Position numbers and translations under genes: made by a program. A DNA stretch of 63,208 nt, the filler included, from Rhabdomonas costata (lineage: Eukaryota): NCBI GenBank assembly GCA_019059605.1. It is 28 parts of 28 records of this genome, joined end to end, with 100 filler letters (N's around TTAATTAATTAA, not from the genome) between each part and the next. Parts side by side here need not be neighbours in the genome. Positions count along the whole stretch, not along the records: positions 56,529 to 58,688 come from JAHMHO010005172.1; 27 more parts are not named here. One strand, written 5' to 3'. The notes beneath the pieces are model-generated. The model did no database searches. It was not told the DNA's origin and worked only from the letters and a program-made list of their open reading frames with translations. How positions within the stretch are numbered: position 1 is the stretch's first letter; every line of letters begins with the position of its first letter. Shown in pieces: positions 1 to 63,208 of this stretch.

Positions 1-702
1 GGGGTTGTGGGGGCAAAGGGCAACCGCAAAAATAATGAAGGCAACGAGTAGTCTGGTTGGAGCCAAAGACACGGAAAATCGTCGCTTATGTGCCATTAAG
101 ACCGATCGGTACCAACGTCCCCTTTTTCGGCTGAACTAAGCGATGATGAGGGAATTTCAAATGAGATATCCAGGGACTCGAAAACCTTTTTCAAGTTAAA
201 TTGAATTGCTCCTGCGTGGGGCTTCACTAATACTAGGGGGGCAGGGGAACAATGAAGTAACCCCGCCGCAAAAACCATGAGCGATTACATTACCGGGAGA
301 AGGGTACACGGCCACCCGACTTCTGGTATTTCCCGAACAGTCAGCCCAGTAAACTGGGTGAAGTGAAGTGCAATCCATCCAGCTGAGGTGTACTACTGAA
401 AACATAGTCACGCCTTTTCCACGCCTTGCACTTCCCTTTAGAACCAATGAGTTTTTGACTTTGTAAAATCGCTGCAAGGCATTGACTTTTTCAAATGAAA
501 CACGATCCCATGCCAATGAAGGACACAAAAAGTGACGCGCACGGGACTAAGACTACGCTGAACGTTCCTCCGCCGCGTGTTGGCACATATCCCTTCTCAC
601 TTCCCCCACTTCTTCTTCTTCTTCTTTTTCGGGTTCGAAATCCTATGGCATCATATATACATTGTACAGCTCCCGCAGTATTCTGGGAGAGGCAGGAGGG
701 CC

Positions 703-2163
703 TTAAAACCACCTTCCGTAAAACTGCGTCAGCACAGCCTCAGCCATGAGGCGGTGGAAGTGCGCGCCTGGACTGGTGACATCCCACCAAAGATAGCTGG
801 AGGAGTTGAAGGGGTGGGAGTATCGAATCGGGTACCATGGCCTTACGGGCTCTGCAAAAAGCCCACGGGCCAAGACCTCTGCAAAGAAAGCTGGGGTGTC
901 AAAGAAGGCTACAGAAACCCCGTTCGCAGAGGCAAAGCGCTCCACTTCGTGCTTGAGTAGCGTATTGAAGGCCCGAAGCACGAGTCCGACCTTCGAGAAA
1001 CAGAGTATGTTCTGTTCAAGCAATAGTTAAAACAGTCTGCTCAAAGGTACACTCGCCACCCCTGCAGTAGAATGCATCTGATTTATGCCTGCCAACAAAA
1101 AGTTCCTCTTCTTGGGAATCCTGTGAAAACTGCGCGAGTCTTTGTCTTTGAAAGCAATATAGAAATGAAACCCAACAGCGAACGTGCGGCAAAAGAGGGA
1201 CGAATTTCAAGTGATTAACAACTTATGGTGCCGAAACAATGGAAGCGACAGAAGTGAGTGAGGGTGAGACTGAAGGGATGGGGGGGGAACAAATGAGCCC
1301 CTCGCTAAAGTTAACCCATGAACGCACAGTTCCGTGGATGAGAAGGATGACCTAACTTGCATACAAAATACAGCGGTGATAACTCACAGTTCATGCCAAG
1401 ATGCAGGAGGGACTACACACAAGGAACCTGAATGCCTACGTTGCGGTACTGGTACAACCCCTCACAGCTCATAGGGTAAACGTCACGGGCAAAGCGAGGA
1501 TCGTATAGAGGTGACCGGTCCATGGGAAGTTCCGCGACGACTAAGAATTGGGAGGCTCCCCTGTCCACGAGAAGGGCCATGGCGTGCAAAACATTAGCGA
1601 CGGAGGCGTTGAAGTCCTTGCTGTTTCCCTCCCAAAAGTCATTGAAGCCAATCCCTGACAAGGACAATGGGATGCATGCGACGGGAGAGATTCCTTCGAG
1701 AAACAAAACTTCAACCATAGCAACGCAAACGTCCAGGTATTGAAAAAAGTGTACTGAAGCCAAAAGAACCACGTTGGTCGCTGCCCCAACAACTCTACTC
1801 TACAGCTTGAAGACAACACAATCGAGCGGAATGGCAACGTTTTGCGGTATTCATTTCGCCGTAAGCAGGAGCTTAACAACAGAGAGCATCAACATAACTC
1901 CGAACACCATAGAGCAGATCGAGTTGAAGGAACATACAAATGGTGTGCAGAGCATTCCGGACATCCTTGCGGGGTGCCGAGTAGGCCCCAACCTGGGACA
2001 GCAGCCCAGTGAGTGGGTCATTGGCCGCCGCCAAAACATTGTCAAACCCTGTGCGGGCGCCGTTCCACGCAAACGACCACAGCTCCAAGGAGCCCGCAAG
2101 GGCCGCCAGGTGTTCCACCCACAGGGCGCCGTTGGAGTCCCGGGTAAAGGTGGTGGGGGCCGT
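703..2163 (-). CDS. GDSL/SGNH-family lipase/esterase, 5'-truncated; exons 2163-1938, 1654-1440, 990-703
   Basis: Spliced (GT-AG, phases consistent) product contains RDSNGALWVEHLA, FAWNGA (block II), ALHTIWIGFND (block III), GASQFLVVAELP and YLWWDVTSPGAHFH (block V position); stop at 703-705. Confidence 0.85.
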
Positions 2164-2999
2164 NNNNNNNNNNNNNNNNNNNNNNNNNNNNNNNNNNNNN
2201 NNNNNNNTTAATTAATTAANNNNNNNNNNNNNNNNNNNNNNNNNNNNNNNNNNNNNNNNNNNNTGTTTGTTGGAGTCACGTGCATGCCTGTAAAATCCTA
2301 TTTTCATATCATCGCTGGTTTTGTGCCTGAATAATGCAATCGCCCTCCTTCACCCGCTCGCACACACACACACACACTCAGGGAGGAGGCCCCTCCCCTG
2401 CGAAGGCCCCAAGGGCAAAGAAAACCCTTGAAGTGCACGACTCCCACTCCGAGCCGCCCAGCCCGGCCCCCTCGGGTGTCCATCCCCTGGCAGAGCCGCT
2501 AAAAACTCCTCGCCAGGCAAGAATATTTTTGTGCCGTGATGTTTTCTAACCCTTGGAAGTTATTTTTTCCAGAGAACACCCTGTACCACAATCTCAGCAA
2601 CCGATGAAAAAGTGCTTTTGTAATATTTGGCTTGAAACTGTCCGTGCAGCGCCCACAGTTTAGTATGAGGGTGCACTTGTGCACTTGTGCACTACTTGAA
2701 CACTGCGGATTCAAAGACTCGTGTAGGTATTTAAAGAAGGCTACCTATTGGTTTTGGTGAGGATTGGGTTGATTTTGGCAATCTTGTGTCAATTGTTACA
2801 CGATGGCGCTGCTGTCTTGGGATGGTCTTGTGCCATGTCCTTGACCATCTGTGCCTTAGGCAGGGGGAGAGAGAGTTTTTCATTTCATCACACTTTTTTC
2901 TCGCCTAATGTGTCAAACAGACAGCTAACAGTGAAGCCATTTTTCCGCTGAAAAGGCCGCTCAAACTGAATCATCATCACATGGTTCTCACAGACGAAG

Positions 3000-4196
3000 G
3001 CCGCCTCGGCTCCCCCGCATCCCGCATCTGCGCCTTCTTCGGTGGCTGGTGCGCCCATAGCCCCTGGCTCCCAGCGGGGCCGAGGTGCCCTTTGCACCGC
3101 CCCTGCTCCCCTTTTACAGCCTCCACAATCTTCCTCGTGTCCCGTGGAGTCCACACCTACCAGCATTCCAGGGAGCTCTGAGCTCGGGAGGGTCGGCTTT
3201 GAACCGCGCAGGTAAGAGATTGTGTCAAAGATAAAATGACACTGTATGAGAATTGATTGCGCAGAACGTGGGATTATAGTCGGTGAGGGGGGTGGGTTTC
3301 TGTAGTAATTTCGTGGAGGTGAGAGCCCGAGCCCAACCCCGAGCTCAAATCTCGATTCCACAGTAGTGTCAGTGGCTCGGTTACCACAAAGCGATCCAGG
3401 GAGATTGCTGCCGCAGCGGGTGCCAGTAGTTGCACCAGCAGTGCCCCTCGCGCAGGGCGGGCTGTGGCCGTGACAGTGAGAGCCCACCGACCCCCCTCGA
3501 GCAGTCCCGCGGCGAAGCTGCGTAGGCTTCCCCAATCCGTACTTCCGCTCAGCAGCAACGAGGAATTTCCGGTGTGTAGATGTGCGGATGCCTGTGTGTA
3601 GTTCTTTGTTCAGGTTTTACCGCTCATGGGATACCATGTTTTGTCCCATTCCATTTAGTTGTTCAGAAACGTATGGGATTCGTTTGCTACTCGAAAGCAA
3701 TGCTCCTTGAAAAACTTGGGTGGGATCAGGGTATGGGTTGCAGACATACGCTCGCTCCTTTGGGAACCTGCAGCCCAGTCTGCGAAACAAGGGGCAGCAA
3801 GGGCGGCACTGTGAGTAACAGAAGCTTCTGCCAATAGGCGGGGATTGTGAGTAATAGCAAGACTTTGTAAGGCAGCTGGGTTCGGGAAAAGACTGAAACC
3901 GGCCGCATGTGACACTTTGGTGACACATTGCTGTCATATGCAGGTTTGCTTCACTGATGACGCTCCCTTTGTTCGTTTCTTTCACCTCGTGTGAGCACTT
4001 GGGTGAGAAAAAAGAAGCAACCACCATAGAAAGAATGCTTTGTGTCTGGGAGATACATAATAGTACGCATAACAGTAATGGCCCAATTATCGTCATCATG
4101 GGCCGGTTGGTTCACGGCCTTCGGTGCTCTTTGTGCTCCTCAGGAGAACCTTAGAACAGCTGCGGCAAGACCTGCCATGCCGAAGAATGCCACACG
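3000..4196 (-). CDS. Possible multi-exon hypothetical protein with hydrophobic N-terminus (MRVAFFGMAGLAAAVLR)
   Basis: GC-rich exon-like blocks with AG/GT borders (e.g. about 3750-3812, 3274-3550); no recognisable domain. Confidence 0.25.
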
Positions 4197-4526
4197 CATT
4201 TCCGCTCCGCCGCCCTCTCCCAAGGTTGGGCTGTGATCGATGAAGTTGCCATTGTTTTTCGAAGGTGATTCGAACAGTTTCGCAAATGTTGATGCGAAGT
4301 CAGCCGTATGCTCCGGAAAAGGCGGAGGCATTCTCATCACATCATCACTTATTGGCGGTTTCAGCTTTTGGTGTAAGCGTGTATGTGCACTTGTTAGGTG
4401 CCCTTCACCCCCCCCCCCAACCAAAANNNNNNNNNNNNNNNNNNNNNNNNNNNNNNNNNNNNNNNNNNNNTTAATTAATTAANNNNNNNNNNNNNNNNNN
4501 NNNNNNNNNNNNNNNNNNNNNNNNNN

Positions 4527-6067
4527 GGAGTTGGTGGGGCAGGGGTAGCTGCCACACGTCGGGTTGGCTGCGCAGAGAGAGTTTGAAATCAAAGCAGCAG
4601 AGCTCGGATGACACTCTCCATTTGCTGTCCAGTCCAATTTGCCTCCTTTTGCTCTGGAAAGCAAAGTTCCAGCGGCCACCTATAACTCATCGCTGCCCTT
4701 TAATTCTGAGACACGGCAGTAGGTCAGCTGCTGCGCAGGACAGAACAGGAACTAAAAGGGGATTACGCAAAGATAGGGACAATTTTATTGGGACGGGGCA
4801 GGGCATTTACGGTCAGATGTTTGACGCAGGATCTCTGAAAGGAAAAGATCCGCGGACATATCATACACACCCGTGCAACAGTCCGACTGGCTGCATGTCT
4901 GCGAGGAGCACCGTGTAATGGCGCTCTTCGCGGTGAAAGTGCCCGTGGGGCAGCTGTACCCACTGCTCCCGCACGTCGGCTTGGCTGGGTACGCACATAG
5001 AGAGATAGAGAGACCAAAATGGGACAGCTGTGAAATACACCGCATACAAAAAGTTGTGGTGCACATATACAAAGAATCATCCGCACCCATGGACATGGAC
5101 AGCAATACTTGTGCACACGGTCTGAACCCCAGTGATGCTCCACTGCGTGGTCAGCTGGTCCGGAGTGGGCACGTTCTGCGTGTTGTAGAAGAACGTCGTG
5201 CCCCCAAGGTTGGGGTTCACCGACCACCCCTGGCCGGGCAGATAGTACAGGTACATCAGCACCGCGCTGTTGTAGTAATACTGTCGGCCCTGGTAGCCCC
5301 CGCTGGGCTTGTACACCCCCGTGTAGGCAGAGGCCGCTCCGCTCAGCAAGATGTCGCACACTGCCAAATGAAAGCCACACAACGAAGTGGAACAAAAGGA
5401 AATCAGAGCAACAGAATGCAATAAACCAAAGCTCACCCGAAGGCTGCCTCGAAAGCAAAAGGTAAGGGTCTAGTCCGACAAAAAGAGTGCGGGAGAAGGG
5501 GGGGGGGGAATGGTTTCCCCCGCATACGTGTGCAGCATTCCGCCTCGCTGCAGCTCAACGAGGAGCACACCGTGGAGCTCGGGTTTGTGTTGTAGCCGGT
5601 GGCGGGGCAGGTGTACCCACTGCCGCCGCAAGTGGGGGTTGCTGAAGGTGAGAAAGGGAAGTGTGAGACCCATCACAATCTCTTCGGGAAACACCTCACA
5701 GCCTGTCAAGCACTCACCGAATGCCACATCAACCACCGGCACCGGCGGCTTCGGCAGAAGTCTTCAAGCTTCACAGCACCTGCGATGAAGCACTTTCGCA
5801 GCCGGAGTCCTTTGTCCAGCGCAGGAGCAAAGACCAGACCCAGACCAATATGGCCATGCACAAAAAAAAGCGTGTTACTCTCGAGTCAGTGCAGGAAAAC
5901 AGTAAAAAACAGTTTAACGCTGAGAAGGGCAAGCGGGGCAAAACCCAATAGCGCTGGCATACCAGTGCAGCAGTCCGACTGGCTGCATGTCTGTGACGAG
6001 CAGATCGTGGTCGAGCTCTTCGCCGTGGTGGTGCTGGGGCAGGGGTAGCTGCCACACGTCGGATTGG
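4527..6067 (-). CDS. Modular Cys-rich (probably secreted/surface) protein; exons 6067-5963, 5641-5528, 5360-5109, 4984-4871, 4567-contig end
   Basis: Four copies of PTCG..Y.CP...C SS..C....CCT, each in its own phase-1/phase-1 GT-AG exon (105/114 bp), plus one 252-bp Tyr/Gly-rich exon. Confidence 0.85.
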
Positions 6068-7879
6068 CTACGAAAGTGAATTTCACATCATACCAGATTG
6101 CAAAAACACAAAAGGAGCGCTAATTCCAGGTCCTTCCCTGTCCGATTGTCATACCAGCTTTATACAGACTGCAATCTTTGGATATCCTTCAAATTTTTTG
6201 TGGAATCACGAATGATTCGGACTCCCATCGAAGAACCTTTTTCGACGCTATTTTTCATCTCGAGCACACGGCAAAGGTCATAAGCCATGGCAGTTTTCTG
6301 CAGCGAAAGCCTTTTGTTTCCTCCTCTCCATACTGCACATGTGCACAAACACAAAATGCACTTTGAGGAGAATAACACATGGAGAGTATTGGCGGTAAAG
6401 AACCGCGTGGTCCTCTGCATCATGGAGGGCACGTTTCGGCCACATCGGCAGCACCGGTACCGGCCAAACACTACGCCGCTGGCATCCAATAACGCTGGCA
6501 CACCCTTTTCGACCTCGTCCTGATCTGACTCCTGAGGGATAATTTCGTTTTTTAAAAGAGCTTTTCGGTAATAAGAGATCAGTGGCCCTGCCTCCTCAAT
6601 TCCGCTGATGTTAACAAGGTTCGCGTCCCCGCTCAGGAAAACAACAGACCCAATTGCAAGGACCCGAGAGCGACGAAAACAACTTCTGCNNNNNNNNNNN
6701 NNNNNNNNNNNNNNNNNNNNNNNNNNNNNNNNNTTAATTAATTAANNNNNNNNNNNNNNNNNNNNNNNNNNNNNNNNNNNNNNNNNNNNGGGGGTTGGGC
6801 CTGGGGTGGGACAGGCAATGCGGCCACGTTGGAGGCTCTTCGTGACTGTCGTTCTGTGGGACTGTGTAAAGAGACGGAGACCTTTGTGCATTGCCGCTTG
6901 CTGTACAACCGCCCCCCCCCCCTCCTGGAATCTAGCTGTGCTCTTGCGCTTTTGTGCTGTCTTCCTCTGTGTACTGTGCCGTGCGTCGAAGAAGGTAGAA
7001 CCAGTATGGATTCTTCGCCTGGATGGCAGGGCAGGGCACCATGCAAAACCTCCCCTTCGGGGTGCAAATCCTGAAACCTCTTTCGCAGCCTTTGCATCCG
7101 GCCTCCAGTCGGCCGAGTGGTCGAGATTCATGGGCTCGACAGGTACATTTAGACGCAAGCTCCTTCGTCGAGTGGGTCGACTTGACGGACACCCGCCGAA
7201 AAGATTGGAACAGTGATCACCCTGCTGCAAGGCAACTCCCTGTACCCTCCGCATGAATGTCACCGGTTTCCTGTGGTCCGATGCATTCTGCTTCGCACTT
7301 TTCACAGAAGATAACCGTAGTACTCTGGTTCTTCTTCGTGTTGGTTCCTCTTATGTTCAGGTGTCTCTGAAGTTCTTCCTCGTGCTTGCCCTCTCACCCT
7401 CTCTCTCGCGCAACTGCGTGTGTCGTTCCCTCTGTGCCCCCCCTTCCCCTTCCCGTGTACGCGTAAGTGTGCGTTGCTCCGGTGCTTTTTTCGGGGGAAT
7501 GGAGGGTGCGCCCCGAGTCGCTCTGGGGCCCCGTCCAGAGGACTGTCTCACTGCCCCGGGCTTCTGTGAGAATCCTTACAAGGTGGGATTGTTTGCGATG
7601 TTGTTCATTGGTACCTCTTTCCCTTAATGTCAAGACCACTGTGAGCTGCGATCTATATAGCGATGACGTGTTTGGCCACCCACACCCACATGTGTTTTCA
7701 ACGAGTTTTCACAAGACCGTGCCCGTGTTTGATGAGGGGGTGCTCAAATTCAATTCAGTTCAATGTGACCAGTTCAAAGTATAATTCAAAGTACTCTGAC
7801 CGAAGGAGAAACATCAAAACTTCAAGGACACCCCTGAAAACTGTGCCAAAGTTCAGCGTTCAAAGTTAAAGTCAATTCA

Positions 7880-7912
7880 GTCCAATTCCAATCCCAATCC
7901 CAATCCCAATTC
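7880..7912 (+). repeat. (AATCCC)n-like microsatellite within a TTCAA-rich low-complexity tract (about 7745-7920)
   Basis: tccaattccaatcccaatcccaatcccaattc. Confidence 0.6.
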
Positions 7913-8044
7913 ATTCTTCAGTCTTAACACAACGCTGCGTCAGAACGAAATGGCGAGGCGGGCAGCGGCCATTAAGGCGTGAGACTGGGCTCTCATTTTT
8001 TCTAGAAGCCCCCAAGCAGCTCCCGGGGGCGTGTCGACGTGTTC

Positions 8045-8543
8045 CAGTCCTTCGTGGAAGACTTTGCGGTGAAGCATCTCCTACGGACGGAGGGGATGCC
8101 CTACATCAACGTCAACGCCACTGTTAACTTGTACGTGTGTTTGTGCCATCGTTCCTGTGTTCGAGGCAAAAGTCGACTAGACCTCCGAGCTACTTCAGGG
8201 CTAGCGCTGAACGATGGACGCTCACCGGGTCCGATGACTTTTGGCTGGAATTTAGAGAAGAGAGGAAGAGATTCTTTCCACCCCCCAGTTGCACTGGTGC
8301 CAGACGTTCCGGCACTTTTCATTTCTGGCACCTGCTTGCCGCTACATGATGTGGTGGCGTGCGACCTTCGGCAACAGGATAAAGGACTTTCTGAGGCAGG
8401 TGGGGCACCCCCGGTCCTTCGTGTGGGGACGGGTGCACGCTATCCGAACGAGTCTGCTGATTTTGCAGCGTGCCGTTCGGGCCCATCTGGCGCACCTGCA
8501 CGCCATCGCCGCCAAGGCGGTAGCTCGGTGGGTCACGGAAGAG
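8045..8543 (+). CDS. Hypothetical protein exons with IQ-like motif (LILQRAVRAHLAH)
   Basis: GC3-rich blocks at about 8045-8130 and 8340-8543 ending in GT donors. Confidence 0.3.
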
Positions 8544-9199
8544 GTTCCCCACGCACTCCCCTCTCTCATCGTGGTCCTTGTCGGTCCTTTTGCACGCGCG
8601 CTCTCTCGTAATAAAATGCGCTCACCCTCTGTTGAAAGTCGTGTCAATGCCATATGCGCAAGGTTCCGGAGAGAGCCTATATCTGCTATCAATGCTGGGT
8701 TTCTGCCAGATTGGTCGGAAGAGATGGAGAATTGTGAATCTCAATCGACTGCCTTAGCATTTTATTTGTGGTTGGGGCATGCAGAAGAGGTTGCTGGTTC
8801 CGTTTCAAGCGATGATCAGCGAGAACTCCCGGCGGCCGGTGTGCCCTCTCTCCTTCTGCTCACGTTCAACCCGCGCACGCACGCACAAGCGGAAAACCTC
8901 ACTCTTAGCTCCTTAGCACAGGTGCCTTGGATTTCCCCTGCTACCCACCCCNNNNNNNNNNNNNNNNNNNNNNNNNNNNNNNNNNNNNNNNNNNNTTAAT
9001 TAATTAANNNNNNNNNNNNNNNNNNNNNNNNNNNNNNNNNNNNNNNNNNNNGTGTTGGTGTGTTTGGGGGGGTTGGTACAAGCCCGGCATCCGGAGAGGT
9101 CTTAAACTCCAGTACCAGGACCCGATAAACAAGGGCATAAACTTCAATGACGCTTTGAAAACTTGGAACAAGTATGGCCTAATTTACTGCCTGTTCCAT

Positions 9200-10090
9200 T
9201 TTGCCTCGGGTCGTTGGTACGTCTGGCAGATGGCATGTTGAAAATAGAATAACTGAAGTGGACGACGCACTCCCTGACACACTGGAGGATTGCGCGTGCC
9301 ACTTGGCTCTGTTGAGGCCAGAACATAAGCATTTGAACCAGGATGGCCATGTGTGCACTGTAGACACCAGAATTTTGCGGTGGCCTAACATCAGGATCAT
9401 GGATCAGCGAGGCCGGAAGTTCAGGCTTGACGGAGACATGAAAGACGTCTTCCTGAGCCTGCGCAAAGCTCTTGAGTAGTACTGCCTGTGGTTCTCGAGA
9501 GGCAAAGCCGACCGTTACTACGCACTGGAAAAGTGGGCAGATGCCGTCTACTAGCACTGCAGTAGGAATTGGTCCGAAAAGCTGCAAAGCTCTGTCTTTG
9601 TGCCGGATAACCATCTTGGTACACGAAAATTCTCCGCGTGATCCAGGAGGCACACAAGAAGTTTGTCTTCCTCCTTGATGATCGTGCGCTCCACGGTTTC
9701 TTCGTGGTTTGCAAGTTGGGAGATGGCAAAATACCTCGCTGATAACAATTTCTTCAATCCCTTCAGCATGACCTGGTACGGCGTTGTGAAGGAGGCGAAA
9801 GAATTCAACGAGCGAGTTGATTTCACCACGGGAACTGGAATTGTGCACAATTACGGCAACCACTTTAATAAGCCCACGAGTCTTTAGTGCGGATCTTCCA
9901 GCACATCGAGGACTCCATGTGTGAGAAGTATAAGATCCTACAGTCGGAGGAGGGTAGAAAAGGGTTTTGTGGCATTGATAGCGTGAATGAATTCACACGT
10001 ATGTTCCGAGCCAAAGCAGATGTTGTTCTCGAAAACGTGCAAGAGGCGGTGGATTTTTGCACATGCACACCTTCTTCCAGTTTTGTTCGA
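9200..10090 (+). mobile_element. Decayed Penelope-like retroelement, N-terminal RT region
   Basis: Intronless, stop/frameshift-interrupted frames with GHVCT, RGRKFR, FVFLLDDRALHGFFVVCK (cf. FV..PADKA.NN...VCK) and GRKGFCGIDSVNEF (cf. G.N.FW.I.NS.E). Confidence 0.55.
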
Positions 10091-11939
10091 TGATCTACAG
10101 GACCATTGAAGCTGTCGATGAGGATTGGGACTGGGTCACAGCGGGACTCTTGGATGACGGAAGGAGTGCGTTGGTGACGTCCCCTTAGTATCCCAAGAGC
10201 GTCACTCATGGATAGAGCTCAGCCCACCTCGTCACTCCAGTGTCCAAGTGACGAGACTAAACAAATACCGCGATGGCTCTCCAGAGGCCGCTCCAGACCG
10301 TACTTGGACGCTGTGGCGTCCGACGTAGGTGATCACCACGTGCGCCACCTGACGGTTTTCTCCTGGTTTGCGCTGTTTCTGTTTTTGCCCCCTGCTGCCT
10401 TGCGCATTGTTTTCGGGCGGGCGCCCCCATTGTAAAAGCTGTTGTAGTTCTCTGGCGTGCCTGTTCTTCTGGGCTTCTTCTTTCCGGCTTCTGTGTGTGT
10501 TCTCCCCGTGCGTTGCTGTGGTGGGCTTTGGCCTTTTCTCTCCGCCCGCGCCTTGGCGCGAGACCTGCGGCCTCCCCCTTTCTATTTTGCCCCCGCCAAG
10601 CACTCTCTCTTCTGTCCTTGCCTGCGCCGCCGTGCGCCTGTTTCTTTCGTCTGCCCGCGCGCCTCTCCTAGAAGACCCCTCTCTTAGATTCGGGCCTTTT
10701 GTGCTTCTTTGCTTCCGCCGCGGCGTTCCGCGGCAAACTGCCCGCAGATGTGTGACCGCCCTGCCTGGTTTGGCGCTCGCTTTGTCCGGCTCCGTTCCTC
10801 CAGGAAACACTTTGCCCATTTTAGGGGCAACATGATCCGTACTTTATTTTACATTATGTAAAAGCCCCGCTACCTCCGAAAACTAGGAAATTATTGCGTT
10901 ACATTTCCAACACAATTCTTGTGCATAATGTCATTTTTTCTCGGATTTTGAAGTCGCCCGGTATGCAAAAGTCCGTTACGAAAGATGTGTGTGCCGCGCC
11001 AAAGGCGCGCGGTTTTTTATCGGTTTTTTCCGATGGAGCCTTCATTGTTTTACTCCGTTTTGTTGCTTTTTTGTAAGTATGTTTCTGTGTGCGAGGGCCG
11101 TGATGAGTGGTACCCCATGGTAAATCGATCCTTTCACGATAATTATTATGGAAAGCCCACTAACAAGTGGTAAAACTGTCCGTCCCACCAGCTTGCGCTG
11201 AGGACCCAACCCCNNNNNNNNNNNNNNNNNNNNNNNNNNNNNNNNNNNNNNNNNNNNTTAATTAATTAANNNNNNNNNNNNNNNNNNNNNNNNNNNNNNN
11301 NNNNNNNNNNNNNCGTCTCATTTTTCCCACAGGGAGCGGTGGCTGAATTAGCGGCGGGTTGTGGGTGGTAGTGGTGCAAATAGTCAAAACTGGACCCCTC
11401 GACTGCAGCAGTAGCAGCAGTGACACCGCAGCTCAAGCAGGAGCTTGTGGCTGGTGGCAAGAACAGAAGGGCTCCAAGGAGTGAGTCGAGGTGGGTTGTA
11501 TCCCATGTTTCCGGAAACAAAGAAAAGAAGTTTAAATCATTAGGCTATTTATTTCATTTGTTGACCATCCGGCTTGCTCCTGCGCGCAACCTACGCGGCG
11601 TTTTTCGGGCTAATCCCGTTTTACAGGGACCGCGCCTCGGCTCCCCCTTTCCTAACGCGTGCGTTGGTTTAGTTTAGTCGCGTTGATCTCCGCACACTAT
11701 GCTGTCCGGTGTTTGCCTGTGTGGTCTGCTGTTTATGTGGACATTTTTTTTCCGTGACTAAGGCTTACTGGGTGCACCGTCCCGATGCTACTATCGGCAC
11801 CCCGTTTGTGCGGGCATGCTTTGTTGCTGCAGCATTAAAAAATATTGATTCTCATTATCCATTTCGAGCTAAAAGTCCGACATTTCCACAATGATAACCA
11901 ATAACCAAAAGTCCAACTCCCTCTGCGTCCACAACGCAC

Positions 11940-12264
11940 CAGCCTCCAGATAAAGAAGCCTGATGTTAGTCAGCACCAGTCTCCCGTTTTGGTAGTCCGT
12001 CTGGGCCTCCCCTTGGTACAGGGCCACCCGGTCCTGCCCCAGCACCTCAACCTCGTCGGGGAGCAGCACCGGCCGTCCTGAAGGGGTGAGCTGCAGCGGT
12101 GCCAAAGCCAGCAGTGAGGAGGTTGCGGCGGAGGCGGGCGGGGTATTGCCGCTCCCCTTGCTGGGCTCCCACTCGTGGATCCCCCCGGCAGGACACGCTG
12201 CTGGCCGGAGACTTGGCCACCACGAGGAGGGCCCTCGAGGTTCCCCACACTTCCCGCACTCCAT
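11940..12264 (-). CDS. VPS36: ESCRT-II subunit Vps36, first exon (GLUE domain N-terminus); probable further exon near 11340-11450
   Basis: LTPSGRPVLLPDEVEVLGQDRVALYQG...YQNGRLVLTNIRLLY matches the Vps36 GLUE N-terminus; ATG 12264, donor gtgcgt at 11939; downstream SHKLLLEL. Confidence 0.8.
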
Positions 12265-13005
12265 GCCAAAATGGGTTTCCTGGTCAGAGCTTGGCAGCTC
12301 CTCTCCAGACGACAGACATACGAGGGAGAACAATCACTCACATCACACTTAGAGAATAGGAAAGCAAAAACACCAGTCCCTACGTCCGAGCTCCCAAATG
12401 CTGTATATACAAAAGAACCCAATTCGCCAGTGCGCACAACCACATTATATGTCACCATATTTTAGCGAAAAACCAAAGCTTTCCGCTTCAGTGACCAGGA
12501 ACCCGGCCGCTCGGTATTGGGATTGCAAAGGAGATTGCAATTGGAACTATTGAGACAATTAAGAAGGCTTCGTTATAGCTGCAGTTGAACGAAATGAATG
12601 CTTTTTGGTCAGGGGGCAGATTTCTGAAGGGTGTGAGACGGCAAACACACTGTTAATTGTTGTCTTTAGGGGGCGGAGAGAATGCTAGAGACAGAACCAC
12701 AACTCGAAGCCTTCCGGCCCTCTACAATGCCGGAAATGAAGCACTCCTGGCGAGAAAAACAATCTCGTAACAACGTCGAAAATTCCTGCTGCCGAGCACC
12801 TGACATTCCCGTTTGTACAGTTTGACATGCATTTTTAGCTTGCCGAAAACTTCCAAAATATTCCAGGACCAACACTACCAACAAAAATGTTGTAATTGCT
12901 GTACCCGGCCACAGAGCGGCGTCCAACACCGGTAGGCAAAGCGCTCGCTTCCTAACCAGCACGCAAAGTGGCACAAGGTCTTCGCGACAACTATTATGTG
13001 TTTTA

Positions 13006-13189
13006 TTATGAAAGTTTGGAGAGCACTGAGCTGAGAAGGGCCTCCTGTGCGGCTATTGCGGTGGCATTTGCCTCCGGATCAGTGCTGCTCAGTTCACCAG
13101 AGAAGGGGTCCGCAGAGGAGAGGACCTGCGGTTCAACCGCAGAAGGGGAAGTATCCTCAGCGGAATCTGTGACACTAACTCCACACTTC
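13006..13189 (-). CDS. Terminal exon of a hypothetical protein (Ser/acidic-rich)
   Basis: tttcag acceptor, open frame to TAA at 13006. Confidence 0.35.
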
Positions 13190-14020
13190 CTGAAAAATAA
13201 GAAGAAACACAAAGCGCGCAAATCAGAAGAAACGCGTGCAGAGAAAGCACCAGCTAAAGACCAGTGACATGAGACCCTGAGGGGCAAAGCTCGAAACCTT
13301 TGCATGCAAGGTCCATTTCCCCCTCCCTTCCCTGGTGTTGGTGTTCGCAATGGCATTTCAACGGACATTAGAAACGTCCTCAACAAGTGCGTCGTCTTTT
13401 GTAACAGCCACCCCGATTGAAAAAGTGACAGCGAAGCTCTCTAAGAAAACACCTCACGCAAGGTTCAAATAAATTNNNNNNNNNNNNNNNNNNNNNNNNN
13501 NNNNNNNNNNNNNNNNNNNTTAATTAATTAANNNNNNNNNNNNNNNNNNNNNNNNNNNNNNNNNNNNNNNNNNNNTTGTGTGGGTCTGGGCAGCGCTCAG
13601 GGCAGACCAGCCACCGGGCATGAAGTACCCCCAAGACCCCAACGGCATAGAATCGCAAGTTAAAGAGGACCACACCCTCTCGAGTTTTATTGCGCCAATA
13701 CATCAGTCAACCACTTTCACCGTCAGGACAGTACGCGACAAATGAAATGTATTTCACTTTCAAACACCTTAACAGCCGATGCGCACCAACTGAAGTGAGT
13801 GGCCAACGCTGAGCACGCCAGCTCCGTGGATGGGAAACCGAAAATGGTGTGAGTCCCCTCTGCCCATCGCATCTTCACAAACGCATAACTTCTAAATCGA
13901 CCTTTGAATCCTCACGACACCTAGAACCTCTCGTGGGGGAGACGTTTATCACCCTCTCCCCAGGACAGAGTATCGAACAACTACAGGAGAGGTCTATGAA
14001 AACGAGCGCAAGCCGTTTAA

Positions 14021-15560
14021 TTAGGTCGCAGAGGGTGCGCCTCGCCAGCTCACGACCGACACAAATGCAAGGGGGTCTGTTTCTTCTTCTACACTGCGGA
14101 GGCCGGCCATCCAGCGGCACACTGACTGTAGGACAAGGCTTTGCGGCGGGACAAAGGGGCGCCCAGTCTGGGTTACTACGGCCAGAAGATCCTCTGCTGC
14201 AGCTGTTGCTGAGGAAGCCCCAAGCCCGCCACATAGCAGCACCACTACACTGGCGTGCTGGACCATATAAGGTCCACCCCGACTATGACCCCGCAGCCTT
14301 GCTCCCCACTTCCTGAACCCCAGCGCGTACACAGCGGAAGCCAGCGCACAGCCCTGGGACAGAAGTCTCTCAGGGGGCGACGTGACAGGGGCTGGGGAAG
14401 GGCATGCCCTCAGGATAGTCCAAACCTGCAACAACTGGCTCACCAGCTGGCACGCCGAGGCCAGCAGCAGTGGGCAGCAGGTGACTCCGCTTCGTGAGAC
14501 GGAGTCAGCTAGGTGGACAAACACAGAGGAGCAAATCACGGAAAGACTGCAGCACTGCCAGAGCTCGCAGAAGCGCAGTAGGTCCAGCCCCTCTCCTAGG
14601 TCGGTCAAGGATCCACCACCACCGACATCCGACGCAAGGGAGCTACGCAGAAGGTCCGCAAAGGGAGGGGCTTCAGGACCAACAGCAGAGCAAACCCACC
14701 CAGTAAACAACCCGCTGCGGAGGCACAAGTGCCGGACCTGGGCCAGGGTCTGCCAAAGCACCCCATGAATCAGATTGGAGGTCAGAAGGTGCTTGGGCAC
14801 CTCAGAGATGCACAGCGGTAAGGGAATGAGCTCCACGCCTGGCCGAACCTGCAAAGGGCACAGAAAGAGTGTTTGAAAACATAAGCATGTGTGCAAACTC
14901 CACGTAGCTACCCGGCCAGAGGGATACCTTGCAGACGCAGGCATCCTGGCAGGTGCATTGAAGGAGAAGGAAAAGTGTCATGAGACCGTGCAGCGACACT
15001 TATCCACAATGTAATGACAGAACCATACAGTCACGTGCTGCTCTGTGTCTGCATCATTGGCTTTCTTTCGGCATGCGACAAGTGATGCAGGAATACCTCC
15101 TGGCCCCACGCCGGAACCACAGCGACATAAGCCTGTGCGGCCATTTTGCGGCAAAGCAGGCGGCGGGAGGCAAGCCCCAGGGCCCCCCGCAGCCGCCCTG
15201 CGACTACAGTGGCCACTGTAGAGGCCCTCAGGGGGCTGGTGGTTGCAATGACATCGCTTCGCATCGCAGAAATGGCGCAAAACAGGGCGCTCTGGCCCAG
15301 GCCGCCTGGGCCCACCTCCGTTGAGGCCCCCCGCAGGCACGCCAGCAACGCCACCACGGGAAACGCGAAGGGCTCGGTAGAGGAGGAGCAGGTGGAGGCG
15401 GAGGACGGCCTACTGGCGGGGCTCAAAGGCTCGACAGGACAGCCCAAAAGGTCCAGCACCACGGCAGTGAGACGGGGGTACTCGGCGAAAAAGGTGAGAG
15501 CGTCTGGGCGGTCGTCCGAGCCTGATGACGAGAATCGGGGAGCAGTGTGGAACTGGATCC
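14021..15560 (-). CDS. Hypothetical protein, long exons at about 15560-15094 and 14850-14021
   Basis: Long GC-rich Leu/Ala/Ser frames with splice-like borders (GAG|gtattc; ttgcag|GTT). Confidence 0.45.
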
Positions 15561-15879
15561 ATTAAGGAGCACCACCACCAATAACAACTTTTACAGTTCG
15601 TCGGCCAAAATATATGTTCAGCTTGAGCCAACGTAAGGCCCAACCATACCCACAATGAGAGAACCATGAAGATCAAAAATACACGTCAGGTCAAAGGGAA
15701 AGGGAGAAGCCAACACAACCCAAACACACCCACCACNNNNNNNNNNNNNNNNNNNNNNNNNNNNNNNNNNNNNNNNNNNNTTAATTAATTAANNNNNNNN
15801 NNNNNNNNNNNNNNNNNNNNNNNNNNNNNNNNNNNNGTGGGTTTTTGTGAATTGCGTGAGTCCTTTAATGCGAAATTAA

Positions 15880-16840
15880 ACCTAACAGGTCGCTCTTTGT
15901 TTGAATTTGTGTTGTTTGTGTTGCGTTTCGCCTTTCATCGTGTTTTCACAGAGGATGTGCAGCAGAACCACAGCGGAACCGCAGGCGAGAGCCGCGGAGA
16001 CCCGAGGAACCAGCAGAGGGAGAGGGGTGGAAAAGAATGTGGCGTTAGTGCGGTGAACACAGGACAGGGTGTGTGCGTGCGGTCTCGTGCCCCTTCCACA
16101 GCCTTCCTTTGGGGGTGGGAGATTGTGGAAAGGCATAAGCGGCGAGACCTGCCCAGCGAAACCCCTCCACAGCCCAGAAGGTGTGGGCACCAAGACCCGG
16201 TCAAGAGACCCCCTGTGCCTAAAGCAGCCTTCACGAGCCACAAGTGAACCCCCCCCTGACCTGCAGAGTTGTGCCCCAGAGGTCGCCAGATTTACGCCGA
16301 AGCGGCTTGGTAAATCGAAAAGTGGTTGGCACCCCCGCACCCGTTTCAGAAAGGCGACGCCCGCCGAGAGCACCAGAGCGACCCGGACGAACGGAAGAGA
16401 CCTCCGCTACGTTCTAGGTGCCAAGACACCTAGGTAAGCCGAGGCAGCGCCAACCTTGTGCAAGCAAGGTCGGGATATAGTCCATCACGAGTGGGATCCT
16501 GAGGCACGACCCCCCAAAGAGGTAGGAGCCACGTATGAGTTCCAGAAGCATAGTTGGGGTGTGACAGGAGGGGTTCCGCTGGGCGTCGGGCCGTTTATGC
16601 CTTTCCCCAATCTCCCAAACAAAGCGAAGGATGTGGAAGTGGAACACCATGTGTAACTCTGCAGCGTTCCCACTCGACACGCTCTGCAAAACCACCGTTC
16701 TCTGTACCTCTGCATGGCCCTCCTGGTATCCGCTCGGCTCTGGCCCGCGGCTCTGCTGTGGTTATTTTAGGGCACCTCTGTAACAACAAAAAGGCTAAAA
16801 TGACGAGAAAACACTCTGGAAAACAAAAAGACCTGACGAT
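15880..16840. repeat. Diverged inverted repeat pair (about 15880-16180 and 16555-16840)
   Basis: tgggagattgtggaaaggcataagcggc vs reverse complement tgggagattggggaaaggcataaacggc; aaccacagcggaaccgc vs aaccacagcagagccgc; gcccagcg.aacccctcc shared. Confidence 0.75.
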
Positions 16841-17249
16841 TTGTGAATTTATTCAACACCTAACGTTAAATTTGAAATCCTAGACAATACACTAGAAGGA
16901 ACCATCAACTTTCAAACAGCCGCTGTGTAACACACCACACTGTCCTTCTACTCCGCCTGCATCCGCTGAGGCCTTGTCTGTGAAAATACTCTGAAATCTC
17001 GGCCTCCTTGTCTGTTTCACCTGTGAAAACTCTGGAAAAAGGCTGTGGATGCATCCCTATTCCTCTGGAAAACTCCGAAAACATACCACCTGAATCGCTG
17101 CAGTCGGGTCGTGTGCACACATTCCCCTTCCATGCGGCCTCCCTCCAGTGGACTGGCTCTCTGTCTCACCCTGTGTCTTCCCCCATTGTCACTCTATAGG
17201 CCATCCAACTTTACCACTGCAGAGTTGTTGGACCCTACAAAGTGAAACC

Positions 17250-17980
17250 ATGGGGAAGATTGTGGTACCCTTTCAGAAGGAGTTAGAGGTGATTTCGCGG
17301 TACCACGATTCTCACGCAGCATGACATTGTGGAGTGGCCAGGACGGCCGCCATCATCAAGCGCACTTACACGTTCAATAACATCAAGATAAAGGTGCGAG
17401 CTTATGTGAGTACCTGTGATGTGTGTCAGAGATGCAAAGCGGACCATCATTTGCCAAGAGGCCATACACAGGTTTTGGAGGTGCCCGTGAGAAAATGGGA
17501 TATTTCAATGGATTTCGTTTCCATGCCGCCCCTGGAAGTTTTCGGGCAAATGGAAGGTGGTGAATGAGGTGTTTACCGTTACAGATCTGGCTACAAAGGT
17601 TTTTGTGTTGATACCGTGCCATAACGAAATGAATGCCGACGACATTGCAGAGTTGTTATGGTGGGAGGTAGTGAGACACAATGGTTTTCCGAGGAGTATT
17701 GTGATCTGTCGAGATCCGATCTTTATGTCAGTGTTCTGGAGAGGCCTTATGGCCTTCCTGGACATCCCGATCAGAAGATACTCGCCACACCATCAACAGA
17801 ACAACGGCAAGCCGAAAGGACCAACCAGACCATAAAGCAGGTGATGACTACGCTGATGTATTCGCATCCAGGCACGACATGGATGGATCTTTTGGTCCTG
17901 GTGGAGATTGCAATCAACAGTGCGCGTATTGTCAATGCAGATTACTGTCCATTCTACCTGAATTACGGGTACCCTCCATA
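17250..17980 (+). mobile_element. Ty3/Gypsy LTR-retrotransposon integrase pseudogene
   Basis: HHCC zinc domain HDS..*HCG...CDVCQRCK, WDISMDF, GFPRSIVICRDPIF, ERTNQTIKQ, CPFYLNYG; internal stop and frameshifts. Confidence 0.9.
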
Positions 17981-18102
17981 GTCTACAGATCCCCCACCCC
18001 CCNNNNNNNNNNNNNNNNNNNNNNNNNNNNNNNNNNNNNNNNNNNNTTAATTAATTAANNNNNNNNNNNNNNNNNNNNNNNNNNNNNNNNNNNNNNNNNN
18101 NN

Positions 18103-20257
18103 TGTTGTAGGAATATTCCACTGAAGGAACTTTCATTCCTTCAGTGGAATATTCCTTCAACAGCACCTCATTGATCTCCCCTGATTCAAAAACAAGCGCG
18201 CCTCCAGTGTGGATCAAGTCACGAAGAACTGCCAGAACCGAAGTTGCAGCAGTAGTCAACACATTCATCACAGATTCAGTAATTTCTTCCTCTTGGTGCT
18301 GGTGCGGGGAAAACCCTAGAGAGGGAGGAACTCGCACCGTAATCGCACGGCGAACGATCGATGAAGGAAGACGCACTGAGCAGGGGGATACGATTAGAAT
18401 GGATCGAGGTGCGTGGGCAGCGGAGAGGGCGTCCAAGACTTGCACGACAGCAGAGGTGCAGTCTTCTGCAAAATTCTGCATTACCAGTATACCGTTTGCG
18501 CGGACTTGAGAGCAGACCACACTTTCCAGCTCTTCTGGATAGAGTTCAGTGAGGTTAACAGGGGTCAGAGATGGTGCACCAGAGGACTTTCCAACAGGCC
18601 CGCGTCGCCTGATTATGGAAGAGACTGATGCGCTCACTTCGGACGGGCCCACAAGTAAGACAGGAAATATTAACTCCGAGGAGAGAATGCTTCTCGTCAC
18701 TTCTACAGATGACTCCCACAAAGCACGGGTGAGGGGTTCTCCCAGCACTACTCTTATGAGATGTTGGGCTGAGAGAGTAAGCTGATCAGGCCAGAGGGCA
18801 GCCTGAATAATCATGCGGTTGAAGTGCCCGGTGTTGCTGAAACCGTGAATTTCAGATTCGGGTCTGGATCCGACCCACCAGTTCCCCCACGTTTTATCGT
18901 TCCTCGCCATCTCAGCAGGGAGTCCACTAAACTGAGTAGTAACTGTAGACAACGCTCGAACGTTGAACAGCAGATCCAAGGGAAGCCACTTGAGTGGAGT
19001 CTCGGAAATCCCATCGGTTATTCCGTCACTAGACGCGAGCCGAATAACCCCCTGACAAATCGCTTGAGAAGCCACAGGACCACAGATGGCAAGCACTTGC
19101 AGCAACGCAGACTGAGTTGCAGTTACACAACAAACTTGCACCGCAAGGCAAAACAAAAATGGGAGCTTCTTCCGAGCAGGAAGCTGCCGCAACACCGCAA
19201 GCGCAATGTTCAGTTTCAGTCTTGAAAACTGATCGCAGTCTCCCCTTCGGTCGTGAGCTGTTGAGCAGGTTTCCCTTAAAATCTGAAAGAGTTTTCCAAT
19301 GGAGTCCTCTGGCAACCAAGACACAACACCAAGGCAGGAGGACCAAAGAAGTTCGCACCAGCGACTGAAAAAGTCGCTATCAATCGGTCGTTTTAGTTTT
19401 CTCACGGATGGATATCGCTCTACATCATTACAATCATTGTCTTTTGCCAAACACGAAAGTCCGGCGCCCACGACCAAGATGGCATTGCACAGCTCTTCAA
19501 AAGGATTGTCATCAGTGCAGGAAGTACCGCGCTCGATCTGTTGTTCAAGTCTGGAAAGAAGGATTTTCATCTGTAAGAGGCGCTTTGTCCGGGTTTTTGC
19601 TTCTCCTGCAGACTGAAGTGCACGACTTGCTACTAGCGCGCTGTTTGCCGAAAAGCAGGCAGCAACATGATTGAACACAAACTTTGGCGTAACACACCAA
19701 TTCATCATGTCAGAAAAGGCAAAATATTCTTCTGTACTGTCTACGGGTGCCACGTCGATCAACACAAAGAGTCTAGCCTTCACGCGGGTAATCTGCACTG
19801 ATTTCTGAAACGCAAAAACCACCCGCGACAGGGAGGTCCATGTGGAAAAGGACCAAGCTTCATATACCACTGCTCCAAAGCCAGAGGCTAGACCCCCGCG
19901 AATTACGGCGTCAACACTCTGCTCAACTGCAGTGTCGCAACGGAGAACAAGGCAGGGTGTCTGTGCTTCAACAATCCATGGCGTAGCGATGTGGCAAGGA
20001 TCCATGACAACGCAAATGGCTGAGACATTGCGGGTGACGTAAAGATTAAGAAGACTGTGCTGATCACTCACAAATCCGCGAGCACTGTTCATTTCCTTGT
20101 CCAACGCAAATGACTGGGCATTTCCTGCAACAAACTCCATTCCAGTGGACAAGTCAAACAGGAAACCTGCCTTTAAGCATTCGACACATTTGGCGATAGG
20201 ACCGGAGAACAGCTCCTGCCGACCTTCAGGTTGCAGCGGGCCCAAGTAAGTTAACAA
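18103..20257 (-). CDS. Highly divergent dynein heavy chain-like protein fragment (AAA5-AAA6 region), intronless
   Basis: Over 700-aa open frame spanning the contig; PLKWLP...FSGLPAEM...WGNWW...PE...FNRMIIQAALWPDQL...IRVVLG...PVLLV follows the DHC C-terminal pattern P.WL/W..W....PE/FQKL..LR.LRPDR/LG. Confidence 0.65.
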
Positions 20258-20780
20258 CCCAACCNNNNNNNNNNNNNNNNNNNNNNNNNNNNNNNNNNNN
20301 NNNNNNNNTTAATTAATTAANNNNNNNNNNNNNNNNNNNNNNNNNNNNNNNNNNNNNNNNNNNNTTGTGGACTATTTTGTTAGTTTGGTCACCTGCTTCG
20401 AACATGGGCAACTTTGCAACGAATGCTTTTTTTCTTTTTCTTCTTTTCTTTTCTTTTTGTTTCTTTATAAATCCACTACCCTGTTCTGCGTAGTCACAAA
20501 AGTTTGACTCGGTGGTCATCTGCTATACTGTTTTGTTTGACGGATGAGTGGAGCATGAAGTCTTGGCGACAGAAGCTAAAGTTTCGCATGAAAAATGTGG
20601 TTGAATCAATTCACCGTGTGCCAGTTGTATGAAGGCTTCGGGTAAACACGTTGTCAATTTCAGTTATGGCCTTTGGGGCTGGTTTAGCGGGATTGGGCCA
20701 TTTCATACCTCTGTTCTAATGTGTATTGGGCACTGCCTGCCCTGCTGCTCTTCTTTGTCGTCCTTCTTTCGGTGACTAGG

Positions 20781-21213
20781 AACGAGCTTCTGCAGAAGAG
20801 GAGATTTTGCAGCGTCGCTCTGAGCATCGGATAATGGAGCTCAGCAAGTTGGCCGCCCGGAAAGCTGCTCGGCAACATCTGGAGAGCACTATCCTTCCAT
20901 ACAAGCAGTCGCAGGTACTGTTCTATTCGTTTTTCTTGCTGATCGAGAGCTGGCGTGCAGGTGCACTTCACCTTACCGCTTTTTTGTTCAGGCCCAGTCC
21001 ACCTCACAGAAAAAGCTCTGCAAGGCGGCAGGCAGTGCTGACCTACTGGACGACACTGACAACCAGGCCTTGGCGGAGCTGGACACCGTGTTTGAGACGC
21101 GCAAGAAGGAGTGCCACGCTGCCCGCTTCAGCGGGCGCTGCAAGCAGCCCAACTTTAGCCTTAGCATGGACCACCTCGAACTGACCCGAAGCAGCTTTTA
21201 CTATGCCTCCTAG
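20781..21213 (+). CDS. Last two exons of a hypothetical protein
   Basis: tag|GAA...CAG|gtactg and ttcag|GCC...TAG, coding-like codon usage. Confidence 0.4.
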
Positions 21214-22372
21214 TGCCCCGTCGGTGCAGCATGTAGGAGTTTGCTGTACAGTGCATGGCTCTATGGTTCTGGCTTCTGTTCTTAGTTCTCATTGTTTGTG
21301 TCCGAACGTACCGTGCATGTCTACCAAGACTTTTTTCCTCTGCGTTGAGTCCTCCTTGCCCTTGTTGGGTTCCGCTTGGGAAGGCACAAATTTTGCGCTT
21401 GGATTTCGTGGATCTGGCCAAGGAGAAGTGCTGTCTCAATTTAAGGCATACCGCAACTCCAAATTTAGTTGGCTGGATGGGTTGAAGACTCTCGACAGCC
21501 ACTAGTGCTCTTAAGCTCGCCCAAGGGTACACTCATCTACATGCATCTGCCTATATCTAAACCTTTGATTTGAAGTCTGTCTCAAAGCTATGATTAGGAT
21601 CAAGGAGTATTCGAAGTTGAAGCCTGCGTAGCAAGGGTTACAATCTTCTGACAGTGAAATTGCTAGAGCGTTTACCGCTCGCAGGAAGTCTCGATCGTAG
21701 AATTTGCTCTCTGCAACCGCAAGGCGAACAGCAATTTGCGTCCCCTCGGATGTTTGACGGTCTTCAATAAATTGTCTTACGAAAGTTGTTTGCCTGGATT
21801 CAGGACGTCATTTGTTTCGCACGTGTTCTTTCTCACGTTTGTAGCAGCGATTCTTTTTTGTGTTCGGGACAGAGTACACAACCAAAAATGATGCGCAGTA
21901 TTGTCCGTATGTAACGACGGAAGCTCCAGGGGAACCAACCACCCTTTTGAAGCAGGTATCGCTTTTGCCAGGCCAGTCTGGTTTCAAGTGTTCTCCTGGA
22001 TTTTTACTTCTTGGTTTGGCCTCATAGCGGCAGCCAAGGAAGGCCTTTTGTTGGCGAACTCAGCTGCCCCCGGGAGGGAACCCGTGTGATGGATTGTATA
22101 GCTGGGCCCATGTAAGCCTCCTAATGAACTGCATCTGCGATTCCGACCCCATCCCATCTTATCGCCTTCTTCATTCAGATGGAACCCAGCCCTTGCACCG
22201 CCGGCACCACCGGCGAAGGAGGCCCCTTGCAGGGCACCCTTGCAGGGAACACTCCCCACGGGGATAACCCTGGGGAACTCTGTGGAAGTAGTTCCCCTGG
22301 TAGCAGCAGAGGTGAGATGGAGTTCACCGTTCAGGTTTTGCCTCTGTCGTTTTTTTTTTCGTGGACATCCAG

Positions 22373-22397
22373 TTTGCCATTGCCATTGCCATTGCCA
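22373..22397 (+). repeat. (TTGCCA)4 microsatellite
   Basis: ttgccattgccattgccattgcca. Confidence 0.7.
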
Positions 22398-23279
22398 GTG
22401 ACCTTCCATTTTTGGCTGACATAGGTGTTGATGACCATGAAATCCCCTGAGTATGAATAAGCACAACACATACAGCACACATGACATTCATTACCCTTAC
22501 TCAATTACTTACTTACCCAACAAACCNNNNNNNNNNNNNNNNNNNNNNNNNNNNNNNNNNNNNNNNNNNNTTAATTAATTAANNNNNNNNNNNNNNNNNN
22601 NNNNNNNNNNNNNNNNNNNNNNNNNNGGTGTTGTGTTAGGTCAGAGCACAGTCGATGCCGCTTGCTATCCTGAGAGTGCGAGCAATCTCATTGGAGCGGG
22701 CAGCGGAAACGAGTGGAGAATGGGAGGAGCATGCGTTACAGTTCAAATGAAGTCCCCAAGAGTTCTTCTGAAAAACTACATATCGTGGGTACAAGGAAAC
22801 TGGCGCAGCACGAAATCACTGGCGCCGCGCCTTAACTGGGAACACATGGTAACCTTCATGGATGATGCACATTGCTCTGAAATCTGGTAATGGTTCTTGT
22901 GTAGTTCCCCAACCCACCCAACTTTTTACAGGACAGAATATTGATGTTGCATTGTGTTCGGTACGAGAAGTTCTTTGGGGAATGACAGGTTGGTGGCAGT
23001 ATGTGCAGTAATACGCCTTCTCCAGATTAAGCGGACATGACCCCCTCCCTCGCGTGTAGCATTGGTGATACGATACATCATCGGGGGGGGGGGGAGTGTT
23101 AAAGTCTAACTGTAATAAGGGCGCACCGATTGGTATCTTGTATGGGCCGGGCGTGCGGCAAGTGGCGCCATAAAAACCACTTTTGAACCCTATTCAATCG
23201 CTGAGTTAATTGGCAGTGCTTAATTTATCCTGTAGCATTGTTAAAGTGTGGATTGAACTGGCACTGCCCTTTTCATACC

Positions 23280-24339
23280 TCAGTGGGGCTCCTCCGGCGC
23301 GGGGTACTCCGGCGGATATGGGTACGGGTCGACCACGAACTCCATCGGCTCGTAGGCCCTCGGGGAGAGGGCGCGGCTGATCGCCGTCTTGTTCACCTTG
23401 TGGCGGCTGGGAGGCCTCTGCTGCGCAGCCCCACTGAGAGATACCAACACCCGCACCCTCACTTCCGCAAAATTGGCTCTGTCAGGCATCTAAACCGGCT
23501 CCAATTCAAAGTCACGGTCTTGCCTACTGGCCCCACTCAGGCGTGATGGCAAAGGCCACTCTGGCCCCACCCCAACCAAGAGCCTGTAAAATTAGGGGGC
23601 CAGCAGGTGCATGGTTGCCACCCGCCCATCCTCCATACACACACACACACACCTGCCGAAGTGCAGTACGAGCAGCACGGGTGGGGGGCAGAGCAGGCTA
23701 AAGGGTTGCTTTGAGCACCTAGGGTCACATTTTCGCATTCATCTCGTTATTTCCATTCATGACATCCAAAACAATAATCACATACCAGCTCCCCATTTCC
23801 TCTGCTTTGCTTTAATTAAACAATTTCGCTGGTTTCTGATTCCGGGGACAAGTGCATTGTTCCTTTTTTGTTTTAAGAGAGAGAAGGGAGAGCGGAAGGC
23901 TGGGGAGGCTGGGAAAGGTATGATAATGTTTGGGGGCGGAGGCGCGGGGCGGAGCCGCGAAGCGGGCTGAGAGGGCTGCTGATTCGAGACGTTCCATTCG
24001 GTCGTGAAATTATGGGATGCACACCTTAGGACCCGAGGACGCACCTTTGGCTTGCGGGTTACCGGGTACAAGCTATGACTTAGCACCGTTGGAATGTTAA
24101 ACGCCCCGACACATAAGAATGTTGGGTGACACAGTAAGGGAGAGAGAGAGAGCAAAAGAAAAAGCCGCCACGCCACGCACGGGGAGGTCAGTGGCTTTCC
24201 AGCAATCAGCACGACGTCCTCCCCGGCCGCGGTGAGCTGCGGGTGCACCCCCTGTGAGGCCGCGGCCCCGGTGACGTCATCGAGATCGTCCGCAATGTTA
24301 GCCAGCTCGGCATTCGGCCCGCTCTTCTGCCGGACAATC
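23280..24339 (-). CDS. Hypothetical protein, exons at about 24339-24181 and 23478-23280
   Basis: GC3-rich blocks bounded by AG/GT (IVRQKSGPNAELANIADD...; ...EFVVDPYPYPPEYPAPEEP). Confidence 0.45.
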
Positions 24340-24878
24340 TACGCAATCACATCCGACCCCCTCACCCAGGCACACCATCGATCACATCGCACACCCACAC
24401 ACACAGACACACGACATGCGCACGGCAGTAGCGGGAGAGCGAGACACGCCGAGCAGTGCCACTGTTTTGCGCCCACGGGAAACGCATTTGCGGGGGGGGA
24501 GGGGCTCGGAGTCACCTCCTGAGTATCCACCTTTGGTTTGCATTGCATTCATTACTCCATCCCTCCATCCACTCACTACATTCCAACATTCCAACCGCAC
24601 ACCCTCCATGTGCCCTCCCTCTCTACCCTGGGCGAACCCAATGCAAAAGCACATCTATGTAACCCCCACGGACATGAACCTTTAACAAGATTCATGACGC
24701 ACTATTTGCAGCTGCTCCGGGACATGGATCAACTGCAAACACTGCGACTACCGAATTATTCCTTTGAAACAACACCACNNNNNNNNNNNNNNNNNNNNNN
24801 NNNNNNNNNNNNNNNNNNNNNNTTAATTAATTAANNNNNNNNNNNNNNNNNNNNNNNNNNNNNNNNNNNNNNNNNNNN

Positions 24879-26734
24879 GGTGGGGGCTGCGAGCCAAAGA
24901 GGTCCTTCGCGGGCATGTTGAAGTCCTCGATGCAGCACACCAGGCGCTTCCCCGCGGGCGGAGCGTAGCTCTTCTTGGACTTCTTCTCCATCTTGCCCTC
25001 GATGATGTCCTGGACCTTCTTCGAGGTGGTCTGCCCGCTGAAGTTGATCAACAACATGCTGTACAGGTTCTCCGGCATGCCGGCCATGATGGTCTGCAGG
25101 ATCGCGGACTTCCCCGTCCCCGTAGCACCTTTTTTTTGCACAGAACAATTAAAAAGTCACAAAGCCTTGGGGATGTCGCTTGAGGGCCTGATCGTGAATT
25201 TTCAAGGCCTCGTGTGCACATCAACAGAAAATGCGCTTGTATGAAAAACCATCATTGGTGAAGGGATGTTCTGGATGAGACATTGACTCCATGAACCAGA
25301 AGCAACAACATTACACTGTCCATTGCCAACGACAGATTACGTACATACATTACGTATCAGGCAAAAAACAAACCTTGAATGCTTCCCCAGACAGCAGGCA
25401 CACTGAACTAAGCACCAGAATCTTGTCGAGGAGTCCTCGGCAATGGGGGAACTATTCACACAGTCGCAACGCTTGCCAGGATTCATTACAAGAGCAAGCT
25501 GCAGTTCAAGCACTCGCAGGGGCACAACGTGGGTGCGCGGCAATCACACCGACTAGCATGACGTGGCGGCGGGCCTTGACCAGGGTCTGGACGAGGTAGT
25601 GGTTCCTCGTGGTGTCAATGGTGGGCACAATGAGACGGTAGAACGGAGTGTCCGGCGGTGGCTTGAAGGTGGCCGGGACGCGCTCCTCCCAGCTCTTCCA
25701 CCCGTGGGCCTTGCAGTCCACAAAGTACTCGTACACGGTGTCCCCGGAGGGCATCTGGGGGTCCACCTCGCGCACAAAGACGTCGAACCGCCGACGGCTC
25801 TCCCCCACCACGCTGGCCCCAATTGACCAGATCTGTGCAAAACGAGCACATAGGAATATAATACGATAATACGGAAGGAGGGGCTCGCGCGTTCCGGTGA
25901 GTGAAGGGGTGGGCTCATCCACTTCAAGACAAACGTACAAAGAACATCAGCTAACAGGATGCTGCAGGCAGTGTGCGGGTGTATGCGACATGCATGTAAC
26001 TAAAGCAGGTGGGGACGTCTCGATGCGCTTATGACAAGGGTCAACTAAGACTCTCCGCTATAGATGGAAGTCTTGGTGTTACCTATTGCTGCTACAGTAA
26101 CGTGATTTCAACCTGAGAGCTGGAGATGACTCCAAAGCCTCCCCCCCTTTCCAAAAGATCTGAACCAGCATCGCCCTCTAACCAACTGCGAATATCATAT
26201 CCTCGCACTCGTATTAGAAATTGCTTACCAGCCGTGACAAGGGATGCACCCCCTCAACCTCCAAAAAAAAAAGGAGAAAAAATAACGATAGGGCCATTAT
26301 GTAGCCAAACTCTGCCAGTCGGCTCTCTTGCCATCTGTATATCCAAACCAGGGAGAACGTGAACAGCATTTGGATGTGATTGTGGTAGTTCTCCACATCG
26401 TGCACGGACAGCCCGTTCTCTGGAGTGGCTACGGCGTCGAAAAGATGAATCAGCGACCGTACTGAGCTGATCTCCGAGGTCGCAAAGAGCTCCGTGCACT
26501 CCTTGCGGCGGTGCAGCAGAGCCTGTACCACAGCAACACCGCACACCAAGCAAAGCCACATATATGCTACTGGTGATAAGTAACTTTCAGTCCCCGAGAT
26601 GCAATATGGTTTCAGATGCTGGCTTCACAAAAGGCAGAAAGAATAAGAAAAGTATGTCAACCTTCTCCACGAACTGCTCGAATAGCTGCTTCAGCAGCGC
26701 GCAAGTCTCATCCGGCTTGGGTGCGTTGATCGAC
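24879..26734 (-). CDS. DNAH2: Axonemal inner-arm dynein heavy chain (DNAH2 / I1-beta-like), AAA2-AAA3; exons 26734-26662, 26522-26349, 25832-25550, 25128-24879
   Basis: FSL|IWSIGA, PFYRLIVPTIDT, Walker A LV|GATGTGKS, INFSGQTTS, EDFNMPAKDLFGSQPP; GT-AG introns in phase. Confidence 0.9.
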
Positions 26735-27448
26735 CTGAGATGACATTCGACATAAAAATGATGCCAAAAAGGAGGTGAGCAAACAAAACACAAATGCACA
26801 CAAGAAAGAGAGAAAGAAAGAGAGAATAATGCGAGATAAGTTACCTTCGGGGAGGTAATTTTGATCCACCAAAAAAAACGGAAAGCAGGCTAGTCACGCA
26901 CTCACCATCGACCACCGAGAGGTTATTGAGACGGGAAATAGGAGCTCCACCTTTTCAATCATGACCATGTTCGGAATAGGATTCAAGTTCTGGCTCAATA
27001 CCGGGGTGGGTTTCGTGCAGAGATGAGACACACAAACANNNNNNNNNNNNNNNNNNNNNNNNNNNNNNNNNNNNNNNNNNNNTTAATTAATTAANNNNNN
27101 NNNNNNNNNNNNNNNNNNNNNNNNNNNNNNNNNNNNNNGTTGTGTTCTCGCCACCCGCAGCATCCCTGGGACCCCAGGAGTGTGCTGGCTGCTCTGTGTA
27201 GACCAGATGGGTGCTTTTGAGTGGGTGGGTAGGGTGCAGCCTGTGCAGAATGCATAGGCTGGACCGCCTCATCCATTAGATTCAGAGATATTCTGGAGCT
27301 GTCACGCTCATATATGCTGGAAGTTACCTCAGTGGTTCAAGACCGCGAATGATCTGTCCACGGCCATGAAGAATATTCGCATCAGGACATTTTCTGCAAG
27401 ATCTTGTGCTCAGTTGCCCATTGTGCCTGTGCCCTCACAGAGCGCACA

Positions 27449-28970
27449 CCTGTTCCTGAAGCCGGGACTCCGTGGCCTCATTCTGACGGGTCAGGCTGGA
27501 GATCTTTACCTTGGCGTTTTCGACGTCCCGCTCCACCTCGCGAAGCCGAAGCTCGCACTGCGCCTGGCCAAATAAGGAATTAAATTGACAGAGAGACCAG
27601 AAAAGCAGGTCATCTAGGTAGGGATATGCAAGTACATGAAGGTGCTTTACGACGGAAAAACGCACTCTCAAGCGATCGCATTTGTGCGCCACTGTGGGTT
27701 GTTGATACAATAAAAAGAATAGCAGAAAAGCGACGATTTGAAATGTTATAACTTTCTTTTCGGCGTGAAGATCGGAACTATTAGCGTGTGGGGGGCTGGA
27801 CTGGGCTCAAAAACTGACATGCCTTTTCAACTAACTGTCACACAGTAAGCGATTGTAAACAGACCACAAGAAAGCGTCCAACTGTTGTGTTTAAGCGGCA
27901 CCCTAAAATTCCAAAAAACCAAACCCAGAAACAAAAAGTCAATTCCAGCCGTTGAAAAGCTCAAAAGAGCCCCGCGCCGCTTCTTTCTCTTTGGAAATCG
28001 TGGTGACGTGGCCGGATCCGTATGCTTGTGTCTGTGCGTACCAGCTCCTTCACCCGCTGCATGGTGGCCTCCAGCTGCTTCTCGAGGCTGGCGCTGCGGC
28101 TGTTTGCGTCTTGTAGCTCGAACTCCACTTGCCTTAGCCGGTTCTCCACAGCCACCTATGCACGCACAACCATACACAAAGCAACACCCTGGCGTCGCTG
28201 CTGGTGTTCCAATAACTTGAATTCCTCGTTCCACCTCCTCCAGCAACACACAGAAACCCACAAGCGTCCAGTGTCTAGCACAAGCAACCGCATCAAAGCA
28301 AGAGAAGGAAACAAAAACGAAAAAAAAATGATGTGTATCGGGTGTTCCACATGACATGTAAAAATAACACTCACGTGTGGTTCTTAACCAATGGCAACCA
28401 ATGGCGTGGTGGGTGGATGCGCACACAGCGTGCCCCGGGAATTTTGTGTACACACTCTGGGATTCACAGATCAAAAATTCCACTTCAGTTTTGATTTCGC
28501 TCCTATAAAGAGATATTATGTGTACATATCATTTGGAACACCCGGTATACCGTATAGCAAAGGAAGACGGTGAAATGGAAGAGGGGATTACAGCAGCATT
28601 GTTGTTGGCTGAGTGAACGGGCGCGCGGAAAGGGATGCAAGGCACGTGGGCAAAATAAACGAAGAGAATAATAATGAACCATACGGCAAGTCGAAAGGAC
28701 TCAGCTGGGTAGTCCAGCCATGTTATTACCCTCTTGCTGGATCCTTCCAGAGGGCAGATGGGACCACACATCCTCCGCATCCTCCCACACAAGTACCTTC
28801 TCGTCGCACTGCTGCGTGGCAGTCTCCAGCTGGGCCTGAACCTGGGCCAGCTGAGCCTGCGCCGCTTCCCGCCCGAGAGTCTGCTCGCGCAGCTCCCGCT
28901 CCAGCCCTGCCCGCGCGGCCAGTGCCGTGGAGAGACTGGCCTGCACCTGCTTCAGCGTTTCCCCATCCAC
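27449..28970 (-). CDS. Coiled-coil hypothetical protein, exons at about 28970-28797, 28155-28042, 27570-27449
   Basis: E/Q/L/R heptad-rich exons with AG/GT borders. Confidence 0.6.
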
Positions 28971-31154
28971 CTAACATACGCACATACGCCACCAGTCCCC
29001 CGCACAGCTGCCCACATCCCCGCTCGAAAATAAGGAAACACGACCTCCTAGGGCCAGATCTCTCCCCCGGACAGAAACACAGTAGAAAAGGAAAGGAAAA
29101 CAAAGCAATGGAAGGGCCAGTTTTTCAATAGGCAGAGACACCCACTGTATCACTGGATGGTCGGGTGTTCTTCGGGAGAATCCACCAACGGGTTCAGATT
29201 TAGGCTCTTGAACTCCCAAGGAAATAGATAAATAGTAAATGCTGCGACAGAAATCCCCAAATCAAATTCTCTACTTTGCCCTCGCTTACAAACCCCCCCN
29301 NNNNNNNNNNNNNNNNNNNNNNNNNNNNNNNNNNNNNNNNNNNTTAATTAATTAANNNNNNNNNNNNNNNNNNNNNNNNNNNNNNNNNNNNNNNNNNNNT
29401 GTTTGGTGGGTTTGGTGAAGAGCACAGAAAGGGCATGTTTGGTTGTATGTCCGATGCTGTGTTGCCATCCTCCGTGGTGTGGTGTCGGGGCATACTCCGA
29501 TTGCCGGATACTTTATCTTGATGCGTAGGAGTGTCACCGCTGCTTGTGTCGAGGGAAGTGTTGGTATCGGCAAAGGGTGTGTACTTTCATCCTGATGGTT
29601 ATGGGCATGGGCACATCAAGCCAATTACGCCCGGCAACCCACGGAAGTCACCTCGGGGTTCATGGCAAAGTGTGCGAAATCACCCGATGGTGGAGAAGCG
29701 AACGCAGAGACACGCTTCGTTTAAGAGTGTAAGTCAAAGGGTCGCATTTTGCACGCGGTGTGGGGAAGCGTGACAGAGGAAAGCAGGAGGCGCGTGGTTC
29801 CCGCGCTTCGCAAAACAGGGCTGATGGTAATCACCGCAGGGTTTATCGGGTTAAATAAAAAGGGAAGCCCCAGCAAATAAGTGCAAATAAGAAACCGCCC
29901 GGCAGGACAACGCGGATCCAAAGGCGTGGGTTCCCCCACAAACGGGAAGTGGTGAACGCAAACGCAATATATCCAGGTGAACACCATATCCGTACCAACT
30001 TCTACCTGTCCACCCCCACCCCAGTTGTTTCCTTTGTCCGTTCGTTCGGCCAAGACCGCGACAGGTCCGAGGACCGAGGGACCGAGGACAAATCCGCAAA
30101 GGAAACGGGAGTTTCAGCCGGCGAGAAGGGTAGCAGCAAGAGAAACCACTCAAGCAGCCCTTCGTTAAAGACGTTTCGAGCCTTTTGTTTGGGTAATTAA
30201 AAGAGCAACGGCCACCTTAAAAGAGACGTGCCACAAGAAAAACGAGGGTAAAAACCCGCTCCGTCGAAACCAAATTTGCCCAAGCATGTTATTCACCAGA
30301 GGAGGAGGAGCACGGGAGGCCCCAAAAGCATTTTCCGGCCTTGCATGTGGACAAAAATGTGGTTGTCTTGGCAAAAACGTCCGAGGAGAAATCGCTGCTA
30401 AAACCATCCTCTCTTCCTCCTGGAGTTTACGGCATGGAGGGGCGTGCCCATACGACAAAAGCAGCCTCCAATGGAGGCCAGTTCTGCAACCGAGGCACGC
30501 GAATGTAACATGTGCGGAAAGACAAAACGGGATTCGTGTGACTCACTCTGTACTCAGCGTGTGAAGCGTGGGGTGGGGTGGACATATACAGCAGGGACTG
30601 AGATGCACCACCTCATAGCCAGGGCCGTCTCAAGCCCATAGTTAATGAATATACCCAGTCGGATGGAAATGACTGCAGATAACAAGAAAAAACACTAGGA
30701 ATACTAAAGGCTGAAATTGAGATGCTAACACTTATCCTTATACCTTTTGATAAAGGCTCAGGGCTGTGGGTTCAATATGACACATGCCCTGCCCTATATC
30801 AGCATTTGACTAAACCAACCTAAAACGGTGCCCAGAGATGGCGGCTGTCAGTTCCCGCAACAAACAAAAGCCAAGAGGCTGTTCAGAGCCCATGGACGCC
30901 TTCGAACCCTCCCCCGCCGTACTGCACAGAAAATCCCGAGAGAGAGATGAGAGAGGGCGGGAGAGAGGTCAGTCCCCACAGCCCCGTACTAGACAATCGT
31001 GGGGCGGCGGAGCCGTCCCACGAGAGACACGACGTCGGGCATGTAGTATTGGCACACAAGCAGCAGAACGAGCACAGGACCATTCCCATTCTTGTCCGTG
31101 AGTGAGTGTGAATGTGTGGATGCATGTGCCCTGAGTGTAAGTGTGCGTACGGGG

Positions 31155-31367
31155 TTACGGCGTTGAAGAGCCGGACCCGCCCGCACCCGCTCCAGAGTCC
31201 GTACCACCACCCCCACCGCTGCCGCCATTGCTGGCGTACATGATGCGCGAGCACTCCATAACGGCATCCTCGACGATCTTCATGTTGGCCTTGATCTTCT
31301 CCGCGTCATCCTTGCCAATGGCGTCCTTGAGGTCCGAGATCTTCTTCTTCAGGTCATCCTTCTTGTC
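31155..31367 (-). CDS. HSP70: Mitochondrial-type Hsp70 (DnaK-like), terminal exon
   Basis: DKKDDLKKKISDLKDAIGKDDAEKIKANMKIVEDAVMECSRIMY + Gly/Ser tail; no EEVD or KDEL; AVMEC.R..Y resembles kinetoplastid mtHsp70. Confidence 0.8.
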   Translation of the reverse strand, partial: DKKDDLKKKISDLKDAIGKDDAEKIKANMKIVEDAVMECSRIMYASNGGSGGGGGTDSGAGAGGSGSSTP

Positions 31368-31661
31368 CTGCAAGCCCGTATCAGATAAACGCCAGAGCCC
31401 AACCTCGGAGTGGGCCATGATAGTTATTGGGCATTCGTTTTGAGCACAAGAAAACGCGGTTTCAAAAACTACATTGACCACGCAGCGCTTAAGCTTGTGC
31501 ACCAATTTCAAATCGCTGAATGATAATAAAACAAGCACAAACTGGAGCCAGAAAAAAAACCNNNNNNNNNNNNNNNNNNNNNNNNNNNNNNNNNNNNNNN
31601 NNNNNTTAATTAATTAANNNNNNNNNNNNNNNNNNNNNNNNNNNNNNNNNNNNNNNNNNNN

Positions 31662-32063
31662 TGTTTGAGAAGCGACCGAGAGGATGTGACGTAGTGGCTG
31701 GTTGCGACCGAGAGTCGTCGGTAAAGAGGGCACAGGCTTGGGCAGATGCGAGTAGTGGTTGCGGCCAGGCTCTACACGGCCCGCGGCGATAGCAAGGCCA
31801 ACCCGGGGAAAGAAAGTCTCCTCACCTAGGTGGCTTGACAGCGCTCACAAAGCGAAAGCTTTGTCGGGAGGGTCCACGGAGTGGAGCGGATCGAGTGGGC
31901 TAAGCGGGGAAGTCGCAAGAGCCACGTAATTGGTTCGGGCCCGCCGTGCCGTCTGACAGTATGTCCGTCGTCAGCGTTCCTCTTACATTAGATCCAGTCA
32001 GTGTGCGTACTTTGCCGGATCCCTGTTCTGAATAGTTAAACTTGTAGTTAAAATATATCAACA
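31662..32063 (+). mobile_element. Candidate solo LTR or structured non-coding element
   Basis: Starts TGTT(T)GA and ends AT-rich ...aaaatataTCAACA; non-coding; internal hairpin acaaagc-GAAA-gctttgt. Confidence 0.3.
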
Positions 32064-32866
32064 TGTCCGGCTTTGAAATAATCTAAAGGGGCACGACAGG
32101 TCGAGGATCCAGAAGAGCTCTGCGGTTACCTGGGGGGCGACTCATCAGGAACCTTGGGACATGCAGAGCAACCGCTTAGGAAGCGAGGCACAATCCAAAT
32201 ACAAAACCGCGAATATGACCGAGGGAGTCATTGAAGTGGGATAATAAAACTGTTCTTCTGTGGCGATCGGCATGGCGGTCGAAAGATTCCAAGACTTTCT
32301 TGAAAAGCACGTAAACCCCGCATTCCTGACATCGGAAACAAGGGAGGAGGGAGGAGAAAACGCCTCAGGAGACAAGCCTTGTGTACATCCGCCGAATAAC
32401 CCACAGCTGCTGGACGCAAACCAGAGAATGCATCCTCACTTTCAAAACGAAACGCAACTCACACAAATAGAGAAGGAGATCGGAGTTGAGCGTGAGCTGT
32501 GGAGGGAGGTGGGCGGCGCCTCCTCACACTCCACGGAGAAGTAGCGGAGAAATGACCGTCCCTTCCTGCGTTCGTCATGGGGCATACACACTGAGGAGAG
32601 GGAAAGCGAGCAGTCAGAATGATGAGAGAAGGGCTGGGCATACACCACAGAAATTGATTTCGAGTCGGCATTGCAGAAAGGAAAGATACGACGTTTGCAT
32701 TACTCGAGAAACGACGCGCGGGGAAAAAAGGAAGCGTTGTGAAATTGCCTAGAGGCATATGGGAAAGCAGGTGCTTGGTGCTGGAACGTGGAAACTGTGC
32801 AGCGGTAGCAATAGCGAACCAAAAAGCAGCGGAAAACAGAGGTCTGGATTTGTTGCCCTTTCCATT

Positions 32867-33713
32867 TCATTTACTATACGACTGCACGCACACAAGGGGC
32901 CACTGAGCAGCAGCGCCGCCGGGATATGCGAGGCCAGCTCCGCGGCGCTCAGCAGCCGTGATCACGTTGGCCTGCACGATCGTCTGCCCCGTGGTGCTCG
33001 GTGAGGTTGGCGTCCCCAGAGCCCACCGAAAGCCCAGCGGGAAGCGGAGTCCACACAAACATCCGGTCCCCAACCCCAAGGCGGGCACATTTAGCTGGGC
33101 GTCCCCAAGGCTTCCCGTAGGGCTGCCCTATTCAAGCGCAGTCAACGCAAATGACGCCGCCGTGACGTACGCAGGATTCGTGAAGTTCTCATACGCTCAC
33201 CGACGTGCTCGTGTCCAGGGAAACTGACACGCTGAGGTCGAAGCGGTTGCAGGCACTCGCAAGGAAGGTCTCCGAAAGCGGCTGGCCCTCACTCTGCGGG
33301 AACACAGCCTGCAGGAAGCAGCTGCACAGGCTCCCCCTGAGTGGTGTTGAGGGCGTCGCCCCGGCTGTCAGGAGTATCCTCATCGCGGAGGATGGCAGCA
33401 CCGAGGGTAGAGTGCCAAGCGCTGTCGTGGGCTACTCGCTGCTCGTGATGCACACCCCGCCCGCGATGTAGGGGTAGCTCACCTCCACATAGAACCCGCT
33501 GCCGTTGCTGCGCAGGCACATGGTGGGCTGCGGTGGGATGGGCCGCATCTGCACGTCCACGCTGTAGTCCACCGTGAAGACGGAGGGGCAGGCGCAGTGC
33601 CAGGAGCCCGCGCTGCCCTTCCGTTGGCAGAGCCTTCTGCACCCGTCGCCATACTCAACGTTACCGTCGTCGCACTGCTCCCCGGTCTCCAGAAGGAAGT
33701 TCCCGCAGATGCT
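32867..33713 (-). pseudogene. Cys-rich extracellular protein with myxococcal cysteine-rich (DUF4215-like) repeat, disrupted
   Basis: ICGNFLLETGEQCDDGNVEYGDGCRRLC; in-frame TAG at 33432-33434 and 33128-33130, frameshift near 33190. Confidence 0.6.
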
Positions 33714-34229
33714 CTGCGTGGTATTTTCTAACCATGACTCCCCCCCAACTGCAAAAGGTAGAAAAAATGTCTGGCAGGGTCCTTGCTGTGAGCCGTATAT
33801 TGCCTATATCTCCCACCCCCCCCNNNNNNNNNNNNNNNNNNNNNNNNNNNNNNNNNNNNNNNNNNNNTTAATTAATTAANNNNNNNNNNNNNNNNNNNNN
33901 NNNNNNNNNNNNNNNNNNNNNNNCTATTGGTACTATGTGTGTTCCTGCTGTGTTTACGCCTTCTGTGTTTTGTATGGCCCTCCTCATTTGCGGTGAGAGT
34001 GTTTGAGGAGGGTTTCTTATCCGTGGTGGTGGCTATGTGGAAAATAAAAATGGAGGTCGCTGGCTGTGTTCTCTTGTGAAGGGTTAGAAAACCCTTATGC
34101 ACGACCTGTTGGCAAAGCGTCGATATTTTGAAAACGGAAAAGCACTAAGAAGGCGGGAAAGACCGATTGCAATTGTCTTTTAATTTAATAGGCTTCAAAT
34201 TGGGTGAGGGGGTTGGGGTGGGAAAACAG

Positions 34230-35258
34230 CTGCCCACTCACTCCTCCACGGCATGCAAAGTGGCGTTGCAGCTGAAGACTGCGGTGGCCAACATGCACCC
34301 CACTGGGTACGGGCCACTGCCTGGGTTGGAGCTGCACGCCTCGATCTGCACCGGACACGTCTTCTTTGGCAACCTGGGCAGCGCCACGATGCAAACCTTC
34401 ACCCTGGTCGGGCCGGTGGTGACCCTGCTGCACCACCTCACTACCCTGAACCCAGGCGCGTGTGCGTGGTGCCGAGGGACGCAGGGGTTGAAGTGTTGGT
34501 TTGTGTGTCCGTACATGTTTCCATGCGTTCTCGCTTTTGAATCTGAGCCGTTCTCGAGCCAAATTCCTACTTTACCCACAAGGAACATACACGAGTATAT
34601 GTGAGGGCAGGCCAAAGCTGAACCTTATCATGAACTGCCGCGAAAAAATCAGAATAAAGTAGAGAGAGAGACGGCAACCGTGCCGTCCAAATTGGGCAAA
34701 AAAAATTTCGACGAGACAGGAACGTAAGTTAATATTTTCTCCCACTCCTGTCTTCCTTGTGCTTCTTTTCTTCGCAGTGCTCGGGTCGAACATTCTGGTC
34801 GACGGCCAGACCTGGCAGGCCGCTCAGGACGAGTTCGTCTTCCGCGCCGTCGACCGAGTCCGAGTTCAGGTCAAGCGCCCCCTCTCCCCTACAAGGGCCC
34901 TCTCGCTTGCGGCCCGCTGTTCCCCGACTGACGCGGTTTTCAGCTTTTTTTATAAAGCTTTTTTTTTTCGTCTCGGTTGTCTTCTCTCGTCAGCCAAGAA
35001 TCGTACCTCGCGAAGGTTCCTCATCGCAAGCTGTGGCACCACGTCGGATTTTCTCAAACGGTTAGGAGCAAGAAGTGGAAAGCAGGAGCACTTATACATT
35101 GGACTTGCGAGGAGGAGGCTATGCGATGCTGTGGGGTTTGTGTGCAGTGTGCCGCGCCCCGCCCGCTGCAAACCCTCGTGATGGAGCTGATGCAAAAGAA
35201 AGAGAAGAAGTCCATGAAGGATGACGACGGGGACTGGCTGTTCAACCTCCCCACTCAG
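34230..35258 (+). CDS. Class III adenylate/guanylate cyclase catalytic domain; exons 34230-34455, 34778-34869, 35148-35258
   Basis: ACKVAL, HASICTGHVFFGNLGS..MQTFTLVGPVV, LGSNILVD, FRAVDRV, VMEL...GDWLFNL. Confidence 0.85.
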
Positions 35259-37252
35259 GTGTGATCCGCCCCCACGGACCTACCGCGAACTAGAGACAGT
35301 CCCTCGAAGTTGCCTGTCAAGGTGGCGGTGTTCCCGGTCTGTGGTTAGTTCCGGTGCCATGTTCGAGCTTCCTACCAGTTTATTTTCTGCAGCTCCAAGC
35401 GGTGTTTTCTTGTCGCCACTGTCCATTGCAGTTGTGTGGCTGTTGATGTTTCACATAGCTTTACCTCCAGCGACAAGTCCCCCTCCTTTTCTTACAGAGC
35501 GAAAGACTTCCTATCATTTTCTTACTCTCTCTTCTTTTCCTTAGGCCGCAACGGATCACTTTGCGGACGGGATGCAGCATTTCTTCTCTGGGAACTTCAC
35601 GAAGGTCCGCCCAAAAACCCGGACACCAAGACAGGGAGAATGGCGGGGGGGTGGGTAGGACGGACGCTGGAAGTGGCACACATCTGAATACGATACGCCT
35701 GTAGTGGAAGGACGGAATTTCGAATTTCACACGACCATAATGTTTTTCTTGCGTATGTGCACGTTTTTGTACATGTTACAAGGTGAAATTTTAATTCTGG
35801 AGTTGTTTGGAGCCGAAGGTCACCAGCAAAAGATCACGGGAGCGAGTTGCCGCGCTGTTCAGGGTGGTGCCTGCTCTTCTCAGCTGCTAGAGGAGTTGGT
35901 CCTGCCACGTGCCCACCGGCTAGGGAGCTTTTGCTGGTGCTACACTTGCATCACGTTCAAAGTAATTGATGCCCAGAAAATTTTTAAACGTTTTTTATCG
36001 CAATTAGAAACTCTGCTGCAGTGTTGTTTTGTTTTTTTCTCGCCTCGCGCACGCGCTTGAGTGAGACGAAAGGACAAACACCCNNNNNNNNNNNNNNNNN
36101 NNNNNNNNNNNNNNNNNNNNNNNNNNNTTAATTAATTAANNNNNNNNNNNNNNNNNNNNNNNNNNNNNNNNNNNNNNNNNNNNGTTTGTGGGGGGTAAAC
36201 GAAGCAAAGGTGAGGCTTCGGAGAAAGAAACTGCAGGAATCTGGTTGGATAGGCACAGCAGTGAAGAGGAAGAAGGGTGAGGTGGAGAAATGCACATGGA
36301 CGAATATCGCGTAAATGGGCCTGTACAGCTGACTTGCTGTAAATCCTGGCTCGAAAATCAAGCTTTTGCAGGGGGAAGTAGGCCGGTAATCTTCTCGATT
36401 TATTTTTGGCGGGCTTTTTCAAAACGAACTCATTTTCGACTCGTTCGAATCTTCCAGGGAGGGCTGATACCACCCGTTTGAGTATGGTAAAGGAAAGGCC
36501 GTGAAAAATGGGCATTCCTAAGGTAATCTTCAAACTCAATTTGCGCCTGGGCACGCTCTGAAGAAGGTCTGCGATTCCAGAGGCGTTCAATTTCGCCCGA
36601 GGGTACATAAGTGGAATTGGTTCCCAAGCTCCTCTTCCGATAAATATTCAGCTCACGTGAGAATCTGCAGGCCTTAAAAACCACCAGCCACCATTCCAAG
36701 TTTCCGGTTCCTCAGCAGGTGCTGGCACCTTTTCGCCAGCAAGCATGTCCAGAAAATCCCACAACCGTGCACGGAAAGGAGCAGGAAGCGAAAGAGCTCC
36801 CCAAAATGGGCGTGACTTTCACCACTCCCGCGAGCCCAGAGCTTTGCTCCGATCCGCGCAGCGCACAGCAGCAGAAACAACCTCGCATGAGCACAAGCAA
36901 AAAATAAATAAAAAATCAGGATCTCAGCACGAACAAGCGCACGGCATGTCCGCCAATGCTGGTATTCCACCAATCACCCATCAGAACTATGAGGTATCTA
37001 GCCGCGAAAACCGGAATGCACGCAGAGGGAGAGTTGCGAGAAAGAGAAAGGCTAAGGCTACGCAGCATATGGGGGCTGACCGCGGCCAGGCAAGGGCCCT
37101 GGCAACACACGACAACCCGACGGCTTCCGCGCCTCCCTCCTTCCACAGCTCCCCAAAGGCAGGGGAGGGTGAAGACAAGTGGGGAACGACACAGGTGATG
37201 ATGGAGCTGTAGTGGGTGGAGGAAAGGGGTCAGCCTCCTCCCCTCACCCGTC

Positions 37253-38344
37253 TCAGAGCATCACCAGCCCTACTTCGCAGGGCTGGATATCCTTGAAGCG
37301 CCAGTTGAAGAGGTAGTACTGCAGGTGGCCGTCTCCCTGCCCGAACTTCAGCTCCTTCAGAAACCTGAGTCAAGTGGAGAGCACTCCTCTTATATCTCGG
37401 CTCGTCGCTTCAACTGCTAAAGCTAATGCGTCAAACTGAACAGATGACGCCTACCGTCTCCCCATGGCTCCCTAGGGGACCTTTGAATTGAGGGCAGAGT
37501 CAGTCATCTTCGTATGTGCATTTCGCAGCTGCAAACGAAATGATGTGGATGTGATCCAAGTCCAGCCAAAACTGAAAGGCCAACTAACATAGCAGAGGTC
37601 CCCAGAACATCCGAAAACCGCACACACATTCGCACATTCGCACAAAAAGCCAAGTGATTTATGGTGATGAGAAATCATCGCTGAAGTGAAAAAACAATAA
37701 TTTGCAATTGAAGGGTTTTTAGCGTTCTGGCGTTCAAAACTTTTCCATCTCACCATTTTAGGGAGGCAAGGGGAGGGAGGTGATTGCTGGTACTTCATAT
37801 TCTCCATGATGTCCAACGCATTAAACACGTCAAATTCGCGCTGCTTGGCGAGGACCAGCGCGTCCGTCATCAGAGTGGGCAGGTCCACCGAGGTGGCGAT
37901 GTTATAAAAGGAGTACGCTGCCTGCGCAAGTCGTGTTTGCGAAAGTGAACCTGAAAACAACTTCAGGACAACCGCTCATCCGGTCATCCGAAACGAGAGC
38001 ATCAAACGTACACTGGCGCTGAGCTGCTAGGTATCGAAAAGTCTTAAGTCAACACCAAAGTCTTGCTTTCGCTCTCAAAACACAAACGTATAAAATTCTC
38101 TTTGTACGAAGAGGGCAACAGCGCGCCAACAGGAGCCACATATCTCAGGCGTAAAGACCGATCGGAAGTCGGGAGGGGGGGAGGCAGGCTGGTAGGTGCC
38201 TTGAGGTCTTTGTACTTGTCATTGCCGATCACGGTGCTTGGGAGGTTGTAGAAGCTGATCAGGTCTGTCACCTTCCCACCCTTCTCCACTACAAAGGAGT
38301 AAACCACCCCCTGCCGGGGAACCAGCCAGTGCGCAACCACCCCC
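37253..38344 (-). CDS. NMT: Glycylpeptide N-myristoyltransferase, C-terminal part; exons 38344-38200, 37921-37794, 37364-37253
   Basis: [72 protein letters not shown]. Confidence 0.97.
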
Positions 38345-39013
38345 NNNNNNNNNNNNNNNNNNNNNNNNNNNNNNNNNNNNNNNNNNNNTTAATTAATTAA
38401 NNNNNNNNNNNNNNNNNNNNNNNNNNNNNNNNNNNNNNNNNNNNTTGTGGGGGTAGAAGGATGAGAGAGTGTGAGGGAGAAGGCCAGAATAGGCCAAAAA
38501 GGCCTTTCTGTGAACGAGAAAAACAAGTGCCCTGGGGCAAAAGCGACGGGGCTCCAACACGTCGCTAAGAAAAACGAAAAAATGGGTCTGCGAATGAGCT
38601 CAATTTGTAGTGGGAGCGATGCTGCGGTCGCCGAGTGGCTTGATAAGACTACAAAGGAGCCGAGAGTGGGAGTGAGTGCTACTTTTGAGGTTGCTCGCTG
38701 GGGTCCACGACGGGGGGGTTTTGCAAGGGTGCGGCTTAGAAAAATTATCTCTTCCATCGGCTCTTCTAGAAGGTTGCAGATTTTCCAAGGACTTCAATGC
38801 TTACGATTCGCCACTGGATCATTCGTGCGCGCGCACACACGCATGCGCATAGGGCAGGCAAACGCGGCGGGTGGTAAGAACCGGTACTTAGCGATAATCA
38901 ACGGAAATGATGGTGCAACTACTAATTAAGCACCCACAACAAACAGCAACTCACACTCACCACTGACAATTTATTCTCTGCCAACCCCCACTATCACACA
39001 CACACACACACAC

Positions 39014-40605
39014 CGGAGCAGCCTGATAAAATAAAAGTCCCGTAGTCAGTGTTGCATCTCACGGTGGGGGTCCCACCATAGCCTGGAGCACAGGACAGCC
39101 CATTACAGCTTCCAGCGTACACGTACAGTCCAGCGTACAAGGAGCCACAGCCGCTTCCGGAATAACTGTAACCCAGCGGCAGCCGCAGGCTGGGCAAGGC
39201 GCACAACATTGCTGTGGGAATATGCCGCGGAGGAAAACTAGAAAGGATCTCCTGACCGGATGATCACCCAAAACAGCAGACATATCACCGCTTTCAAAAG
39301 AGGCTATCCGTACGGAAAAAGAATGCCCTCGGTAGCCCACGCAGCAGTGGCTGTCAAAAGCAACCGGGTGTGAACTGACTTCCTTCTGAAGGCCGTGAAA
39401 ACGGTGGAAAGAAGTTGAACGCTTCGGCCGACCATTACATTTGAAAAGTTGAGCTACACGTGTGACAAAACTCGACCTAGAAAGGGGGTCACCCATTGAA
39501 TGGACCCAAAGACATTTCCAGTTCCCCAAAGGTTCTTCAGTTTCTGGCATTCTCCAGGTTTTCCAAATTGTAACTGGCGATTGCCAAGGGATAACGCACA
39601 TATACAGCCTATTACATGTAAAGTTAAATTACAAGACGGGTTTTTCAGCCTGACTACGTCCTCGTTTGTTGGCATTGAAGCGATCATGATTTTTTTGTAA
39701 TTTTTTAGATCATGTCTGGACCATACTAATTCGGCCCCCATTCCAACATCTGCTGGTGCCACCGCTGCACACAGTGCTAGTGGACCGTAGCTTCGGGATC
39801 AAATGGAGGAACATTCCCGTTTGCAAAAGCAGGTCAACCACCCCAGCACAGCAGTCCGTCGATAAACACGGAGAACTGGTACAGGCTCTGTTCCGCATCC
39901 AAACTCGTGCCATGCTGGTACATGTCGACGAGGCGAAGTTGCAGCACAGCTGAGCTGAGAAAAGAAAAGGACAACACCTTCGGGGGTTTGTGTAGTCGTT
40001 GTTGGGTGTCAAGTGTGATACTCACGTAACGCAGTGGGTGACGTGGAGCTGGTATCCTTGGATATGACACCTGTGAGATGAATGTGTAACCAGAGCCTAC
40101 AGACTGGCTTGGCGCCCTCGCTCGCTCATAGCCATCGTAATGCTGCCTGCAAAAGAAACTCTGCAAGTAGCTCGGACCTCAGGACAACGGATTGTCGGTC
40201 ACAAAAGATAAAATCGCAAATCTGCAACACCAGCCCCAACCTTAACGCGACCACCCAACTTCGTTCGCCGAACTGAAAAGGAAACAAAGAAAGCGATAAA
40301 AACCGTTGAAGGTGTTGCTGGAAAAGTTGCTGCTGGGAAGCAGCGGAAACACGGCTTGCAGTGCAGAGGAGCTGAAGGAGACGGAGTTTCCCTGCAAGCT
40401 GCCACTGCTGATGGTCCCCGTAGAAGACAAACTGCTACAGATGGTATTGCTGTAAAACTCCAAGTCGGATACCGAGCTGAGAAAGTTGAGCGCAACGCCC
40501 GAGGGAAAGGAGTTGCTGTACACGGAAAACGATAGGAAGGTGCCACTGGACCGGGAGAAGGTGAGTGTGGGAGTAGAGCTTCCCGTGAAGCTCTACCCCC
40601 ACCCC
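39014..40605 (-). CDS. Cys/Ser-rich modular secreted-type protein; exons at about 40605-40305, about 39955-39841 and 39211-39014
   Basis: Ser-rich exon; C..SPCLSTDCC module; phase-1 exon CALPS...LSCAPGYGGTPTVRC...FILSGCS. Confidence 0.55.
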
Positions 40606-40803
40606 NNNNNNNNNNNNNNNNNNNNNNNNNNNNNNNNNNNNNNNNNNNNTTAATTAATTAANNNNNNNNNNNNNNNNNNNNNNNNNNNNNNNNNNNNNNN
40701 NNNNNGTTGTTGTTTCCATTAAGAGCAGCTGACAAGAGATATGAGAAAACCCAATGTCAAATGGAATGCGATCATAAATCTCTCGTGTGCCTGTGTATCG
40801 CAG

Positions 40804-41967
40804 AGGTCTCTGTGCTGCCGGTCATCACACATTACGACCAGGTCAAGACCGAGGCCAAGCTGAAGGCAGAGGCTGATCGCTGCGCGGCCGCCTTTAACAC
40901 TGTCCCGGTACTCCTGCGCGCACGCCAAGTGAATTTGCAGATGTATGTTTTCCAAGCCAGTTTGGCTTCGCTGTCGGCAGGCTGCCAGATGTCAATGTGT
41001 TTTTACTCACTAGGGAAAGTAAAGTGGTTGGTTTGAGCACGGGATGATCATAAGACGGGATGATGCAACCCCAGCTGAGTGAGGTATGAATGCGGATTCC
41101 GCGTGCCGATGTCGATGAAGCCCATTGCGCATTGAGTAAGGGCGCCCTATTCTGGGATTTGGGTAACCCCGTGTTTTGAACCGAAGCATAACACTGTCCC
41201 CCAGCAATCTGCGCGGAACTTTCTCTCTCTCTCCAACAGATCGTTTTTTTTCCTTTCGCAGTCACACTCTCGGACAGCTTTAGAGGGTTGTACACCTTGT
41301 TTAGGTTGGAGATGGATTTGAGGCGGTTTTCACGATTCGGTTCGAAATCTCACACCGTGGTCAAAAGGCTCTTATTCCCCAGCGTAAGTTATCTTCAGGA
41401 CAAGAGGTTAGGATAACGACACCACTGAACAATGGTCCGTGTCGTTGATACATGATATTTCCTTTGGGATGATGTGGACGAGTTGGCGCTGGGGGGGGGG
41501 GTTCAAGGAAAGAAGCAAAATAATGTCTGCACAATGAAATTTGCAAACGCTACCCCACAGGTTTGCCTGGCCAACCTCAGTGCCCTGCGGCTGACTCCCT
41601 TCAACGCCACCTCTGAGGAGCTCGCCAGGCAGCAGGTAATTTGAGAACCGCGGAGGTCAGGGAGGCATGATTCTTTGTGCCCCACAGCTCTCCTTTCTCG
41701 TTGGATGGACGTACCGCATTTGTGCAATTGCCCTAAAGGTTTTTCGGTATTCAGGCGCTCCGTTGCTGGATGTCCTTGCATGGTCTCGTATTTGGACTCC
41801 ATTCTGTGGTTGCCTTACAGCGGCTGGTGGAGTTCACAAAGGAGACGGTGGTCTCGCTGGTGTCCCAGATCATGCTGTGTGGGCAGCAGCATCACATGTA
41901 CAAAAAGTATGACATCACTCGCCCCCTGCACCTTAACTCCTCCTCGGCGGACTGCAGCATAATGTGA
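40804..41967 (+). CDS. C-terminal part of a CAAX-ending protein, possibly P-loop GTPase-like; exons 40804-40907, 41561-41635, 41821-41967
   Basis: In-phase GT-AG exons; LPVITHYD (G4-like); ends CSIM*. Confidence 0.6.
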
Positions 41968-43199
41968 GCTCGTCACGTTCCGGACTGGAAGCGAGAAGGA
42001 GGGAAGGGGGGTTCAGCAGACACTGAGCCCCCTCCCGCTTCAGGGGAGGAGGGGACCGTAGAGCAGAGCGAATGCGACTCTGCTTTCTGCTTCTGTCCTT
42101 CTTCCCCAAGGGGCCTTCCTGTATGCAATGCGGGTTTTGAAAGGAAGAGAAAAGCTGCGTGTGCAGTGGTTGTCATGCGATGTCATGTGATCTGTACGTG
42201 TTGCCGTTTGTTGCCCCGCGCGCATTGATGCGGATTGTGGGGTGGCCGGGAACGGCTGTGGGAACAGCAGTGGGACACCCCCTGTGGGCTCGATCTCCCG
42301 CCGTTCCCTTCCTTTTGTGTTTTGGTTTACTGCCTCAGCTCCCACCCACCCCGCTGGGGGGCTCCCCCTCCCCCCAGCTGAGTGTGTGTGGTCCTGTCCT
42401 CTCCCACACTTTCTCTGTTGGGATAACCCCCCCAGGGGGGGCTTCCCACCTAAGGCTATTGTTTCTTAATCCTCAGAGCGGAAAATGGCTCTCCAGTCCA
42501 GGCTGATGCGTGCGTGTACGCGCGCTAGTATTGGGAATCACATACAAAAAACGAGGGAAAGGTCTTTGCCTTTTTGGGAGGGGCTCTGAAAGAGGAACGG
42601 CGGGTTTTCATTCGACGTCCACTGCGGGGTTTGTGTGAAGAGGGTAAGGTCATCAGCGCCATTCCCAGGCCTACCGGTCTGCCCCTCAATCCACTTACTC
42701 ACCGACACAGGCACATCCACCTACCACCTTCCCACATGTGAGCACTTTGCGCGGTGTCAATAGTTAATGTATTTTTTGAGTGACTGTGTGGAGAAATATG
42801 AAGGCTTCTCGGCCCTTATGCTCATTGGGACAAACCCCGCCTCCCGCCCACCCCCCAACCAAACAANNNNNNNNNNNNNNNNNNNNNNNNNNNNNNNNNN
42901 NNNNNNNNNNTTAATTAATTAANNNNNNNNNNNNNNNNNNNNNNNNNNNNNNNNNNNNNNNNNNNNGGGTGGTGTGGGGTTTGCTTCAACTCTGTTTGTG
43001 CGAACATACCATCCGAATCAAGGCATCTTCTTCACGGTTAAATATTTTTTTTTGCCAATTTGATTTGCAACCACCGACACTCCCTTTACAGACAGTCAGG
43101 GGGCTGTTGTCTCGAAGAATTTTTTTCTTCTGTGAAACAGCCCCTTGTCATCGCAACGTTCTGCACAGTACACTTGGTGCCATCAAAATCGTATCAGTG

Positions 43200-44720
43200 C
43201 AAACGCGGTGAAAAGCCACCGCCCGGATTGCCAGCTCACGAGGCTGCAGGAGGGCGCTTGCGGCGCACAGTCTTAATTCTCCAGCTGTCCATGTCTGCGT
43301 AAGAAAAGCGAATGAAGAGAGCGAGCAAGTCAGTGGTAAATAGAGGTTGGTTTTGATAGAAAACGGCAATAACGTAGGCACCAAAGCATAAAGACGACTA
43401 ATCGCAGATGAATGAGCAAAACACAGCACAAAATACCCAGCTCCGAGTCAGACGCCTCCTCGGAGTCCGAGCCAGAAGCTGGCGCACCAGAAGCGGCACC
43501 GGGTAAGGCTGCAGTGGCTTGGGCAAATTTGCCTGTGTCTGAGCCAGTGTCGGCCCCGGCAGCTAAGGATAATGCCGGGCTTCTCGAGGAAGAGTTCTGA
43601 AGCCGATGGCGTTGGGTACTCTCCAGAGTCAGCCGCACCTTTTCCAACCACTGGTGGGACTGCCTGGAAAGGAAAAACATCACCACCAAAACACCATGTC
43701 CTCCCGAAAAGGTGATCACAGGAGGAAGAAGGCAGTAGGGCATACGCCATCTGCATGCACTCGTCCATTTCGCGGTGCATGTTCCATTGCTCGGCTTGCT
43801 GCTGGTCCTTTTCAATGACCGCGTCCACGGCCTCGGCAATCTCTTGGTGGAGCAGCCTCATCTCATCTCTTTTCCACAGGAACAAAAATCCACATTAAGA
43901 GCAAAACAGGCGATACTTAAATATACCAGGAATTGCTACTTGGCTTCCCATCTGTGACCCCCAGCAAGGACATAGATGTGCAGAGGATTTGGGTGAGAAG
44001 CTTCTTAATAATTTTGTTGTGTCAGCAGACACCCTCTGTGTGAAGGCAGACCTAGATTTGCGGTAAGTTTTGTGCAGTAGATTTTGTGCTTTGCTTGTGG
44101 AATGGGACACAAAGGTCAATCCAAAAGAAATTCACACACGTAGATGCCCATGCACCTCATGCGGTTCTGCATCTCCTGGGCCTGATCGCGAGCGTGAGCG
44201 TCCTTCTTCTGGTCGTCGAAGAAGCCTTCCGGAATGGCAGAGGCACTTGTCCCTGTAAAACAAAGCATTTCGGAACGAGTCAAATTTGCAGAACTTCAAG
44301 AAACTCGAAGAAAAATTACAATCTTAACATGGGGTATGGAAAGGTTGAGACATAATACCTGATGTGGGCTTTTTCTTCGCAGGCTTGGCCTGGGCTTTCT
44401 GGGCCCCAGCACAGGTGTTGGCCGCTTTGCTCGCCAAAGCTGCGGACTTAGATCCACCGTCCTCCTGCGGCATCATTGCCGGGCGAGCACCTCCTTCACT
44501 GACTATCTCGGAGCCTTTTGCAGCCACGGAAGAGGAAGAAATTGCAGCAGTGCTTCCACCAGAGGGGAGCCGGGGGGCAGGAGCGAGAAACTCCGTGGGG
44601 CTCTTTTGCTCCTCCTCTGGCGAAGAGTCGAAGAACCCAGCGCTGAGCAGCTGCTGGCGGGTGCTTTCGAGGTGCTGCTGGGCTGCTGAGGCAGCGGCTG
44701 AGGCACTGCGCCGCACACCA
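43200..44720 (-). CDS. Multi-exon hypothetical protein (low-complexity/coiled-coil)
   Basis: Several AG/GT-bounded GC-rich blocks (about 44720-44357, 44255-44157, 43870-43746, 43662-43437). Confidence 0.45.
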
Positions 44721-46085
44721 CCCCTCCCGTTTCACAGAAGCATTACTCAGCTGCTCACTGCACAATCGAGCGGTTGCAGCCAATGAAATCAATATGAATG
44801 TTCGCCGTTTTACTTGTTGCGGTGAGCTGAGACATTACGGCCCCGGGTGCCTGCAAGTTACATCGCACATGCAAAAAAACGCACATGCACATAAGGTTAT
44901 AAATTTTGGAAACGGAAGTTGACCAAGAAATACGGAGCGCTGGGATCGAAAAGAGGAGGCTAACGAGGACACAGCTACCGCGAGGGAGTGGCGGGCAGGC
45001 TGATCTTGCTGGCCTGGGCCTCCACTCGGAGCTTCTTGTGCCTCTGCAGCTGGTCCAGCAGGGGATCACTCCCACTCTTGACCCCCACCCCCCAAGCGTC
45101 GCGTTCACTCAGTTGCCACACCCAACANNNNNNNNNNNNNNNNNNNNNNNNNNNNNNNNNNNNNNNNNNNNTTAATTAATTAANNNNNNNNNNNNNNNNN
45201 NNNNNNNNNNNNNNNNNNNNNNNNNNNCACCACAGAGTGAGAAAGACACACTGTGAGGGAGGGATGATGATAGGATGCTGGGATGACCGCTGCCTCGAGG
45301 GGTGACGAAGGGGATGAAGTGACAATCCCACTTCCGAGGGGTGATGAAGGGTGTCAGAGGGGCATCTTCAACGCAAGAGCCACCTTACGCCTTCATCTTG
45401 GTAGAAATGCCCACTTGAAGGCCAAATGTCAACCCAAACCCTCACTCGGGGATTCCCTGTGGCTACGCCACGGTCGGAGTGAGCGCGAGCTAATGTGAAC
45501 GAAAAGACAATCATAGAAGATGTCTTCTTTGCGTTGTCACGACTCGCTGCGCTCGTCATTCCTCCTACTATCCCCTATTTACGACTGAAATGGAGAAATG
45601 CCCGCATGAGGGGTGAAGATGCTACTACTACGGCATGCGCTCGGTACCCTCGACATGCCTTCGTGACTCCCAAAGTGAGGGTATTGGCCCTGGCTACGCC
45701 AGGACGGAAGGAGCGACGTAGGAGCGAGTGGAGTGACACGTATACCTACTACGCATGACCTACTGCCATGCTTCGTGTATGTTGGGTTCTGAGGGCCCCA
45801 CGCATGCTGATGTCATGGGGATGATGGATGTTGATGGGATGATGGGTATGGGTGATGAAGGGCGACGATGCTGTGATCTCCTTCCCGTCTTGTGTATCGG
45901 TTGCTTGCACAAACCGAACCCATTGCACTCGTGCTGCAGGCTGTCTTGATGTGCTTTGTGGTGAGTTTGTTTCACTTCTAGTACCCCCAAAATGTTTAAG
46001 CCGTCCGGATCTTGTGAGGGAGTTTGTTTGTCGTTTATGGGAGAAATGCTTCGGGCATGTTTCTCACTCCAGGCTGAGGGGTCAG

Positions 46086-47204
46086 GGGGCCATACCTCGG
46101 AGTCCGCGCTTCGGGCCGCGGACTGCAACGCCATAAGCCTGTGCATGAGCCTGCGCAAAACCTTCCGCGCGTTGCGCATGATTGTCGCGCTGAACTGCAT
46201 GGACAGTGCCAGGCATGCTGCTGGGATGCAAGATTGTCAGCCTTTGCTGTCGTCCATTAGCCTCCCTTTCCGACGAGATTTTGTCCAGGTTCATTTGATC
46301 TTCAGTGCTTGAAAGGAACTTCTGTTGTGGCAATGGAGGCATACGCAAAGGTCTACATGGAAAATTATACAAAAATAGGTTTTTGCCGACTGGGGAGGTG
46401 ACCACTTCGATGCTTCCCCTGCAGCGCGGGATTTCGCGCTCGCAGGACAGTGGGGTACAGGTCGGGTCACCCTCGGACAGCTGCTACGTCACCCCGGCGT
46501 ATGCCATGGGCCTGGTGTACTCCGAGACCACCGCGGCCAAGCTGCTTTGCGTGCTGCACCACCAGCCTGCTGTGCTTCCGGTGGTCTTGGGCCTTCTAGG
46601 GGCCCCAGCGGTGCCTACAATTCGCCGCCGTTGTGCAGCGGTGTCCGGAGGATCTTCGTTTGTGCAGCTTTTGCCTGTGCCACGGAACCCCTCTGATCCA
46701 ACTCTTCCTCTGTACCCCACATACCACGAGCTTTTTGTGCACTTCCTGACGTCGACGCCCTCCGGGCTTCCGCTTGGCTTGTGGAGGTCTTCGACATTTT
46801 ATACCTCTGCTCCCAAAATGGAGAACAATACCGCGCCTGACGGGAAAGGTTTTTTTCCCACAGTAGCGCACGTTTTTGACGGAGGTTGGTGGTCAGGCTT
46901 GTGGTTCACTTTTCTGAAGGGCCTTGCGAAAAAGGACGAGGCCAAGTTGCGTTGGTCTGCCTCCAAGCGTCTCTGTGACGAATCTATGATACCCCTGCCC
47001 TCCCCACCTGTGCAATGGACTTCCGCAGTGCGCTTCGCTGTTCCCGTCTCTGCTTCGTCGCTGGGGAGTGGAGCATCGCTTCTTTCGGATGGCTCGGGAC
47101 CACATGTTGTCCTGGGCTTCCCTCTTTCCACAGCCAAGGTGCTTGCCCAGGACTGGGTCTACGTGTTCACCCCCGCCCCTTTCTCCAGCACCAAAATGCA
47201 GTGA
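46086..47204 (+). CDS. Hypothetical protein, exons at about 46086-46212 and 46424-47200
   Basis: Open frame of about 260 aa after ctgcag acceptor. Confidence 0.45.
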
Positions 47205-47529
47205 GTTATGGTGGCTGTCACACTTCCGTGTTTGCCGATGCCGCTGTACTGTTGTGCTTTTCGTGCCAATGTTGCTGCCAACAATCATACAATCCTTTGC
47301 CTGGCTGCCGTGTACCATCCCCTTGAAAGAGCATAAGTGTACCCCCACCGTGGGCAGCGCCACCAACAACCCCAACCACACCCAACACNNNNNNNNNNNN
47401 NNNNNNNNNNNNNNNNNNNNNNNNNNNNNNNNTTAATTAATTAANNNNNNNNNNNNNNNNNNNNNNNNNNNNNNNNNNNNNNNNNNNNCATGTTCACCAT
47501 GTTCACGGTGTGTGTGTCATCTCGTGCAG

Positions 47530-49337
<1,808 letters not shown>

Positions 49338-50023
49338 GTCCGTCCCCCCCACTCCCTCACTCTTCGCGCATATTTCGCCGGTAAGCTTGGCGCTCCACCA
49401 TTTGATGTTATCGCCAAAGTTAAAGCTTCGTTAGAGTTATATTGACCATTCACGGCCATCCACGTCTGCATCTGAGTTCTTGCCGTAATTTCAGCCTCCT
49501 TTTTTCGTCCCCTCTCTATTGAATTGATTGAATCTTGCGTAACTGCTCTTTCTGGTGCTTTTCTTGGGTGCTGGGAAAGCCGTCTGAAAAAAGGAAACAG
49601 AAAACCTGTATCTCAATGCTAATTCTGCTTCAGACTAAAAACCCCCCCNNNNNNNNNNNNNNNNNNNNNNNNNNNNNNNNNNNNNNNNNNNNTTAATTAA
49701 TTAANNNNNNNNNNNNNNNNNNNNNNNNNNNNNNNNNNNNNNNNNNNNAAACGTGCTGTGCTGGCAAAACTGAAGTACACTTTCCCAACGCAGGTCTGCC
49801 ACCCGTCCTTTTTTCCGTGCTAACCCAGAGTTGTTTAACCAGGAGTGAAAAGTTCGGGTTATCTTTTCAGCAAGACAAACACGCTTACCAAATGGCCATT
49901 TAGTTTGATCACCATTTGGACAACGCAGGTAAATAGCTGAGTGCAACGATATTTTTTTTTGCATTTGGTTTTGAATAATCGCGTCAAAAACGCAATGCTA
50001 GATTTTTCCCTCACTCCTTTTAG

Positions 50024-51372
50024 GAGGAGCTCGCGATTACACACGCGGAATTCCGCGATGTCGTGGCTCGCTTAAGGGGGCACCCACTGACTGCCGTGGC
50101 CTGCACCACTGTTGTCGATGGGGAGGTTTGCTTGCGTGTCGAAGTAGTGAAAGCGTATTTATGCACGGGGACGTCACCTTGACGACGAACACTTTGCTTT
50201 TTGCTGATCCTTCCCAGGTGCTCGTCAAGGTGCAGCTTTAATTTCTTTTTTCTAACTAGCTCTGGCCATCGTTTGGTCATGGTCAAAAAGACGTGTGCTG
50301 TACAATGCTGAGTGGGGCGGGTTAACAGTCGTTTTCTGGGAGTTTTTAGGGTATGTGAAAGTACCTCCGGGGCTTCTGTTTAAACGAGGATATATGCCCC
50401 GCAGATATTGCAAATTAAGCTAGGAAATTGTTTAAACATCCATCATGTGGAGAAGGGTTCTTGTGGATGTGGTTTTAGCTTTCGAAGTACAAGTTGTCAT
50501 CGGCGGTTCGAGACCCTGTTGAGCTTAAGGTGATCGAGAACCGCATTCACTCTTGTGAGTACTACCTTACCAGGGCGATCTTCCGAGCGGACTTGAACAG
50601 ACTGCTGCAAACCTGGAGGGTTTGTCTTTGCTTCGATTTCTGATATCAGTGTCCCGAATGTCCTTTGGAAAACACTGCCGCGTCACAAGCAGAATGGAAC
50701 GAGCGTTTTTCCTGCCGTTTTGGTATCTTGGGTGATTGTGGCCAGACCTGACCCCTAACCGTAACGGAGACCTTTGCCCCACGCATCCACTCTGGCAGAG
50801 GCAGTGTGATAAGACACGTGGCGAACAAGAAGACACGCTTCAGATAGTTTTTCTGACAATGTAGAGGGGGGAGGCGTCGCTGGACTGGGTGGGGATAGAT
50901 CAGGTGTATGTGATTGGGCACTGTCTGAGATTGGAGAGGTTGGATGGTTTTTGAGGGCCATTTCGGTGGGGTGACCCCGACGGCGAGAAACCGTTGCGTT
51001 GAATGACACAATGGTTCGGGGGAGGGGGGGGTGCACGCTGAATGCTGGAACCCCTTCCCTAGCTGGTCATTCTCCCATAACCGATGCAACTTTTGTTTTA
51101 TTATCTTTCTCAAGTCGTTTGATAAACCCAAGAACCGCTTCAATTCGCTGTGCCGACCACACCTTCGGATGCTTTCCATTTGCTTGCAGGCGTACTACGG
51201 TGAGGACAGTGAGTTTAGGAGAAGTTTGGATGCCGCCCTGGGCACTCTTCTTCCTCCAAGTTACGTGGATGATAACAAGTGGCGCCACCCCGCTGTGCTG
51301 AGAAAACCGGTCGGAGAGCATTCCCGGCACACCTCACCTTTTCTTGGAGGCTCCGAGGCCCCGGAGAAATGA
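50024..51372 (+). CDS. C-terminal degenerate GCN5-type bromodomain; exons at about 50024-50125, 50488-50619, 51190-51372
   Basis: LRGHPL..., VRDPVELKVIENRI..CEYYLTRAIFRADLNRLLQTWR|AYYGEDSEF follows the DPIDL..I..R...YY....F..D..R...N.R.YN..DT pattern. Confidence 0.7.
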
Positions 51373-51698
51373 TTGGGATGTAAGAGAGACGGTGCTTTAT
51401 TCTATTCCGAAGTATTGTTGTGTTGTTGAGGAACACTGTTGCTCGGCCTGGTTCCGTATAAAACTTACTGCGGGAAGCTTTTTGTTGGCTCTTCTGAGAC
51501 CTTCTTGCAAAAAAAAAAGCACAGTTTGCAGTGGCCACAGCACCTTTTTGCTCTTAGTGCTTATTTCAACGACCAACTCTCCCCCAGTTGATGGATAAGT
51601 TTCCCATTGTGGGGACCAAGGAATTGTGTATGAGGAAAGTGAGGACGTAGATCAAAACAGGCGGTTGTGGAGAATTTCTTAAAAATTAGTTCAAAATG

Positions 51699-51904
51699 GG
51701 TTTGAGCGTTCTGCCGCATGTCGTGCTGCAGGCTTTTTTTTTTTGAAGTTTGACGTGTTGCGCTCCTGAACTAGCAGAAATCGCAATCCCACTTGCGTTG
51801 TCAAAAAAGAGATGGCAACCCTATTAGCATCAGGAACCCCGAAGCCCGGAGGGAGCCCCAAGCCAGGCAAGCCTCTGCAGGACATGCGGCAGAACGCTCA
51901 AACC
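51699..51904. mobile_element. MITE-like element with 24-bp perfect terminal inverted repeats
   Basis: ggtttgagcgttctgccgcatgtc (51699-51722) / gacatgcggcagaacgctcaaacc (51881-51904). Confidence 0.6.
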
Positions 51905-52153
51905 AACANNNNNNNNNNNNNNNNNNNNNNNNNNNNNNNNNNNNNNNNNNNNTTAATTAATTAANNNNNNNNNNNNNNNNNNNNNNNNNNNNNNNNNNNN
52001 NNNNNNNNGGGGTTGGTTTTCGGTGCATTCGGTGCGTCGAATCTGCCTCTTTGCTCCGTGGGGCTATAATGGCGGTGCCGCTTGCTGCCCCTTGCATTTC
52101 TTTGCTGTGGAATTCCACCATGCCATGCTTTGGTTATGGACGTGGACTCACAG

Positions 52154-52253
52154 AGATTCCATTGACGCCCTCAAGGCAGGGTTTCGAGATGACGTGGATG
52201 ACGATAGCTGGAAGCTGGTGATCAAGCTGAAGAAGCAGCTGGCGATCGTCTGA
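52154..52253 (+). CDS. Exon of an unidentified protein (DSIDALKAGFRDDVDDDSWKLVIKLKKQLAIV)
   Basis: cacag acceptor, strongly coding-like codon usage. Confidence 0.4.
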
Positions 52254-53051
52254 GGAGAGAAGCTGGAAGGGGGGACCAGCGCCAGAAATGGTGGAGGATG
52301 AGTGAGGCATTGGGTTCTGATTGTGTTCGTGCGTGAGTTCTGAGTTCTCAGCTCTGAGGAGCTATCGCTCTTGTTGCGTATGTGCATCCGTGTCTGTGAA
52401 GGGCTTTGCCCCGAGTTCGTGCTTCAGTGGCCACAGTATATATTCCTGTCATCTGTGGCCACCTTGGCATCTCGGCCCAATTCAGTCGCCTTACACTTCT
52501 GCATTTTGCGTTTGTTTTGTTAGGCCCTCACTTATGTTGACCTCACAACGGGAGCTAGAGCGGCTCATTTTTGGGAATGGCAGGGACATTGTCTGCCCCC
52601 CTCGAAGCGATTTTGGCTCACCCGCATTTCAAATATTTGCACCCTTGCAGTTTGAGCCAACGCTTGCGGAAGGGGCGCCCATGTGAGTGGGAATATTTCC
52701 CCTTGTCGCTGCCTTTTAGGTGCCTTTCAGGGTCCCATTCAGGCCTTTTTCCCTTTAGATGGGCTGGTGAGTGGACAGAGGCCACACATGAAACTCTTTC
52801 CGTGTGTTTCGCAAATAACGGTGTGTCGTGGTCGGACTTGTGGGAATGCAGGACGCTTACAGTTACCCTAACCCCGTCCCCCTTCGTTCGATAACATTTC
52901 TGGAAAGATGTGTTGGGTTGGCTCGCTACCATGTCTCACTTCTTCTTTTTTTCACAAAGAGACGACCCGCCAGGAGCTTATCTTTTCTCCTGCTTGTCTC
53001 TCTGCTTTTTTGTTTTCCTCTCCGTCCGGGTTTTTATCCGCTTTTTCCAAG

Positions 53052-54026
53052 GCAGAATGTTTCGCAGCTCAGGTGGGCCTCTGCGGATTGTGAAGGTGGT
53101 GATGCGTCGGGTCTTCAAGCCCAAAACGCTGGGCAAGGAGGGCTTCGATGCCTTGATCAAGATGAAGTATGGTGGCAGTATACGGGGGTTGCTGAGTTTT
53201 TGATTTTTCCGAGCTGCGTGCTCCTGTGCGAAACTTAAGTCGAAGGCTTCTCTCTCGTCTGTAAATCCGTTGGTGAGAGGAAAAGTCTCCAGGAGCACCG
53301 GCGAAATACCGAAGAAGTTCGACGATCACTGGTTCCTCCTTGTTGCTGGCAGCCAAGCGAAGTGCCATTGTTCCTTCGCTCCTTTCTTTTGTGATTCTTT
53401 CGTGCACTGTCAGCGCTCCCTTGCAGCTGCCCCTTCTCCGCCTCGATGTCGTACCCCGCATAGTAATCCACTGGATGAGTGGGGTTGCGTCAGGTTCGGC
53501 AAGGTTTCTGGAGTTGGGGACACCGCTTGACAAAGTGCTATTCCCCTCCATTTTCATGCTGTTGTGCTCGCGGGTTTCAGGCAGCTCACGGTGACGCACC
53601 CAGGGTTTCTGAGCTCTGAGGTCAACGTCAACGGTGTGTTGCGGCCCCTCATAAGGGAGGGGAGGGGGCTCCAGACGCGAGAAAATTTGAGTTGACTGAA
53701 ATCCTTATTAACCGCACAGAATTAAGGGAACGTCCTCCCGTCCTCCCCATCTCTGCCTGATCGAAACCCTGTGAGCACTGCCCCCTTCGGCTGTGCGCTG
53801 CACATCCTCGAATAAGGGAACCCATAACCCATAAGCCAAAACGCATACACCAAGAAATATCCAGACGTTCGAAGCAAATCCTTATTGAACCCTCAGATCC
53901 CTGGAAACCCTCCTGATCTCCCAACTTTCAACCTGTCCCAGAGCGGACGCCCATGTCCTGCTCTGCGTGCATATCCTCTTCTTTGCTCTTTTCAGTTGAG
54001 GACTACCATGATCAGCTCATCATCAC
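53052..54026 (+). CDS. ABM (antibiotic biosynthesis monooxygenase-like, dimeric alpha/beta barrel) domain; exons 53052-53166, 53581-53633, 53996-54026
   Basis: Spliced in phase: IVKVVMRRVFKPKTLGKEGFDALIKMKQLTVTHPGFLSSEVNVNVEDYHDQLIIT, with the ABM PG[FY]xS motif. Confidence 0.65.
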
Positions 54027-56876
54027 GTATGACCCGTGGGTGGCTGAGGCAAATGGAGGGGTAGAGAGAGCCATTGTGGGCCCCAGCAAGTGAGAGAGTG
54101 CCAAGATCCGAGAGGATCCGTGTTTAAGTGCATCTATGGTGAGCCACCATTGTCAAGTACACCACCACNNNNNNNNNNNNNNNNNNNNNNNNNNNNNNNN
54201 NNNNNNNNNNNNTTAATTAATTAANNNNNNNNNNNNNNNNNNNNNNNNNNNNNNNNNNNNNNNNNNNNGAGACCGTGAGGAGGACCTTCAGGGAGAGCAG
54301 GTTGTTGAGGAGCCTGCGGCACCGCGCAGAGGCCTCCGGGAAAGCCATGCACTCGTGATAAAGTGTTTTTCACTAAGAGGAAAATGTGGAGTGTGAGGAA
54401 AAAAGAGAAAAAAGGTGGAAGGAGGGAAGAGAAGGGATAAAGAAGTCCTCGGCAAGTAAATAAAGAAGGAAACAGGAGACGGTAGGCAGCAAAAACAAAG
54501 GGAACACACAGAGTAGCAATGGAAGCAGAACAAAAGGGCCAGAGTGCCTGCAGAGGAAGCAGCGACCAACACTGGAAACGTCACCTAATGGAAACGAATG
54601 CGTTACTGTGTTGAGTGGTCCTTAGGTTCACGGCACGCGACCGGAGAATGTATCTGGAGTCTGCTGGTTGATGGTAGGCACGGCTGGGATTCTGAGGGGT
54701 CCTTGGGGCATTTGAGCAAGCTCCCTCAATGGCGATGAGTACGGCGCGGAGTGCTGGTGAATATCCTGTGCTCGCGGCGATGGAAAATCGAAGGCGACTT
54801 TTGGCACTATTTCTGGCTGCTTGCCAGCGGCCAGGGAAAAGCAGAAAGAAACCAAAAATTGGTACAAAACTAAAGGGGAAATCGGAAGGGGGAATTTCCC
54901 CCAATCGGTCCATTCGTTCAAGGGGTGGTTGGCGAGGTTCGGTGCAAAATTGCTGGCCTGTCAGGACTCTTCGCGGTTCCTTCCTTCCTCTCTGCGACAC
55001 CCACAGAACAGCGAAGGCGGCCATAGGGACATCGGCAACTCTCCTTTTGTCCATGAGCAAAACGAAATCAGGCCCATGGCAAACCCAGATATGGGGTGGA
55101 GGGTGTGGCGGACGTCCGAGGGGATGGCTCACCTGATTGAGGGCGAGCTCCCCCTTCGAACCTTTTGGTATCGTCCCTCACTTCGGGGAACTTGGAACAA
55201 TCGAACAAACACACGAGCGCAGACAAGCACGAAAAGGGAGAGAGAGAGAGCAGAGAAATCGCGAGAGAGCACACGCCGTGCCGGACAGGAATGGGGAATG
55301 GCAGGTCAAATTCGTGGCGGCTCGACTTCTTCCATAACCGGTGGACCGGACGGGTGAGGGGGCTGAGTTGGGCCCATCTATACAGGCAAATATCACAGGA
55401 GACCTGCCAATCCACCACACCACAACAATACAACAACAACGACAACAAACGCAACCAACAAATGGAAGCCCATCAACGTGAAAGCACACTCATTTTCCCC
55501 TGAGGTGTCCCCCCCCCACGCACTGCAGTCTCTTCAACACGTCCCCCGTGATCAAAAAGCAAGGCGAGCGGTAAAAAAACCAACGCCAACGAAATGGTAA
55601 AAAGGAAAGGCAAGACCGGGTGCTGGAAAAGGACAATTGCCAACAAAAAAATATATTCCAGCCATTTTGAGCATAGCTACTGAATATGCCGGCTGGCTTG
55701 AGAGGGGTTGAGTAGATACGGGAAACGATGCATTGGGGATGAAGGTGGTGGTGGCGGGAGGCAGATTTCGGTAGACAAACCAGGGCCAGAAGTTGCACAC
55801 GAGAAACTGGATATACAAACGAGGAGGCGCTCTTCTCACTCCAATTACAAAGGACAGGTCCCGACGACCCCTCTGTGACATTCAAGGTGTCATGCTGGCA
55901 TGTTGGTGTGTCACCTTCGTGCTCTGCATTTGCTTGCGCGCGGGGTAGTATACTGAAGACCGGATGGAGCCCCTTCTTCGCAGAAGAGTTGAGACCAGAG
56001 CCTTCCCCTCCGCCCAACACACTGCACAAGTTGAGCCATGGAATAATAACAATAAAAATAAACTCTGCGCAACCTGCCTCTGGCGCGCGACCATGTTGTC
56101 TCACGCCCCACCTCCCGAAAGGCTCTGAGTTGAACGACAAACTGTACACTTGCGCACACATACACAGTATACGAGGACACCGCAGGTGTACCGCAAGTGT
56201 TCGACAGCCTCCAATGCATCTGCGCGAGAAAGAAATTACGATCTAATGTCAACCGCCTCACTTTCGTCTCGTGCCCGCCCCTCATCGCCGACGAGCATCG
56301 AACTCACCACACAAAAAGTTCACACCATAAATCCCTCGAACCAAAACAACAATATGATACGAAACACCAAACAAAAAACCACAGTCTACACCATCAGGCA
56401 AAGTTATAAAATGTCAGCATCGACAAACNNNNNNNNNNNNNNNNNNNNNNNNNNNNNNNNNNNNNNNNNNNNTTAATTAATTAANNNNNNNNNNNNNNNN
56501 NNNNNNNNNNNNNNNNNNNNNNNNNNNNTGGGGGGGGTTGGGCTTTTGCGCTCCTCGTGCTTGCTTTTGCATGCTTGACTGCAGTGCATTTTGTGGTAAT
56601 TGCTTAGGTGACTGTTGACGCTGTACCTTTCTCCTTTTTACGGTCTTCCTTTTCGAGAATTTCCCGTTCACTCTTCTGATTCCGACTAATAGTTTTCAGA
56701 CAGTGCGATGTTCTGTCTTTCGCCGAAACTTGCACCTGCTTTTGTGTTGGTACCCACTGGTCACTAGTCAGTGCCAAAGCATTTGCTCCCTATGCTCCCT
56801 TGGCACGGAACAGGGTTGCATGCACGTCCCTCATTTGACTCGCATCGTCCATTTCCTGACTTGCCCTTCCCTGTAG

Positions 56877-58549
56877 ATCTACGACGCCGCGTTCGCCATC
56901 AAGAACCGAATTTATGGCAACCGCATCGTGCTTTTCGCCCCACTGTACCTATCGAACCACTGCGTGAACCAGTGCACCTACTGCGCCTTCCGCCACTCCA
57001 ACAAGGTGTCCTTGGAGATCACCCAATCCCCTGTTTTCTCAATTCCCGGTGCACCGGGGGAGAGTGGTTGTGGATTGGTTTGTAGTTCATCGTTGATATC
57101 ACGAGCTTGTTGGACCGCGCGTGAATGGCAAAACAAACATGTGTCCTTTTTCTTCGTTTCTTCGTTGCCACTCCCTTCCTCATATTATTCCCATTGTGTG
57201 CTGGTTCGCTTGCCGCACAGCGAAGATTCCCCTTCCCAAAATAAAGCGCCAGTAAAGGTTCAAAAAAGTGTTTCATTTTTGGCTTCCTTGATTCGCCAAA
57301 CAAAAGCGTCCATGTATGGTGTGATATCATGGTGTGGCCTGCAAGGAACACTTCTCGTTCATGCCTTGGTTTCCACCGAAGCCGTTTCCTGTTGTAGCAA
57401 ACTCCCCCAGCGCCAAATGCACCTCCCAAAAATTAACATTCAATTGTGCACAGAAAAATAACGCTCCCTTAAGAAGATTCGCACTACGGTAGTGCTGGAG
57501 AGATTGTAGGCGCAAGGGAGAGGTTTTGTCCTTCGGAGAACTTTTTTCTGTCCACGGTTGTTTGAATCCTGTTCTGCTTGCCTGAAAAGGTGACATGGTT
57601 CCGAAGCGCACATGCATCAGGCACATGCATCTGCGTGCCTTCCTCAGGAAATTGCTCGCAACGTGCTGACCCATGACCAGGTACCTTTCCGTCTTCAGTG
57701 TTCTCAAAAGAAAAGTAGAACAGAGGCTGACAGTCTCTGAACAGTTTAAACAAGCAGGTCTCTCACCCTTCTTTACCACGGTACCGCACTTCGTAGCACA
57801 CAGGAAACCCACCACATCCTCACAGCAACAGCAAGAAAATCAGCAGTGGGGCTTGTAAACTCTGAGTCTTCAGAGACAAAGTCTTCCACAATCAAATGCT
57901 TGTGGAGAGGATGGGCATGTTCCGAGGAGAGGTCATTTGGTCTCGCAGGGGGTAAGGTGGCGATGACCGCGTCCCAAAATGAAGTTCTCTCGCAAGGGGT
58001 CATGCGCGCATAAAGACGACACGCATGCTGGGAGTACGGGGCCCCATTTGGACTCATGTCATTTTCGGCCGATAAACTGCCTGAATTCCTTCCTTCCTCT
58101 GTTGTAAAAGTGCGGTGCTGTGGTCGTCAGAGGGCTTTGCTTGTTTCTTGTTCGCCTCCACCACAACCGAACAACCGACCTCCGTCCCCCCGCTCCGGTA
58201 CTTTCCCAGATCCGCGAGCAGATCTCCGTGCTGGTCTCCCAAGGCCACCGCCGTGTGCTCATGCTGACCGGGGAGAGCCCAAGGTGGAAGCCGGCGTTCG
58301 CGTGTGACCAGTCTATTCCCTCTTTTGTGTACTGTGCCACGAAGTGCCAGAAAGTGCACCTCGCGGCCGAGGTGGGGTGACAGGCTGCAGCATTCGGCTG
58401 TCACACCACATTCGGCTGCTCGGGCGCACCGCTTTTTGCACTTCTTGTGCGGTGGGCTATGTTAGCTGCCGGCTCTTTGCTCAGGTACACCTTTGACGAG
58501 CTTCTCGAGGCCATTCAGGTGGCAGCGGGTGTGGTGGTGCCCCCTGCAG
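56877..58549 (+). CDS. hydG: [FeFe]-hydrogenase maturase HydG (radical SAM), internal fragment; exons 56877-57005, 57648-57680, 58210-58283, 58485-58549
   Basis: Spliced: IYDAAFAIKNRIYGNRIVLFAPLYLSNHCVNQCTYCAFRHSNK|EIARNVLTHDQ|IREQISVLVSQGHRRVLMLTGESPR|YTFDELLEAIQVAAGVVVPPA; CxxxCxxC motif; all introns GT-AG and in phase. Confidence 0.88.
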
Positions 58550-59039
58550 GTCCATGTCTGTGACCCCCCCCCCACAAATTCCTGCGCACTCTTCATCACT
58601 CTAGTTCTTCCCCTTTTCCCTCGAGGACCAAATAAATGCCGTGCCTTTCCATCAGCACAGTGTTCACGCGACCTGCAGACAAACCAACNNNNNNNNNNNN
58701 NNNNNNNNNNNNNNNNNNNNNNNNNNNNNNNNTTAATTAATTAANNNNNNNNNNNNNNNNNNNNNNNNNNNNNNNNNNNNNNNNNNNNGTGGTGGGTGTG
58801 GTTGGGGTTGGGGGTAGTGTACGAGCGGGTGGGTACAGCCAGGCACAGAGTGGGACCAGGTAGGGGGTCCTTTTTCCTCCTTCTCGCCGCGCGCTAAAAT
58901 CTCCGCGGCGGCTTTTTCTTCAGGCTTCAGGTAGTGCTGCTGTGGAGGGCGTGACGCGGGCGTGTGTCTTGATGGTTGAGGGCGGTTCCATTGCGTGCCT
59001 ATCTGAAGCTGATAGTGCGTAAGCAAAAGCCACTCACGG

Positions 59040-60630
59040 AACGTTTGCTTGCTGGTCCTTCCGGTTTGTCTCTGTGCAGCCGCCTGCCGCAGAACGTATG
59101 GCGCCGCAGGTGCCTCTGCCTGCCCCTGCGGTTTATTATGATCACTACGATGCGGCGCCCGTGCAGTCTTTCCGGGTGAGTGTGTGTGTTTGTGTGTGTG
59201 TGTGTGAACGCGCCAAAACACCAGCAGGTGTTCAGAACAAGCAGCACAAGGACACGCCACAGCACACCGCGCAATATATGTGTACAGGAGGAAGGGCTGA
59301 TTTGTGACGAATCGTGTGAAAACGCTGTGATGGGATGCCCATTTGTGATGGGACGCCATAAGAAGTCAATGAAGTTTTTGCTCGCAGATGGATGTGATCC
59401 ATTCTACAATTTTCAGCTGAAACCGCACTTTCTTTTGCTGTGCAAGTGTAAGATGCTTCCACGCAGTTGCCTGTTAAGGCTGATATTACGGCGGGGGATT
59501 TTGTTGTCTGAACGTAAAGAGGCAGTCATTTCTATTAATGTGTGTGTGTGTGTTGTCGAGGAGTTGTGGCCGTGGTGCCGCAGCCCGTGCTTCGCTTGCG
59601 TTTCTCTGCGGAGGATGGCTCGGCGGGCTGTGCCTCCCCTTTGGTATACTGCTGGGTGGAGCTCCACCTGCAGCAGGAAATTCAGGTGAGTTGGCTCGCA
59701 TTGCGAACAATTGAATGCCCTCCGGCGGATTGTATTTTGGTGTCCGCGTTGCAACATTCCTGATAAAAGCAGATTCTACGTTAGCACCGGACTGCTTTTC
59801 TTGGTGTAGTAGATGCTGCTTGTTCTCATGTGTCAATTGACTTTCAGCTGTGGCTCTGTTCAAATACTGTCTACAAAATCAACCAACGGAATAAATCGTG
59901 ACATGTGTTTTTTCGTGTGCGTTTGGGGTGGGGGGTGCCCCAGCTCACCCACGTGATTTGCGTCACGGATGCCGAGGAGGTCACCCTGCCTGCTCTGGCG
60001 GAAGCGCAAGTCAGCATAAGGTGGTGCAGCCCTGAAGGCAGCTCTGAGGAGGGCGGAACCCCGCTGAGGACCTTTCACATTGACCTGACAGGGGTTCTTG
60101 AGAATTCAGGTCTGACCTTGACGCCATTCCCAGTATTTTCATTGACATTTTATTTCGCTGCAAACAGGGGTCTTGATAGCTTGCATTTTGTATTAGTTTG
60201 GTTCATTGTTGTTGTTACGGGGTTGCTCGTTCCATTAAAGTTAAACAGGGAATTTGGGACGGACGAGCAAACCCAGGTCTTCTTTGTAGGTATTGCCTCC
60301 TCTCCCTCTCCCTCTCTCGGCGCCCCTCTCTATTGCTTCTTTTCCAGGGGTTCCAAACTCCCTTCTTCTTTTGCGACTCCTGCCACCAACAACTAACCGA
60401 GTGAAGCCCACGCTGGGAGGCAGCTCGCGGCCAGCCTCTCGTGGCGAGCCCTCCGTCTGCATCGCCTCCCTTCATGCCTTCGCAGCGGCACCTCCACATA
60501 CGCCCTCGGTGGAGGAGAGCCCTCACCGCACTTCCGTTGGCCGTCGGCGATTGTCGGAATGCTTGGCTTCCTTGTCAGAGCTTGCTGCCGGGCGGGCTCA
60601 AACCTCTGGGGAGCTCCGCGGCACCGTGTG
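59040..60630 (+). CDS. Multi-exon hypothetical protein
   Basis: Exon-like blocks ending CGG|gtgagt (59175) and CAG|gtgagt (59685), followed by cccag|CTCACCCAC (59944). Confidence 0.35.
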
Positions 60631-61205
60631 ACGTCGGAGCCGTTGCTGCATTTCGTGTTAAGAGTCTTAATCGCTAATGGACCGCCGAGTATTGTATGTG
60701 TGCGTACGTGCTGTCTGCGAAGGAAGGGGTCTCACTTGTATCGAGCTGACTTCTTTCCGCATCTTTTGCCTCTGTGTTCTGTCCATGTGTACCTGCTGAT
60801 TGCGCTTGTTCATAAACTGTTCGAGGGAGATGTGCGTGGCGTATCATGTAGCCTTATTTGATGAACGGATACCATCGGATTCCGTTCACTCTGGTCAGCC
60901 TGTGGCGCTTCCAGTATGTCTTGAGGCTACATGATACCCCACACCACCNNNNNNNNNNNNNNNNNNNNNNNNNNNNNNNNNNNNNNNNNNNNTTAATTAA
61001 TTAANNNNNNNNNNNNNNNNNNNNNNNNNNNNNNNNNNNNNNNNNNNNGGGTCAAGGTGGACGTAACGTTCCCTCTGCAGCTGTGCAAATATAGACGGGT
61101 GGGCGAAGAAACAGGCAGAGAGAACGTTACGTCCACCTTGACCCTCCGATCAAACACGGAAACCAACTCGGCGGTTTCACAACTGCAAACGTGTCGGCAG
61201 CACAC

Positions 61206-61407
61206 TTTTGTGATGTCCCCGCGGCGGACTCGCAGAAGATGCCCCGAGGAAAGACGATGCTCGACACTGAAATCAGAAACGCCTTCGCTGGCGCAAACGG
61301 CGAACGAAGAACGCGCTCCTGATAGCACAGCCACGCGAAAAGCTGCTAGAGGAAAGCTGCTACCGAGACTTGTATAAGTAATCACCAACTGAACAGTGTC
61401 GGCAGTC
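61206..61407 (-). CDS. Exon reaching the start of a macro domain (LLRVRRGDITK)
   Basis: Macro-domain GDIT motif at exon end, tttcag acceptor and gtgtgc donor; VKVDV follows near 61143. Confidence 0.5.
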
Positions 61408-62381
61408 TGAAAAAGAAATTGCATTTCGCAAAACGCACAAACCAACTATTTTGATAACTGCGGGCCTACGTTGATGAAGTGATACTCCGTATTGTTCAGC
61501 GCAAGCGGGGCCCACCCCCCATTCCTTCTCTTCAACCACAAAACCGACACAAAAGCCAAAATTGCTCACACAGCGCCTGTGGCAAGCGTTGTCGACAGCC
61601 CCAGCAAGCCAAAGACGAGAGATCGTGCAGCAAGCTTTTTCATGGCACCTCACTCCGTCCTCGTGAGCACACGGAAATTTCAGCGAGCAAAAAACAATGT
61701 TCCGTACGGACTGCGAAATGAGTAAATGTGTAATGCTTCCTCGAGAAATGGCAAACTGGTGAACAAACTCCTGCCAAAACCAGTACTCTTTCACATTTTC
61801 ACTGCCAATAAAATTCAAGCCGTTGTCTGCGTATGTGGGAAAATTGCACGCTGAGCCTTGCTTGCCGCTCCGGGTCCAAGAATTTTGACTCAAATAAAAG
61901 CGCTTTGTGTACACTTGTGGCTGTGCTAGTTGCAGTTCTGTTTCTCGTTCGGCTGTTCAGATAGGCCAGCCTTCAGCCGGCCTCCGAACCCTCAGCAGTT
62001 GTCGGGGACCACGTAGGAACGGGAGTGAGGACCAAACGAAACTTCACCCTATTCGCTGAGCGATATATCACGTTGGCACCAGACTAGACACAGAAACAGA
62101 CCTATGTTCTTTTGAAAGGGAGAGGAATCGCGCCAAGAACCCATGAGAGCCCCTGGCTCGGCTGAGGGCAACGTTATCACAAACACAACTTCTTTCGGTG
62201 CCTCGGCACAGAACAGTGGAACAGACACACAGGAGTGCAGACCAGGAATCAGGGATCAGGGAATCAGGCACCACGGGGGGGGGGGGGTCGATAATGGATA
62301 TAAACTATATTTTTCCGGCCAAACCCCTTCAGCGATGGCAGACACATACACATACAAAGCTGTCACGCACGCTTCTGTCAG

Positions 62382-63208
62382 GGCCATCTCTCCTTCTGTG
62401 CTACTCGCCGTGCATTGACTGGGGCATTGATATGCAGTACCAGATGGAGAGCCAGCGCATTGCCGTGGACAGCGGGTACTGGCGCCTCTACCGCTATGAC
62501 CCCCGGCTGGCGGCTCAGGGCAAGGTGCTGGGGTTGGGGGTACCTCTCAGTTGCCCTGTTGAAGTGCTTGTTCGGCTTCTGTCGTGGTTTGCTGTCTTCT
62601 TTGTAATGCATGCGATGTCCTGGGCGCCCACTGGGAAAAAATATTCGTTCACCCTCTCTCATTTCTCTCAGGTTGCTCTTCAGTTGGACTCTCCCAAGAT
62701 CAAGACGGATGTCACCAAGTTCCTGGAGACCCAGAACCGCTTCAAGCAGCTGATGCGCAAGGACAAGGTCAAGGCAAGCAGCTACTTCCAGTATGCACGG
62801 ATGCACTACTGAACAGGGCAAGTTCCAAGAAATTTCACAGCGGGGATCACACCGGAGGAGGCAGGAATGCACCCAAACAAAAAACACACACAAAACCCGC
62901 AGAAGGCGAAGGTATGGTTCCGGGTTTTGGTTCTGCTTCGGACACAAAGAAGAGTCCTTTCACGTTCCGGATGTTTGTGCCCAGGTTTCGTAGGTTTGGG
63001 TGTGCGGTAGTGGAGTGCCCGTGTGATGGGGTGGAATTGGAACGGGGTTGCCGGCTTCAGGTCCCTCAAGGTCCATCTGGCGGACGCTCACGAGCGAGCC
63101 AAGCGCGACTCCATGGACAACCTGGAACTGCTGGACCACCTCAAGGCCTTGGTGGGCGAGACCTCTACCGGGGACAAGGTGCAGGTGCTGTACGCCTCAC
63201 ACACCACA
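62382..63208 (+). CDS. PNO: Pyruvate:NADP+ oxidoreductase (PFO domain fused to flavodoxin/CPR domain), junction region; exons 62382-62524, 62672-62790, 63061-63208
   Basis: GPSLLLCYSPCIDWGI...AVDSGYWRLYRYDP..GK|VALQLDS..FLETQNRFKQL..FQ|SLK..SMDNLELLDHLK..GE..DKVQVLYAS: PFO C-terminus runs without a stop into a flavodoxin beta-1/P-loop start. Confidence 0.88.

Follow-up and report, generated by a model that had tools for sequence, protein, structure and literature searches.

A transcribed HydG gene with spliceosomal introns in the osmotrophic euglenid Rhabdomonas costata

Introduction

The named HydG proteins closest to the one described here are those of green algae (Chlamydomonas, Tetradesmus, Scenedesmus and Chara), where HydG has HydA and HydEF as partners. 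HydG is a tyrosine lyase that yields CO and CN- and is needed for the activation of HydA. The HydG of the euglenid Rhabdomonas costata resembles the algal proteins in family, motifs and similar length, and both carry an N-terminal extension of the organelle type; over a 43-aa exon, identity is 81 to 84%. However, the euglenid sequences form a clade of their own (support 100, stem branch 0.65), sister to the algal group (SH-aLRT 99) and not nested within it, the host is a plastid-free osmotroph, and the R. costata system is known here from HydG alone. Hydrogenosome-type genes are also found together with respiring, cristate mitochondria in Naegleria gruberi, whose hydrogenase system has been reported to be cytosolic. 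The cited part of PMC3785491 describes the same combination for Acanthamoeba castellanii. For these two species HydA, HydE, HydF and PFO are documented, whereas for Rhabdomonas only HydG is, together with PNO rather than PFO.

Within Discoba, the jakobid Stygiella incarcerata also has HydG (P0054, so named by its source), with a like extension before the conserved WSVE start, and the cited part of PMC7050145 describes Stygiella as an anaerobic jakobid whose fermentation system produces hydrogen. The two HydGs are not specifically related, since the AU test rejects a clade of euglenids plus Stygiella (p 0.00037, for a group picked after inspection of the tree), and R. costata retains cristae and a full respiratory chain where Stygiella has an H2-producing mitochondrion-related organelle. 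The facultatively anaerobic mitochondrion of Euglena gracilis has PNO, rhodoquinone and wax-ester fermentation in common with R. costata; Euglena has PDH, whereas R. costata is without PDH and AOX (PMC8219788) and has HydG. According to the cited part of PMC10407231, E. gracilis has no HydA and only a NAR-like protein, its H2 is barely detectable, and no hydrogenase role is detectable. We found no paper that reports HydG for any euglenozoan.

Results

The window, meaning the whole stretch of 63,208 nucleotides that was analysed, consists of 28 contigs of 2152 to 2166 bp each (about 2.16 kb), joined by spacers of the form N44-TTAATTAATTAA-N44; the genes within it are therefore without physical linkage, just as the first-pass annotation had stated. 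It is a sample of unlinked draft nuclear genome contigs from the free-living osmotrophic euglenid R. costata, and covers some 60 kb of the 107-Mb assembly (<0.1%). The species, a primary osmotroph, lacks a plastid; its culture is monoeukaryotic, and its DNA was whole-genome amplified from sorted (FACS) or microdissected cells (PMC8219788), which comes close to the single-cell genome that had been supposed. The GC content of 51.6% and the whole-genome amplification agree with that paper. Features are collected in Table 1.

Table 1. Coding features of the window, with coordinates counted from its first nucleotide
Feature	Coordinates	Strand	Evidence
Dynein heavy chain exons (AAA lid, AAA_7 P-loop module), contig 12	24881..26624	-	AAA_7 E 3.2e-30; Dynein_AAA_lid E 1.1e-14, 2.3e-9
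Putative mitochondrial-type Hsp70, last exon and stop codon, contig 14	31155..31367	-	AVMECSRIMY; 76% identity to P0156 tail; ttgcag acceptor
ORF with class III nucleotidyl-cyclase-like exon, weak	34149..34601	+	PDB adenylate cyclase 2w01 E 1.3e-5, 6fht E 6.4e-5
N-myristoyltransferase C-terminal domain exons	37475..38343	-	In ORFs 37475-37975 and 38047-38343; NMT_C best E 1.8e-15; PDB NMT E 1.1e-11
DEAH-box splicing helicase exons (DHX16/Prp2-like)	47491..49442	+	Helicase_C E 2.8e-7; HA2_N 0.012; OB_NTP_bind 0.09
HydG exon, aa 112-154 of RCo052057, with radical-SAM CX3CX2C	56877..57005	+	43/43 aa exact; AG acceptor, GT donor; PDB HydG E 2e-13
HydG micro-exon, aa 155-165	57648..57680	+	11/11 aa exact; flanked by ...cag and gtacct
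HydG exon, aa 166-190	58210..58284	+	Exact match; start ambiguous by 3 bases (58207 or 58210)
HydG exon, aa 190-212	58483..58551	+	23/23 aa exact; GT donor after
PNO exon, end of PFO TPP-binding domain	62378..62524	+	PDB PFO 6cin E 1.2e-12; tblastn to PNO-type P0159, P0166; cag acceptor, gtgctg donor
PNO exon, C-terminal PFO segment	62672..62787	+	Alignment to P0159, P0166, P0207, P0282, P0185; AG/GT ends
PNO exon, linker and first flavodoxin (FMN) residues	63065..63208	+	P0166 aa 712-747, 68% identity, E 2.2e-7; P0159 aa 196-241, 51%, E 1.6e-5

Contig 26 carries a partial HydG on its + strand, in four exons with GT-AG bounds. Together these exons are identical at 101/101 residues to aa 112-212 of RCo052057 (EukProt; P0001 below), a 518-aa protein of the R. 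costata transcriptome. The RCo prefix belongs to the transcript numbering of the R. costata paper (PMC8219788), and the perfect identity bears out two earlier proposals, that HydG is present and that the source is euglenozoan. At the ambiguous 58207/58210 boundary, moving the junction by a shared codon gives a GT...AG intron; every intron end that could be placed in HydG (five), PNO and Hsp70 is GT or AG. The ORF at 56877-57458 matched the HydG structures 4wcx (E 2e-13) and 4rtb (E 5.7e-12), and ThiH more weakly (E 2e-7). The gene extends past both ends of the contig. Contig 26 is part of a real, transcribed HydG gene bearing spliceosomal introns.

P0001 scored 499.5 bits against TIGR03955, the curated NCBI equivalog model for HydG (cut-off 312.15), and 273.3 bits against the sister ThiH model TIGR02351, below its cut-off of 380; this pattern is common to all five members of the clade described below. 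In comparison with PDB, HydG 4wcx gave 457 bits and ThiH 172. Positions 56877-57005 of the window encode the radical-SAM CX3CX2C motif (CVNQCTYC, residue 140 of P0001), and a C-terminal CX2CX22C motif lies at residue 433, in a part of the gene beyond the contig. The CX2CX22C motif of the auxiliary cluster defines HydG and is missing from ThiH, and the match of the ThiH model to P0001 stops at residue 431, before this domain. The six cysteines of both motifs are invariant in a 12-sequence alignment (A3) that includes bacterial HydG. Judged by its sequence, RCo052057 fits the definition of HydG and not that of ThiH.

An N-terminal extension of 23 residues in P0001 is basic and has no acidic residues. 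Such extensions are found in all five clade sequences (22-27 aa, 4-6 K/R, zero D/E); their sequences differ among the members, in contrast to the conserved mature part. From these residue counts, HydG is probably imported into the mitochondrion.

P0001 and P0002-P0005 form a tight clade (SH-aLRT 100; identity 75-87%). Among the named sequences of the tree, green algae, Chara and Vitrella lie nearest to it. The gene is expressed in culture and in two environmental metatranscript contigs. Both environmental transcripts open with the 3'-terminal bases of the euglenid spliced leader, as quoted in PMC8219788 (TTTTTTCG in L086, TTTTCG in L085); the matches are of 6 and 8 bases only, with a second TTTTCG in L085 at base 26, and a start of this type was found in 0 of 102 other loci. 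R. costata is the sole EukProt or MMETSP euglenid among the 120 HydG matches listed, and the HydG matches listed include none from E. gracilis. No hydrogenase family, and neither HydE nor HydF, was found among the ORFs of the window (<0.1% of the assembly), and none of 35 matched long (700-2000 aa) relatives of bacterial HydF came from EukProt or MMETSP.

PNO had also been claimed, and contig 28 agrees: it holds a PFO C-terminus, a linker and about 11 flavodoxin residues, on one strand and in the right order. Its last 141 bases, in an exon that runs beyond the contig end, align to the linker and flavodoxin start of PFO-flavodoxin-FAD-NAD fusion proteins, in which Flavodoxin_1 begins at residue 741 (P0166) and 235 (P0159). 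A PFO C-terminus combined with Flavodoxin_1, FAD_binding_1 and NAD_binding_1 was seen in five of eight representatives checked. On these alignments, contig 28 is a PNO-type fusion (PFO-flavodoxin/FAD/NAD) with the remainder of the gene beyond the contig. PNO is the only pyruvate oxidiser of R. costata (PMC8219788).

The Hsp70 tail with AVMECSRIMY was likewise recovered, with the motif at 31265 on the - strand. The sole database relative of the tail, P0156, is of mitochondrial type (its score against human mitochondrial Stress-70 is 822 bits, compared with 756 for DnaK and 577 for cytosolic Hsp70), and the probable type of the R. costata protein is read by proxy from P0156, the window holding only its last roughly 70 residues. 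Both PNO and mtHsp70 of R. costata are already published, the latter as RCo049920 and RCo045932 (PMC8219788). The dynein gene reported earlier is genuine; its place, however, is contig 12, outside the interval 31155-63208 given for the set of genes. The cyclase-like ORF had no Pfam match at E 0.5 among the families listed. NMT_C was found in 2 of 141 ORFs, and the best PDB match of the DEAH-box helicase was human DHX16 (E 2.4e-31), with Prp43 near (8.6e-30).

Discussion

The published R. costata mitochondrion has well-developed cristae, complexes I-V (29 subunits in complex I), cytochrome c, ubiquinone and rhodoquinone, and the species has rhodoquinone methyltransferase, fumarate reductase and wax-ester enzymes (PMC8219788). 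This picture contradicts the first-pass annotation where it suggested an anaerobic, hydrogenosome-like organelle by analogy with acristate symbiontids. Survival under anoxia is about one month only, which, with the cristae and the respiratory chain, rules out an obligately anaerobic acristate cell (PMC8219788). The main text of that paper details anaerobic pathways and contains no word beginning with "hydrogen", nor does it mention HydG; the silence on hydrogen would be odd had HydA been seen.

As an explanation of the whole, we lean, with somewhat better than even confidence, toward a euglenid HydG that serves a mitochondrial [FeFe]-hydrogenase as an anoxic electron sink. We imagine that HydG, once imported into the mitochondrion, would cleave tyrosine to give an Fe(CO)2CN unit, which HydE and HydF would convert into the H-cluster of the hydrogenase, HydA. 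The hydrogenase might then be an extra electron sink in anoxia, inside a cristate mitochondrion able to respire, and work alongside the rhodoquinone/fumarate-reductase and wax-ester routes already published. PNO would not hand pyruvate-derived electrons directly to HydA; they would travel via ferredoxin or an NAD(P)H link of the NuoE/NuoF type, since PNO passes its electrons to NAD(P)+ and coupling to H2 needs a further carrier; the link from PNO to H2 is unproven, conjectural both thermodynamically and mechanistically. For a group not known to make hydrogen, the HydG gene is a hint of such production, not proof. One can envision, with a little less than even chances, that heterotrophic euglenids of the Rhabdomonas lineage have a complete, mitochondrion-targeted set of HydA, HydE, HydF and HydG and release H2 from a cristate, respiring mitochondrion in which PNO is the only pyruvate oxidiser. 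If so, a hydrogenase system would be documented in Euglenozoa for the first time; Euglena and the kinetoplastids would have lost it, and it would be tied to NAD(P)H instead of being fed directly by PFO and ferredoxin.

It is very improbable that the HydG contig and transcript derive from another eukaryote, such as prey, an alga or a culture contaminant. The algal relatives of the clade would fit such an origin, but the clade stands beside the algal group on a branch of its own, and some of its members carry the euglenid spliced-leader end. The composition of the HydG contig was compared with that of the others, as had been proposed beforehand, and is no k-mer outlier (z -0.75 and -0.26); its GC3 of 0.79 is similar to that of PNO, Hsp70, DHX16 and NMT (0.78-0.87), and its GT-AG introns resemble those on other contigs. 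Given also the monoeukaryotic culture and the sorted and microdissected cells used as DNA source, HydG and PNO come from the same organism. Still less credible is a ThiH (2-iminoacetate synthase) with a role in thiamine synthesis, although the source names of relatives include "thiH", "Biotin and thiamin synthesis-associated" and "2-iminoacetate synthase". The protein falls under the ThiH cut-off while exceeding that for HydG, and its C-terminal CX2CX22C domain lies outside the ThiH model; moreover, thiazole synthesis in R. costata is attributed to an archaeal-type ADP-thiazole synthase (PMC8219788).

More weight is due, even if we consider it unlikely, to a real euglenid HydG whose hydrogenase was lost or never present, the gene being a relic or having another tyrosine-lyase or iron-carbonyl role, with no H2 made. 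Such a history would agree with the silence of the R. costata paper, with the near absence of H2 evolution in HydA-less E. gracilis (as given in the cited part of PMC10407231), and with the isolation of R. costata among EukProt and MMETSP euglenids in the matches listed. However, the clade has kept its mature part and all cluster ligands while the N-terminal extension drifts, which argues for a working imported enzyme, and it is expressed in culture and in the environment. Nor do we know of any HydG function other than H-cluster synthesis. If a hydrogenase is indeed served, its system could be cytosolic, as in Naegleria gruberi, in which case H2 would arise outside the mitochondrion and have no connection with PNO. 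Aerobic protists with a hydrogenase outside classical hydrogenosomes are known, and mitochondrial targeting is drawn here from composition only, but we regard this arrangement as improbable. The mitochondrial hydrogenase that we prefer is consistent with the basic, acid-free extension before the conserved start, seen in all five clade members and in the Stygiella HydG, and core chlorophyte maturases are generally predicted to be mitochondrial in the cited part of PMC12924338.

A HydG gene in Rhabdomonas costata

The open reading frame at 56877-57458 (+) on contig 26 matches HydG structures in the PDB (4wcx, E 2e-13; 4rtb, E 5.7e-12) and, more weakly, a ThiH structure (2e-7). A database search with this exon gave 482 matches among 484 candidates, the best being eukprot:RCo052057 (P0001), a 518-aa R. 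costata transcriptome protein, at 100% identity. Four exons could be mapped onto this protein, with 101 of 101 residues identical, and the HydG assignment of the first-pass annotation is thus confirmed. All five of the intron ends that could be placed are GT or AG, and the acceptors are pyrimidine-rich.

Exons of the R. costata HydG gene on contig 26
Feature	P0001 residues	Position	Strand	Basis
HydG exon	112-154	56877-57005	+	exact-match mapping
HydG exon	155-165	57648-57680	+	exact-match mapping
HydG exon	165-190	58207-58284	+	exact-match mapping
HydG exon	190-212	58483-58551	+	exact-match mapping

The sister family, ThiH (2-iminoacetate synthase), is the alternative identity to be weighed. 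P0001 scores 499.5 bits against the NCBI HydG equivalog model, for which the cut-off is 312, and only 273 bits against the ThiH model, below its cut-off of 380; its four closest relatives (P0002 to P0005) likewise lie above the HydG cut-off and below that for ThiH. Its full-length match to the PDB HydG 4wcx reaches 457 bits, versus 172 to ThiH. Two motifs are present in P0001, CX3CX2C (residue 140) and CX2CX22C (residue 433), and an alignment that includes bacterial HydG shows all six of their cysteines to be invariant. In the main text of PMC8219788, thiazole synthesis in R. costata is assigned to an archaeal-type ADP-thiazole synthase, and therefore ThiH is not needed. Given the bit scores and this thiazole route, we reject a ThiH identity. 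The protein is a bona fide HydG, a new element in a euglenid.

The first-pass annotation had also allowed that the hydG contig might bin with another eukaryote. This contig is no k-mer outlier within the window: its leave-one-out distance has a z of -0.75 with 3-mers and -0.26 with 4-mers, and contigs 7, 9, 11, and 15 are the ones that stand out. The GC3 of the HydG exons (0.79) is also like that of other contigs (PNO, 0.81 to 0.86; Hsp70, 0.78; DHX16, 0.87; NMT, 0.80). By k-mer profile and GC3, therefore, the contig does not fall into a foreign bin, and the culture is described as monoeukaryotic in the main text of PMC8219788; on these grounds, we reject a contaminant origin.

HydG in other euglenids

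We placed P0001 in a tree of 70 HydG sequences (quick IQ-TREE, LG+C20, SH-aLRT only), picked from the best 120 of the 482 matches after removal of Clostridium sequences that were almost the same and of some long fusions. Eukaryotic HydGs cluster together (SH-aLRT 98), and P0001 and P0002 to P0005, which are 75 to 87% identical, form a clade with a support of 100. The group sister to this euglenid clade (99) contains green algae, Chara, Vitrella, and unnamed sequences, whereas the HydG of the jakobid Stygiella lies elsewhere in the tree, with red algae. Constraining the euglenid clade to group with Stygiella cost 60.6 log-likelihood units and was rejected (p-AU 0.00037, for a group named after the tree was seen). 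Given the position of euglenid HydG beside green algae and away from Stygiella, the history of eukaryotic HydG does not look simply vertical. On the green-algal side, the HydG of the chromerid Vitrella stands beside Chara and an unnamed EukProt sequence, and diatom and pelagophyte HydGs make up a separate clade with the red algae and Stygiella.

Two members of the euglenid clade, P0003 and P0005, were found as intron-free environmental contigs (L085 and L086, respectively). L086 starts with TTTTTTCG (bases 1-8) and L085 with TTTTCG (bases 1-6). These starts correspond to the 3′ end of the spliced leader that the main text of PMC8219788 gives for R. costata and euglenids. L085 has one further TTTTCG, at base 26. 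None of the 102 other loci compared starts with the spliced-leader end. The conserved clade and these ends therefore argue that HydG is an expressed, trans-spliced euglenid gene family rather than a one-off, and the last 6 and 8 spliced-leader bases on L085 and L086 that HydG-expressing euglenids occur in nature.

In all five proteins, the first 22 to 27 residues are variable and include four to six K/R but no D/E, and five to seven acidic residues follow over an equal length. We infer that this N-terminal extension is a mitochondrial presequence.

PNO and mitochondrial Hsp70

On contig 28, an open reading frame at 62147-62809 matches PFO C termini (PDB 6cin, E 1.2e-12), and the final 141 bases of this contig can be aligned with the linker and the start of the flavodoxin domain in two of the proteins scanned below (P0166, 68% identity, E 2.2e-7; P0159, 51% identity, E 1.6e-5). 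We therefore reject a plain PFO, and the PNO fusion noted earlier holds. A search of 1.84 billion representatives returned 710 proteins at E ≤0.001, and eight of the best 150 of these, picked by rank and length, were scanned for domains. Five have Flavodoxin_1, FAD_binding_1, and NAD_binding_1 downstream of the PFO end; the other three have a GltD-like tail, TPP_enzyme_C only, and no family, respectively. In P0167, Fer4_20 and Pyr_redox_2 (GltD-like) follow the PFO C terminus in place of the flavodoxin/FAD/NAD module, an alternative wiring of PFO to a pyridine-nucleotide reductase. Noncoding CA/TG dinucleotide repeat runs at about 62300-62375, in the intron before the PNO exon, and elsewhere in the window at about 59180-59230 translate as THTHTH or VCVCVC.

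The Hsp70 tail with the motif AVMECSRIMY was found at 31265 (-). This tail had one match among 2928 candidates, P0156, at 76% identity and with no RCo id. P0156 is of the mitochondrial type: against human mitochondrial Stress-70 it scores 822 bits, compared with 756 against DnaK and 577 against cytosolic Hsp70. This agrees with the mtHsp70 tail first proposed. The main text of PMC8219788 describes both proteins in R. costata, with two transcripts for mtHsp70 and five for PNO, the sole pyruvate oxidizer in a cell reported there to have neither PDH nor AOX, and so these two parts of the finding are already published.

The same main text reports cristate mitochondria, complexes I to V (complex I with 29 subunits), rhodoquinone, fumarate reductase, wax-ester enzymes, and survival of about a month in anoxia (PMC8219788). 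The first-pass annotation had suggested that the cell may be an anaerobic euglenozoan with a hydrogen-producing mitochondrion and had pointed to symbiontids and their suspected hydrogenosome-like organelles. Its euglenozoan with HydG, PNO, and a probable mtHsp70 stands; the hydrogenosome-like anaerobe does not, and an obligate anaerobe is rejected given the cristae and complexes I to V. R. costata is a facultative anaerobe rather than a symbiontid-like cell with a hydrogenosome.

Implications for hydrogen metabolism

Anaerobic mitochondrial metabolism that makes no hydrogen has its textbook case in Euglenozoa, with Euglena using PNO, rhodoquinone, and wax esters. That a euglenid lacking PDH and reliant on PNO has a conserved and expressed HydG bearing an import-type extension suggests that the hydrogenase toolkit extends to Euglenozoa. 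"HydG," "ThiH," and words beginning with "hydrogen" are absent from the main text of PMC8219788, although its supplements may list RCo052057. Our literature search found no paper on hydrogenase in R. costata or in symbiontids and, in the portions of papers that it covered, no report of a euglenid HydG. For E. gracilis, passages of PMC10407231 report barely detectable H2 and no HYDA, the one protein found being NAR-like; R. costata, in contrast, has HydG.

One can envision HydG in the matrix making the Fe(CO)2CN unit from tyrosine, after which HydE and HydF would provide the finished 2Fe subcluster for HydA (maturase roles summarized in part of PMC8003979). H2 evolution would then be an additional outlet for reducing power in anoxia. 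Because PNO passes electrons to NAD(P)+, an intermediate carrier would be needed, either a ferredoxin step or a NuoE/NuoF-type module between PNO and HydA; NuoE and NuoF are thought, in passages of PMC5953543, to act with [FeFe]-hydrogenase in anaerobic protists.

Our data demonstrate that the HydG gene is present, is expressed, belongs to this family, and is conserved. H2 production is plausible but unproven, and we would put it at close to an even chance. The main rival, an orphan HydG in a cell without a hydrogenase, seems to us rather unlikely. No hydrogenase family was among those listed for the window ORFs, which is uninformative, since of the 107-Mb assembly only about 60 kb lie in the window. 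A search with HydG alone gave no bacterial loci, and one with a HydG alignment gave 597 of 600 candidate stretches; a Clostridium HydF from one of the genomes so reached led to 35 longer relatives, all fusion proteins and none from EukProt or MMETSP. Hydrogen production, if it occurs, would add an example of an O2-respiring mitochondrion that also holds hydrogenosome-type parts, and it raises the mechanistic question of how an NAD(P)H-producing PNO could supply a hydrogenase.

Source of the window and other genes

The window consists of 28 stretches of 2152 to 2166 bp, with N44-TTAATTAATTAA-N44 spacers between; these are separate, size-sorted contigs, and the noted genes therefore lie on different contigs, not physically linked, just as had been stated. 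Contig GC ranges from 0.49 to 0.58. According to the main text of PMC8219788 (Soukal et al. 2021, the source of the RCo-numbered transcript ids), the R. costata assembly has 107 Mb, a GC of 51.63%, and 36,105 contigs >1 kb, the largest of 8,093 bp. Cells were obtained by FACS sorting and laser microdissection, and their DNA was whole-genome amplified; in six hand-checked genes every completely resolved intron was GT/AG. These features agree with the window and, with the identity of the HydG exon to an RCo-numbered protein, bear out the proposed euglenozoan origin. The R. costata transcriptome comprises 93,852 transcripts and 39,456 proteins. Scans of the window for Rfam families and for tRNAs were both negative, and thus it has no rRNA or SL RNA gene.

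Stop-free ORFs were scanned against Pfam: all 283 of at least 65 aa on contigs 14 to 28, and 149 of the 159 of at least 80 aa on contigs 1 to 13 (all but the 10 shortest). Families are those listed at E 0.5, the best 25 of 30 per ORF set. NMT_C was found in 2 of 141 ORFs. The best PDB matches of the 46-aa NMT exon are named NMT1 and NMT2, and entries that we take to be kinetoplastid scored far worse (E about 1e-4); an exon of this length is uninformative for placement, and we did not keep it as a marker of taxonomy. For the DEAH helicase, the best PDB match is human DHX16, and a class III cyclase exon gave a weak match. The annotated dynein heavy chain is present, on contig 12, outside the part of the window in which it had been placed.

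Other finds are of an ordinary eukaryotic kind and consistent with a flagellate: a Vps36 (ESCRT-II) domain (E 1.5e-12) in one of 149 ORFs in 1-29299 and a C2-C2_1 domain of the type found in RPGRIP1, a cilium transition-zone protein family (E 2.2e-4), in one of 141 ORFs in 29400-46256. Contigs 7 (13576-15736) and 15 (31662-33823) are the most GC-rich (0.579 and 0.572), with k-mer z of 2.3 to 2.8 and 1.6 to 1.7; contig 15 carries a cysteine-rich DUF4215 repeat at 33435-33803 (-) (E 3.8e-7). These two contigs may be euglenid or bacterial carry-over. Contig 9 (18104-20263, -), with a k-mer z of about 1.9 to 2.05 and no Pfam family at E 0.01, is spanned over its entire 2.16 kb by a single 720-aa open frame with no stop and no intron.

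What the first reader, a model, noticed from the sequence alone, without database searches (positions are those of the whole stretch)
56877..58549. Intron-containing HydG: a nuclear-encoded [FeFe]-hydrogenase maturase
Seen: four in-phase GT-AG exons, including a 33-bp micro-exon, join into a radical-SAM protein with YGNRIVLFAPLY.SN.C..C.YC and GHRR.L.LTGE.P.YTFD. Established: HydG makes the CO/CN ligands of the H-cluster and in eukaryotes occurs in H2-producing lineages. The spliceosomal introns rule out bacterial or symbiont contamination. Inference: the host matures an [FeFe]-hydrogenase. The paralogue ThiH is the alternative, but the IKxRIYGNRIVLF and GHRR motifs fit HydG better.
Basis: partly seen in the sequence, partly recalled or inferred. 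Interest (0 to 1): 0.85.

Follow-up and report, generated by a model that had tools for sequence, protein, structure and literature searches.

The report
Euglenid nuclear HydG gene fragment
This is a real, intron-split piece of a eukaryotic gene for HydG, an enzyme that helps build the metal centre of hydrogen-producing enzymes; it comes from a colourless euglenid flagellate, a group not so far reported to have this machinery.

Summary
On a 2160-bp contig (window 56529-58688), four exons with AG|..|GT borders (56877-57005, 57648-57680, 58210-58283, 58485-58549) join into 100 residues. These are letter for letter residues 112-211 of a 518-aa transcript-derived protein, labelled Rhabdomonas costata in EukProt.

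That protein is HydG, not ThiH:
- HydG model 499.5 bits (cut-off 312); ThiH model 273 bits (cut-off 380).
- It has both the radical-SAM CX3CX2C motif, encoded by window exon 1, and the C-terminal CX2CX22C motif.
- It sits inside the HydG clade in a 72-row tree.

Its HydG belongs to a strongly supported group with green algae, chromerids and Paulinella. It does not group with the other Discoba (AU p 0.0003).

Two limits apply. The window is 28 unrelated contigs joined by linkers, so there is no gene neighbourhood. No whole genome was available, so HydA, HydE and HydF could not be sought in this organism. That the host matures an [FeFe]-hydrogenase therefore remains an inference.

My literature searches found no report of HydG or a hydrogenase in euglenids. 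I rate it a new member of a known kind, of moderate interest.

The parts
56529..58688 (.). The contig that carries the gene fragment (2160 bp, GC 52.3%), bounded by artificial linkers at 56429-56528 and 58689-58788
   Evidence: N-run map. The tetranucleotide profile is typical of the other 27 contigs (z -0.13, r 0.84).
56529..56876 (+). 3' part of the upstream intron, at least 348 bp, ending in AG at 56875-56876. No earlier exon lies here
   Evidence: All three frames carry stops and none matches the preceding residues of P0001.
56877..57005 (+). Exon for HydG residues 112-154, including the radical-SAM cluster motif CX3CX2C (C140, C144, C147)
   Evidence: 100% identical to P0001. On its own it scores HydG 58.6 bits and ThiH 49.9 bits.
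57006..57647 (+). Conventional GT..AG intron, 642 bp, phase 0
57648..57680 (+). 33-bp micro-exon for residues 155-165
   Evidence: Needed for the exact match of the joined peptide to P0001.
57681..58209 (+). Conventional GT..AG intron, 529 bp, phase 0
58210..58283 (+). Exon for residues 166-189 and the first two bases of codon 190. It holds the invariant G177, H178, R180, G186 and P189
58284..58484 (+). Conventional GT..AG intron, 201 bp, phase 2
58485..58549 (+). Exon for the last base of codon 190, residues 191-211 and the first base of codon 212
58550..58688 (+). 5' part of the next intron, starting with GT and at least 139 bp long. The contig ends before the next exon

Best explanation
Window 56877-58549 is a fragment (codons 112-211 of 518) of an expressed, intron-rich nuclear gene for HydG of the heterotrophic euglenid Rhabdomonas costata.

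Shown here:
- The exon-intron structure.
- Identity to the transcript-derived protein.
- HydG family membership of that protein, with both iron-sulfur cluster motifs.
- Its place in the eukaryotic HydG clade.

From established knowledge of HydG: the N-terminal radical-SAM cluster cleaves S-adenosylmethionine, and the resulting radical splits tyrosine. The C-terminal cluster with its extra iron turns the fragment into an Fe(CO)2(CN) unit, which HydF and HydE build into the 2Fe part of the H-cluster of an [FeFe]-hydrogenase (HydA).

Inferred only:
- The protein does this job in R. costata.
- HydE, HydF and HydA are also present.
- The short basic N-terminal extension (about 25 residues before the part that aligns with bacterial HydG; 7 K/R in the first 32 residues, no acidic residue before position 27) sends it to the facultatively anaerobic mitochondrion.
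For: Splice model:
- All borders are AG|..|GT.
- The 100 joined residues equal P0001 112-211.
- P0001 is named EP00906_Rhabdomonas_costata / RCo052057.

Family:
- TIGR03955 (HydG) 499.5 bits against a cut-off of 312.15, covering profile positions 6-468 of 470. ThiH 273.3 bits against 380.
- True bacterial HydG genes show the same sub-threshold ThiH scores, 286-354 bits.
- PDB: HydG 4wcx 457 bits and 4rtb 328 bits; ThiH 7pd1 172 bits.
- CX3CX2C lies at residue 140 and CX2CX22C at 433-459. These cysteines are invariant in a 30-sequence alignment, and 24 invariant columns fall within the window-encoded residues.

Tree of 72 rows:
- HydG is separated from ThiH at 100/100.
- The query sits in a 5-row clade (100/100) inside a 25-row group with Viridiplantae, chromerids and Paulinella (100/99).

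Host origin:
- GT-AG introns. The contig's GC (52.3%) and 4-mer profile are typical of the other 27 contigs.
- The organism's paper reports assembly GC of 51.63%, conventional GT/AG introns, survival of a month of anaerobiosis, and pyruvate:NADP+ oxidoreductase (PNO) as the only pyruvate-oxidising enzyme (passages of PMC8219788).

Co-occurrence:
- I looked up 20 of the 150 HydE/HydF-like representatives. The named ones came from Edaphochlamys, Paulinella micropora, Chromera, Chrysophaeum, Pelomyxa, Naegleria, Cantina, Seminavis, Anaeramoeba and Pygsuia.
- All of these except Pygsuia also have a HydG. For Paulinella micropora this rests on my inference about which HydG row is its own.
Against: - HydA, HydE and HydF of this organism were not seen: there was no genome to search and nothing in the window's other 27 contigs.
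- A 2023 study found no HydA in Euglena gracilis, only a Nar-like protein, and barely detectable H2 (passages of PMC10407231).
- The main text of the R. costata genome paper describes its anaerobic mitochondrial metabolism without any mention of hydrogenase (0 hits).
- The window holds only a fifth of the gene, and the C-terminal motif is known only from the transcript-derived protein.
- Mitochondrial targeting rests on composition alone; no predictor was run.
Confidence: 0.75

Rival explanations
1. Orphan HydG: the gene is real and expressed, but the organism has no HydA (as reported for Euglena gracilis). The enzyme then serves another purpose, or is a relic on its way to loss.
For: No HydA was found in E. 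gracilis (PMC10407231). The R. costata paper's main text does not mention a hydrogenase. Patchy sets occur in eukaryotes: Thalassiosira is reported to have HydA without HydEF or HydG (same paper).
Against: All catalytic motifs and 24 of 24 invariant columns in the window-encoded part are intact. Four unnamed relatives at 75-87% identity keep full-length proteins with both motifs, which argues for purifying selection. No HydG function outside H-cluster assembly is known to me (recalled). Named eukaryotes with HydG that I could check also have HydE or HydF.
Confidence: 0.13
2. The contig and the transcript come from another eukaryote in the culture or sample, not from R. costata itself.
For: Introns exclude bacteria only. 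The HydG groups with photosynthetic lineages rather than with other Discoba. The published decontamination targeted prokaryotes (passages of PMC8219788).
Against: The sequence is found in both the DNA (the window) and the transcript-derived protein set. The contig's composition is typical of the other 27 contigs. The 5-row clade is a long, separate branch (stem 0.46) that is not nested in any named alga. The closest named sequence is only about 62-64% identical.
Confidence: 0.08
3. It is ThiH, the tyrosine lyase of thiamine thiazole synthesis, and not HydG.
For: Automatic names of many relatives say 'ThiH' or '2-iminoacetate synthase'. Exon 1 alone favours HydG by only 8.7 bits.
Against: ThiH model 273.3 bits against a cut-off of 380, HydG 499.5 against 312.15. 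The roughly 85-residue C-terminal domain with CX2CX22C is present. ThiH is separated at 100/100 in the tree. The spliced peptide scores 165 and 125 bits on my HydG profiles and 68 on ThiH, whose profile was built from only 4 sequences.
Confidence: 0.01

Closest known systems
HydG of green algae and streptophyte algae (for example Chara braunii P0046, Chlorella variabilis HYDG P0126, Chlamydomonas spp. P0033 and P0050)
   Same: Nuclear, intron-bearing eukaryotic HydG with about 59-63% identity over nearly the full length. Same two cluster motifs. They share a 100/99-supported group with the query clade.
   Different: The algal proteins work in plastids (recalled). R. costata is described as having no plastid ancestry, and its protein has a short basic presequence. 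The query clade is sister to this group, not nested in it, on a stem of 0.46.
HydG of other Discoba: Naegleria gruberi (P0165) and Stygiella incarcerata (P0113)
   Same: Same supergroup as euglenids. Hosts have aerobic or facultatively anaerobic mitochondria, or hydrogenosomes. Full-length HydG, 52% and 56% identical.
   Different: They do not group with the query. Holding the query clade together with these two costs 109 log-likelihood units (p-AU 0.0003).
Bacterial HydG with solved structures (PDB 4wcx, 4rtb)
   Same: Aligned from residue 38 to 517 with 4wcx at 457 bits. Radical-SAM and C-terminal cluster cysteines are conserved.
   Different: At most 50% identity to the 80 best bacterial loci. 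Bacterial genes have no introns and no N-terminal extension, and lie in hyd operons, for example hydA..hydG-hydE-hydF in locus L005.
ThiH (E. coli b3990; PDB 7pd1)
   Same: Radical-SAM tyrosine lyase with the same N-terminal fold and the same CX3CX2C region.
   Different: ThiH has no C-terminal auxiliary-cluster domain. It scores below its family cut-off (273 against 380) and forms a separate clade.

Membership tests
HydG (TIGR03955, [FeFe]-hydrogenase H-cluster radical SAM maturase) | Radical-SAM CX3CX2C motif near the N-terminus | tested here: met
   Encoded by window exon 1 (C140, C144, C147 of P0001) and invariant in 30 aligned HydG.
HydG (TIGR03955, [FeFe]-hydrogenase H-cluster radical SAM maturase) | Whole-protein score above the curated equivalog cut-off | tested here: met
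   P0001 scores 499.5 bits against a cut-off of 312.15, profile positions 6-468 of 470. The window's own 43-residue exon 1 reaches 58.6 bits, which cannot pass a whole-protein cut-off.
HydG (TIGR03955, [FeFe]-hydrogenase H-cluster radical SAM maturase) | C-terminal domain with CX2CX22C for the auxiliary cluster | tested here: met
   Residues 433-459 of P0001 and the same motif in its four closest relatives. C433, C436 and C459 are invariant. This part of the gene is not on the window contig.
HydG (TIGR03955, [FeFe]-hydrogenase H-cluster radical SAM maturase) | Groups with HydG and not with ThiH in a tree | tested here: met
   72 rows under LG+C20+F+G4. The HydG/ThiH split is supported at 100/100, and the query lies inside the eukaryotic HydG clade (88/95).
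HydG (TIGR03955, [FeFe]-hydrogenase H-cluster radical SAM maturase) | Occurs together with HydE, HydF and an [FeFe]-hydrogenase in the same genome | not testable with these tools
   No genome is held. The window's other contigs give nothing. Indirect searches found no R. costata HydE or HydF but could not have seen them reliably.
HydG (TIGR03955, [FeFe]-hydrogenase H-cluster radical SAM maturase) | Tyrosine lyase activity giving CO and CN ligands | not testable with these tools
   This needs a biochemical assay.
ThiH (TIGR02351, 2-iminoacetate synthase) | Whole-protein score above the curated cut-off | tested here: not met
   273.3 bits against a cut-off of 380. True ThiH of three bacterial genomes score 493-508 bits.
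ThiH (TIGR02351, 2-iminoacetate synthase) | Ends after the TIM-barrel, with no auxiliary-cluster domain | tested here: not met
   P0001 continues about 85 residues beyond the ThiH match (which ends at residue 431) and carries CX2CX22C.

The most novel reading that the evidence does not exclude
Rhabdomonas costata and an unnamed clade of four relatives carry a complete, mitochondrial H2-producing system (HydA with HydE, HydF and HydG). That would be the first in Euglenozoa. Its maturase came by eukaryote-to-eukaryote transfer shared with green algae, chromerids and Paulinella, rather than by descent within Discoba.
Probability: 0.35. Interest if true: 0.65.

Novelty: new member of a known kind. 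Interest (0 to 1): 0.45.

Why it matters
[FeFe]-hydrogenase maturases mark eukaryotes that can really make an active hydrogenase. Euglenozoa are not on the list of such lineages in the papers I could search, and Euglena gracilis is reported to lack HydA. A HydG in a plastid-less euglenid with cristate, facultatively anaerobic mitochondria has two consequences:
- It makes hydrogen metabolism in euglenids a concrete, testable proposal.
- It adds a data point to the debate on how anaerobic enzymes spread among eukaryotes, because this HydG groups with those of photosynthetic lineages and not with those of its discobid relatives.

Tried and rejected

Searches that led nowhere:
- The search for related loci with the single protein found no relative. 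With alignment A1 it gave 80 bacterial loci.
- tblastn of Shewanella marina HydA, HydE and HydF (from L005) against the window gave only chance-level hits (E of 2.9 or more). The one exception was HydE touching the HydG exon through the shared radical-SAM region.
- Search for HydEF fusions (bacterial HydF query, 'longer' lengths): 42 hits, almost all bacterial fusions, two alga-like (P0224, P0226), none from R. costata. The word index barely reaches eukaryotic HydF at about 28% identity, so this says nothing about absence.
- Exhaustive search with the alga-like HydEF P0226 listed 150 representatives. I looked up names for 20 of the 150 and none was R. costata. Members hidden inside 50% clusters cannot be seen this way, so again this is no evidence of absence.

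Literature (search listings only unless stated otherwise):
- HydG + euglenid: 1 paper, an algal Fe-S review. In the passages I read, it mentions euglenids only in other contexts.
- HydG + Euglenozoa: 2 papers.
- euglenid + hydrogenase + HydF: 1 paper.
- Euglenozoa + hydrogenase + maturase: 10 papers, none on euglenozoan maturases judging by title and abstract.
- Rhabdomonas costata + hydrogenase: 0 papers.
- Within PMC7052976: 0 hits for hydrogenase, HydA, HydG or maturase.

Readings rejected:
- ThiH, on scores, domain and tree.
- Bacterial or symbiont contamination, on the introns and on at most 50% identity to the best bacterial HydG.

Full report
**What the window is.** The 63,208-base window is not one stretch of a chromosome. 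It is 28 pieces of 2152-2166 bp, each separated by the same 100-bp linker of 44 N, TTAATTAATTAA and 44 N. The finding lies on one such piece, 56529-58688 (2160 bp, GC 52.3%). What stands next to it in the window is therefore not genomic context. No whole genome is held for the window.

**Checking the observation.** Reading 55800-60200 and cutting by coordinates gives four exons:
- 56877-57005 (129 nt)
- 57648-57680 (33 nt)
- 58210-58283 (74 nt)
- 58485-58549 (65 nt)

Each exon is preceded by AG and followed by GT. The complete introns are 642, 529 and 201 bp, with pyrimidine-rich 3' ends. The contig starts inside an upstream intron of at least 348 bp and ends inside a downstream one of at least 139 bp.

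The joined exons give 100 codons plus one base. A search with exon 1 alone (43 residues) against longer proteins returned a 518-residue protein, P0001, at 100% identity. The whole joined peptide equals residues 112-211 of P0001 exactly, and the spare G fits Gly212. P0001 is a transcript-derived protein, so this is independent confirmation of every splice site, including the 33-bp micro-exon. The only refinements are the exact borders of exons 3 and 4, and that the last two introns split codons 190 and 212.

**Whose gene it is.** The database labels P0001 EP00906_Rhabdomonas_costata_P037050, RCo052057. I read passages, not the whole text, of the paper on this heterotrophic euglenid's draft genome and transcriptome (PMC8219788). 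It reports:
- a very fragmented assembly (N50 1194 bp, GC 51.63%);
- many conventional GT/AG introns;
- proteins predicted from the transcriptome under 'RCo' numbers;
- cristate mitochondria that are facultatively anaerobic;
- survival of a month of complete anaerobiosis;
- pyruvate:NADP+ oxidoreductase as the only pyruvate-oxidising enzyme.

The HydG contig's GC and tetranucleotide profile are typical of the other 27 contigs (distance z -0.13, correlation 0.84).

**HydG or ThiH.**
- Exon 1 alone scores 58.6 bits on the HydG model and 49.9 on ThiH, which is suggestive only.
- The full protein is clear: HydG TIGR03955 gives 499.5 bits (cut-off 312.15) over profile positions 6-468 of 470. ThiH gives 273.3 bits (cut-off 380) and its match ends at residue 431.
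- Five bacterial HydG genes score 286-354 bits on the ThiH model in the same way, while true ThiH of three of those genomes score 493-508.
- I built local profiles from 38 eukaryotic HydG (the query's own clade left out), 25 bacterial HydG and 4 ThiH. They score the spliced 100 residues at 165, 125 and 68 bits. The ThiH profile is thin.
- Against solved structures, the best matches are HydG 4wcx (457 bits, residues 38-517) and 4rtb (328 bits). ThiH 7pd1 gets 172 bits.
- The radical-SAM CX3CX2C motif lies in window exon 1 (C140, C144, C147).
- These cysteines are invariant in a 30-sequence alignment, and 24 invariant columns fall inside the window-encoded residues.

**Phylogeny.** The tree has 72 rows:
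- 43 eukaryotic HydG, picked by hand for names and spread from the hit lists;
- 25 bacterial HydG, picked from the 80 loci;
- 4 ThiH (E. coli and three genomes).

Quick trees under LG+G4 and under the mixture model, and the careful tree under LG+C20+F+G4, agree on the nodes that matter:
- HydG is separated from ThiH at 100/100.
- Eukaryotic HydG form one clade (88/95).
- The query pairs with unnamed P0003 (100/99) inside a 5-row clade of unnamed sequences at 75-87% identity (100/100).
- That clade is sister to 20 rows from chlorophytes, Chara and Coleochaete, Vitrella and Chromera, and Paulinella, within a group supported at 100/99.

Forcing the query clade together with the discobids Stygiella and Naegleria costs 109 log-likelihood units (p-AU 0.0003). 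I named that group after seeing the tree, although it is the taxonomic expectation. Bacterial HydG are at most 50% identical, against 52-64% for named eukaryotes.

**How it most likely works.** Established for HydG (family knowledge, recalled): the radical-SAM cluster generates a 5'-deoxyadenosyl radical that cleaves tyrosine. The C-terminal cluster with its extra iron captures the products as an Fe(CO)2(CN) unit. HydE and HydF then build this into the 2Fe subcluster and deliver it to HydA.

Shown here is only that the R. costata protein has every sequence feature of such an enzyme, and that its gene is spliced and expressed. Two further points are inferred:
- It serves a hydrogenase in this organism.
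- It is mitochondrial. About 25 residues precede the part that aligns with bacterial HydG. They hold 7 K/R in the first 32 residues and no acidic residue before position 27, and the four relatives are similar. No predictor was run.

**The open point: HydA, HydE and HydF.** I could not test this.
- The window's other contigs hold nothing, but they are about 60 kb of an assembly of roughly 107 Mb.
- A search for HydEF fusions with a bacterial HydF query returned 42 hits, with no R. costata protein and only two alga-like fusions. This shows the method hardly reaches eukaryotic HydF.
- An exhaustive search with one of these, P0226, listed 150 representatives. Names for 20 of the 150 included none from R. 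costata, but sequences inside 50% clusters are invisible to this approach.
- The look-ups did show that named eukaryotes with HydG also have HydE or HydF: Edaphochlamys, Paulinella micropora, Chromera, Chrysophaeum, Pelomyxa, Naegleria, Cantina, Seminavis and Anaeramoeba. For Paulinella micropora this rests on my inference about which HydG row is its own. This is the basis for expecting the same here.

Against that expectation, no HydA was found in Euglena gracilis and its H2 output was barely detectable (passages of PMC10407231). The R. costata paper's main text also has no word on hydrogenase; its supplements were closed.

**Novelty.** None of my searches of the held library turned up HydG or hydrogenase maturases reported for euglenids or Euglenozoa. 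For most papers I saw only listings; passages were read for PMC8003979, PMC10407231, PMC8219788 and PMC7052976. The protein sequence is already public, unannotated. This is a new member of a known kind: a standard HydG in a lineage where it was not expected, with an unexpected affinity to the HydG of photosynthetic lineages.

**Verdict.** HydG identity is near certain. A functional hydrogenase system in the host is probable but unshown. Interest is moderate (0.45).

Noticed in passing
window 1-63208: The window is 28 contigs of 2152-2166 bp joined by identical 100-bp linkers (44 N + TTAATTAATTAA + 44 N). Adjacency in the window carries no biological meaning.
   Followed up: yes
window 13576-15736 and 18103-20264: These two contigs are the compositional outliers among the 28 (tetranucleotide distance z 2.37 and 2.02). 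The first also has the highest GC, 57.9%. They might be contaminant or organellar pieces.
   Followed up: no
window 58789-60948: The next contig shows what looks like another split gene. An ATG near 59100 opens a frame that ends at a GTGAGT donor near 59176, inside a (GT)n run. A further open stretch near 59580-59690 also ends at GTGAGT.
   Followed up: no
P0001 and tree rows: The R. costata HydG clade is sister to the HydG of Viridiplantae, chromerids and Paulinella (100/99). A grouping with the discobids Naegleria and Stygiella is rejected (p-AU 0.0003). This hints at eukaryote-to-eukaryote transfer in a euglenid described as never having had a plastid.
   Followed up: partly
P0130/P0230/P0378, P0061/P0274, P0079/P0231: Locus tags suggest that hydG lies next to hydEF or hydF in several eukaryotes: Edaphochlamys HYH03_000123, 000124 and 000126; Chrysophaeum CTAYLR_003954 and 003955; Paulinella micropora g3521 and g3523, where the species of g3521 is my inference.
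   Followed up: no
P0056, P0070; P0187-P0204: Single proteins that fuse maturases. HydE-HydG fusions of about 810 residues score above both family cut-offs. Many HydF-radical-SAM fusions of 750-920 residues, apparently bacterial, also turned up.
   Followed up: no
P0007-P0020 and others: Dozens of 80-170-residue 'ThiH' proteins from metagenomes are 79-84% identical to exon 1. They look like single exons of eukaryotic (algal) hydG called as genes. P0002 visibly reads on into an intron after the exon.
   Followed up: no
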